Source of the DNA: Azolla caroliniana
Lineage: Eukaryota > Plantae > Polypodiophyta
Direction: 5' to 3'
DNA: 64,000 nucleotides
NCBI GenBank assembly: GCA_043228905.1
Contig: JBHGNT010000013.1
Span: forward strand, 8,370,001 to 8,434,000
In this document: positions 1-64,000 of the stretch, in pieces
Position numbering within the stretch: position 1 is the stretch's first letter
Layout: each line of letters begins with the position of its first letter
Made by a program: the position numbers and the translations under genes
The notes under the pieces: model-generated
Databases searched by the model: none
What the model was told of the DNA's origin: nothing
The model's input: only the letters and a program-made list of their open reading frames with translations

Positions 1-221
1 ATTCAACATTATGTAAAATGAAACATATTACAATGATAGTTGAAAGCATTCTCGTAATCCAAGCGAATGTCTGGCTAAATATGTGTATATATTTAAAAAT
101 ATAGGTTAAAATTGAAATCTTGATAATATTAATTGTGTTTTTTATTAATGTTTTTAAAAGTCATGTGCGCATGTGTGATACATTCTTGAAAGTTTGTTAT
201 AAAATTGTAATTCTTGACATC

Positions 222-1467
222 TCATGTATTTATCAATAAAGGTATGCGACATATTACCTGTTCTAAATGACCCGGTGTTAGTCGTAAAATTTCAAATTGG
301 ATCACAAATTGTGATACCGTTTCGTGTGACTCTTGATAGGCCAGATAGAGTTGACCTATTAGATCCTTGTATGGGATCTTTTGATGAAACAATTGTGTGA
401 ATTTCGCAGCTAATTGTTTGAACGAGTCGAACGCGTTTGGCCCGTTCTGGGCATACCAATTTGTCGACGGACCGTCAAATGATAAGACAAACTTAACAAC
501 TTTTAATTTTCCCTCAGTTGCTGCCGACAATCGTTGTGCCACTTGTTTCACCTCCCATGTGGTCAAAAAATCTCTTATATGTGCTTCCACATTAGCACCA
601 TCTCAATACTTCGAGTTAGAGTAAGGCATAGTGTCGTCTCCCTAAATGTCGTAAAAAGAATTTTCATCAAACCTCTCCTCGTTTGAATGATTATTTGTTA
701 GATCCGGAATTTTGCTCCACTCCCGATCAACTTGTTGCTGATGTTGATGGCTATGTTCGAAATTGTCAGCACTACCTTCTGCTACACGTTAAGACTTTGC
801 TCGTGTGCAAGGATGTTTACGGCTGACAGGTGTTTCTGGACTAGACGAGATCCATTCTACCTTGTTCTCTACCTATTGCGGATGTAACTGGGCGTGCCAA
901 AATTATTGTGTTGTTCGACCGACAGTCGATTTAAGTACATAGCGGACACAATAGGTCAAGCGTTCAGATCCGAACGTTCTATCAAGATGACTGTGGTAGA
1001 AGGATGGATAGACGTACTAGTCAATAAATAAGACTTGTTGTCTGAGTAACTATGATCGACTATTAGATTTTAATATAATTACTTAGTGAGCAAAGCAATT
1101 CAGAAGTCGACACTTAGAATAATAATGAATAGAGAGACCTGCCGACACAAAGATACTCTAACCACTAACTATATTAATTTACAAAATAGAACAACAACTT
1201 TATAATGTTTTCGTTCCCTCTTTTATAGTAAAACTGAGAGTCTCTTTTCAAGATTACATTTGCCCTTGTTCGGCAAGAACTATTACAAAACTGTCTAACT
1301 AATTCTAATACATATTTTTACTACTTGGGAAAATTTGTAACTGTTGACTCATTGATCCACCGCAACAATCTGACTCCGACTCCTTCGTACTTCCGAACAT
1401 TGTCGACTCCGATCCTTTCACACCTGTCTGATTCCGACCTTTCGACCCTATAGCTGACCGACTAACA
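222..1467 (-). mobile_element. 5' part of a Gypsy-type LTR retrotransposon (LTR ~907-1467, PBS 887-899, degenerate gag 222-590), inserted into a Copia integrase region
   Basis: The minus strand reads TGGCACGCCCAGT just inside a TG..CA-bounded segment, complementary to the 3' end of plant tRNA-Arg(UCU). ORF 222-590 resembles a retrotransposon gag capsid. Copia integrase-like sequence resumes at 1468. Confidence 0.6.
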
Positions 1468-2768
1468 ACTGGAGTGAGCAGCGCCTCGGCCTAGAAACCA
1501 TTTCATAGTCCTGCGTGTTGCATCATGGAGACAATTTGTTCCTGAATTATCCGATTCATCTGTCCGGAAATTCCATTATGCTTCGGACTATATGGTGTCG
1601 TATATTCACATCGAATGCTGTGCTGTTGGCAAAACCTGATGAATTCCTCTAACTTGTACTCTCTTCCATTATCAAACCGCAAGCATTTTAGCTTCCGGCC
1701 GGATTGGTTCTCCACCAAGGCAAGCCATTCCTAGAAGCTCGAGAACACTTGATCTCTACTTCTAGTTGGGTATGCCCACACTTTCCTGGTCGAGTCGTTA
1801 ATAAAGTACACGAAGTAGGAAGTGCCACCAAGGGATTGATGTGACATCGGGCCACAAACTGACCTAGGGCAAGTACCCTTTCCACTATTTACAGAAATAG
1901 CGTAAACCTAGTATGTTCAATGGGACAATGTGAATACGGCCATTATGCACCCGTATTCAACATTTGTGTCGTTAGCCACATGTTGTAGGACAATTACACT
2001 ATTTGATGGTGGCCACAACCTTCTTGTTTAGGATCTTCCATTCAAACTCTAACACACCTCTGGGTATTTAACCTAGTCTATGGGCTCGTATAGGTCTCTA
2101 ACTATCAGAAGATATTCCATCTTGATCTTCTAGTCAGAGTAGTTGTGTGAGTTCCAAACTATCATACATGGGAAACCACTCACACCTCCTTTCATCTTGC
2201 ACCTCAAGCTCTGATACCAATTTGTTATGATTAGGATGGTAGATTTCTAAATGATAGACTAAAATATACAAAATAGAATAGAAAGTAGAAAACAACAAAA
2301 TAGATAGAATACACAGTACACTAGATTTACGTGGAAAACCCTAAAATAGGGAAAACCACTGGGCAACAGATCTATACTATATGATAGAGACACAAGAAGA
2401 AAAATAGGTTACAAAGACTCTGCTGAATAGAGTATATACCACTTAGGGTTTTGGCAAGTTCACCTAACTATGCCTACACTACCTCTCTTGTCTCCTTCCA
2501 CTCTCTATGCATACACACACTATCTCTCTATTGTATTATGTTCTACACCTTCTACACCATATATATGAAATGTTTTCCCTAGCTTCACATATTTATAGAA
2601 GGAATATGTTATTATTATTATTATTATTATTTAATAATAATAATAGCAGTTTATCGCCCGAGTGGTCGACTCGATTGTCTGACCCACAAGTCGATAGTCT
2701 AGTCGATTAGACCTGACTCCTATGTCAACTATCCAGTCGGCCCGACTAGCAAACTTTGTCATCGACCA
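1468..2768 (-). mobile_element. Internally deleted Copia element A: 5' LTR ~2223-2768, PBS 2208-2219, integrase fragment 1503-1718
   Basis: PBS TGGTATCAGAGC (tRNA-iMet). The integrase core reads LRFDNGREY..YSPKHNG. Gag and integrase are only ~400 bp apart. The LTR abuts the RNase H sequence of Copia B at ~2769. Confidence 0.7.
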
Positions 2769-2882
2769 TCCTCTGGATGTGCTTAGTCTGGGAATGGTAG
2801 GCCGCATTCTTCACGAGGTGGATGGCACTTTGATTATCACAATAGAGCTGGTATTCCTCCTATCGGATTCCTAGCTCTTCGA

Positions 2883-3039
2883 TGAAGTCCTTCATCCAGA
2901 TTACCTCCTTGTCGGCTTCTATAGCCGCCATGTACTCCTCTTCTGTTGTCAATAGTGCACATTGAAGTCCTTCATCCAGATTACCTCCTTGTTAGCTTCT
3001 ATAGCCACCATATACTCCTCTTCTATTGTCAATAGTGCA
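2883..3039. repeat. 80-bp tandem duplication inside Copia B RNase H
   Basis: TGAAGTCCTTCATCCAGATTACCTCC.. starts at both 2883 and 2963, with a few C/T and G/A differences. Confidence 0.9.
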
Positions 3040-6000
3040 ATGGACTTCCGTAGCCTCAACTTCCACGATACAACTCCCCCTGCATATGTCATGACGTATC
3101 CGGATATAGACTAGTTGGTATCTGCATCAACTCACATGTTTGAATTAGTGAAGCCTTCCAATAGAGGTTTACCAGAGCTGAATCGAAGGCACATACTCGT
3201 GGTGCCTTTTAGGTACTGGAGGATCCACTTGACAGCGGCTGAGTGGTCCTTTCCCGGATTTCTCAAGAACCGGTTGACCACTCCGACTGCATATCCGATA
3301 TCCGGTCGTGTGCACAACATTGTGTACATTAAGCTTCCGACGGCAAAGGAATATGGTATCTTCATCATCTCAGACTTCTCCTTCTTGGTCTTCGGGCTTT
3401 GTTTCTCTAAAAGCTTGTAGTTTGCCGGAAGTGTCGATCTGACCATCTTCACGTCCGACATGTTGAACCTTTGGAGCACCTTTGTCACATACTTCCCCTC
3501 TGACAACCACAATAGCTTCTTCGTTTGGTCCCAGATTATATGCATCCCCAATATTTGTCTCGCCGGACCCAAATCTTTCATTGAGAACGTCCAGTTCAAG
3601 GCCTTCTTCAGATTCTTGATTTTGATTCGGTCTGGTCCAATGATCAGCATGTCATCCACATACAACAAGTGTAGTAGGATGTCGCCTCTATCAAAATTCT
3701 TCACGAACACGTAGTGGTCAGACTGCGTCTCGTGGTATCCTTGGTCAGTCAAGAAGGAGTCGAACTTCTGGTACCATTGCAGGGGAGCTTGCTTCAGTCC
3801 GTATAAGCTCTTCTTCAACCGGCACATCAGGCTCTCCATGCCTTTCATGACAAATTCCTCTGGTCGCTGCATGTAGATCTCCTCCTCGAGGTTCCTGTGA
3901 AGGAATGTCATCTTAACATCGAGTTGTTCAACCTCGAGGTCCATGCTCGCTGCTATACTCAACACCGTCCGAATGGATGTCATCTTCACTACTGGGGTAA
4001 AGATCTCATCGAAATCCACTCCTTTCTTCTACTGGAAGCCCTTTACCACAATGCGGGCTTTGTATCTCAATGGATTTTTGGCGTCTCCCAGTTTCAGCTT
4101 GTACACCCACTTGTTCTAGAGTGCTCTCTTTCCTTTCAGAAGCTCCTTCAATTCATATGTATGCTTCTCATGTAGGGAATCCATCTCATCCTGTGTGGCA
4201 CTTAACCACTTGCGGTTGTGGGTGTCTTTCTTTGCTTCTTCGAAGATTTTCGGCTCCCCCTCGTCGGTCAACAGTATTCGCTCTTTTTCTAGAAATCTCT
4301 GGGGGACCCTTCTCTCTCTTAGAGGGTATCTCCATCCTTGGTTTTCGATCACTAGTTCCTCTGTCACTTCTTCATCAGAATCTGATTCAGGGTCTTGTCT
4401 GGTTCTGGTGTTTGATTCTTTGTCTTCGGTCGATTCCGTTCTTTGTCCGAATCTAACCGGTTCATCATGTTCTTTAGTTAACGTCTGACTTCCGACTGGA
4501 TGTGTCCTAGCATCTTCCAACTGATCTCTGTTGCTCGACCCAGAATCCATTATCTTCTTCTCCGACTCCCAGTCGGCAATGGTTTAGTTTTCCATGAAGA
4601 CTATGTCTTGACTTCGGAAAACCTTCTTGTCAACCAAGTCCCACGCTTGGTAGCTGAACTCATCATCGCCATACCCAAGAAATATGCATGGCCGGAACTT
4701 CGGACCCAAATTTTCTCTCTTGTCCCTTGCTACATGTACGTAGGTGAGACAACTGAACACCTTCAAGTGCTGGTAAGACACATCTTTACCAGTCCATATT
4801 CTCTGCGGTGTGTCTCCATCCAAAGGTGCTAAGGGTGATCTGTTTATCACGTACGTCGTTGTCATTAGCGCCTCAGCCCAAAACTTCTTGGGTAGCTTAG
4901 CATATGCCAACATGCTCTGGACTCTCTCCATCAAAGTCTAGTTCATCCTTTCGGTCAATCTGTTCAACTCCAGTGTCTTCGGCACGGTAAATTCAAGCCG
5001 TATTCCTCGAACTACCCCTAGTACTCTCTATTGTTGTCGGCTCGAACCGCCTTCAGTTTCCAGCCTGTTTCTCTTTCCACTCTTGCATGGAGCTCCTTGA
5101 AGACGGTCAATACCTGATCCTTTGTCTTCAACGGTGGGACCCACAGCTTCTGACTATGGTCATCTATGAACGTCACGAAGTACTGTAGCCTAGCATGTGA
5201 CTTCGTGTCCACATGACATACATCAATATGCACAAGCTCTAGTGGTTCTTTCCATGTTGACGATGGTCTTGACTGGAAAGAGGTTCGGTTCTACTTGCCG
5301 ACCAAATAGTCAGTGCACTTCTCAAGTTGCACGTCTTTCTCCTCCGGAATGAGGTTATCTTTGGCAAGTGTCCACATTCCCTTCTAGCTCATGTGGCACA
5401 ACCTCTTGTGCCACAACTCACCGGCAATGTCGAATACCACGTTCACTTCTTCCCTGCATATCCAGGCATGCATAAGGTACAATGTGTTGATATTTTGGGC
5501 TCGGCCACGATCAAGCTTCCTTTTCTGAATTTCATAACTCCATTCCGGATGCTACATGTGTAGCCTTCATCATCCGGCCGATGGACTTATATCAGGTTCA
5601 ACCGAAGCTCTGCAATGTGTCTGACGTCTTTTAGCAACAACTTGCAACTGGTTGACGTTGTCAACAATACGTCTCCTATGCCGATACTTCTGCGCACACC
5701 TTCATTCCCTAGCCGGACACAACCATGTAGGATGAGAAGCACTTCCAGTCGCGGGTCAGATGGAACGACACTCCAGAGTCGACCACCCACGTTGTTTCGT
5801 TGCTGCTAGATGTAGCTTGCTCTCTTCGGTGATAAGCATCAATTCTTCTTCACTTGTCGCGATTTCCAACTTTCTTCTCCGATCCGAACCCTTCTTAGAG
5901 ACAACATTGTTGGTCCCCGCTTTCTCCTTTCAGAACTGTTGGCAATTCTTCTGGAAGTGCCCCGGCTTCCCACTATAGAAGCACATGGGCCTCCTCCTTG

Positions 6001-7286
6001 ACTTTGACCTCCTCCCCGATATTTCCCGGTTCTGAGGACTCCAATTCCGGCATCTTCCCCTGTTATTGTTGTCTTCTATAACCAAGGGCCTTCGGATTTG
6101 TTCCGGATTCCTGGTACTTCTGGCAAGCTTCTTCGTTTAACAAACTTGACTTCACTCACGCCAGGGATAAGTTCTTTCCTTCTCGTCCGACATTGCCTAG
6201 AGTGACAACCAACATCTCCCAGCTATCCAGAAGGGATCCAAGCAATAGCAATGCGAGTAAGTCATCGGCTAATGGTACTTCAAATGAGGTAGTTTGGTTT
6301 ATCTGCCCTTGGAAGGTGTTCATATGCTCTGCCATGTGGGTGCCGTCTTGATACCGGAGACTCTCTATCTTCCGGAATACTAAGACCCGATTTACGGCGT
6401 TCTCGTTCTCCAAACATCGTGCCAATCTTCTCCCAGGCCTCATTGGCCTTGTTCTCTTCATTTAAGTTATTGTACAGGCTCATGTCAATGAAGCACCAAA
6501 TGTATGGCGTCATTTTCATGTGCATTACCTCCCAGGTCGCGGCATCGATCTTGTCCGGTCTGTGGTCCCCAAATTATACCGGCAACCAAAGATCTTTTAC
6601 GACTAACATGTCCCTCATCTTCGACTTCTACACCGGTGAGCTTGAACATGCTAGCGAATTACTCTTTCAATTTTCTTTCCTTTGCTGTTTTCTCTAATAC
6701 GAGTTTGTACGGAATAGCGCTCGGCCACAACCGAGACTCGATTGGAAAATGGAAAGACAGAATAGAAATAAAGATTAATGCACTTACCCAGAATGAGACG
6801 ACACTATATGTTTACGTGGAAAACCCCAAGAGGAAAATCCACGAGATTTCGCAGACTCCGAGCACGATGACTATAGGGCAGAGGTACTACAAAGCGAGAC
6901 TCAGCAGCAACGACCTCGAGCTCTGTCTTCGCCAGCTGGTGGTTACAACAGAAAAGCTTTCTGTATCTCTCTCCCTCCCTCTCTCTCTCTGTACAATGAT
7001 AATGATACCAACGACTACTATCATATTTTCCCTAAGTTATATTTATACTTATATAACGGCCTCAATGGCCTATAAGAAACATATTTACAAATCTATCTCT
7101 CTTCACGGTGTCGTAGTGTAGGTTGCACACTATGTGGAGATTATATTTTTGTCCCTCCGGATAGAGAATGGAGTGCTCGGTGAGAACCGGAAGAAAACGG
7201 TATACCGGCAAGGAAGAAAACGGCATACCGGCAAGGAAGAGCCGGATAAAGAGACATAAATGTAAAAAAAAGGAAATACTCACTAC

Positions 7287-7353
7287 TGCATAGGGCATGA
7301 TTCGAACTCTGCACCTCCACGTTGACAAACCCCAACCTTACCATTACATTAAC
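7287..7353 (-). promoter_or_regulatory. tRNA-like Pol III A/B-box module in Gypsy 1 LTR (second copy 13476-13542)
   Basis: The minus strand reads TAATGTAATGGTAAGG..TTGTCAA..AGTTCGAATC with tRNA-like box spacing, followed by an 8-9 nt T run. Confidence 0.5.
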
Positions 7354-7842
7354 TTATCTTAAGTGTTTTAAATATAGATTTAATACGTATAAGACCTTTA
7401 TTTATGCATACCTTTATTAAAAGGTAAATCGTGTATTTTTTTAATATATGAAAAAGAAAAACACGAGACACTAAAAAATAACTCATGCACATCTAGCGTG
7501 CATGAGCCCTATACTTAGGAAATAAAAAAGCATCACATGCACATTTAGTGGACATGAACACTTTTTGTAAAAAAAAAGCATGAAGCCATGCTTAGCTCTT
7601 CCTTCCTTATATAAGGAGGAGAGAAATATATAAAGGGTTGTTGATTATTTGGATTAAGAATTAATCAATACAAAAATTATTCGTGGGATTCACGATTTAT
7701 ACGTCTACTTCTCTCTTAACACCCTAAGTACCAATTAATATAGTATACTCGTGTGATTCACGAGTTTCTTATCTTTCTCTTTGCTATTTACTCATAATTA
7801 ATCTCTATCTCACGAACTTCTTTCTCCTAGTCCAAGACCTCT

Positions 7843-9969
7843 GTGGTTCCCACCCGACTCACGCAACGATCCGGAGCCGAAAGGCACGACACAGTTGGTG
7901 AACCCGACGTGAAGACGGGTGGCAAGGAGATGGAGGCTCAACAAGCTAACAATATGATGGCGATGTTCGAACGAATGCTTCAAGAACAACGCACGATGTC
8001 GGAGATTTCGGCATCAGTAGAGCGGCTCGTGCAACGCAACGGGCAATTTAATGGTAAGGATGTGTCGCGATATTTGCAGGACTACAAGGCGGAGATGCTC
8101 CGGTGCCGGGCTTCGGAAGGACTGCAAGTGACATCCTTTAACCGGGTGGCGACCGACGGGCTTCAAGGGAGTATCCACGGGTTGGAACAACAAAATCCGA
8201 CGTGGGAAGCATTCGAAGAGGCGTTAAAGACCACGTTTGCCATCGAGGACTCCTCCAAGGCAACGCGGAGGGGATTCGAGGATTGGGTGGAAATGTCAGG
8301 TAAGGGGCTGAAGGTCCTCGAAGTGTTTTCGACATTCGAGTGTCGGTTCGGGAGGTTGTCCGCGAGAGATCAAACTATTCTTGCACCGGACAAAGTCATC
8401 ATGTTTTTGCGAGCTGTGGACGTCCGGGACCGGAAAGATCTCGGAGTGCTTCTTGAGGACACGACCACCGAAAGCGGCCTCACCGAAACATGGGAAAGCA
8501 TGCGGGATATCGTCGCGCGGTACACGAAGAGGGGGCAATGGCTTGCCAACGAAGAAAAGAGGGTTTCGGAACCGATTCCGAAACCGAGAACGGGACTGGA
8601 AGACCATCAACCGAGGGCTCGGGAGATTACGGCCGAGAAGGGAGTCGACGCGTCTACGGTGGAGCAGCTGCTGAAGGAGATGGAGAATCTAAAGATCGCG
8701 ATGGTGAAGAAGTCGGATGACTGCCCCACAAGCTCCAAATATACGGATCGACGGTGCATATGGTGCGATAGCGCCGAACACGATCGGAGGGATTGCGACG
8801 ACCATAAGGAGGCGCTACGACGGGATCTCATCTACTACGAGGGAAACCGGATTCATTCGATGGACTCTCGGAAGCCACTCCGACCGAACTTCCGGAAAGG
8901 CGGCATGAAGAAGGTGCTCGAGGAGGAGTTAGCGGCAAGAAGCAACTATGCGACAACCGCGGGAATATGTGTCGGGGAGTCATCGGGAGCGAAGGCGTCT
9001 TTCTGGCCGGAGGTGCTAGGAAACACCGAGAAAACCGACTCCAACGATATCCGAAACACCGCGGAAGGCGTCCGGGAAGCTACGGGATGGGAGTGCCCTG
9101 TCGACAAGAATAGCATATACGCCCTGTGTCAATTACATGAGGTGTATGTGGACGAGAAACGACGGCGCACGGAGGATGCGGCCGGACCATCGAAGATACC
9201 GGAAAGCTGGAACTCCGGAGGTAAGGGAAAAGAAAAGGCGACTCCGGCATTCAAGCTCGCCTCGGACATAGAACAACAAACCGACTTGAAAAGAGTGTTC
9301 GAGGAAAGAATCTTGGATAGCCGGGTAGATTTTTCGTTGCGGGAACTACTCGGAATAGCGAAGAAGGAGTTTCACGATCTTCTCGTGGATCTCGTGAAAA
9401 GGAAGAGACAAAGTACGGAGGAAATTGCTCCAAGGGTGAATGCAAATACCGTTTCAACGAACGACACCGAAGTGGAAGGCGAAATTCCGAACTCCCACTA
9501 TACAAGGCCACACTGGGCCCGTGCGACTACGGAGACTCCGGTCCGAATCGGCAACATCAAAGAACCCGTGCTAGCATTGATTGATCACGGATCAGAGATC
9601 AACTTGATGTCCAAGGAGTTCTACCGAAAGGGGAAGTGGCCTATAAACACCAACCATGGATGGAAGATTCGGGCAGCCACGAAAACGACAGAAGACCTAT
9701 TTGCGGCTTGTCCGGATGTGATGGTAAAGATCGGGGATGTCGAAATTGACCAAAATTTCTTTGTGCAGGATGAGGTTTCACATTCTGTCATCCTCGGCCA
9801 ACCCTTTATCACAGCTTCACGGATGGAGACGAAGGTGCTCGATAGTGGAGCGGCTTTTGCGCGAATTCGGAGCCAAAACGGAGGGAAATCCGTCCAATTC
9901 CTAACGGTGCCGGCAAATCACGAAAGGAACAAGAGGGAACTCTTGTCCCAAGTGAGAATGGATTTTTAA
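7843..9969 (+). CDS. Gypsy 1 ORF1: gag plus aspartic protease (likely start ATG 7930)
   Basis: Open ~700-aa frame with a CxxCxxxxHxxxxC knuckle (CIWCDSAEHDRRDC) and a protease motif ALIDHGSEINL..VILGQPF. Confidence 0.85.
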   Translation: MVPTRLTQRSGAERHDTVGEPDVKTGGKEMEAQQANNMMAMFERMLQEQRTMSEISASVERLVQRNGQFNGKDVSRYLQDYKAEMLRCRASEGLQVTSFNRVATDGLQGSIHGLEQQNPTWEAFEEALKTTFAIEDSSKATRRGFEDWVEMSGKGLKVLEVFSTFECRFGRLSARDQTILAPDKVIMFLRAVDVRDRKDLGVLLEDTTTESGLTETWESMRDIVARYTKRGQWLANEEKRVSEPIPKPRTGLEDHQPRAREITAEKGVDASTVEQLLKEMENLKIAMVKKSDDCPTSSKYTDRRCIWCDSAEHDRRDCDDHKEALRRDLIYYEGNRIHSMDSRKPLRPNFRKGGMKKVLEEELAARSNYATTAGICVGESSGAKASFWPEVLGNTEKTDSNDIRNTAEGVREATGWECPVDKNSIYALCQLHEVYVDEKRRRTEDAAGPSKIPESWNSGGKGKEKATPAFKLASDIEQQTDLKRVFEERILDSRVDFSLRELLGIAKKEFHDLLVDLVKRKRQSTEEIAPRVNANTVSTNDTEVEGEIPNSHYTRPHWARATTETPVRIGNIKEPVLALIDHGSEINLMSKEFYRKGKWPINTNHGWKIRAATKTTEDLFAACPDVMVKIGDVEIDQNFFVQDEVSHSVILGQPFITASRMETKVLDSGAAFARIRSQNGGKSVQFLTVPANHERNKRELLSQVRMDF

Positions 9970-10006
9970 AGCGGAAGATAAAAGCCAAGGGAACCGGGTA
10001 GTCCCG

Positions 10007-13000
10007 GTGGAATCGGTCGAGATGTACGAGATCGTTGCGAAAATGGGGCCGGATGCGCTCCGCAAAGAAGAAGCAATGGTAAGTACGAAATACAAGACCG
10101 TGGAGAAGAAGGTGAAACCGGCCGCGGGACCACTACCCGCCGATAGCGAACAAAAGAAGAAAGAAGTCTCGGGAGATCCGACACTTCGGAAGTCCGTGGA
10201 TATCGGACATGCCTTCACAAATGAGACCTGGAAGAAACTTCGGATCAGTGGAGGTGGGTTCCTCTTACAAGAAGAAGAAAAACGGTTTCGAGAGATGTTG
10301 GAGCAACATGGCAAAGCATTCGCGTTCACATCGAGGGAGATCGGATGCATTGATCCAAAGATAGTGGAGCCGATGGTGATTTTCACGATTGATCATGTAC
10401 CGTGGAATCTGAAGCCGATTCCGGTGCCACGGGCGCATATTCCGAAAGTCATCGACTTGCTCAAGGAGAAGGTGGCGATGGGGATTCTAGAGCCATCAAG
10501 TGCTCCGTACTCAAATCGATGGTTTACGGTTCCGAAGAAGAATGGGTCACTCCGATTCATCCAAGACTTGCAACCGGTGAACAAGGTCACGATCCGGAAC
10601 TCGGGAGTCGGTCCGATATTGGACGAATTCGCGGAAGCTTTTGCCGGACGTGCGATATACTCCATCGGGGACCTATACTCGGGGTATGACCAATTCCAAC
10701 TAGCCGTGGAGAGCCGAGACATCACTACCATGCGGACACCGATAGGACTAGTTCGAATGTGCACACTACCACAAGGAGCGACAAACTCGGTTGCACATAT
10801 GATGAACGCGATGAACAAGGTGCTTCGAGATTGCATCCCGGAGATAACGATGTCGTTTCTAGATGACATTCCGATGAAAGGATGCGCGGTGGAAGAAAAA
10901 GATGAGACTATGGATGATCGGGGATGCCGAAAGTTCGTGGTCGACCATATTCATGATTGCGAGAAAGTGTTGCGAAAGCTAGAAGATGTGCACCTAACAC
11001 TTTCCGGGGAGAAATCGGCATTCGGGCAAGAAGAAATATTGGTGGTCGGACATCTATGTGGACCCTACGGCCGAAGACCGTCACCAACAAAGATCGATGC
11101 GATTCAAGCTATGAAGGAAGTATGTGAGTCAACATCGGAAGTCCGAAGGTTTCTGGGTGCGTGTGCATTCTATCACATATGGATTCCGCACTATGCACAT
11201 ATAGCGGACCCGCTCTATCATTTGTTGCGGAAAGGTAAGAAATTCGAGTGGAAACCGGAACACACTAAAGCCATGAGGAAGCTCAAGAAGACACTATGAA
11301 GGGCGGAATCACTTAAGAAGCCAAGCTACGAGCGGCCAATCATAGTAACGGTTGATACAAGTCCAACCGGTATCGGGTGGGTCATCAATCAAGCCGACTC
11401 GGATGGTTCGCGGTATCCGATCCGATTTGGAGCAAAGGTCCTCAACGAAAGGCAACGCGGATATGCACAAGTCAAAAGAGAATTGTGGGGAGTCGTGTCG
11501 GCGATAAAATCTGATCGGGATTATTTGATCGGAGCTGAAGTGGTGATCGAGACGGATTGTCTTCCGATACTCGAGATGATGCGGTGTTGTACGATACCGG
11601 ATGTGGCTATGCTAAGGTGGATTGCATATGTCAAGTCACTTAATCCGGAGGTTCGACACATCTCGGGGAAGGACAACGCGGTAGCGGACATGTTATCGAG
11701 GGCGCGGTTTGAAGACGACATAACCGAATCAGATAATGAAGAAGTTTCCGAAGACTACTTCACGTCAGAACACATGTGCCGAGTGAACGTGATCCGAGAA
11801 TTCCGGGAAGAAGAATACGAGGGGGAAACCTTGATGATCGGGAAGATGCTACAAGAGGTCGAGGATTCAACCAATGATAAAGAAAGGAGAGCCGAGATCC
11901 GAAGGAAGAAGAGGCAAGTCCAAAAGTTCTTCTTGGAAAACGGTTTAATATGGAGGACGCCGAAAAGACCGGATGGGATACCACTTCGAGTAGTCGGGAC
12001 GAAAGAGCAACGAAACCGGATAATGTCCGAGTTCCACGAATCCGATTGGGCTGGACATCGAGGAACATGGGCAACTTTTGTGAAAATCAAGCAAAGATAT
12101 TGGTGGAAGAACATGTATAAAGATGTCGCGGAGTTCATAGAAAGCTGCGAGAAATGTCAAGTCTACTCCGGGGTCCGACACCGAGATGAGCTGCATCCGA
12201 CATTCTCACCGACAATCAACTTCAAGTGGATGGTCGACATTGTAGCTATGCCGACCGGGATTGGACAAAAGAAATACTTGGTGTTAGCTCGAGAAGATCT
12301 CACAAACCAAGTTGAAGGTCGAGCGCTTCGGAGGAAAACGTGTGCCGCGGTGTGCCAATTTCTTTTGGAAGAAGTGTTTTGTAGGTACGGCTGCGTAGGA
12401 CAAGTGATTGCGGACCGGGGAGAACTCGACTCCGACAAAGCTAGGGGATTCTTCGCCAAACATGGAGTTCGGTTAACGTTGACAACGGCCTACAATCCGG
12501 AGGCCAACGGGAAGATCGAACGAGGACATAGTCCGATCGTGAAAGCACTTGCGAAGGCATGCGACGGAAGGGTGAAGGATTGGCCACAAATGCTTCCGTA
12601 TGCACTATGTTCGGATCGGACGACGCATAGCTCCGTGACCGGTTACATGCCGGCAGAACTCATGACCGGACAAGCACCAGTAATGCCAACGAAAACCGCA
12701 ATCGCGACATGGGCAATACTACCGTGGAAGGAAGAGATGAGCCGGGAAGACCTACTAGCGGTCCGGATACGACAACTGGAGGGAAGAACGAAAGATGTAG
12801 CGGAAGCGTCACGCCGACAACAAGAAGCACGGTTTCGGAACAAAAGCCGGTTCGACACAAAGCACCGACTACGACCGAGGAGGATTGAAGAAGGAGATTG
12901 GGTGATCGTCTATGATAGTAGCTTGGACCATCAACATACAACGATGCGGAAATTCGCGAAAAGGTGGTTCGGGCCGTACGAGGTTCGGAAGGTCTTCGAC

Positions 13001-13309
13001 AACGGGACGTACCGACTGTCCGAGTTGGATGGAACAATACTACGAGTGCCGATAGCCGGGAAGCGGGTGAAGATTTTCAAGAAGCGGACCGACGACAAAC
13101 CTTATGTGATCCAAGTCGAGGCCGACAACGAGGAGCAATCGGACGAAGACCACAATGATGCGGGAAGCGAAGAAAGTGGATTGCAACTCATAGTCAACAT
13201 AAGGGGAGAATCGGAGGAAGCTTCGGATGAAGACGGATACGAAGAATCAAGAACTTCGGCACATACCGGAGGATGTGCGGGTTTGGAGGGGGCGAGTGTC
13301 GTAGTGTAG
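10007..13309 (+). pseudogene. Gypsy 1 ORF2: RT-RNase H-integrase with one in-frame stop at 11297-11299
   Basis: RT motifs DLYSGYDQF and FLDDI, integrase HHCC (AGHRG..CEKCQ) and GPY/F (WFGPY). ORFs 10007-11299 and 11483-13309 share one frame. No chromodomain; the stop codon lies inside the 3' LTR. Confidence 0.9.
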
Positions 13310-14382
13310 GTTGCACACTATGTGGAGATTATATTTTTGTCCCTCCGGATAGAGAATGGAGTGCTCGGTGAGAACCGGAAGAAAACGGTATACCGGCAAG
13401 GAAGAAAACGGCATACCGGCAAGGAAGAGCCGGATAAAGAGACATAAATGTAAAAAAAAAGGAGATACTCACTACTGCATAGGGCATGATTCGAACTCTG
13501 CACCTCCACGTTGACAAACCCCAACCTTACCATTACATTAACTTATCTTAAGTGTTTTAAATATAGATTTAATACGTATAAGACCTTTATTTATGCATAC
13601 CTTTATTAAAAGGTAAATCGTGTATTTTTTTAATATATGAAAAAGAAAAACACGAGACACTAAAAAATAACTCATGCACATCTAGCGTGCATGAGCCCTA
13701 TACTTAGGAAATAAAAAAGCATCACATGCACATTTAGTGGACATGAACACTTTTTGTAAAAAAAAAGCATGAAGCCATGCTTAGCTCTTCCTTCCTTATA
13801 TAAGGAGGAGAGAAATATATAAAGGGTTGTTGATTATTTGGATTAAGAATTAATCAATACAAAAATTATTCGTGGGATTCACGATTTATACGTCTACTTC
13901 TCTCTTAACACCCTAAGTACCAATTAATATAGTATACTCGTGTGATTCACGAGTTTCTTATCTTTCTCTTTGCTATTTACTCATAATTAATCTCTATCTC
14001 ACGAACTTCTTTCTCCTAGTCCAAGACCTCTGTGGTTCCCACCCGACTCACGCAACGATCCGGAGCCGAAAGGCACGACAACGGTTCATACCGAATCCGG
14101 CCGGACCCGTTCCGGGTTCATCCGATCCGGTTTCCGGATATCCTTCTGGTCTCTCCAATCCGTTTACCTTCTTCTCCGGCTTCTCTGATCCCCATCCGGA
14201 GGGACCAGTATCTCAACAAAGGGGATGTGAGTTACCCCTCCTAGAAACTTACGATGGAATGCCATTTACGAGCCATAGCGGCATCAAAACCATTCAACCC
14301 CCAACTCGTTTTCAAGAGACTTGGATGGAAATGAAACTAGTCCCAACACATAGGCATTTCCTTTATAGAACCTGCTATACCC

Positions 14383-17300
14383 TGTTAGGAATTGACGCTT
14401 TCAAAACCTTCACCTCTCGGCCACAACCGGGGAAACACGAATCAATGCAACAGTAAATCGAAAACACAGAGAGAGACTCGAATGCACAGGGTTTAGCGTG
14501 GAAAACCCTAGACGGGAAAAACCACGGGAGTGCAAGACTCCAACTATCACTATACGCAGGGAATGTACAATGGCGAGCTGCAAGGCGACGACCTTGAGCT
14601 CGCTGTCCTCGCCACAGGCGGCGGTATTACACAGAGGCGTCTACCTCTTCCTTTCTCTCTCTCTCACTCTCTCTCTCTCGGCTGCTCTCACTTCGCTCCC
14701 TCTAAGTGGAAAACAGAAAAATGAGCAACAACTACAAAACTGTTTGCCCTAAGTCATATTTATACACATATGACTTTTGGGCTATTTACAAGTATAGCCT
14801 CGAGGGCCCTTGGCAAACATATTCACAAATATGTCCCCGCATCCGGATCTCTCTCCGGGTACATTCGTCATTCGGCTCCGTAGCCGGGGTCTTCATCATC
14901 CGGATCCGAAACCGGGTCTTCATCATCCGGTTCCGATACCGGGTACTCCTCATTCGGGTCTTCATTCCCGATTCCCGGACATCTGACCATCCCATCCGGA
15001 GGGACCGTAATCCCAACAAACTCCCCCTTCACTTCGGCATGGGATGTCTTTCCAGTCCGACCCTCTTCCGGCACGCTTCCAGCCTGTCGGGTGTGAGCAC
15101 TTTGGTCAGCATATTTGACCCGTTTTCGTCCGTGTGGATCTTCGTCAGCACGAACTCCTGGTCTTCTATCCTTTCCCGGATCCAGTGATATCTTCGCTGG
15201 ATGTGCTTCGTCCGGGAGTGATAGGCCGCGTTCTTCGCAAGGTGGATGGCACTCTGACTGTCGCAGTAGAGTCGGTACTCCTCCTGCCGGATACCGAGCT
15301 CTCTAATGAAGTCCTTCATCCATATTATTTCCTTGCCGGCTTCAACAGCCGCCATGTACTCCGCCTCCGTGGTTGACAACGCAACCGTCTTCTGCAGCCT
15401 CGACTGCCACGAAACAGCTCCCCCTGCATACGTCATCACATACCCTGATGTGGACCGGCTGGTATCTGCATCAGCCGACATATCCGAATCGGTAAAGCCG
15501 TCGAGTTCGGGCTTACCGGAGCCGAATCGGAGGCACACGTTTGCCGTGCCCTTCAGGTATCGGAGTATCCACTTGGCCGCGTTCCAGTGCTCTTTGCCGG
15601 GATTGCTCATGTACCGGCTAACCACTCCGACTGCATATCCTATGTCCGGTCTTGTACACACCATTGCGTACATCAAGCTTCCGACGGCAGAGGCATATGG
15701 TACTTTCATCATGTCCTCCTTCTCAGCGTTTGTCTTGGGGCTTTGCTTGCTGGACAACTTGCAGTTTGCCGGGAGGGTTGACCCGACCGGTCTTGCTTCC
15801 GACATGTTGAACCGGTGAAGCACCTTTGTCACGTACTTCTCCTTTGACAGCCACAACTGCTTCTTCTTCCGGTCCCGGATGATGTGCATCCCTAGTATTT
15901 GCCTCGCCGGACCCAGGTCCTTCATTGAGAAGGTTCGGTGAAGCGCTTTCTTCAGCATCCGTATCTTGACTTGGTCCCGTCCGACGATCAACATGTCGTC
16001 CACGTACAGGAGGAGTATTAGAAAGTCTCCTCCTTCGAACTTCTTCACAAACACGCAGTGATCGGACTGCGTTTTGTGGTACCCTTCGTCGGTCATGAAA
16101 GAGTCGAACTTCCGGTACCATTGCCGGGGAGCCTGCTTCAGTCCGTAAAGGCTCTTCTTCAACCGGCATACCAGGTGCTCCTTCCCTTTCTTCTCGAATC
16201 CTTCCGGTTGCTGCATGTAGATCTCTTCTTCGAGGTCACCGTGAAGGAATGCCGTCTTCACGTCCATCTGTTCTACCTCGAGGTCCATGCTTGCCGCTAT
16301 GCTCAGCACCGTCCGGATGGAGGTCATCTTCACTACCGGGGCAAATATCTCGTCGAAGTCGACGCCCTTCTTCTGCTGGAACCCCTTCACCACGATCCTG
16401 GCTTTGTATCTCGGGGGGTTTCCGGCATCTCCCGGTTTCAGCTTGAACACCCACTTGTTTCGAAGTGCCCGCTTTCCTTTCGGCAACTCCACAAGTTCAT
16501 ATGTGTGGTTCTCATGCAGGGAATCCATCTCCTCCTGCATGGCACTTAACCACCTGCGGCTATGGGTGTCAAGCTTTGCTTCTTCAAAACTCTCCGGCTC
16601 CCCCTCGTCGGTTAGCAGCACGTGCTCTGGTTCCGGAAATCTCCGGGGGGCCCTTCTCTCTCTTAGAGGATATCTCCGTTCCGGAGCTTCGGTAACCGGC
16701 TCCTCCGTTTCCTCTTCATCCGAATCCATTTCGGGATCGGGGCCGGTTCCGGTATCAGTTTCATCTTCCTCGGCCGGTTCTGTTTCTTCACCGTCTTCGG
16801 CCGGATCCTCGAGTGCTAACCGGTCCCTTGCCGGTCGGGACTGCTCCTCGTAGAGTTGATCCTCACCGGTCGACTTGGAGCTCTTCATCTTCTTCTCCGA
16901 CTCCCAGTCGGCTAGTGTCTTGTCCTCCATGAAGATGATATCACGACTCCGGAATATCTTCTTGTCGACCGGGTCCCATACTCGGTAGCCGAACTCGTCA
17001 TCGCCGTAACCGAGGAATATGCATGGCCGGGTCTTTGGATCTAGCTTTCCTCTCCGGTCCTTTGCCACATGCACATATGCGAGACACCCGAACACCTTCA
17101 GATGCCGGTAGGATACTTCCCTACCGGTCCACATTCTCTACGGCGTGTCTCCGTCCAAAGGTACTGAGGGTGATCTGTTTATCACGTATGTCGCCGTCGA
17201 CATTGCCTCAGCCCAAAACCCCTTGGGTAATTTCGCATGCGCCAGCATACTCCGGACCCTCTCCATTATGGTCCGGTTCATCCTCTTGGCCAGCCCGTTC

Positions 17301-19768
17301 AGTTCCGGCGTCTTCGGCACAGTAAACTCGAGCCGGATTCCCTTCGAGCGACAGTACTCCTCGAACTGCCCCCGGTTATCCCCTCCGTTATCCGCTCGTA
17401 TCGCTTTCAGCTTCTTGCCCGATTCCCTTTCCACTCTCGCGTGGAGTTCTTTGAAGATGCACAACACTTGGTTCTTTGTCTTCAACGGTGCCGTCCACAG
17501 CTTCCGGCTGTGGTCATCAATGAATGTCACGAAGTACTGGGCTCCGCCATGTGACTTCGTTTCTACTTGACACACGTCAGTGTGCACCAACTCCAATGGT
17601 GCGCTACGTCTCGTCGGTGGCCTTGAGTGGAAGGAGGTTCGGTTCTGCTTTCCGGCCAGGCAATCGGTGCACTTCTCCAGGTGCACATGCTTCACTGGAA
17701 TAAGGTTGTCTTCTGCAAGCCTCTTCATCCCCTTCTCACTCATGTGGCACAGTCTCTTGTGCCACAGCTCACCGGTAGTGTCGGCTGCCACGTTCAACTC
17801 CTCCGGACACAACCAGGCATTCATAAGGTACAATGTGTTGACTTTCCGGGCCCGAGCCACTATCAGGCTCCCCTTGCTGAACTTCATTACGCAGTTCCGG
17901 ATGCTACCTGTGTAGCCTTCATCGTCTAGCCTCCCGGCCGAAATCAGGTTCAATCGTACCTCCGGAACGTGTCGGACATCCTTCAGCAACATTTTGCATC
18001 CGGTCGAGGTTGTCAACCACACATCTCCTATGCCGGCAATCCGGCATGTACCTTCATTTCTCATCCGAACACAGCCATGCTCACCGGCTGTGTAGGATGA
18101 GAAGTATCTTCTTTCCGGGGTCAGGTGGAACGACGCTCCGGAATCGACCACCCAGGTAGTCTCATCGCCGGCAATGTTTAGTTCACCTTCTTCGGTGATG
18201 AGCATGATCTCCTCTTCAATTGCCGCGAGTGCCGTCGTTCCTTTCCGGTCCTGCCCTCGCCGATCCGAACCATTCCGGTCCGTGGCTCCCCGGTAAGCAT
18301 CGTTCCGTTCCGAAGACTTCATCGAATCGGTGTCGTCGGCTCCGTTGTCTTTTCGGTAATGCCGACAATTCTTTCGGAAGTGCCCCGGCTTCCCACAGTG
18401 GAAGCATGTGGGCCTTCCTCTTGACTGCGAACGGGTCCCCGACTTCTCCCGTCTTTGCGGACTCCGGTTCCGTTGTCTTCCCCGATCCGATTCGGTAAGC
18501 AGCATCTTCGGATTGGAGGCCGGTTCTTTATCTCTCCGACGCGCTTCTTCGTTCAAAATGCTTGTCTTTACCGTTTGTAGGGACAAGTTATCTTCGGTGC
18601 AGGAGGTGCTGAGAGTCACCACCAAGTTCTCCCAGCTTTCCGGCAATGTACACATCAGCATGATGGCTTGCATTGCATCCTCCAACGGGAACTTGATCGC
18701 CGCAAGCTGGTTCACGAATCCCATGAATGTGCTTACGTGTTCCACCATACTCTCGTCGTCCCGGTATTTGAGGTTCACTATCTTCCTCATCAGGGAGGTC
18801 CGGTTCAACGCATTCTTCCTCTCGTAGAGGCCCACAGCTTCTGCCACATCTCATATGCGTTGATGTCGTTCGCCACATGTTGTAGAATGCTCACGTCGAC
18901 GTATTGCCGAATGGTTGCAACGGCTTTCCGGTTCAGAAGCCTCCATTCCGTCTCAAGTACCCCCTTGGGTATTTCCGACCTGTCGATCGGTTCATACAGG
19001 TCCCGAACAATGAGCAGATCCTCCATCTTTATCTTCCAGTCGGCGTAGTTCTGCGCATTCAGCACCATCATCCCCGGCTGCCCGCTGCTGCCGCCTTCCA
19101 TTTTCTGCACTGCAGTCGCTCTGATACCAGATTGTTAGGAATTGACGCTTTCAAAACCTTCACCTCTCGGCCACAACCGGGGAAACACGAATCAATGCAG
19201 CAGTAAATCGAAAACACAGAGAGAGACTCGAATGCACAGGGTTTAGCGTGGAAAACCCTAGACGGGAAAAACCACGGGAGTGCAAGACTCCAACTATCAC
19301 TATACGCAGGGAATGTACAATGGCGAGCTGCAAGGCGACGACCTTGAGCTCGCTGTCCTCGCCACAGGCGGCGGTATTACACAGAGGCGTCGACCTCTTC
19401 CTTTCTCTCTCTCTCACTCTCTCTCTCTCGGCTGCTCTCACTTCGCTCCCTCTAAGTGGAAAACAGAAAAATGAGCAACAACTACAAAACTGTTTGCCCT
19501 AAGTCATATTTATACACATATGACTTTTGGGCTATTTACAAGTATAGCCTCGAGGGCCCTTGGCAAACATATTCACAAATATGTCCCCGCATCCGGATCT
19601 CTCTCCGGGTACATTCGTCATCCGGCTCCGTAGCCGGGGTCTTCATCATCCGGATCCGAAACCGGGTCTTCATCATCCGGTTCCGATACCGGGTACTCCT
19701 CATTCGGGTCTTCATTCCCGATTCCCGGACATCTGACCATCCCATCCGGAGGGACCGTAATCCCAACA
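14383..19768 (-). mobile_element. Near-intact Tnt1/Tork-like Copia element C, LTRs 14383-15018 and 19133-19768, TSD TACCC
   Basis: 636-bp LTRs with about 3 differences and TG..CA ends. TACCC at 14378-14382 and 19769-19773. PBS TGGTATCAGAGC at 19118-19129; PPT GAAGGGGGAG at ~15021-15030. Confidence 0.97.
15029..19110 (-). pseudogene. Copia C gag-pol polyprotein with one frameshift (~18835) and one stop (17138-17140)
   Basis: Gag knuckle CFHCGKPGHFRKNC, protease WVVDSGAS, integrase IRADNGG, RT LYVDDML and RNase H TEAEY. ORFs 17138-18847 and 15029-17134 share a frame. Confidence 0.93.
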
Positions 19769-19813
19769 TACCCTATAACGTCATGCCCAAACTCTTTAAA
19801 TTTGTTTATTTAT

Positions 19814-20460
19814 ATTTTCGATGATTGTGAACACATACCCATTATTGTAATCGATCGTCTAATGGGCCAAATTTGTTCTTAGAAGAAATTAATATATATT
19901 TCATTCATTTTTCTTTGTTTATAGACCTTAATGACCAATAACATTGTGTGTCACTCATTTCTCAACTTCATCTTCATAGAAGATTTTAAAATTTAAAATC
20001 TTCGTCTTCGTCTTCATCTGTCATCTGTCATCTATCATCTTTAAATTTCAGATTAATATTTTCGATGATTGTGAACACATACCCATTATTGTAATCGATC
20101 GTCTCATGGGCCAAATTTGGTCTTAGAAGAAATTAATATGTATTTCATTCATTTTTCTTTGTTTATAGACCTTAATGACGAATAACTTTGTGTGTCACTC
20201 ATTTCTCATCTACATCTTCATAGAAATTTTTAAAAATTAAAATCTTCATCTTCGCCTTCATCTGTCATCTGTCATCTGTCATCTTCATCTTCATCTTTAA
20301 ATTTCTGATTAAGATTTTCGATGATTGTGAACACATAGCCATTGTTGTAATCCATTGTCTCATGGGCCAAATTGGGTCTTAGAAGACATTAATATATATT
20401 TCGTTCAGTTTTCTTTGCTTATAGACATTAATGACCAATATCTTGTGTGTTATCTCATCT
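19814..20460. repeat. AT-rich tandem repeat, ~250-bp unit, about 2.6 copies
   Basis: ATTTTCGATGATTGTGAACACATA recurs at 19814, 20058 and 20314 with collinear downstream sequence. Confidence 0.9.
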
Positions 20461-21245
20461 TGATCCCTACATTATTAAATGAGGATGTTGTTAATTGTAT
20501 AAACAAGATTGTAGCATTAATTGCATAATACAAACATATACACTTGCTTCCAATGGTTGTCCATTCGATGGAGATATGAATCACAAGTGCATTGAACCTC
20601 TTTTTGAACATCTATGGAAATTGATGATGTCTCATTTTGAGGTTAACCAAGTGCCATGCTCATAAATCACATGTGGAGCATTTGGGGCCATGGTAGAAGT
20701 CAATTAATTATGACATCTACGACGTCTCAAGTAATGTGTCTAGGAAAGAGATTTGTTGGAAGAGAAATGGAATGAGATAGTTTAAAGCGAGAGGAGCGAA
20801 ATAGCCATAGATACTATCTCGAAAGAAAGAACTACAAACTATCATGCCAAATCGCCAGTGGATGTGATCGATTGAGAGATATGGGTCTGTTGATGAGAGA
20901 GTCATTGATAATTAGTTCCATCTATTTTATGATTCTATGACATTACACGTGATATAAATCCGTTTTGTGAGTAAACGGTAAGAGTGATGTTGATTGAGCA
21001 TCACTTTTGAGGATAATGTTGGGAACCACATGAATTGCATAATTAGTGCTCGGTAATTACGTATGGAAGGATGGCCATCGTCATCATTTTCTTGTCGTGA
21101 GATAATTAACGCATCTACAAAAAGAAAGAAAGAAAGTAATGAGTGTGCTTGACCATTTCCTTTCCTTCAACTTCTCACGATATATCATCTCTCTCTCTCT
21201 CTCTATCGACTATATACATACCATCGTGGGTGTGTGTGTGTGTGT

Positions 21246-21431
21246 AAAACATATATATTTTCGTCTATATTGTCATTCCAATCAATATGTACAGATAGAT
21301 ACAGATTATGTACATACATACATAGTAGTGTGTAGAATATGTGTATAAAACATATATATTCTCTTCTTTATTGTCATTCCAATCAATATGTACAGATAGA
21401 TAGAGATTACATCCATAGTAGTGTGTAGAAC
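21246..21431. repeat. ~100-bp tandem duplication in the PME upstream region
   Basis: TATTGTCATTCCAATCAATATGTACAGATAGATA..CATAGTAGTGTGTAGAA occurs twice. Confidence 0.85.
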
Positions 21432-21454
21432 GTGGCAACAACCATCACCTCCAC

Positions 21455-21673
21455 ACCACACACACACACACACACTCTCTCTCTCTCTCTCTGAGTCTGC
21501 CCACCTGCTACTTAAACAGGCCCCCGTCCTTGCTGCCTTTCTCATCATCATCATACATCAAAGTATTCGCTGCATCATAGATAGATAGATAGATAGATAG
21601 GTAGATAGATAGATAGAAGCCATTGATATATTTACATAGGGAGTGGGAGAGGGAGAGGGAGAGGGAGAGGGAG
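21455..21673. repeat. Microsatellite cluster (CA)n, (CT)n, (GATA)n, (GGGAGA)n in the PME promoter/5' UTR
   Basis: Simple repeats are directly visible. Confidence 0.9.
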
Positions 21674-21675
21674 GC

Positions 21676-22278
21676 ATGGCGTTATCCATGAGCTCAGTGC
21701 TGGCATCATGGTTGTTATGTATCATCCTTGTGGTTGTGGTTGTGGTTGTGGCTGTTGATGGCAACAGGGTGGTACCTCAGAGCTTCGATGGGTGGGTCGA
21801 GGAGGAGGTGAGAGGTTACCAGCCGGACAACCACGACACAAACTTTAGGCAGATCCTGAAAGATAGCCAAAAGAAGGCCTATCACCTGTTCCCCAGGCGT
21901 TCATTGGCCACTGCAGCCGCCAACAGCACTACCAGCCCCACAGTCATCGTGGTAGCCAAGGATGGTTCCGGCAATTTCCGGAAGGTGCAGTCGGCTATCA
22001 ACAGCGTGCCCACTCTAAACACCAAACGTGTGATTATCTACGTCAAGAACGGCATCTACAACGAGAAGATCGTTATCCCCTCCGGCAAGAACTTCATCAC
22101 ACTCAGAGGCCAGAGTGCGGCCGGCACTTACCTCCAATGGAGCGACACCGCTTATGCTCTCGACAAGAATGGACAGCCCCTCGGCACGTATGCCAGTGCC
22201 TCGGTCGCCATTGAAGCCAACGACTTCATCGCCACCAGCATTTCCTTCAAGGTACCCAAAAAAAGAAAAACAATCCAC

Positions 22279-22327
<49 letters not shown>

Positions 22328-23080
22328 CATCCACACCTTTTATCCATTCTCGCTTTTAACTATATAACTTACTTACATCCTCCTCTCCACATACTATACT
22401 ATACTATGCTAGAACACTGCTCGCCACCCGGCCCCAGGTGCAGTGAACAAGCAGGCAGTCGCTCTCCGAGTACAAGGTGACAGGGTAGCTTTCTACAACT
22501 GCAGCTTCTACGGCGCTCAGGGCACTCTTTACGATAAAGAAGGTCGCCATTACTACAACAATTGCTACATCGAGGGCTCCATCGATGTCATCTTTGGAGA
22601 TGCCCGCTCTCTCTTTTTTGTATGTAGCTATAACTGTTGTAAACTCATCAATATCAATGAATTAATCAAATGAGGCTTATAATTTTCCCCGTGTTGTTTG
22701 TTTCCTTCCTTCTCTGTCCAGGGATGCCAGATTCACTCCATCGCCACTACCTATGGTTCCATCTCGGCACAAAAACGTTTGTCGGCAGCTTCCAACACCG
22801 GCTACTCCTTCGTGTCGTGCACTGTGACTGGCACTGGCTCCATCTACCTTGGAAGAGCCTGGGGTGCCTACTCCCGCATTGTCTTCGCCTACACCAAGCT
22901 TGCCAACATCATCCGGCCCGAGGGCTGGGACGACTTCGGTGTCCCCGCAAGTCAAAAGTGAGTTTGCCTCCTCTCCCCCCCCTGCCATTATTCCACTCTT
23001 CTTCTTCCGGCATATATGTACATATATGTTTCCACCATTATTCGAGTCTTCTTCTTCCTCCATATACATATACTGTACTG

Positions 23081-23114
<34 letters not shown>

Positions 23115-23335
23115 TCTTTCTGTCGAAAGTTGGAACACCTTATAGCCTTTAACTCCACCACCATGCAAATTATGAACTTTAATGCAGGACTGTGTTCTAT
23201 GGCGAGTACAAATGCACCGGCCTTGGATCCAACCGCAGCGGTCGTGTCTCATGGTCTCGCAGCCTCACGGATCTGCAAGCCAAGCCATTCCTCAGTATCA
23301 CCTTCATCGATGGTCAGCAATGGCTCCCCAAGTGA
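21676..23335 (+). CDS. Pectin methylesterase (pectinesterase) family protein without PMEI pro-domain, ~388 aa; exons 21676-22251, 22413-22619, 22722-22957, 23188-23335
   Basis: Hydrophobic N-terminal signal/anchor followed by PME motifs [32 protein letters not shown](G)TL, IDVIFG, YLGRAW and VFYGEYKC. Three GT-AG introns give a continuous 1167-nt frame ending in TGA. Confidence 0.92.
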
Positions 23336-24699
23336 TCCCATCATCCGACCCACCAACACATGCATGGATCAACCCATGCTAATTTATACCCACTGATTGA
23401 CCGACCAACCTTGACGCTCTCACTTAATCGGTAATCCTATCATAATATTACCTATCATAAAATAAGACACCCGATGAGAAGTGCCATTCATTCATGTCTC
23501 CCATTGTCCATTCGAGTACATTGGGACTCCTTTTAACTATGGAATTTTCTTGTAACTCCCACACCACCCACATGTCTACACGGACACACGAAACACATCC
23601 CAATCCGTGTAGTGTGTGTCGTGCATTTCTACTTCTAATTGTTTAAGCAAAAATTTTAAGCTATTTTCTTTGTTCATCTCTATAGATGCTCATTGCCAGA
23701 TTGCATTGGATACATATTGTGTGTTCGTTAGAGATTATCCAATATGATTGCGATAAGATGAGACATTCAGATAAGACATGCAAATTTCAATTGATGAGTG
23801 GCATTTGCATTATGGAGTAATAATAATACACATCGTCTAGCAATGGCATAAACATTGCGCTACCTCACCAAAGTATACAATGTACGTGATTACTAAGTGA
23901 TTTCTCTATCTATAGTAGAATTTGGTGCATAAATAACTTCTGGCATTTTAGGGCCAAAATCTAGTAATTGTGCATTGCATAAGATGTGGACCATGTTGAC
24001 GAATACATGTTTTTGTGGTTCAAAACCATGCCAATTAAGCTGGATGCATTTACATAATTATTTTTACAAATCTATTTTGCTCAAACTTTAGCAAATCAAC
24101 TTATAAACCATCAAGTGGATCTTTGTCTTCAAGCAAAATCCGGTCAACTTATAAACCATCAAGTGGATCTTTGTCATCAAGCTAAACCGATTTGACATTA
24201 TTTCTTCATTGGAGAAAGTTTAACCAAAAGATCTTTTGACCATGATTGGGTGTTTGCCCATCTTTCCCTGCTTTGTTTGCATGTATAATAAATATGTATA
24301 CTTCTAGTCCCAAAATGTGATCCCAATAGTGTCATCCTATCTTATAGGTGCTTTCTAGCATTCTATTACATGGCTCTAATACCTGACAAAATTTACCAGA
24401 TCTAAGAGATCTATTACAACAAGCCATTCAATGACAAGGATTATCTTCCACTTAAACAATATAGAAAACACAATTGCCTATTTTTAGCCAATGTATCTTT
24501 AGTGCGAATCCCAAGGATGGACCGCATATCAGTACTTTCGAAATGAAGATCATTGCAAGTGGCAATTTAAAATGTCATTTACATTTCCAGATCTACTACT
24601 ATCCATAATCAATGGTATCAACCATCCATTCTTATTTAACCTGAGATGATTGTCATCAAAAGACTCAATAGGGGAATGGTAGAAGAGAGCGACAGTCTC

Positions 24700-25870
24700 T
24701 CTCTCTCCCTCTCTCTCTTTGCCTTCTCTTCAAGAAACCATAAACAAGCAAAGTGAAGAGATTGGGATACTAATGAAAGATAACGCTAAGCTCCAAATAG
24801 TTACCCTTGACAATGAAGGCCTTAAGAAAATTGTTGCAAAACTTGAAGAAGAGATTCAAGAATGGAAAAGAGTTTCTTTCGAAACAAATGAGCGCCTCGA
24901 CAAGATTGAGTTAAAGGAAGCACTAAAGGAAGAAACAATGGATACGATGTGGCGGGATGTAAGTGACATGAAAAAATGTATGCACGACGAAATCATGGGC
25001 CAATGTATGTGGTATCAAACTCATCTTTTATGCATGTGATGAATATAGAAAGCATAGATGCTCGAGAATTGAAAGAACACGAACGAAGATCAAAGAACAT
25101 TGTCAACCGTGGGATTAAAGAGGAGCATCCCTCGTAAAGGCCATTGGTGAAATTTTTAGCATGCATTATGGTATGTTGGATGTGACTGTATATGTGGCAC
25201 ACCGAGTTGGGAAACATGGTGTTACTCGCTCTAGAGAAAGGCCTATTGTATGCACAATGACGGATAATGCAAAGCCGCGGATCATACTCGAAAATAGTTG
25301 GGTATACCTCAAATGTACACAATACTTTGTGAGTGAAGATCATACTATCTCACAACAAAATGCCCATCATAAAGCATATGAAGAATGATTGAAAAATAAG
25401 GTTAAGGGTTTGCCTAAAGATGGAAATGTAGGCAAATAGGGACACGTGACATAGGAGACTAACCCACGTCTTTTACGACCATGCTTTTGGAATTGCAATG
25501 GATACCCATGGAATGCAGGATTTGTCATAGAGGAGTTCACGGATGACTCGGATATCACTCTTCTTGTTGAAACATGGGAGCATGACACTCAAAGGATTCA
25601 AGGTTTACGTAACTATAATGTACACTCTTTGATATGGAAAAAAAATTCCAAAAGAAAGAAGAGGACAAGGAGGGGTGGCATGTTTGATTAAAAAAGAAAT
25701 AGAGAAATATGTGTCAATCGTAAAAAATGATGAGCATAATTGCTACATATAGCTCAAAATAGAAACACCTAATGATTTCCCCACTTTTGTAGCTGGATGT
25801 TACATTCCTCATCAAGATTCTAACTTTTATGCTTGTTTGGATAAAGATGAACCTTTTGTTGATGGAATAA
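24700..25870 (+). mobile_element. Degenerate LINE (non-LTR retrotransposon) 5' fragment: ORF1 plus start of the AP-endonuclease of ORF2
   Basis: Coiled-coil ORF1 followed by ERRSKNIVNRGIKE, HRVGK..RPIV and FVSEDHT motifs, then endonuclease-like FWNCNG..LLVETW..GCYIP. Truncated at an LTR. Confidence 0.65.
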
Positions 25871-25889
25871 AGATGAACCTTTCAGTCGG

Positions 25890-27018
25890 TGTAGCCAGAT
25901 CGCTTATTAGAGATATGATCTAATGTAAGCGTATGATAAGGAGAAAAGAATGATAGATAGATAGATAGAAAGGAGAGAGAGAAAGAAGGGTGCCGATCCA
26001 CCCGAGCGAAGGGATCGAGACGGACTCGAGCCTCGATCAGCGTCCCATACCACCGCCGTGGCGTCGAGTTGTACTTGGTGCTGGCCCTCGCTACAAGAGT
26101 TGAACCACCACGAAACAGAGTCTCGACATAGTCAAAATATGATGGAATGAGGGTAGCTAGGCCTCTTATTTATAGCGATACCCAAGGCCCCCAGGCAAGT
26201 TCACACTTGGCCTAATGGGTTGTCTCAATCCCGAGGATTAAAAGTAATCCTCCCATTCTTTACACTCTCGTTTAACCCTCACACTTATCCACATGTATAG
26301 AATACTACGGTAAATTATCACCACGGAATATTATATGGTCATGCCCGTAACATACTCCCCCTCTTTAAAACATTGCACTCTGGCAATGGAAAGTTAAGGA
26401 AGTTAGTTTTGAGAGTATTTTCGCGTTCCCATGTGACATCTTTTATTGATTTATACATCCATTTTATTTTAAATTCTCGGATTTCTATAGTATGTAATTT
26501 TTTTTGTTTTAACATCAAGAATTCTTTCTGGCACATGTGGTTTAGAAGATAATTCTTCAGAAGTAAACAAAGTTTCAATTGTAACTATATTGTCGCCAGA
26601 ACCTAGAAGTTCTTTTAGACGACTCACATGAAAAACTGGATGAATTTCAACACCATCAAGAAGAGCGAGACGATAAGCTGATGACCCAATGCGTTTGAGG
26701 ATTGTAAAAGGTCCACAAAACCGTGGGGCTAACTTAGCGCACTAACCCTTAGACAATGTCTTAGAATTGTGAGGTACACATAAAAATACCTTCTGTCTAG
26801 GGTTGAATACACGAGGTTGCCTATGATGATCAACATAAAAACGCGCTCTATCTTGAGTAGTTGTTATATTATCTCGTGCAATATGCAACATATCTTGCAT
26901 ATCCCGAAGAAAGTTTTGCGTACTTCACAACTCATCATGATGTATATTAACATCAATCGGGGCTCATGGCTGAAAACCATACATCAACATAAAAGGACTA
27001 TATCCTATCGATGTATGC
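25890..27018 (-). mobile_element. 3' end of a chromovirus Gypsy element (3' LTR 25890-26352, PPT, chromodomain, integrase C-terminus); duplicated copy
   Basis: TG..CA LTR with adjacent PPT AAAGAGGGGGAG. ORF 26339-26578 contains chromodomain-like EFKIKW..KDVTWERE. Confidence 0.8.
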
Positions 27019-27087
27019 ATTAGGAGACTCAGATGCAACAACAATAACAACTGGAAGGAATAGACCCAACACAACAATAGAGGACGT

Positions 27088-28713
27088 TGTCATGAAGACA
27101 TACATTTTGGCCTTACAAAGATTCGAGCCCAAGACGTGTTCGTCTATATGTTAGACCTTTAACCATTATAATAACATATATGATGTATAATTATAATAAA
27201 TGTATTATTAGTTATTACAAGATATTTAGAGTATTCTACAACATTCTAGGATATTCCATGATTATATTAAATATCATACATATCTAAAATATTCTAGAAC
27301 ATTCTAGAATACTCCATAAGGACCTATAAATAGGTGTCTATTCATTTATCACAACTCATTTAGTTCAACACCAGTTTGTAGCCCCTTAGCCTACTCTTTG
27401 TAATCCTTGCTCTCTTATAATATAACCTCTCTTTCCATTTCTAGTGTTCTGTGTGTGTGTGTGTGTGTGTGTGTGTACGTTCTAAAGTCATCTTATCTTT
27501 CTCTCTCCTATTCTCAAGTCTCGATAGTTTGAACCGAATATCTCTCTTTTCTTCTTCTTATATTAACCTTATTCAAGAAAATCTAGCAATTTTCTCTCAT
27601 AACTATGGAGTCCGTCAGCAAGCAAGAATATATGTGTGTTCTCTCCGAGCTCGACATGCTAACAACCAAATTTGTGGCACTGGAGCATGAAAATCAAAGA
27701 TTTTTGGGAGACCTACAACAAGTAAGTGTTGAGAAAGTACAACAGTATGAAGAATTATCTCAACAGGTGCATCAATTAGAGACTACTCTATTGCAACGAC
27801 AAGCGGCGGAAGTTCAAACCTTGCCGAAGGAACCCAAGATTAGTCTGCCCGCCAAGTTTGATGGTACAAGGTCTCAATTTTGTGGATTTTTAAATCAGGT
27901 ATGGTTTGTGATTAAATTGCATCCTAGCCGTTATCCAACTAATGTTGCTCATGTGGGACTAGTTGCTACCTTGTTAACGGGTACCGCATTTGCGTGGTTT
28001 GCACCACTCTGAGAGAAGCACTCACCATTATTAAAAGATTTTGAAGGGTTTATTAATGAGTTCCAAGCCAAATTTGGAGACACCGATAGTATGAGGACAG
28101 TAATAATCAAAATTCGATGATTACGACAAGGAGATCGTCGTGCTTCCGCTTATGCTGCAGATTTTCGCCTTCTAGCATTGATATTCCATGGGACGAGGCA
28201 GCGTTAATGGATCAATTTCGTCAAGGTCTGCGCAATGATGTGAAGGATTTACTTCTTACCTTCCATGATGATCCAAAATCTCTTACTGAAGTAGTAAGTC
28301 GGGTCGTGCAATGTGACAATCGCTTATTTGAGCCCCATTTTGAGCGCCAACAAATGTTACGCTTCTGATCAACAGAAACATATGCTTCGGTGGTCGCAAC
28401 TCCACCCCAAGTATCAAAGTCAAGTGTGGTGGAAGGCCCTACTCCACAATGGAAATCGAGACAACATGACATTGAGGACCATTATCGGATGCTGAAAGCA
28501 ACGACGACGAGCGAATTGTGTATGCCTCTATTGTGGTGGTCCTGGGCATACTGTTGTGACTTGTCCACATAAACCACGACGACAAGTTAACCAAGTGCTC
28601 ATGACAATTCCAGCTCAATTTTTGCTCCGCCTTCTCGTAACCCAAGTAGGCCTAGTAGTCCCATAGTCGAGACTTGAGAATAGGAGAGAGAAAGATAAGA
28701 TGACGATAGAAGG

Positions 28714-28755
<42 letters not shown>

Positions 28756-30099
28756 ACTAGAAATAGAAAGAGAGTTTATAATATAAGAGAGCAAGGATTA
28801 CAAAGAGTAGGCTAAGGGGCTACAAATTGGTGTTGAACCAAATGAGTTGTGATGAATGAATAGACACCTATTTATAGGTCCTTATGGGGTATTCTACATA
28901 TCACATATGGGCCAAAACGTTGATAATCCAATTTGCAGCAAAGTCGGGTTGTTTTAATGCGACCTTGTAAAAGCCATACTTGATCTACCACTTGAAATGT
29001 AGTTGATGAATCGCGTCGATGACGATCGGCAACCTTCTGTTGAGTGTTTTGAGCATCACATAAATGGTGCAAAAAGATATCTTGAACTTCTTGGAGTCGG
29101 ATGAGCCGATCTTCAGCATTCGGGTTTGTCGAGAGTTCGGGATGTTCAAGCATAGTCCAACGAGGATGGTACCCAATGTTTGCAGAAAATGGGGAATATC
29201 CAGTAAAAGAATGTTCTAAGTTGTTGTAAGCAAATTCTGCCAAATGTAATAGATCAACCCAATCATCTTGTTGATAGTTGACAAAACAACGAAGATATTG
29301 TTCTACTGTTTGGTTGGTGCACTCACTCTGTCCGTTACTTTCTAGATGGTAGCCGGAAGAGAGTTTGCAAGAAGTATGTAAGAATTTGAACATGTGTTGT
29401 CAAAATTTTGAGATGAACTAGGGACCCCGATCACTGATAATATCATCAGGAAGACCATGATGCTGAAACACCTTTTGTATGAGTAACTACTCGGTTGTCT
29501 CTTGGCTCGTAATGGCCTTTGTGCAGGGAAGAAAATGGGTCATCTTGGTAGAAAGATGTACTACCGTGAGAATAGAATCAAAACCCTTGGAAGGTGGTAG
29601 ATCCATAATGAAGTCCAATGAAATAGATTTCCATGGACTCTCAGGAATAGGCATTGGCTGTAATAAGCCATATGGATGATGTCGAGGTTTTTTGGATCGG
29701 CAACATGTATCACAACTACAAACATAATCCGTAACAAAATGGGGAAGTCGTGGCCACCAATACCTTCGAGAAATTAACGCCAAAGTCTTGTGGATGCCGA
29801 AATGTCCAGCCATTGGTGTGTCATGACATTGTTGCAAGACTTCGAGTCGAGAATGACCATCAAGCACATATAAGAGATTTTGTCGAAAAAGTAAACCATC
29901 ATGCCAATTGAACTGGTTGTAGTCTTGATGAGGATTTTGAGATTGTGAACAAGAAGCATGATCTGGGATAATATGGTTCAGAATGTCTTGGGTGAATTCA
30001 TCAGTCTCAATATGCTCCCGAATGGAGTCCAGAAGACTTGAATCCCTGGGTGTGTCTATAGCATGAAATGCCATTAGTCGTAGACGGTTAGGACCCAAG
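27088..30099. mobile_element. Rearranged Tcn1-like Gypsy element: 5' LTR 27088-27526 and gag 27605-28640 on +; partial LTR 28666-28896 and integrase 28897-30099 inverted on -
   Basis: Gag reads PKISLPAKFDG.. with knuckle CLYCGGPGH..C. 28666-28896 is the reverse complement of ~27303-27525. Integrase motifs AGHFG..CDTC, SLDFI and RFGPY lie on the minus strand. Confidence 0.8.
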
Positions 30100-30396
30100 A
30101 GGATTCAAGGTTTACGTAACTATAATGTACACTCTTTGATATGGGAAAAAAATTCCAAAAGAAAGAAGAGGACAAGGAGGGGTGGCATGTTTGATTAAAA
30201 AAGAAATAGAGAAATATGTGTCAATCGTAAAAAATGATGAGTATAATTGCTACATATAGCTCAAAATAGAAACACCTAATGATTTCCCCACTTTTGTAGC
30301 TGGATGTTACATTCCTCATCAAGATTCTAACTTTTATGCTTGTTTGGATAAAGATGAACCTTTTGTTGATGGAATAAAGATGAACCTTTCAGTCGG

Positions 30397-32571
30397 TGTA
30401 GCCAGATCGCTTATTAGAGATATGATCTAATGTAAGCGTATGATAAGGAGAAAAGAATGATAGATAGATAGATAGAAAGGAGAGAGAGAAAGAAGGGTGC
30501 CGATCCACCCGAGCGAAGGGATCGAGACGGACTCGAGCCTCGATCACCGTCCCATACACCGCCGTGGCGTCGAGTTGTACTTGGTGCTGGCCCTCGCTAC
30601 AAGAGTTGAACCACCACGAAACAGAGTCTCGACATAGTCAAAATATGATGGAATGAGGGTAGCTAGGCCTCTTATTTATAGCGATACCCAAGGCCCCCAG
30701 GCAAGTTCACACTTGGCCTAATGGGTTGTCTCAATCCCGAGGATTAAAAGTAATCCTCCCATTCTTTACACTCTCGTTTAACCCTCACACTTATCCACAT
30801 GTATAGAATACTACGGTAAATTATCACCACGGAATATTATATGGTCATGCCCGTAACATACTCCCCCTCTTTAAAACATTGCACTCTAGCAATGGAAAGT
30901 TAAGGAAGTTAGTTCTGAGAGTATTTTCGCGTTCCCATGTGGCATCTTTTATTGATTTATACATCCATTTTATTTTAAATTCTAGGATTTCTATAGTATG
31001 TAATTTTTTTTGTTTTAACATCGAGAATTCTTTCTGGTACATGTGGTTTAGAAGATAATTCTTTAGAAGTAAACAGAGTTTCAGTTGTAACTATATTGTC
31101 GCCAGAACCTAGAAGTTCTTTTAGACGACTCACATGAAAAACTGGATGAATTTCAACACCATCAAGAAGAGCGAGACGATAAGCTGATGACCCAATGCGT
31201 TTGAGGACTGTAAAAGGTCCACAAAACCGTGGGGCTAACTTAGCGCACTAACCCTTAGACAATGTCTTAGAATTGTGAGGTACACGTAAAAATACCTTCT
31301 GTCTAGGGTTGAATACACGAGGTTGCCTATGATGATCGGCATAAAAACGCGCTCTATCTTGAGTAGTTGTTATATTATCTCGTGCAATATGCAACATATC
31401 TTGCATATCCCGAAGAAAGTTTTGCGTACTTTGCAACTCATCATGATGTATATTAACATCAATCGGGGCTCATGGTTGAAAACCATACATCAACATAAAA
31501 GGACTATATCCTATCGATGTATGCTTGGAGCTGTTATAAGCAAACTCCAAAATTGGGAGATAACGTTCCCATCTTGTTGGTTTTGTACCAACGTATGCTC
31601 GAAGCATGTCCTCAATAATTTGATTTATTTGTTCTGTTTGTCCATCACATTGAGGATGATCTGTGGAGCTCATGCTCAATGTAGTTTCTAACTTCTTAAC
31701 GACTTGCGTCCAGAAGTCACTGGTAAATTTTGGATCTCGATCACTCACAATATTCATCGGTAACCCAATTTAGAAGTTGTTACCGTGGTTTTAGTAGCAA
31801 TAAATCTAGCCATTTTAGTTAGTCTGTCAACCACAACCTAGATGGCATCATGGCCTTTTTGGGTGTGAGGAAGGCTAACAATAAAATCCATGGATATACT
31901 TTCCCACTTATTATTGGGAATGTCCAAGGGATGTAAAAGTCCTGCGGCCTTAAGTCGCTCGGCTTTGTTAACCTGACATTGGTGACATTTCGTCACATAA
32001 CTATGTATGTCAGGACACATCTTACGCCAATAAAATTGAGTGGAGATGAGAACGAGTGTACGATGTATTCCAGGGTGCCCCGTAGAGGGTGCATCATGAC
32101 ATTCAAAAAGAATTCTCTTTTAGACGTCAGGCAAATCTGGAACACAGACCTTCCCATTACGGTAGAGCAGACCGTTACCAATGTGGAAGTATTCCTTCGA
32201 GGATGTGGTGGTGTCTGTTCCAGACTCAACTCTTGCCTAGTATTTCGCAAAATAATTGTCATTAGGATACTTTCCTCGAAGGTGATCATAAAGATCTGAT
32301 GTTATTTCAGTGAAGCTAAGTATGTTAACTTCACGGATGTGACTTAGTGCATCAACAACAGTGTTCATGGAACCTTTATGATATCGTATGGAAAAATCAA
32401 AGTCCTAGATGAGATCAGCCAATTGTGCCTTACGACCTTTCAGGTCTTGTTGGTCACAAAAATATTTCAAGGACTCGTGGTTCGTAGTTACCACAAAACG
32501 ATTTCCATAAAGATAATGGCCCCATGTTTTGAGCGCATGTATAACTCCAAATAACTCCTTTTCTTAAACGA
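30397..32571 (-). mobile_element. Chromovirus Gypsy 3' half (LTR 30397-30858, chromodomain, integrase, RNase H) interrupted by Gypsy 2
   Basis: ORFs 30845-31042 (chromodomain), 31470-31757 and 31838-32020 (integrase: IVSDRDPKFTS, WESISMDFI). RNase H-like EKELFGVIHALKTW lies near 32560. Confidence 0.85.
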
Positions 32572-33455
32572 TGTCATGATGTGGTGTGCTCGAGAGTGGG
32601 AAAAACCGGCGAAAGGTGGGGGGTCAAAAATGTGCATGTGCAATGTGTGTGCACACAAAAGCGATTAATTGTGCATATGAAAAATAAAAAAAGAAAACAA
32701 AGGGTGGAAAGGAGGTATAGAAGCTCGTGCAAAAAGTAAGAGAGAGGAGAGACAAAAGGTAGAGGGGAGACAACCTATGAATTGATAGAGATAGAATTAT
32801 ATATTACACAAGAGAGAGTTAATGGTCTAGTGGATAGTCACATTCACTTCTAGCTAGAGGTGCACGGTTCAAATTTAGTCTTATAATGCAGCGTGATTTT
32901 AGGAGTTTTATTCCTTTTTCATTGAAGACAAAATTGGCGACCCCCCTTCCTTTTTTCCTATAAAAGGAGGTCGGGGGGGGCTCATTCAGGAGGACCTTTT
33001 GGGAGGAGGAGACTATCGCCAATTTTCCTTCGAAGCTCCTCATCTTTTTATTCACCACTTCTCTTCATCTCACACCCCTTAATCCCCCCATCGCCACGTG
33101 CTCGTCTTCTTCGCGTCGGCACTCGAAGTGCTCGTGAGCCCAAGCTTCGTTGGTTCGACGTTGCTCCGCCCCGTTCGTCGTTGCGAGCCCGTGTGCTCGC
33201 CATTCGGGAGGTCGTGGTTCGTTGGGATTGGCATTTTGGTGGTACTCATGTGTTCATCTTTGTCGTGTTCAGATTTGCTTTTGTCTCTAAGGGCATTTAA
33301 TATTTATGTTTTGATTGAGCTTGTGGTTAACTATAAGTTGCCATTGTAAACAAAACCCTATTTTATAAAGGGTCCTCTTGCGTTGGAATCAAACACATAT
33401 TTATCTCTTTGGTTGATATCATTCATGTTTCTTTCTCTCCTTCTTTCTTTATTCA

Positions 33456-34090
33456 TGTCTTCCTTGTACGTTTGGCCGTCTTGTGACGAGGGAGCGTTTC
33501 GGGCGTGCCCATGCACCTCTCCTCCTCATAAAGACGTACGAGCATTTGTGCGTGTGTTTGTGTCTTCCGTGTACGTTCGACCGTCTTGTGACGAGGGGAC
33601 CGTTCGGGCTTGCCCATGCACCTCTCCTCCTCATAAAGGCGTACGAGCATTTGTGCGTGTGTTTGTGTCTTCCGTGTACGTTCGGCCATCTTGTGACAAG
33701 GGGACCATTCGGGCTTGCCCATGCACCTCTCCTCCTCATAAAGGCGTACGAGCATTTGTGCGTGTGTTTGTGTCTTCCTTGTACGTTCGGCCGTCTTCTG
33801 ACGAGGGGACCGTTCGGGCTTGCCCATGCGCCTCTCCTCCTCATAATGGCGTACGAGCATTTGTGTGTGTGTTTGTGTCTTCCTTGTACGTTCGGTTGTC
33901 TTGTGACGAGGGGGCGTTTCGGGCGTGCCCATGCACCTCTCCTCCTCATAAAGGCATACGAGCATTTTGTGCGTGTGTTTGTGTGTTCCTTGTACGTTCG
34001 GTCGTCTTGTGATGAGGGAGCGTTTGGGCTTGCCCTTGTACCTCTCCTTCTCATAAAGACGTACGGACATTCGATGTTTGTGTTATCGTC
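33456..34090. repeat. 105-bp tandem array (~6 copies) inside the Gypsy 2 5' LTR
   Basis: Units starting TGTCTTCC(G/T)TGTACGTT at 33456, 33561, 33666, 33771, 33876 and ~33982. Confidence 0.93.
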
Positions 34091-36518
34091 CCCTTGTGCG
34101 TTCATGTTGTGTGCTCATCTTGCTTGTACCTGTTTGGTCACTTGGACCGTGCGGTGATCTCGAAAGGTCGACGAGTCGTGATCAACGAGAGCCACCGGCC
34201 TCACAAAACAAAGGGCAACTAGACCTTGCTCGGGAAGGGGTCGGGAAGTAGTATTGTCGTAAAGCAAACCTCGGGTCTTCTCTATCCCTTGAGTACTCCC
34301 TAGTCCAAGACCCCTGTGGTCCTGCCCATGTAACACACGTGCGCGAAACTTCGCGACATAAATTGGTGAACCCGACATGAAAGGGTGGCAAGGGAGAACC
34401 AAGATGCGAGGAGGAGAACTCGTTGAAGCGATGGCGGTGGCGGTGGACAACTTGGTAAATGCCCGAGAAGGCATTGCCGGCCTAGACCGGGCCATAGAGA
34501 CGGTGGTCAGCCCAACGGGTTAGTTCAATGGAAGAGATATGACGAGCTACTTGGATGCCTATAAGGCCGAAATGCTTATGCGAAACGTCCCCGAAGATAG
34601 GCAGCCAACCGGATTCGCTAGAGTGGTAACACCGAGTATCCACGCGGAGGTACTCGAGATCCAAGCGGACTGTTGCAATTGGGTGGAGTTCGAAGAAAGA
34701 CTCCTCGAGAATTTTGAAAAGGGAGCTAATGGAGTGGGTTGAGCTTCCTGGCAAGGGGAGAAATACTGTGGTACTTTTACAAGAATTTGAGAAGCGCTTC
34801 GCGCGACTCTCGACACTCGATGGGATGGTGCTTGACACAAGCACGGTCCTACTATTCATAAAGACTGTTGATGCACGAGACCGAGAGAAGGTGGGGTCCC
34901 TCCTCGAAACTGATGATGGGCTCACGACGGATTGGGGTATGGTAAAACGGGTTTGTAGCCACTTCGATAAGAGAAGGGAATGGAGTGACGGGTCTCCGTT
35001 GAGGGGTCAAACATCCACATGCTCCATTAGTGAGACACACGAACCCAAGGGTGGAAGAATACCTCAAGAAAGAGAGAAAGCTAATGCAAGGTTCATCCCC
35101 GAGAGAAACGTGATTGAAGCACCGTCGGGAGGGTCGGCAATAGACGAGCTCACAAAGATGGTGCGAGATCTCCAAATAGCGCAAGCTAGGAGAGAGAGTG
35201 GTGGCCCTCAAGATCGACATCCCCCGTTCGCGCAAAGATGTATGTGGTGCGACAACCCCGACCACCTACGAAGGGAGTTTGGAGACTTTCAAGAGGCCCT
35301 AAGAAAGGATATTGTCTATCTTTGGAACAATAGGGTCTATTCGACGGAGACAAGGTGCCCCTTGGGATTGAATCAAGGCCGAGGGGGCATGAGAAGGCAA
35401 ATGGAGGAGGCCGAAGCATGACATGTTGAAGCCATCGACTACTCGGCGTCGGCTGGGATCCGAGTGGGGAAAGAGGTGAGGAGGCAAGAGGAGAAAGAGT
35501 TTGACTTTTGGCCGTGAATCCTTGGAAGCCTCTCTAAGGGGAAGTTCAAAAGAGAAGAAGCGGACAAAGCGGAAAGAAGGGTCCAAGAAGCAACTGGGTG
35601 GAAGGATCCGGTGGAAGAAAAAACAGGCTTAGTGGAAGCCGCTTGCCAAAACTACGAAGTAATGGTAGAAGAGAAGAAGGTAGGAAATGACAAGGGAGCC
35701 GTTCCATCAAGGACATACGACGCTCGAGGTGCACAAAGAAGGGAAGAGCCGAACCAGTCTCAAGCATGCGATGAAAGATGGAAAGAGAAGGGGAACCCCC
35801 CCAACTTCAAGCTTTGCTCGGAGATTGAACAAGCAACGAACTTGAAGAAGGTGGTGGAGGAGAGGATCCTCGATAGTCGCGTAGAGTTTACTCTGCGAGA
35901 GGTTCTCGAAATTGCCAAGAAAGAATTCCACGAGGTCATCATTGACCTAATGAAGAGGAAGCGGCTCTCGATGGAGCAAGAAGTGGCAAAACCTGCGATT
36001 GTAAATGCATTGTCAACTGAGGTTCCCGAGGAAGACGAAGACTATGCGGACAGTCACTACACGAGGCCGCATTGGGCGAGAGCGACAACGGAGACACCGG
36101 TACGGGTCAGAGATGTAAAAGAGCCGGTGGTAGCATTGATCGACCATGGCTCTGAGATCAACCTTATGTCCATGAACTTTTATAAAAAGGGAAAGTGGTC
36201 GATCAACACGAAGCACGGGTGGAAGATTAGAGCGGCAACCCGAGGAACCGAGGAGCTATACAGGGCTTGCCCGAATGTACGTGTGAAGGTGGGGGACGTA
36301 GAAATAGATCAACATTTCTTTGTTCAAGAGACGTCCTCGCACCCGGTCATCTTGGGTGAACCATACATCACGGCGGCTCGCATGGAGACGAAGGTGCTAG
36401 ACAACAGGTCGGCATATGCGAGGGTCAAGAGCTAAGATGGGAAGCATTCAGTCCAATTCCCTACAGTGAGGCCCAACCATGAGCGCAATCGAGCCTCCCT
36501 CAAAGGGGATAGCCGAGA

Positions 36519-36582
36519 GGATTTTTGATTCGGGCTATTAAAGAGTGGGGCCGCAATAGCCCGAGGCAAACTAAGACCCTAA
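36519..36582 (+). promoter_or_regulatory. Putative -1 programmed ribosomal frameshift signal of Gypsy 2 (homologue in Gypsy 3 at 43120-43184, minus strand)
   Basis: GGATTTT at the ORF1 end, then a 10-bp stem TCGGGCTATT/AATAGCCCGA. ORF2 is in the -1 frame. Confidence 0.7.
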
Positions 36583-39500
36583 ACCCTTGTAAAACTATTA
36601 AATGTAATAGGAAACAATTTTGGTTCTCCGAAAATGGAGTTTGTAAAATTACTAGTTTAAGTGATAGAGATAAGTCTAGGGCCAAGAGATACGAAAGGTA
36701 TCTCAAACAATGTAATTTATTTGGGGAAGATGACACCATAAGCGGCGCCATGGAGGCGGTCTCGGTCGACAACACTCTCAGAGAGATGGAGAGGGTAGTC
36801 GTTTCGAGCCTCAATGAAGACAAGGTAATTCCAGTCAACTCAGTTGACATGTACACCGCCATTGAAGAGCTCGGGCGGTTGATTGAGGAAGCGAGGACGG
36901 TCAAGGTGCAAACAAAGTACAAGACCGTGGACAAGAAGGTGAAGCGTGTGGTTGCCCCATTGCCTAACGATAGTTGGGATTAGATAAAGGGGGTATCGGC
37001 TGATCCTAGCTTGTGGGACCCACGAGGCATAGGGCACCGATTCACCGACAAGACGTGACAAAAGCTCCGGATTGGTGGGGGTGGCTTCCTATTGCCTAGG
37101 GAGGAGGAAAGATTTAGAAGGATGATCGAAAGCCACGGAAGGGCTTTCACCTTCTCGTCAGGTGAGATAGGGTGTGTAAACCCTAAGATCGTGGAGCCAA
37201 TGGTGATCTTTACGGTGCCGCATGTACCGTGGAACATCAAGTCAATCCCCGTTCCGAGAGCTCACATCCCGAAGTTGATTGAGCTACTCAAGGAAAAGAT
37301 CGAGATGGGTATCCTCGAGCCATCAAGAGCCCCATACTCGAATCGGTGGTTCACTATGCCAAAGAAGAACGACGCATTACGCTTCATCCAGGATCTACAA
37401 CCTGTTAATCAAGTGACAATTCGAAATGCCGGGGTCAGACCGAGCATTGACAAATTCGCCGAGGCCTTCGCTGGAAGGTCTATTTATTCGATTGGTGATC
37501 TATACTCGGGGTATGATCAATTCCAACTAGCTGTGGAGAGTAAGGACATCACGACGATGCGGACCCCTATCAGCCTAGTGCGAATGTGTACCTTGCCACC
37601 AGGAGGCACTAACTCTGTAGCCCACATGGTAAATACAATCAACAAGGTATTGAGAGATTGCATTCCCGACATCACCATGTCGTTCCTCGATGACATCCCC
37701 ATAAAAGGGTGCTCTGAAGCGAAGAAAGATGAAACCTTGGACGAGGATGGGTGCAGACGTTTTGTGGCATATCACATCTCCGATTGCGAGAAGGTTCTAC
37801 AAAGACTCGAAGATGCACGCTTGACCTTCTTTGGTGAGAAATCGACATTTGTCCAACCGGAGATCCTTGTGGTGGGACACTTGTGTAGGGCGTACGGACG
37901 GAAGCCATCCCCGACAAAGGTGGATGCCATCACAGACATGAGGGAAGAATGTAAATCGCAAACAGAGGTGAGGCGATTTCTTGGTGCCAGTGCATCCTAC
38001 CACATCTAGATCCCGCACTATGCTCACCTAGCCGAGCCCTTGTATGGGCTACTCAAGAAGGGGCGGAAGTTCAAGTGGGAGGAAGAGCACACAGAGGCAA
38101 TGAAGAGGCTCAAAGGAATGTTGGTAGTGGCACCAGCTTTACGGAAAGTCGTATACAAGGAAGGGGTGCCCATCTACGTGATGGTAGATACGAGTCCAAC
38201 AGGGATCGGATGGGTCATCAACCAAGAAGGAGAGGATGGTACATGCTATGCCATCCGGTTTTGAGCCAAGGTCTTAAGCAAGCGACAATGAGGATACGCC
38301 CAAGTAAAACGTGAGCTTTGGGGTATTGTGTCCACAGTGAAGGCGGATAAAGATTACCTAATCGGGTTAGAGGGGGTAATGGAGACAGATTGCCTTCCAA
38401 TCCTAGGGATGGTTTCGGGGTGTGCAACACCTGACCTAGCTATGCTAAGATGGATTGCTTACATCAAATCAATGAACCTGGAGATTCACCACATTTCAGG
38501 GAAGAACAATGCCATGGAAGATATGCTATCGAGGGCAAGGTTCGAGGGCGAAAGAGACATGGTGTCTGAAGATGAGGATGTCGCTCTTGACTTCTTTAAG
38601 ACGGCCCAAGTGTCTATACATGATCGAGATGTGCGAGTGCTCCACACCTTCAACGAAAGTGAATACGAGGGGGAGTGGCTACACATTGGCAAGTTCTTAA
38701 GCTCAATGACGGTGGATAGTTCATGGTCGAAGGAGGAAGCACGTAGAGTCCGAAAGAAAGCGTACAAGTACTTCCTACGAGGGGGATTCCTTTGGAGGCA
38801 CCCGAAGAGAAGGACGGGGACGCCACATTGGTGTCTGAGTTCCACGAGTGGTCATAAAGGAAGAGGACTAGACAACATTGTTGTCTGAGTTCCACGAGAG
38901 TCCTTGGGCGGGCCATAGAGGAACGTGGGCAACATTTGAGAAGTTAAAGGAGAAGTATTGTTGGCTGGGAATGTACAAGGATGTCGCCCATTTTGTGGGG
39001 ACGTGTGAAAGCTGCCAGATACACTCCAACATACGCCATAGGGACGAGTTGCACCCGACTACCCACTCACCATACACTTCAAATGGATGGTGGATTTGGT
39101 TTCGATGCCGATGGGAGTGGGACCAATGAAATATTTGGTGCTAGCAAGAGAAGACCTAACAAACCAAGTAGAAGGGCGAACCTTAGCAAACAAAATGACG
39201 GCGGGGGTGTGTAAATTCTTACTTGAGGATGTCATTTGCCAGTACGGAGAGTTGAATGCTCACAAAGCTACAGAGCTCTCTCTCACAACCGCTTATAACC
39301 TGGATGCTAATGGAAAGATAGAACGCGGACATGGGCCTATCGTAAAAGCCATTGTAAGAGTTTGTGATCAGCGAGTCAGGAATTGGCCTCGGTTACTACC
39401 TTATGCCTTGTGGGCCGACAGAACAACTCATAGCTCAGTTATAGGTTTCATGCGAGCTGAACTCATGTATGGACAAAAGCCGGTGATGCCCATTGAAGAC

Positions 39501-40618
39501 ACGATCGCTTCATGGGTAGCGATGCCCTAAGAAAACGAGATGAGTCGAGAAGAGCTTCTAGCCACAAGGATAAGGCCACTTGAGAGAAAACCCGAAGACT
39601 TGGAGTTGGCAAAGGAGAGGTTAGAAGCGGTTAGGCTAAGTAACAAAGCCTGATTCGACAAGACACACCGACTACGCCCTCGGAAGATCGAAGAAGGAGA
39701 CTGGGTGATTGTATATGATAGTAGTCTCAACAATTAACATAGCTCGATGTGGAAATTCGCAAAGCGATGGTTCGGGCCGTACGTGGTAACGAGTGCAAAC
39801 GATAATGCTACCTACCACCTCATTGAACTCGATGGGACTAAGCTGGCAGTACCAATAGCCAGGAAGTGGGTCCAAATCTTCAAAAAGCAACACGACAGGG
39901 AGCCAAACCTCGATGACCTTGACGAAGATAAAGGTGAGCAAACAACAAGCCGGGTAAATGAGGACGAGGAAATGAACTATTGACCACCCTCAGCTCGCCA
40001 TTCTTGGCACATACCGGAGGATGGATGGATGTCGTGATGTGGCGTGCTCGAGAGCGGGAAAAACCGGCGAAAGGGGGGGGTAAAAAATGTGCATGTGCAA
40101 TGTGTGTGCACACAAAAGCGATTAATTGTGCATATGCAAAATAAAAAAGGAAAACAAAGGGTGGAAAGGAGGTATAGAAGCTCATGCCAACAGTAAGAGA
40201 GAGGAGAGATAAAAGGTAGAGGGGAGACAGCCTATGAATTTATAGAGATAGAATTATATATTACACAAGAGAGAGTTAATGGTCTAGTGGATAGTCACAT
40301 TCACTTCTAGCTAGAGGTGCACAGTTCAAATTTAGTCTTACAGTGCAGCGTGATTTAAGGAATTTTATTCCTTTCTCATTGAAGACAAAATTGGCGACCC
40401 CCCTTCCTTTTTTCCTGTAAAAGGAGGTCAAGGGGGGCTCATTCGGGAGGACATTTTGGGAGGAGGAGACTATTGCCAATTTTCCTTAGAAGCTCTTCAT
40501 CTTGTTATTCACCACTTCTCTTCTTCTCATACCCCTTCATCCCCCCATCACCACGTGCTCGTCTTCTTCGCGTCGGCACTTGAAGTGCTCGTGAGCCCAA
40601 GCTTCGTTGGTTCGACGT

Positions 40619-40738
40619 TGCAAGGTGATCATGTTGCCATTAGGCAATCAGATGGGAACCTCTCCAGTCCCTGTGATTCTTCACTCCTGCCCATTGCCTC
40701 ATTGGATTGTACCCTGAACACTATTGTTTCTTTTGCCA
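40619..40738. other. 120-bp filler identical to 63661-63780
   Basis: TGCAAGGTGATCATG..TTCTTTTGCCA matches base for base by eye and joins two truncated LTRs. Confidence 0.9.
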
Positions 40739-43700
40739 AGGATAAAGTTTAGTATAACTTTAAAATTCATAATACGTTAGTATAATGATAAGGCTTAACA
40801 TTATTAACATGGAGGTGCAAGGTTCGAATCTTGCCCTATGCATGTAATATATATATATATATATTTATACTTTCTTCTATTTACAAATATGTCTCTTCAT
40901 CCAATGAAAGACTCTCACCGGCCTTCTTCATCCGGCTCTTTCCGGTTCTGCTTCATCCGGTGCTTGCTAGTTTCTTACTTCGGATCTCGGCTTTCTTCTC
41001 TTTATTGTCCGATGATTCCTCGATTTCTCGTAGCATTTTCCTGATCAACAAGCTTTCTCCCTCGTATTCTTCTTCCCGGAATTCTTGGATTACGTCCACC
41101 CGGCATATGTGCTCCGAAGCAAAGTAGTCTTCGGAAACTTCTTCATTATCGGATTCGGTTATGTCATCTCCGAACCGCGCCCTTCATAGCATATCCGCTA
41201 CAACGTTGTCTTTTCCGGAGATGTCTCTTACCTCCAGATTAAGTGACTTAACATATGCAATCCATCTTAGCATAGCCAAATCCGGTATCGTGCAACACCG
41301 CATCATCCCGAGTATCGGAAGACAATCCGTTTCGATCACTACTTCGGCTCCGATCAAATAATCTCGATCCGATTTGATTGCCGACACGACTCCCCATAAT
41401 TCTCTTTTAACTTGTGCATATCCGCATTGCCTTTCGTTGAGAAACTTTCCTCCGAATCGGATCGGATATCGTGAACCTTCCGGATCGGCTTGATTGATGA
41501 CCCATCCGATTCCGGTTGGACTTGGGTCAACCGTTACTATGATCGGTTGGTCATAGTTCGGCTTCTTTAGTGCTTCTGCCCTCCGTAGTGATTTCTTGAG
41601 CTTCCTCATGGCTTTGGTTTGCTTCGGTTTCCAATCAAACTTCTTACCCTTCCGCAACAAGTGATAGAGTGGGTCCGCTATATGTGCATACTGCAGACTC
41701 CATATGTGGTAGAATGCACATCCTCCAAGAAACCTTCGAACTTCGGATTGTGACTCACATACTTTTTTTATAGCTTGAATCGCATCGATCTTGGTTGGTG
41801 ACGGTCTTTGCCTGTAGGGCCCACATAGATGTCCGACTACCAATATTTCTTCTTGTCCGAATGCCGATTTCTCTCCGGAAAGTGTTAGATGCACATCTTC
41901 TAACTTCCGTAACACTTTCTCACAATCACGCATATGGTTGACTACGAACCTTCAGCATCCCCATTCATCCATAGCTTCATCCTTTTCTTCCACCGCACAC
42001 CCTTTCATTGGAATGTCATCTAGGAACGGCATCGTTATCTCCGGTATGCAATCCCGGAGCACCTTGTTCATCGCATTCATCATATGTGCGACTGAGTTCG
42101 TCGCGCCTTGTGGTAGCGTACACATCCGAAGTAATCCTATCGGTGTCCGCATGGTAGTGATGTCTCGGCTCTCGACGACTAGTTGGAATTGGTCATATCC
42201 GGAATATAGGTCTCCGATGGAGTATATCGCGCGACCGGCAAATGCTTCCACAAATTCGTCCACTATCGGACCGACTCCGGAGTTCCAGATCGTGACCTTG
42301 TTTACCGGTTGCAAATCTTGAATAAATCGGAGTGACCCATTCTTCTTTGGAACCGTAAACCATCGATTTGAGTACGCGGCATTTGATGGCTCTAGAATCC
42401 CCATCGCCACCTTCTCCTTGAGCAAGTCGATGATATTCGGAATATGTGCCCGTGGCACCGGAATCGGCTTCAGGTTCCACGGCACATGGTCAATCGTGAA
42501 GATCACCATCGGCTCCACTGTCTTCGGGTCAGCGCATCCTATTTCTTTCGATGTAAATGTAAATGCTCTCCCATGTCGCTCTAGCATCCCACGGAATCGT
42601 TCTTCTTCATTCTTAAATAGGAACCCACCTCCACCGATCCGAAGTTTCTTCCGGGTCTCATCCATGAAGGCATGTCCGATATCCATGGACTCCCGAAGTG
42701 TCAGATCCCCCGAGACTTCTTTCCTCTTTTGTTCGCTATTTGCGGGTAACAGTCCCGCGGCCAGTTTCACTTTCTTCTCCACGGTCTTGTATTTCGTACT
42801 TACCATTGCTTCTTCTTTGCGGAGCGCATCCAGCCCCATTTTCACAATGATCTCGTTCATATCGACCGACTCCACCGGAATTACCCGGTTTCCCTGGCTT
42901 GTATCTTCCGCGAGCTCTTCAAGCCGTTGTAGTGTGCTCCCATAGAACACTTCTTTGACTATTCCCACGATTTCTTCGTCTTCTTTTATTATTGATGCCG
43001 ACCGTAACTTATCCTCCACTTTTCGGTATTCTTTCTTCATTCCTCTGGTTACGGCCGTGTACGTGGATGCCCCATCCGGACCGATTCACACTTGTTTTGC
43101 ACTGAGAGGTTTCTTCCTGTGTGGGGTATCAGGGCTTCTCGGACTATCACTTCCCCACTCCACAATAGTCCGCTCTAAAAATCCATTCTTGTTTGGGACA
43201 AGAGCTCTCTCTTGTTCCTTTCATGATTTGCCGGCACCGTTAGGAATTGGACGGATTTCCCTCCATTTTGGCTCCGAATTCACGCAAAAGCCGCGCCGCT
43301 ATCGAGCACCTTTGTCTCCATCCGTGATGCCGTGATAAAGGGTTGCTCGAGGATCACGGAGTGTGAGACCTCGTCTTGTACGAAGAAATTTTGGTCGATC
43401 TCGACATCCCCGATCTTCACCGTCACATCCGAACAAGCCGCAAATAGATCTTCTGTTGCTTTAGTGGCCGCCCGGATCTTCCACCCATGATTCGTGTTAA
43501 TAGGCCACTTACCCTTCCAGTAGAATTCCTTGGACATCAAGTTGATCTCCGATCTGTGATCAATCAATGCTAGCACAGGTTCTTTGATGTTACCGATTCG
43601 GACCGGAGTCTCCATAGTTGCGCGTGCCCAGTGTGGCTTTGTGTAGTGAGAGTTCAGTATTTCGTCCTCCAATTTTGTGTCATTCATTAGAACAGTATTT

Positions 43701-46131
43701 GCATTCACCCTTGGAGCGTTCTCCTCCGTACTTTGGCTTTTTCTCTTCACGAGGTCCAAAAGAAGATCATGGAACTCCTTCGCTATTCCAAGTAATTCTC
43801 GAAGCGAAAAATCTACCCTGCTATCGAGGATTCTCTCCTCGAACACCTTTTTCAAGTCCGTTTGTTGTTCGATGTCCGAGGCGAGCTTGAATGTTGGAAT
43901 CATCTTTTCTTTTCCCTTACCTCCAGAGTTCCAGCTTTCCGGTGTCTTCGATGGACTGGCCGCCTCATCCGTACGCCGTCGCTTCTCATCTACATACACT
44001 TCATGCAATTGGCATAAAGCAAACACGCTATTCTTATCGACGGGGCACTCCCATCTCGTAGCTTCCCGGATGCCTTCCGCGGTGCTTTGGATCTCGTTAG
44101 AGTCGGTTTTCTCGGTGTTTTCTAGCACTTCCGGCCAAAAAGACACCTTTGATCCCGATGACTCCCCGACACGTATTCCCGCGGTTGTCGCGTAATTGTT
44201 CTTCGCTGCTATTTCCTCCTCTAGGATCTTCTTCATGCCGCCTTTCCGGAAGTTCGGTCGGAGTGGCTTCCGAGAGTCCATTGAATGAATCCGATTTCCC
44301 TCGTAGTAGATAAGATCCCGTCGTAACGCCTCCTTGTGCTTGTCGCAATCCCTCTGATCATGTTCGGTGCTATCGCACCATATGCATCGACGGTCCATAT
44401 ACTTGGAACTTGTGGGACGGTCATCCGACTTCTTCACGATCGCGATTTTTAGATTCTCCATCTCCTTCAGCAACTGCTCCACCGTAGTTGCATGGATTCC
44501 CTTCTCAGTCGTAGCTTCCCGAGCCCACGGTTGATGGTCTTCCGATCCAGATCTCGGTTTCGGAATCGGTTCCGAAACCCTCTTTTCTTCGTTGGCAAGC
44601 CATTGCCCCCTCTTTGAGTATCGCGCGACGATATCTCGCACGCTTTCCCATGTCTCGGTGAGGCCACTCTCGGTATTCGTGTCCTCTAGAAGCATTCCAA
44701 GATCGTTTCAGTCTCGGACATCTACGGCTTGTAAGAACATGATAACTTTGTCCGGTGCGAGGATAGCTTGATCTCTCGCAGACAACCTCCCGAACCGACC
44801 TTCGATTGCCGAAAACACATCGAGAACCTTCATCCCCTTGTCCGGCGTTTCTACCCAATCCTCGAATCCTCTCCGCGTTGCCTTGGAGGAGTCCTCGATA
44901 GCGAACGTGGTCTTTAGCGCCTCTTCAAACGCTTCCCACGTCGGATTTTGTTGTCGTAGCCCGTGGATACTTGCTTGAAGCCCGTCGGTAGCCACCCGGT
45001 TGAAGGATGCCACTTGCAGTCCTTCTAAAATCCCACATCATAGCATTTCCGCCTTGTAGTCCCGAAGATAGCGTGATACGTCCTTTCCGTTGAGCGGCCC
45101 GATCTGGTGCACGAGCCGCTCTACTGCCGCCGCTATCTCCGACATCGCACGTTGTTCCTGAAGCATCCACTCGAACATCATCATCATGTTGTTAGCCTCC
45201 GGTTGATTTTCCATCTCCTTGCCACCGGTGTTCATGTCAAGGTCACCACTTGTGTCGTGCCTTTCGGCTCCGGATCGTTGCGTGAGTCAGGTGGGAACCA
45301 CTAGGGTTTTCGACTAGGAGGAAAGAAAATTCTAAGGCAATTAAGAATGTGAAATATATTGTAGGAATGAAAGATATGAAAAACTCGTGAATCCCACGAG
45401 TATAGTGTATTAGTGAGTACTCAAATTTAGAGAGAAAAATAGTTAGCAAATTCGTGGATCCCACGATTATATTATATTAATCAACCCTTGTAAAATAATC
45501 AACAACAACTATACATCATTCTCTCTTCCTTATATAGTGTTGGAAGAGTTTAAGTTTATCACATGCAAGCATCATGCTTTTCCTATCTTTAGTTTTCATG
45601 CACACTACATGTGCATTATTAGCTTTCTATCTCATCTTTTCTTTTAACTCGAGTGTCTATGCATGAATAACTTTTTGTACCATGCATGTCTAGAAATTTT
45701 ACATGGGATAAATTTTAGTATAACTTTAAAATTCATAATACGCTAGTATAATGATAAGGCTTAACATTATTAACATGGAGGTGCAAGGTTCGAATCTTGC
45801 CCTATGCATGTAATATATAATTTTATACTTTCTTCTATTTACAAATATGTCTCTTCATCTGATGAGAGACTCTCACCGGCCTTCTTCATCTGGCTCTTGC
45901 CGGTTTTGCTTCATCCGGTTCTCATCGATTTTCTTTATCCAGTTCTTACCGATCCTCTTCGTCCGTTTCTCACCGACTCTCACCGGCCTTCTTCATCCGG
46001 CTCTTGCCGGTCTCCTTAGCAGTTTCGGTCCTCACCGGTTCTTCCTTCCGGTTCACACTGGGTACTCCATATCCTATCTGGAGAAACCAAAAATGTAATT
46101 TTTCACGTAGTGCGCGAATTACACTACAACA
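40739..46131 (-). mobile_element. tRNA-Trp-primed Gypsy element 3: 5' LTR 45253-46131, gag-PR, RT-RH; integrase deleted; 3' LTR remnant 40739-~40961
   Basis: ORFs 43280-45235, 41952-43040 and 41184-41933 are highly similar to Gypsy 1 proteins. Degenerate PBS TGGTGACCTTGACATGAA at 45231-45248. The LTR remnant matches ~45705-45919. Confidence 0.9.
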
Positions 46132-48030
46132 ACGCCATGTGCTCTCTTTCTTTTAACCAAGAGAATTGGTGCACCCCATGGAGATTTACTATAACATATA
46201 TAACCCATTCGTAAATAGTCCTCGAGTTGCTTGGATACCTCATCCTCTTCGGATTGACTTAAGCGATAAGGAGGTATACTTACTGGCGCAACGCCAGGTA
46301 CAATATTTATACGATGGTCTATATTACGTTTAGGAGGTAACCCATCTGGTAGTTCACTCAGAAAAACATCACGGCAATCATTTAAGATTTCATCAAGTTC
46401 TTGTTGTTCAAAATATGTTAATTGAACCGAGACATTATCGATATTGTAAACGTGAATGTCGAGATCAAATACACAATAAAATAGAGTAGAACAAGACAAC
46501 TCAGATATTGATGGAGAGGAAACAATCGAGAGGGATTGTTTTTTTACACATTGAATAAAATGAGTACAATCGTTTAGTACAAAAGTTATTGAATGATGAA
46601 CCCAATCAATAGATAAAGAAGAGTTTTTATTATAGAACCAGGGATAACCAAGTATTACATCAGTGGTACAAAGATTCATTACATGGAAGTCTACTTCCTT
46701 TATATAAATATCAATAGAAATTCCTAATGAATGAATCGCCCCGTTGATGTATTGTACTCTTTCATCAGCCAAGTGCACCGTATAGGTGTGATCACTTATG
46801 GTGGGTTGGATTCCCCATATCTGAACCAAACGATTGTTCACAAAGTTGTGTGAGCTTCGTGAATCAAACAAAAATTGTACGGGAGATCCATTGATATACC
46901 CGTTTGCACGTAGTAAATCATTGGGACCCAATACATAGTGAGGGAAAGAACATTGACAATTACTTAAATGATGTGTATAGACCTCAAGGACATTAGGAAT
47001 TTGACCTCTATGGTCTGCAGCTTTAGCTTTGCTGTCGTGCTCTTTTCATTGGAGCTTTCGACAATGCTCTTTTGTATGACCCTTCTTTTGCAGAATACGC
47101 AAAAAGGATGTTGTCACTTACAATCATGATCCATGAATTCGTTGGGTGTCTTGCGTTTCCCAAAGAATTGCGATTGCTTAGTCCCGGGTGCTTTGTTGGG
47201 TTTGTTGTGTTCCTTCTTCGAAGTGCGTTGATAGCGAAGAACTATTTCAACAGCCTCTTCGAAGGATTTTGGATCCTTATCGTGCACTATCTAGTGATAG
47301 TCCGAATTGGGGATGCCATTGACAAAACAAGCTATTAACCAGCTGTCCCCTTCTAGACCTGATTTTTGGATTTGGGTTCTAGCATGGTGAACATAGTCTT
47401 CTAGCAAGAAAAACTTCCTACTAGAGAGGTTCATTAAAGCTTGTGCTACCTCGGTTCGAGAGGGAGGTTGCAGAAATCGGCCCTTAAAAACTGTGACAAA
47501 TCTGTCCAGGTATCGGACAATTTCCCCAAAGTTCGGAGCCCATGCCACCAGGCAGCGGCCTTAACCCCTAGTTCTTGGCCCACATATGCAATCTTCATAC
47601 TATTTGGCATGGGATAGAGCTCAAAAGGAGACTCTCATCAGCCCAACCATGTGCAGATTGCTTCTTTGGTTCTTCCCCTTTTTTCTCCCGTAAATGCCTT
47701 AAGGACAAACGATGGTTCAACCTGTCGCTCATTGGGTCTATTAGTCTCACGTTTTAAACTAATGACACCTGCCTCGAGATCACTTTGAGATTGTCAAAGT
47801 TCGGTCATCTGTTGAGCGGTGAAACTAAGGTATCAAGGCTTATTTGTGAAAAATACAATGGATGTTTGTCCAGGAGGATTTCCTTGAGTTCCTTGTGCTT
47901 GAGCAGATGACATCTGGTCGTTATTTTGAGCCATAGAATGATTATTTCTGGCAAAGAAATAGGATAAGGTCAGACACATAGTCATAACATCATGTCGTGA
48001 TGTAAACATATCATGGGCAAACATTAATCA
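46132..48030 (-). mobile_element. Gypsy gag-protease-RT N-terminal fragment, probably the 5' half of the chromovirus at 30397-32571
   Basis: ORF 46119-46931 has protease FLFDSRSSHNFV and DVILGYPW plus RT start LPPKRNIDHRI..SKSPWGAPILLV. Degenerate gag lies upstream. Confidence 0.7.
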
Positions 48031-48335
48031 ATATCATGATCTCACGTCAATACCCCCTAGTCGTATGAGATGAGGTTGAAGATCAGGTTACTATGGTAAC
48101 ATAAAGGTGTTCTAAAAACCATGGGGGTGACAAATTAATGTCTTTCCCTGATCTCTATATCGATTTTTTCATGGCGGCTCCCTGAGGGTCAACCATGTAT
48201 GTTTGCGTCATGAATAGTTTACACACAAAAAATGTTAACAATAAACTATGTTTCGGTGCCCACATATGTGGTTTCGGCTCTTTAAGTTCTATTACGAGGA
48301 CCCCAAAGTGCACTTAGACCTCAAGTCTAAACATG

Positions 48336-48861
48336 TGTTATAGTCATATGTATCAACAATGTTGTATGGTCTTGGTCATATTTGAACTCGAGACCTCGAG
48401 AAAAAATGCATTAAACACTTGAGCTAACTAAATAGGTTTCTCATGTTGAATATTTAATGTTTTATGCGTATAAGAGATATGTGAGGCATTTGCTCATATC
48501 TGTTTTTTTAAAAGAAACATATATGTCATTATTTCCCCCTCATTTACCACTGTAAACTATGTTGGTACATTACCTATCCTCAAGTCTCGCGCCAAAGTGT
48601 AACCTAATGGTCAAGCCAAATGAGCCCTCTTTTCGTAGTAGGCCCACATGGCCCATCACATGGTTATGTCATTACGAATGCCTTTCGTAAGAATGATCTC
48701 ATGGTGGCATCGTATCCATGTAATGAGGGAGGGATGTTAGATATGTGTGTCCTAGAAGCGACCTCACATGAAGTGGGTCAACCCCTACGTTCTCACCATC
48801 ATTGTGGCTATGATCGTTTCGTTACGTAAAGAAATCGAAGTGACCAACGGGGATGTCAACA
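48336..48861. mobile_element. Possible solo LTR or SINE-containing repeat with an antisense tRNA-like A/B box (48373-48436)
   Basis: TGTTATAG..TGTCAACA termini; the minus strand reads TAGCTCAAGTG..GAGTTCAAAT. No clean TSD. Confidence 0.3.
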
Positions 48862-49313
48862 AAAATGTAAAGACAGACACCAAGATCCTTTCCCCGAAAA
48901 GGACAACAATCGATATAGAAATTATGTTATAACTAACATTCACATATGTATATTTATCACACATACGATCAAATACGTATACACATGACCACATATGCGT
49001 ATATTAAGAAAAAATCGCAACATCAAATAGCCAACATATGATGAAATTGAGACACGTAATCGAGGCATATAGCCTCTATGCACACGAAACATCTAAAAAT
49101 AAGGGTTAATCATAATACGCAATTGAGGTATTGACCTCATACGCATATGACACCAAATGCATATCATTTACATACAAATCAAGGTAATGACATCATATGC
49201 AAACATAACATATGTTTGTTGTGAAAAGAAGAACGTGCGGAAGCAACAGAAAGAAAAACGTAGGAAAACACAGGTTTAATGGAGAGAGCTTGGACACACA
49301 TAGTATGTGGGAG

Positions 49314-49356
<43 letters not shown>

Positions 49357-49789
49357 ATACACACAACTCTATTCAAAAAATAATACTCAGTCTGTACATA
49401 GAATGTGCTCAATGAGCACTTTTATACAAGTCCATACGGACTGACAGAAGTATAAATGCTCATAAATGAGCTCTACACTAACTCCTAAAATATATTCCTA
49501 CGCGGAATATCTTTCCAACGGCCTTGCGGTTTACGCACCGCTACGGCTTCTTGTTGCGCACCAGTTTATGCACCGGTCTGGCCTAACCGATCGGTCCCAA
49601 CCAATCCGGTTCTCTCCTTGTCCATTGAAGGAGAGTCTTTGTCCGATAGTCAGATCAACGTCGGAAGCGGTGTTGGTGTTGGCTTTGCATTCTCCATGTT
49701 GAAGCGTTTCATCACGTTCCGGATATAGTCGGGCTTGGAGAATCTTGGTTGTCTGATTTCACTCAATACTCATGCCCAATATGTGATGG

Positions 49790-51362
49790 GCTTCTCCGAG
49801 TTCCTTCATCGCAAACTTGTGATGAAGGCTCCGCTTCAACTTTCCGATATCTGCTTGATTACTTCCTGCAGTCAGCATGTCGTTAACATATAGGATCAAG
49901 TAAATTTACATACATGTGTTGGAGTCTATTCGGAGGTATCCAAGCTACCTGATGTAGGAGTCGAACTTCTGGTACCACATCCTCAACGCTTGTTTCAATC
50001 CATAAAGGCTTTTCTTCAGTCGACATACGAGGTGGCTTTCATTCCCCGTCGTTGTGAAGACGATGGGTTGAGACATGTAAATGTCTTCTACCAGATCTCC
50101 ATGTAGGAATGTCGTTTTTACGTCTATATGCTAAAGCTCTAGATCTTCTGTCGCCACAACTCCAAGTAGGAGTCAGAGAGTGGTCATCTTAACTACTCGT
50201 GAGAATATCTTGTCATAGTCAACCCCATATTCTTGTTTGAATCATTTTGCGACGAGCCGAGCTTTTTACTTGGGTTTGTTTGAGTCAAATACATATTTGT
50301 GTCAGAAAACCCATTTGCAAGGTAGCGGCCTTCTTCCAAATGGTAGTTCAACCAGCTCCTGTGTCTAATTCTTGTGAATGGAGTCCATTTCGGATTTCAT
50401 GGCTTGTACCCATGTATCAGCGTCCGGCGCAATAAAAGCTTCTTCATATGTGCTGGATTCGCCTGCATTGGTGTAATGGACATAGTCAAGGCCTAGTTGA
50501 TAAAACTTTGTTGGCCTCTGTGCTTGTCCAACTCTCCTGGGTGCTGAAATGAGTGTCATGACGGGTTTCTCCGAGTTCCTTCATCACAAACTTTTCATGA
50601 TGGCTCCGCTTTAGCTTTCCAATATCTGCTTGATGACTTCCTCCAATCAACATGTCGTCGATATATAGGATCAGGTAAATCCTAGACTCCTCGGCCAGTT
50701 GCCAAATCTACATACATGTGTCGGAGTCTGATCGGCGGTATCCAAGCTGCCTCATGTAGGAGTCTAACTTCTGGTACCACATCCTCAACGCTTGTTTCAA
50801 GCCATAAAGGCTTTTCTTCAGTCAACATACAAGATGGATTTCCTTCCCAGTCGTCGTGAAGTTGGTCAATTGAGACATGTAAATGTCTTCTTCCAGATCT
50901 CCGTGTAGGAATGTCGTCTTTACATCTATATGCTCAAGCTCTAGATCTTCTATCGCCACAACTCCAAGTAGGAGTCGGAGGGTGGTCATCTTAACTACTG
51001 GTGAGAATATCTCCTCGTAGTCGACCCCACATTCTTGTTTGAATCCTTTTGCGATGAGCCGAGCTTTGGCTTGGGTTTGTCTGAGTCAGATACATATTTG
51101 TATCAGAAAACCCATTTGCAAGGTAGCGGCTTTCTTCTAGCTAGTAGTTCAACTAGCTCCTGTGTCTAAATCTTCTGAATCGAATCCTTTTCAGATTTCA
51201 TGGCTTGTAGCCATGTATCGGCGTCTAGTGCGGCAATAGCTTCTTCATATGTGCTAGATTCGTCGGCATCGGTGTAATGGACCTAGTCGAGGCCTGGTTG
51301 ATGAAACTCTGTTGGCCTTCGAGCTCGTCTAGATCTCTTGGGTGCTGAAATGAGTGTCATGA
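49790..51362. repeat. Tandem duplication of ~780 bp of Copia D RT (49790-50562 vs 50565-51362)
   Basis: Both copies start TTCTCCGAGTTCCTTCATC and end GGGTGCTGAAATGAGTGTCATGA. Confidence 0.88.
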
Positions 51363-51652
51363 TATGGAAAGATTCAAACCCATGACCTTTTGTTACATGG
51401 GTCGAACCCTTGGCATTAGACTATATATTGTAATACGAAGGATATTATTTTCATTGATTATTTCACTATAGAAAATTGATGTATATTTCCAGATTTCTTT
51501 GGAACATTCTAGAAACTTTAGGAGTACTCCTGAAAACACTAGAAAAGGAGGCACAAGGCATTATGTCGAACCAAATAGGTTTAACGCCAGTCTTAAGCCT
51601 CAGTCATTATTGTACTTACTCTTCATATAAGATATTATATCTTTTGTTATCA

Positions 51653-51690
<38 letters not shown>

Positions 51691-53059
51691 CATGAGTTCT
51701 ACACCCTTTTCTCTCTCTTAGTACTAATTCTCCGCTTTTAGTACTAATTCCCTCTCTTTCTTAGTACTGTTCCTAATAGTTTGAACTGATTTCGCCTCAT
51801 CCTCTTACCCCTCCTTCCTGTCATACTAATCCTCTTATCCTCCCTAGTAAAATGGCAACTTTTAGCGCTCAGGAGTACCAATCTGTTTTCTCGGAGCTTC
51901 AGTGCTTAGAGAAGTTTGTAGCACTAGAACAAGAAAATCATAGTCTTTTGGGGGATCTTCAACAAATAGCTTTAGAAAAACAACAAGAACACGGGGAGCT
52001 GACGTTAGTGTACAACAACTTGAAGTGACTATTGTATCACTACAACAACAAGGATCAAGTGCTCAAGGGACTCACAAAGAACCCAAGATCGGACTTCTTA
52101 TGAAATTTGATGGGGCCCGATCACAGTTCAGAGGTTTTCTTAATCAGGTACGCTTAGTGATTCAAATGCATCCTTCTCAATAGCTCACTGATGCATCACA
52201 AATGGGACTAGTTGACACGCTACTTAGTGGCACAACTTTGGCATGGTTCGCCCCCCTCTAAGATAAAAACTCTCCCTTGTTAAATAATTTCGAAGAGTTT
52301 ATTAGTGAGTTTACGCTTGGCTTATGTTGCGGATTTCCGTCTTCTCATGACCGATATTCTCTGGGATGACCAGACATTAATGGAGCAATTTCATTTTGGC
52401 CTATGTATTGATGTCAAGGATTTACTTTTAACTTTCCCCGAAGAGCCAAAGTCATTGACAGAAGCAATCAGTCGCGTGGTGCGATGCGATAACCGCCTTT
52501 TCGAACGACGTTGGGAACGTTAGTTCCAGATGCCAAGTACAAGATCAGAGCCCACCTATGCCTTAGTTGTAGCAAAACCTTTTCCAAGGGAGTCATATAA
52601 TGTCTCTCCAGCAAATACTCCAACTCGGATGGAAATTGACACCACACATCATCGCGGACCATTATCGGAAGAGGAAAAGCAGCAACGCCGAGCAAATTGA
52701 CTATGTCTCTATTACGGTGGACCAAAGCATATTGCGATGAGTTGTTCCCATAGGCCAAGAAGACAGGTAAACCAAATAGTCGCTAGTTCTAATTGTACTA
52801 AACCCGAGGCTATTTTAGTAGGAATATCTGATAATCCTAATAGTACTAGAAGAAGAGTTAAATGATTAAGCCCAACCAAAATAGGAGCCGTTTGGTTGGA
52901 CAACCCTAGATCTGTGTAGCCCATTAGTGGTTCCATTTCCTCTAAGCAAGCTAGCAATGTGTTCTTAGCAAGTAATGGTTAGTACTAAAAATATTCCTCC
53001 AGTACATGTCTTAGCACTCTTAGATTCTGGAGCCAACTCTTGCTTTATGGATAGGAATT

Positions 53060-56000
53060 TGTTAGGAAACAGGTCCCTCCTGATGGGAAGTGAGAAGAAC
53101 TGGATGACGAGTACCCGGCAACGGAAGACTCAGTGAGAACCGGATGTGGAATACCCAGCAACGGAAGACCCGGTGAGAACTGGATGTGGAGTACCTGGCA
53201 ATGGAAGACCCAGTGAGAACCGGATGACGAGTACCCGACAAGGAAGAGCCGGTGAGAACCGGATGTTGCAGGCCCGGTGAGAACCTCTCATCGGATGGAA
53301 GGCACATATATGTAAATATGTTCTAGAGAGCCCACTGAAGCTATATTTGTAAATAGCCCGAAAGTCATATTAGTATAAATATGACCTAGGGCAAACTTGA
53401 TAGAGATGATGTAGAGTTGGTTGTGCTATTATCGTTGTGGCGATAATTCAGAGCGCAACTGTGTACAGAGAAGAGAGAGAGAGAGGAAGAGGTTGTTGCC
53501 TTTGTTGTAACCGCCTGGTGGCGAAGCGAAGGAGCAAGAGGTCGTGGCTATTGTGCCCCATTGTTGTAATCTTGATATAGTGAAATTTTGCAGTCTGAGG
53601 GCCGCCGTGGTTTTTTCCCAGATTTGGGTTTTTTCCACGTTAACATCCAGTGCACTCTCTTCTTTACTGTTTCGTGTGTAGATACATCTCACCACATCCC
53701 AGTTTTCTGTGATTGATCCGATGTCTCAGTTGTGGCCGAGCATAGCTTAGGAAACCGTATTCCTATCACTATTAGTATCAGAGCGAAACGACACAGAAAA
53801 ATGGATGATTCGTTGGGAGCCATGTTCAAGATCACCGGCTCCAACTATTCAGTGTGGAAGTCGAAGATGAGGGACATGCTCGTGGTTAAAGATCTTTGGT
53901 TGCCGGTTAAGTTCGGGGACAAGAGACCGGACAAAATCAATGCCACGATATGGGAGGTGATGCACATGAAGACAACGGCGTACATACGGTGCTTCATCGA
54001 CATGAGTCTATAAAACAACTTCAATGAAGAGAGCAAGGCTCATGAGCTCTGGGAGAAGATCGACATTATGTTTCAGAACAAAAATGTTGTTAATTAGGTT
54101 TCGGTATTTCGGAAGCTAGCAAGACTCCGGTACCAAGATGGCTCCAGCATGGCGGAGCACATGAATGCCTTCCAGGGGCTAATACACCAGGGAACATCAT
54201 TGGAAGTACTTCTCGCCGATGAGATACTAGCACTACTCCTGCTCGGTTCCCTCCCAGACAGCTGGGAGACGTTGGTTGTCACTTTGGGCAACGCCGGGCC
54301 GGAAGGGAAACGGTTATCCCTAGCAAGAGTGAAGTCGAGCTTGCTAGATGAAGAGGCACGTCGAAAAGACAAGGATACGAACTCTGACTCCAAAGCGCTC
54401 ATTACCGAATCGGAACGCGGAAGACAAAGGAACCGTTGTCCCCAGAACCGGGAGAAGTCGGGGACACGGTCAAAGTCAAGGGGGAGGCCTACCTGCTTTT
54501 ATTCCGGCAAGCCGGGACACTTCCAGAAGAATTGTCGGCACTTTCGAAAAGACAAGGAAACCGATGGTACCGATTCGAAGCGGACACCGGATCGGAATGG
54601 TAAATACCGGAAGGGAACGACGGCAATCGCGGCAAGTGAAGAAGAGTTGATGCTCATCACCGAGGAGAGTAAGTTGAACCTTGCTGGCGACGAGACAACG
54701 TGGGTTGTTGATTCCGGAGTGTCGTTCCACCTTACCCCGGACTGTAAATACTTCTCATCCTACACAGCCGGTGATCACGGTTGTGTCCGGATGGGGAATG
54801 AAGGTACATGCCGAATTGTCGGCATAGGAGACGTGTGGTTGACAACACCAACCAGATGCAAGTTGCTGCTGAAGGATGTCCGACACGTTCCAGAGGTTCG
54901 ACTGAACCTGATATCAGCCGGTCGGCTAGATGATGAAGGCTACATGGGTAGCATCCGGAACGATGTAATGAAATTCAGCAAACCGAGCCTGATAGTGGCT
55001 CAGACTTGGAAGGTTAACACGTTGTACCTGATGAATGCCCGGTTATGCCTAGAAGAAGTGAACGTGGCTTCCGACATTGCCGGTGAGCTGTGGCACAAGA
55101 GATTGTGTCACATGAGCGTGAAGGGGATGAAGAGGCTTGCCAATGACAACCTAATTCCGGTGAAGAACGTGCACTTGGAGAAGTGCACTGATTGTCTGGC
55201 CGGTAAGCAAAACCGGACGTCCTTCCGATCAAGGCCACCGATGAGATGTAGCGCACCACTGGAGTTGGTGCATACTGATGTGTGTCAAGTGGACACGAAG
55301 TCACATGCTGGATCGCAGTACTTCGTGACGTTCATAGATGACCACAGTCGGAAGCTGTGGGCCACACCGTTGAAGACAAAGGATCAGGTGTTATCCGTCT
55401 TCAAGGAGCTCCATGCAAGAGAGGAAAGAGAAACCGGACAGAAGCTGAAGGCGGTTCGAGCAGATAACGGAGGAGAATACCAGGGGCAGTTCGAGGAGTA
55501 TTGCCGCTCGAAGGGAATCCGGCTCAAATTTACCGTGCTGAAGACGCCGGAACTAAACGGGCTAGCCGAGAGGATGAACTGGACCATAATGGAGAGGATC
55601 CGAAGTATGCTAGCACATGCTAAATTACCCAAGACGTTTTGGGCTGAGGCATTGTCGATAGCAACGTATGTGATAAACAGATTACCCTCAGTGCCCTTGG
55701 ATGGAGACACACCGCAAAAGGTGTGGACCGGTAAGGAAGTGTCCTACCGGCATTTGAAGGTGTTTGGGTGTCTCACGTACGTGCATGTTGCTAAGGACCG
55801 GAGAGGAAAGTTGGATACAAAGACCCGGCCATGCATATTCCTCGGATATGGCAATGATGAGTTCGGCTACCGAGTGTGGGATCCGGTTGACAAGACGGTT
55901 TTCCGGAGCCGAGATATTATCTTCATGGAGGACAAGACTCTTGCCGACTGGGAGTCGGAGAAGAATATAATGAACTTCGATGAGATTCGGGCCCACCCAG

Positions 56001-58390
56001 CTAAGAGCCGGTTAACACTCGAGGAACCAGCCGATTACAGTGTGGATACCGAACCGGCAGAAGAAGAAGTAGAGGAAGCTGAAACCGGAACCGGCCAAGA
56101 CCCCGAATCGGATTCGGATGAAGAACAAATAGAGGAGCCGGTTGCCGAAAGCCAAAGACAGAGATATCCTCTCAGAGAGAGAAGGCCCCCCCGGAGATTT
56201 GCGGATGCAGAGCATGTGCTGCTGACCGATGAGGGGGAGCCGAAAAGCTTCGAGGAAGCTAAAAGTGATGCCCATAGCCGCAAATGGTTAAGTACCATGC
56301 AGGACGAGATGGATTCCTTGCATGAGAACCACACATATGAATTGGTGGAGTTGCTGAAAGGAAAGAGGGCACTCTGAAACAAGTGGGTGTACAAGTTGAA
56401 ACCGGGAGATGCCGACAACCCTCCAAGGTACAAAGCCAGGATGGTGGTGAAGGGGTTCTAGCAGAAGAAGGGCGTGGACTTCGACGAGATATTTGCCCTG
56501 GCAGTAAAGATGACGTCTATCCGGACGGTGCTGAGTATAGCGTCAAGTATGGACCTCGAGGCAGAGCAGCTATATGTGAAGACGACATTCCTTCACGGTG
56601 ACCTCGAAGAGGAGATCTACATGCAGCAACCGGAAGGATTCGTGGAGAAAAGGAAGGAGCACCTGGTTTGCCGGACTGAAGCAGGCTCCCCGACAATGGT
56701 ACCGGAAGTTCGACTCCTTCATTACCGACCAAGGGTATCACAAAACGCAAACCGATCACTGCGTGTTTGTGAAGAAGTTCGAAGGAGGCGACTTCCTGAT
56801 ACTCCTTCTGTATGTGGACGACATGTTGATCGTCGAACGGGACCAAGCCAAAATACGGATGCTGAAAAAAGGCTCTCAACCGAACTTTCTCAATGGAAGA
56901 CTTAGGCCGGCAAGACAAATACTGGGATGCACATCATCCGGAACCGGTCAAAGAAGCAATTGTGGTTGTCATAGGAGAAATACGTGACAGAGGTGCTTCA
57001 GCGGTTCAACATGTTAGAAGTGAAACCGGTTGGATCGACACTCCCGGCAAACTGCAGATTATCCGGTAAGCAAAGCCTGAAGACGAAAGCAGAGAAGGCG
57101 GATATGGTGAAGGTTCCATATGCCTCTACCGTCGGGAGCTTGATGTACGCAATGGTGTGTACTCGGTCGGATATTGGATACGCAGTCAGAGTGGTGAGCC
57201 AGTTTATGAGCAATCCCAGCAAGGAGCACTAGAACGCGATCAAATGGATACTCCGGTACTTGAAGGGCACTTCGAATATGTGTCTCCGATTCGGCTCTGG
57301 TAAACCTCAACTTGACGGTTTTACCGATTCAGATATGTCGGCTGATGTGGATACCAGCCGGTCTACATCCAGGTATGTAATGACATATGCAGGGGGAGCT
57401 GTTTCGTGGCAGCCAAGGCTGCAGAAGACGGTTGCGTTGTCAACAACGGAGGCGGAGTACATGGCGGCTGTTGAAGCCGGCAAGGAAATATTATGGATGA
57501 AGGAATTCATCGGAGAGCTCGGTATTTGACAAGATGAATACCCGCTCTATTGCGACAGTCAAAGTGCCATCCACCTTGCTAAGAACGCAGCGTACCATTC
57601 CAGGACGAAGCACATCACACGTACTAGGTATCACTGGATCTCGGAGCGAGTAGAAGATCGAGAGTTCGCGCTGACAAAGATCCACACGGCTGAGAATGGG
57701 TCAGATATGCTGACCAATGTACTGATACCCGACAAGCTGGATGCATGTCGGAAGCGAATCGGACTAGCAAGACATCCCATGCCCGAGTGAAGCGGGAGTT
57801 TGTTAGAAAATAGGTCCCTCCAGATGGGAAGTGAGAAGAACCAGATGACGAGTACCGGACAATGGAAGACCCGGTGAGAACCGGATGTTGCAGGCCCGGT
57901 AGGAACCTCTCATCGGATGGAACGGACATATATGTAAATATGTTCTGCAGAGCCCACTGAAGCTATATTTGTAAATAGGTCGAAAGTCATATTAGTATAA
58001 ATATGACCTAGGGCAAACTTGATAGAGATGATGTAGAGTTGGTTGTGCTATTATCGTTGTGACGATAATTCAGAGCGCAACTGTGTACAGAGAAGAGAGA
58101 GAGAGAGAAAGAGGTTGTTGCCTCTGTTGTAACCGCCTTGTGGCGAAGCGAGGGAGCAAGAGGTCATTGCCTCTGTGCCCCATTGTTGTAATCTTGATAT
58201 TGTGATATTTTGCAGTCAGAGGGCTGTCGTGGTTTTTTCCCAGATTTGGGTTTTTTCCACGTTAACATCCAGTGCACTCTCTTCTTTACTGTTTCGTGTG
58301 TAGATACATCTCACCACATCCCAGTTTTCTGTGATTGATCCGACGTCTCGGTTGTGGCCGAGCATAGCTTAAGAAACCGTATTCCTATCA
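53060..58390 (+). mobile_element. Tnt1/Tork-like Copia element E, LTRs 53060-53768 and 57801-58390, TSD GAATT
   Basis: GAATT at 53055-53059 and 58391-58395. PBS T(A)GTATCAGAGC at 53773-53784; PPT GAAGCGGGAG. Gag-PR-INT ORF 54149-56377 and a disrupted RT-RH to 57790. Confidence 0.95.
53097..53265. repeat. 40-bp tandem repeat, 4 copies in the Copia E 5' LTR versus 1 copy in its 3' LTR
   Basis: GAAC(C/T)GGATG..GGAAGA..GTGA units account for the 709 vs 590 bp LTR length difference. Confidence 0.88.
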
Positions 58391-61300
58391 GAATTTTGCC
58401 CAAGCTCATCAGATATCCCTAAGAAAACTTTCTTACACAACATCTGTAGTTGTTATTGATGATCCTCCCATTGCTTCCTGAAGAATCGTAAAAGAGTTAG
58501 AGGCAATTTAGGTTGTCCTAGATAACTTGGTGTGTGTAGTATTATTTAATATAATTAGTAGTCCAGACCATCCAGTTGTGTTGGGGTTACCACGGTTCGA
58601 ATTACATAACCCAAACATAGTTTAGAGAACAAGAGAAATCCAGGGATCTACTCATAGGATTGCAACCATTTGGCTACATCAATTGCGTGAGGAAGGACAC
58701 AAGGAAGCAATGTTTGTCTTCATAATATCAGTAAAATCTTCTGAAACAACTAAAAAGGAATCCACAGTTCAACTTCCAGAGAAGTATCATCATTATGCGA
58801 ATGTGTTCGATAAGGTACAACCAAATACGCTTCCTCACCACCGACCGTATGGTTGCCCCATTGATTTACAACCGGGAAAAGAGCCACCATGGGGCCTGAT
58901 CTTCAACTTGTCACCAACCGAGCTTGAAGTCTTTCGAGCCTATATAGAGGAGAATTTGGCAAACGGTTTTATTCAACATTTGAAATCTCCGGCTAGCGCA
59001 CCCATTTTCTTTGTCAAGAAAAAGGATGGATCAGTTCGTCTCGTTGTAGATTACCGCGGCTTAAATAAGCTCAACATCAAAAATAGGTATCCACTCCCTC
59101 TTATCTCAAGTCTTTAAGAACGGATCAATGGTTCAAGGTTCTTCACAAAGATCGACTTACGAGGAGCATATAACCTTGTATAGCTCCGACCAAGAGATCA
59201 ATGGAAGACTGCGTTTCGCACTAGATATGGGCACTTCGAGTATACGGACGGTCATGCCATTCAGTCTCATTAATGCACCAGAAGTTTTCCAACACATGGA
59301 AAATGATATATTCTGAGATCTCTTGGATGTTTGTTTGATCATCTATTTGGATGATCTACTGGTTTATTCGAAGACCCAAGAAGAGCATGATTCTTATGTA
59401 ATGTTAGTACTAAAACGGCTTCGAGAACATGGTCTTTATGCAAAACTCGAAAAATGTAGTTTCGAGTGTAACCAAGTGGAATTTTTGGGTTATGTCATCT
59501 CCTCGAAAGGCATGTCTATGGATCCAGCTACGGTTAAAACTGTGATAGACTGGCCAACTCCACGTTCGTTGTGAGATGTGTAATGCTTTTAAGCTTTGCC
59601 AATTTTTACCGCAAGTTTGTATAGAATTACTCTAAGATTATTTTGCCTCTCACACAACTTACAAGGAAGGCGCAGTCGTTTGTTTGTTCTAAAGAAGCGG
59701 ACATGGCTTTTGAGAGTCTTAAGAATGCATTGACATCAGCTCCTATTCTAGCTCATGTTGATCCGGCAAAACCTTTCATCATTGAGGCAGACGCGTTGGA
59801 TTTCGCCTTGGGTATCATTCTTTCACAACAAGGCGACGATGAAAAGCTACATCCTGTGGCTTTCCACTCATGCAAGTTTGACGCCACCGAAATCAACTAT
59901 AAAATTCATGATAAAGAGCTATTAGCAATAGTGGACTGTTTACGCAATGGAGGCATTTTCTAGAGGGAGCTTCTCATCAAGTCACTGTATTCAGTGATGA
60001 CAAAAATCTTGCTTACTTCTAGAATGCTCATGTATTAAATCGACATCAAGATCGGTGGGCCCAATTGCTCACTCATTTCAACTTCAAAATTACATATCAT
60101 CCTAGGAAGAAGCAAGGGAAGGTAGATGCGTTATCGCGACACTCATATCTAGCACCATGTCCCAGTGAGCCAACATTTGATAACCAAAAGCAAGTAATCC
60201 TAGGACCATCATGACTGCAAGCAACACAGGTTTTCGATATGCCATTGGATTCCCGCATTATCAATACCATACATGAGAACTTGAAGTGAGATGCTTTCGG
60301 TCAACCATTCTAGCACAAATTCATCCCTCTTGAGCATCTTGTTCACATTCGTCACAACCAGGTACAGATTATCGACAATTCGAATGTCATGATGGATTAC
60401 TATTCTTTAAGAAGCTCGTGTATGTTCTTAATGGTTCTTGTCACCTTCGAGTAATCCGAAATTTTCATGACACATATACAGCTGAGCATTTTGGTAGTAC
60501 TAAAACTTTAGATTTAGTACAACGATCATTCTGGTGGCCCCATATGCGACAATTTGTCTAAGATTATGTTTGGACATGTGATACATGTCATAGAGCGGCC
60601 AAGACATCATCCATATGGTTTATTGGAACCATTAGCAATTCCAAGCAAGCCATGGCAATCCATTGCTCTAGATTTCATCACAGATCTTCTAGTTTCTAAG
60701 GGATTCGATGTGACCTTAACAGTAGTATATCGATATACAAAGATGGCCCATTTCCTGGCATGTACTAAGGAAATCACTAGTGAAGAAACCACTGAAATTG
60801 TCATGCGTGAGGTATGTCGACATCATGGCCTCCCCGATAGTATCATCAACGACTATGGACACCCAGTTTGTCTCGAAATTCTGGAAACACCTCTTCAAAA
60901 TGCTCAAGGTCACTTGTCACTTGTAACCTCTCCTCGGGCTACCACCCGCAAATAGACAGCCAATCAGAACGAACAAATCAAACGCTGGAGTAGTATCTTC
61001 GGTGTTTTCTAAGCTATCATCAAGATGACTGGGCAGATATTCTCCACTTCGCCGAAATCGCGTATAATAACTCTGTCCACTCATCAACAAAGCTCACACC
61101 ATTTTATGTTTACACAGGCTATCACCCCCGGTGGTGTGTATTCGAAACTCCGGAGTTATCCACAAGTCCTTGTGTAGAGGATCGTTTGGAGCGGTTATGC
61201 AAGATACAAGCAAATTTATCTACTCATTTACAACAAGCTCAACAAACACACAAGGATTATGCGGATCGTCATTGGCTTCCATCCTATTTTAACATTGGAG

Positions 61301-61775
61301 ATCGGGTATGGCTATTACGACGATACATCAAGACTACTCGCCCATGCGATAAATTGGATTATCGGCGATTGAGTCCTTTCCGTATTATCGGAAAAATTAA
61401 TGATGTTGCTTTTCATCTCGATCTACCTCAATAACAACGGATAGATCCGATATTTCATAGTTCTCTTCTAGAACCCTATCAGGATAGAACTATCCCAAGT
61501 CGTATCAACCCACCTCCACCGCCGATCGAACTTGAAGATGGACCTGAGTACGAGGTTGCCGCCATCCTCGATTCTAAGATTGTTCACAACAAGCTCTACT
61601 ATTTGGTCGATTGGCTAGGATATAAGCCCTAGAGAGCGTACTTGGGAACCAATAGAGAATGTGACCAATGCTCATGCTCTTCTTGAAGACTTCCATCGTT
61701 AATATCCAGACAAACCGGTTCCTCAATCTAAAATGACTCGTAACACTCGTCGTTTTAAAGGGGGGATAGTGTCAT

Positions 61776-61840
61776 GATATGGCAAGATTCAAACCCATGA
61801 CCTTATGTTACATGGGTCAAGTCCTTGCCATTAGACTATA
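61776..61840 (-). promoter_or_regulatory. tRNA-like A/B-box module at the U3 end of the Tcn1-like LTR (also 51361-51424)
   Basis: The minus strand reads TAGTCTAATGGCAAGG..GGTTTGAATC, with the B box starting 43 nt after the A-box start as in tRNA genes. Confidence 0.55.
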
Positions 61841-64000
61841 TATTGTAATACGAAGGATATTTTTTTCATTTATTATTTCACTATAGAAAATTTATGCATA
61901 TTTCTAGATTTCTTTGGAACATTCTAGAAACTTCAGGAGTACTCCTAAAAACACTATAAAAGGAGGCACAAGGCATTATTTTGAACCAAATCTGTTGAAT
62001 GCCAGTCTTAAGTCTCATAGTTATTCTTGTACTTATTCTTCATATAATATAATATATCTTTTGCTATCATCATTAGAGCTCTCTCTCTCTCCTTCTCTCA
62101 TGAGTTCTACACCCTTTTCTCTCTCTTAGTACTAATTCGCATCTTTTAGTACTAATTCCCTCTCTCTTAGTACTATTCCTGACAATGAGTGGTTCAGATC
62201 CTTTGATCGTCTCTATTCGATAATCGGCATTTGTTAAGCCACTTGTGTTAGGAGTCTTGTTGGTTGATCCGGCCCCATGTTGGGATTTTAGCGGTGTCGT
62301 GACGTTCTCCCTTGGGTACTCTGTCGACTCGGATCTATTTTTCCCTTGAATCGTATCTGGTGTTTCAGTCGGTTGGACTTTGTCTCTTTTGACTTTGTCA
62401 TTTCTGACTCTGGACAATTTGACTTTGTCTTCGAGTTCGACTCGTGGACCTCCTACCGATTCGACGTCGGCAGGTATGTTGTCAACTTGCTCAAGTTCAG
62501 GTTTACGTCGAATCTCCAATTCAGCTAGCTGGGAAGGTCCTTCTACGACATCTCTGTCGGCTTCCAAGGATACCTTTTTACCAACTACTTTCTTCTACTT
62601 TTTACCGACATCTCTTGATTGAAGAATACGTCATTCCTCCACATCAGTTTCCACTTCGCAAGGGTAGTTTGTAGCAGAAGTCCCCATCGGTTCCATAACC
62701 GAGAAATATGCACTTCGTCTCATGGGGCGCCAACTTACTTCTTTTCTCCTTGAGGATAGAAGCATAGGCTTCGCATCCGAATATACTGAGCCTATCGTAG
62801 GTCGGCTTTTTGCCTGACCATGGTGCCTAGGGCACCTTGAGCCTTATGGCTCTCAACAACGACAGATTTATCAGGTATACTATCGTCTGCAATGCCTCGA
62901 CCCTGAACTCCAGCTTTACTCCGACTTGCTAGAGCATTGCCATCACCCTCTCTTGGATCGTTTAGTTGATCCGTTCTGCCACTCCATTCTGCATGGGTGT
63001 GTAAGGAACGATCCTTTGATGTTGGATCCCTTTGTCGAACAAGTACTATTTGAAGGCCGTGGAGGTATATTCTCCTCCATTGTCAGAACGAAGTTTCTTC
63101 ACTCTATGTCCCGACCAGTTCTCCACCTAAGATGTCCATCAAGTGAAGACCTTGAGCACTTCATCTTTAGACCTAATCGAGTAGGCCCAGACCTTCCGTG
63201 TACAATCATCTACAAATGTGATGAAGTATCGGGAATGTCCTAATGATTGTTCTAGCATGGGCCCACATATATCTGTGTGCATGAGCTCTAGGGGTTGTCG
63301 TACCATCTCGTAGTGGAGAGAGTGAGGACTTCGGTTCTGTTTCCCGTATTGACAATGCTCGCAAAAGTTCGTCTTTGCTTGAAGTTTCAGGATGTAACCC
63401 ACCACCATTAGTCGATCGAGTCTAGCTTGAGACATATGGTCGAGTTGTCCATGCCATTGGTTTGGGTCGGTCTTTTCGACTACGTTCAGAGCCCCTTCTG
63501 GATTGATCGCCATTAATGGGTACAAGTTATTGTACTTTTGTCTGCTTCCAATTTTCAGATTTCCACGGCTTATCATTCATATTGACTCACTGATCCGTCT
63601 TTGGCTAACATGCTGATGGAGACCAAACTCCTTTTCAGAATAGATATGTGCCAAACTTGGTGCAAGGTGATCATGTTGCCATTAGGCAATCAGATGGGAA
63701 CCTCTCCAGTCCCTGTGATTCTTCACTCCTGCCCATTGCCTCATTGGATTGTACCCTGAACACTATTGTTTCTTTTGCCATGTTGAAGTAGATGTTTTGG
63801 GCCAGATGCATTCTAATGGTGGAGTGTGCAATTTCGTCTGCAGATCTCCACTCTTCGGTTCTCATCGAGGCATGTTTTTCATTGTGTCGAATCGCTTTGA
63901 CTTATCATCTCCTTCCATAGGGAAAAGTTTTTGTTGTCGAATTTTCTGATTTCAACTCCTGTTCCGGATGTTGAAGCCATGTATGTTCTTCTTCGAAAGT

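Follow-up and report, generated by a model that had tools for sequence, protein, structure and literature searches.

Nine tRNA-like modules, each made of an A box and a B box, mark the 64-kb stretch of DNA analyzed here (the window), probably from a plant of moss or fern type. All reside in long terminal repeats (LTRs) of Gypsy elements, as found by consensus and profile searches, and all feature the two boxes at the tRNA-like spacing typical of type-2 (tRNA-type) Pol III promoters. Pol III promoters derived from small RNAs were previously known in LTRs, but of miniature, non-autonomous elements whose RNA they are believed to produce. The LTR cassettes described here differ in that they belong to full-length, recently active, protein-coding elements, and mostly point backward; their conservation pattern is compatible with a DNA site bound by protein. 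Judged from sequence, and with about even confidence, the cassette would be a DNA site for the putative recruitment of TFIIIC and TFIIIB, holding open the Pol II promoter of the element.

Modules and host elements in the window

The host elements are Phygy-like (Gypsy 1 to 3) or Tcn1-like (T1 and T2), both labels being assigned from features such as TSD, chromodomain and PBS. Phygy elements are short, non-chromoviral plant Ty3/gypsy elements with a preference for NCGN targets, and Tcn1 elements of non-seed plants carry a chromodomain and lack a tRNA PBS (Neumann 2019, PMC6317226). Passages on these clades in the same source mention no Pol III cassette in the LTRs, whereas the window elements carry one. 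Gypsy 1 is short, has no chromodomain match in its gag (DUF4100)-RT-RNase H-integrase region (7831–13309, + strand), and is flanked on both sides by the 4-bp TSD ACGG (7105–7108 and 14081–14084), as expected for Phygy. Its LTRs (7109–7891 and 13297–14080, +) are 99.7% identical, and the 5' LTR, with a TATA box at ~7607, is immediately followed by the PBS. The left target sites of Gypsy 2 (ACGA) and Gypsy 3 (GCGT) also fit NCGN. The 5' LTR of Gypsy 2 (32572–34358, +; TATA box ~32958, PBS 34364) hosts a 105-bp tandem array, and the 3' LTR (40030–40621, +) is cut at 40621. Gypsy 3, on the opposite strand, has a 5' LTR at 45253–46131 (TATA box ~45537) and a 3' LTR fragment at 40740–40964 cut on both sides. 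Gypsy 1 and Gypsy 3, originally taken to be unrelated, encode proteins 84–86% identical, and share three LTR blocks at 69–71% identity, one of which holds the module. Named relatives come from Riccia, Adiantum and Calypogeia.

T1 is bordered by the TSD ATGAG (51350–51354 and 62185–62189). No tRNA-complementary PBS was seen downstream of its 5' LTR (51355–51775, end approximate, +), and a chromodomain-like reading and a PPT precede its 3' LTR (61770–62184, +), features shared with Tcn1. A search with one 9-nt word for a self-priming complement found none. T2 is represented by an LTR at 27088–27520 (end approximate, +; TATA box ~27324). The close relatives of a neighboring integrase (29490–30104) carry PF00385; its next named matches are a protein from a lizard and several from Ustilago.

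The modules of Gypsy 1 are antisense to the element and lie on the minus strand at 7287–7358 (A box 7351–7341, B box 7308–7298; profile score 42.8) and 13476–13547 (A box 13540–13530, B box 13497–13487). Those of Gypsy 3 are also antisense, on the plus strand, at 45737–45809 (A box 45744–45754, B box 45787–45797) and 40771–40843 (A box 40778–40788, B box 40821–40831); one G of the A box is lost in the G3 module. The T2 module (27107–27180, -; A box 27173–27163, B box 27129–27119) and the T1 modules (51358–51430, -, a decayed copy at the outer end of the 5' LTR, A box 51423–51413, B box 51380–51370; and 61773–61845, -, A box 61838–61828, B box 61795–61785) are antisense as well. The B box is non-canonical (TTTGAA) in both copies of T1. 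The seven modules originally predicted were all found in place. The Gypsy 3 copy at 40775–40841 is indeed present, but sits within the cut LTR fragment, and the A box of the copy at 51361–51424 is TAGTCTAATGC, which does not end in GG as had been reported. The A-to-B offset, predicted to be 43–44, measures 43 in all but the 27108–27173 copy, where it is 44. Two modules escaped the original prediction. They reside in the LTRs of Gypsy 2 (boxes at 32823–32876 and 40280–40333), on the plus strand and in sense orientation, at 32816–32888 (A box 32823–32833, B box 32866–32876; followed by T runs and then by the TATA box) and at 40273–40345 (A box 40280–40290, B box 40323–40333). None of the four LTRs of Copia 2/3 in the window carries a module.

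The window was scanned with a generic A/B box consensus, at offsets of 43–47, and 12 local dinucleotide shuffles served as control. With ≤2 mismatches, the window gave 7 matches and none of the shuffles gave any; with ≤3 mismatches, 13 were found, the shuffle mean being 0.83. When the offset was freed to 28–69 nt, the best A box still mapped at 43/44 in all nine modules. The strong window matches of the profile search all fall in Gypsy LTRs (9/9), and no match scoring ≥18 was found in 252,326 coding positions or in 420,330 shuffled-LTR positions. When each of the 20 modules is scored with itself left out of the profile, values range from 19.6 to 48.4 (21.9 for T2).

Conservation and tRNA-like character

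As predicted, boxes are more conserved than flanks. In nine disjoint pairs of homologous modules, differing positions amount to 9/108 in the box core, 86/180 in the 20 nt upstream and 80/180 in the 20 nt downstream, 66/171 in the spacer, and 1/36 in the AGGT motif of the variable loop. Box conservation is partly circular, the modules having been chosen by box match; the non-circular parts are the AGGT motif, which did not enter the search and which 16 of the 20 non-redundant modules carry unchanged, and the 43–44 nt box spacing, kept while spacer and flanks drift. From AGGT at tRNA positions 44–47, and from T33, A38 and A21, we infer a tRNA origin of the cassette, and the conservation pattern suggests that purifying selection acts on it inside the LTR.

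The tRNA fold is not retained. Paired positions number 56/140 in the acceptor stem, 41/80 in the D stem, 42/100 in the anticodon stem and 26/60 in the outer T stem, never more than in row shuffles, and mean identity outside the boxes is 0.31 among the 20 modules. A functional tRNA gene was rejected, as stems are at shuffle level, the anticodon is inconsistent, ARAGORN at default found 0 genes in 29 modules, and Rfam gave no tRNA match for the window or for the 6 loci searched. The ARAGORN run on the window also returned 0 genes. Under relaxed settings, in a run without shuffled control, ARAGORN gave 2 matches at ps90 among the 29 modules and mixed isotypes below. The tRNA-Asp identity originally suggested is not supported, the anticodon columns being unconserved. 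B boxes of the 29 modules read TTCAA (13), TTCGA (9), TTTGA (4) or otherwise (3), rows that are not independent, and hint that tolerated CpG decay is favored.

In 19 of the 20 modules the 5' flank is A-rich and the 3' flank T-rich, in the module's own direction. The 50 nt upstream are 60–86% AT and A-skewed, and no column stands out clearly; plant type-2 promoters are described as having an upstream TATA, then CAA (PMC3082873). T4 runs occur within 45 nt downstream in 12/20 modules, and upstream in 2/20. The downstream T run, originally noted for Gypsy 1, is not supported as a specific signal: 10.7 modules are expected to have one from the same letters.

Distribution among families and position in the LTR

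Loci related to the Phygy-like elements were selected by integrase, not by boxes, and sorted at 90% nucleotide identity into 42 clusters, three of which are too short to be assessed. Cassettes were found in 15 of the 39 assessable clusters, or families, most loci being collapsed metagenome contigs, named from few assembly series, possibly chimeric, and not independent samples of species. The remaining 24 clusters lack the cassette; because these and the four Copia 2/3 LTRs do without it, the cassette is dispensable. The LTR of locus L022 resembles that of L077, and may denote a chimera. No relative was found in viral_contigs, which thus gave no independent Tcn1 loci.

Thirteen of the 20 non-redundant modules are antisense and 7 sense, so that antisense orientation is not the rule it was thought to be. 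Up to three cassettes may reside in one LTR, and the whole unit is tandemly duplicated in L014 and L061/L063. An integrase tree of 47 rows requires 9 changes for the label 'none', 7 of them forced by starred branches. The tree labels as 'none' L008, whose 5' LTR holds a module, and leaves out, as near-copies or too short, another 19 loci that match an LTR start or an integrase. U3 blocks carrying the cassette appear to have been swapped between families.

The original prediction assigned the cassette to both non-chromoviral and chromoviral lineages, and it is indeed found in Phygy-like and Tcn1-like LTRs. The Tcn1 data come from the window and from Tcn1-type LTRs in sequencing runs of three organism labels. 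In the runs, the canonical C of the B box accounts for 85–98% of the depth, the window copies having T; in the anticodon arm, summed depth is lower by a factor of about 100, and loose ends indicate that divergent families retain the A box. Runs presumed to be RNA yielded 2 records in one set and 0 in another, a result without bearing on expression. Modules of T1 and Gypsy 3, a pair picked by eye, are alike outside the boxes (spacer p ~0.01, downstream p 0.002 vs shuffles), and the best ungapped non-box identity of T1 to any module is 0.47. Common ancestry of Tcn1 and Phygy-like cassettes is therefore unsupported.

Most cassettes are located in U3, ahead of the TATA box, and some after it. The A box is 151–165 nt from the TATA box in 9 of the 17 TATA-proximal antisense modules (in L010, from a second TATA match), a spacing noted post hoc, with TATA boxes assigned by pattern and several of the nine sharing U3 ancestry. 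The distance is 207–274 in the Gypsy 1 clade. Phygy-like modules map about 50–540 nt from the LTR end, B boxes of Tcn1-type LTRs 10–30 nt. In T1, 15 nt separate the B box from the LTR end, which integration constrains in any case.

Possible roles and origin of the cassette

According to the reading that we favor, TFIIIC would bind the B and A boxes, TFIIIB would load on the AT-rich 5' flank, and a nucleosome-free or boundary patch could form between the flanking chromatin and the TATA box, from which antisense cassettes would in many families be separated by about one nucleosome of DNA (151–165 nt). A short Pol III RNA might be a by-product. Replication would still be driven by Pol II, because the elements measure 6–10 kb, have a TATA box of their own, and bear cassettes that mostly face away from the internal region. 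The cassette is likely a DNA rather than an RNA element, as boxes and spacing are kept, stems are lost, orientation is free and copies may be in tandem. TFIIIC is often found at B boxes in boundary regions (PMC8136502), and snRNA genes of trypanosomatids are controlled by upstream tRNA-like A/B boxes (PMC10781861). These systems, and the boundaries formed by B2 SINEs (PMC8136502), are similar in that a tRNA-like box pair acts on a neighboring promoter or chromatin domain, but they are host genes or free SINEs of animals, yeasts and protists, whereas the cassette would act from a retrotransposon LTR, next to the Pol II promoter of the element, in a plant. As a point against a barrier, the kept A box, the fixed spacing and the tRNA-gene-like flanks suit a transcribed unit equally well. 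More tentatively, the cassette might be an interchangeable, tRNA-derived candidate TFIIIC site traded between families of autonomous Gypsy elements in non-seed plants, even between chromoviral and non-chromoviral ones, as an anti-silencing barrier placed one nucleosome ahead of the Pol II promoter, and sometimes on both sides of it, i.e. a mobile insulator used as counter-defense.

Were the cassette a working Pol III gene, selection would act on a short RNA of about 85–110 nt, a candidate antisense to the genomic RNA at its U3 end, source of small RNAs, or decoy. Both boxes and the spacing are kept, flanks are polarized in 19/20 modules, T4 runs are commoner downstream than upstream, and T runs precede the TATA box in sense copies (L005, Gypsy 2). 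Good folding is seen in a few modules (T1, z -4.5; L074, z -4.9; mean -1.15 over 20), and Pol III miRNA units in the U3 of foamy viruses provide a precedent (PMC3993851). We consider this unlikely all the same: modules have no RNA sequence or structure in common, given their low non-box identity and unpaired stems, T4 runs are no commoner than downstream letters predict, 8/20 modules have none within 45 nt, and antisense RNA cannot be the general product because both orientations occur. That the cassette drives the genomic RNA of the element, as in Cassandra and as proposed for Helenus, is hardly credible. It would suit the 7/20 sense modules and the location of some modules after the TATA box, but 13/20 are antisense, T runs follow the sense U3 copies, carriers are 6–10 kb, protein-coding and retain a TATA box, and Kojima argues that Pol II is obligatory for autonomous elements (PMC10886601).

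Modules could alternatively be neutral relics, heads of SINEs of several families or tRNA retrocopies hitchhiking in LTRs, with a pattern predating LTR capture. The patchy spread on the integrase tree, the two orientations and the decayed copies fit such an origin, as do 10-nt direct repeats flanking 3/23 modules, two of which (L014c, L061s) bracket a tRNA-sized unit, and SINE insertion has been proposed by Kojima as the origin of TRIMp3 (PMC10886601). This is rather improbable, as boxes and AGGT change about 5–14 times less than spacer and flanks in homologous LTR pairs, the spacing is fixed at 43/44, and whole cassettes are duplicated in tandem. The longest A run 65–300 nt downstream measures 2–5 nt in 23/23 modules and TSDs are inconsistent; SINE2 insertion was rejected on these data, and the single-copy SINE insertions that, according to the original prediction, would have refuted it are not the case. 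Free dispersed copies outside LTRs were recognized neither in the 64-kb window nor in the 435 kb of loci selected by integrase, where other profile matches ≥14 are in LTR-like contexts wherever inspected, three weak ones (14.3–14.7) being left aside. It is very improbable that the cassette serves integration, either as landing pad for Pol III-targeting retroelements or through TFIIIC recruited to cDNA ends and guiding insertion. The B box of Tcn1-type LTRs lies close to the LTR end, and one break, at 40740, is 38 nt upstream of an A box. Yet no element is inserted immediately upstream of any of the nine modules of the window, Phygy-like modules may be far from the LTR end, nested insertions in the window hit coding regions, and loose ends do not cluster at the predicted start (21 of 558 rows).

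The nearest known systems are Helenus TRIMs and the Pol III units of foamy-virus LTRs. Helenus (TRIMp3; Kojima 2024, PMC10886601), with one plant family, in Selaginella, also features a tRNA-derived LTR sequence with conservation centered on boxes A and B, no predicted functional tRNA and a patchy distribution. In contrast, Helenus elements are non-autonomous (311–1263 bp), whereas window carriers have gag, RT, RNase H, integrase and a TATA box, and the Helenus promoter is proposed to make element RNA, whereas modules here are mostly antisense, occur in both orientations and in tandem. Membership in Helenus/TRIMp3 was rejected, since the tRNA-derived A/B sequence is present, but neither non-autonomy nor an RNA-driving placement. 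Autonomous elements are expected not to share the Helenus LTR design; the same source refers to 'not a few' Repbase LTRs with tRNA-like sequences, and analyzes TRIMs only (PMC10886601). Cassandra TRIMs similarly captured a Pol III promoter in a plant LTR, but this is a 5S type-1 promoter, in a non-autonomous element, and drives its own RNA (PMC10886601). Simian foamy virus (PMC3993851) is an autonomous LTR element whose U3 holds A/B-box Pol III units ahead of the Pol II start, and box mutations lower expression; its units make conserved hairpin miRNAs, whereas no common hairpin or product was seen here, and the cassette differs by tRNA residues, exact tRNA spacing and varying orientation. The literature searched yielded no description of autonomous plant Gypsy elements with tRNA-like promoters in their LTRs; subscription journals, Repbase and the supplements of PMC10886601 may hold some.

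If TFIIIC binding holds true, the cassette would offer retrotransposons a cis-acting route to keep their promoter open in heterochromatin. To our knowledge, plants would then have their first natural collection of candidate TFIIIC barriers, and sister families that carry or lack the cassette would serve as ready-made controls. The genomes of bryophytes and ferns are predicted to give many tRNA-like false calls and to contain many TFIIIC sinks. U3 blocks, finally, appear to move from family to family.

Predicted promoter cassettes in autonomous Gypsy elements

LTRs of autonomous Gypsy elements carry predicted tRNA-derived Pol III promoter cassettes (modules), made of a tRNA-like A box and B box. 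The original prediction placed seven in the window, two each in Gypsy 1, Gypsy 3 and the Tcn1-like element T1, and one in the Tcn1-like T2, and all were confirmed at their sites. A scan with a generic A/B consensus, allowing up to 2 mismatches, gave 7 matches in the window vs 0 in 12 shuffles. Two additional modules, both sense to their element, reside in the LTRs of Gypsy 2. Orientation, predicted to be antisense in each case, is thus variable, and either orientation is found in related loci. Nor are the carrier families all unrelated, as had been proposed: Gypsy 1, Gypsy 2 and Gypsy 3 form a single lineage with a DUF4100 gag, protein identity to Gypsy 1 being 84–86% for Gypsy 3 and 45–69% for Gypsy 2.

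The window is a nested LTR retrotransposon cluster with one pectinesterase-like gene, the reading frame of which lies amid the cluster (21640–22359). Gypsy 1 has LTRs 99.7% identical and a 4 bp TSD (ACGG), and its reverse transcriptase has named relatives from Riccia, Adiantum and Calypogeia, which makes a non-seed land plant the probable host. The three Gypsy elements are termed Phygy-like because NCGN target sites are a Phygy feature, according to PMC6317226. T1 and T2 are chromovirus-type.

A weight matrix built from 20 non-redundant modules scored the nine window sites at 33.9–43.7, the sole other site above 10 scoring 11.8, and detected no module in the LTRs of Copia 2 and Copia 3 or in the LTR at about 930–1470. 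With the offset left free (28–69 nt), the best A box fell at 43 or 44 nt in 9/9 modules. A degenerate match to the variable-loop side and B box, accompanied at offset 38 by a weak A box, lies at 48378–48435 (minus strand), some 400 nt ahead of a gag of chromovirus type; it scores 17.0, and shuffles give similar scores 0–2 times each at threshold 14.

The 1.8-kb Gypsy 2 LTR hosts a 105-bp tandem array (5.8 copies, 33456–34103). The Gypsy 2 3' LTR is cut at a complex deletion joint (40619–40964), where a filler of 120 nt identical to 63661–63780 is followed by a cut Gypsy 3 LTR piece with its module; the break precedes the A box by 38 nt. A CCGG-rich repeat part of the U3 of Gypsy 1/3 (7150–7270, 45850–46090) resembles the U3 of Copia 2/3 (14800–15000, 57810–57960); the weak blastn matches (70–76% over 55–92 nt, E about 0.01) hint at U3 sharing across superfamilies.

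Conserved and free positions

Mean information in the 20 modules is 1.13 bits for the A box and 1.38 for the B box, values which are partly circular, 0.93 for the variable-loop side, 0.31 for the middle spacer, and 0.17 just downstream. AGGT, absent from the search pattern, is exact in 16/20 modules at tRNA positions 44–47; T33, A38 and A21 are found in 13/20, 15/20 and 15/20. Conservation of these residues, the unsearched AGGT included, points to a real tRNA ancestor. In 9 disjoint homologous module pairs, differences involve 9/108 box core and 1/36 AGGT positions, vs 66/171 in the spacer, 80/180 downstream and 86/180 upstream, and boxes have changed less than their flanks, as envisaged. Cloverleaf stems are not kept (pairing in 56/140 acceptor, 41/80 D, 42/100 anticodon and 26/60 outer T stem cases, all at shuffle level), and ARAGORN and Rfam made no tRNA calls at default settings. 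Read in the module's own direction, 19/20 modules have an A-rich leading and a T-rich trailing flank, whichever way they point; T4 occurs within 45 nt downstream in 12/20, no more than the 10.7 predicted from the letters. Since boxes, spacing and a few flanking bases are constrained, the spacer is free and stems are lost, orientation is free and copies occur in tandem, the pattern reads as that of a protein-binding DNA site.

Spread among related loci

Alignment of integrases provided 80 metagenome-contig loci (the best 80 of 264 confirmed) and 4 genome-contig loci, making 86 sequences with two window elements; the LTR start was located in 65/86. These 65 fall into 42 clusters at 90% integrase identity, 39 of them assessable (LTR sequence of 300 nt or more, or a module present), and the cassette was found in at least one member of 15/39. 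Leave-one-out module scores range from 19.6 to 48.4; at score 18 neither the 252,326 coding nor the 420,330 shuffled positions used as null gave a match. Most cassettes occupy U3 and precede the TATA box, pointing either way; some LTRs have cassettes behind the TATA box as well, and two or three copies occur in L014, L028, L056, L061 and L063. By its sequence the cassette is a real, widespread, selected-looking feature. Cassette absence requires 9 changes on the 47-row integrase tree, 7 forced by starred branches, in a count taking as 'none' locus L008, whose 5' LTR holds a module.

Part of this patchiness is attributable to U3 exchange between families, single cases being unsure because collapsed assemblies can be chimeric. 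The L065 5' LTR and L021 3' LTR have 312 nt in common at 98%, the L065 LTR has L027-like ends and an L014-like middle block including the cassette, and L004, L028 and L047 have a common U3 block despite distant integrases.

The variable-loop and B-box half is tandemly duplicated without A box in the U3 of L056 and L063. In L005 PBS and gag come directly after an LTR, an arrangement expected of a tandem array, circle junction or collapsed assembly. A weak antisense module (score 17.6) that opens a Copia 3' LTR preceded by RNase H and PPT (L038:1150–1210) suggests that some Copia families may also carry the cassette. Phygy-like integrase DNA in two prokaryote genome records (L081–L084) is likely plant contamination.

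Known systems and possible roles

According to PMC10886601, LTRs of Helenus TRIMs, short and non-autonomous, contain tRNA-derived boxes, as do those described here; tRNA-like pieces of other Repbase LTRs are mentioned without analysis, and autonomous partners are expected to use Pol II, without such LTR sequence. Window-type elements depart from the Helenus/TRIMp3 criteria in autonomy and orientation. The nearest autonomous case is simian foamy virus, whose U3 contains Pol III miRNA units equipped with both boxes, A and B (PMC3993851), but these make defined hairpins. No tRNA-like LTR cassette of plant Phygy or Tcn1 elements was found described in the literature searched. tRNA-derived LTR boxes being already known, the variant here is that the carriers are autonomous Gypsy elements.

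As is well established for Pol III, TFIIIC recognises both boxes and brings TFIIIB to their upstream side (PMC3082873; PMC10781861). It is often found at chromatin boundaries (PMC8136502), and in trypanosomatids some genes are controlled by tRNA-like boxes lying upstream of them (PMC10781861). In the favoured reading, held to be about as probable as not, the cassette would recruit TFIIIC/TFIIIB to the outer side of the LTR Pol II promoter, and the factors would form an open or boundary patch shielding or priming it. A short Pol III RNA as the selected product is unlikely. That the cassettes are neutral SINE or tRNA relics is less probable still: an A tail sought after modules was seen in 0/23, and no more than 3/23 have a 10-nt repeat on both sides. 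An integration role is very improbable, and Pol III synthesis of element RNA hardly credible.

For two sense modules past the TATA box (L014:775–880 and L061:6985–7110), direct repeats of 10 nt enclose a unit as long as a tRNA and may be the TSDs of a tRNA retrocopy. As a post hoc pattern, the A box lies 151–165 nt from the TATA box in 9/17 TATA-proximal antisense modules, T2, of the other lineage, included; the distance is 207–274 in the Gypsy 1 clade and 116 in T1. RY-like CATGCA motifs, of a type linked to B3 factors, are found between cassette and TATA box (window 7480–7590, and U3 of module-bearing loci), and are denser in the 11 LTRs that have the cassette than in the 26 that lack it (Mann-Whitney p 0.006, rows non-independent).

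Contigs of public runs that bear three organism labels extend across the Gypsy 1 module. In the most distant of these runs (share 0.20), coverage takes in the 5' flank along with the module but leaves out the CCGG repeats (7143–7266). Window copies of the T1 module are decayed. In contigs under three labels the canonical C of the T1 B box at 61791 makes up 93%, 85% and 98% of depth; across the anticodon arm, summed depth is down by a factor of about 100, and intact A boxes of divergent families can be read in loose ends.
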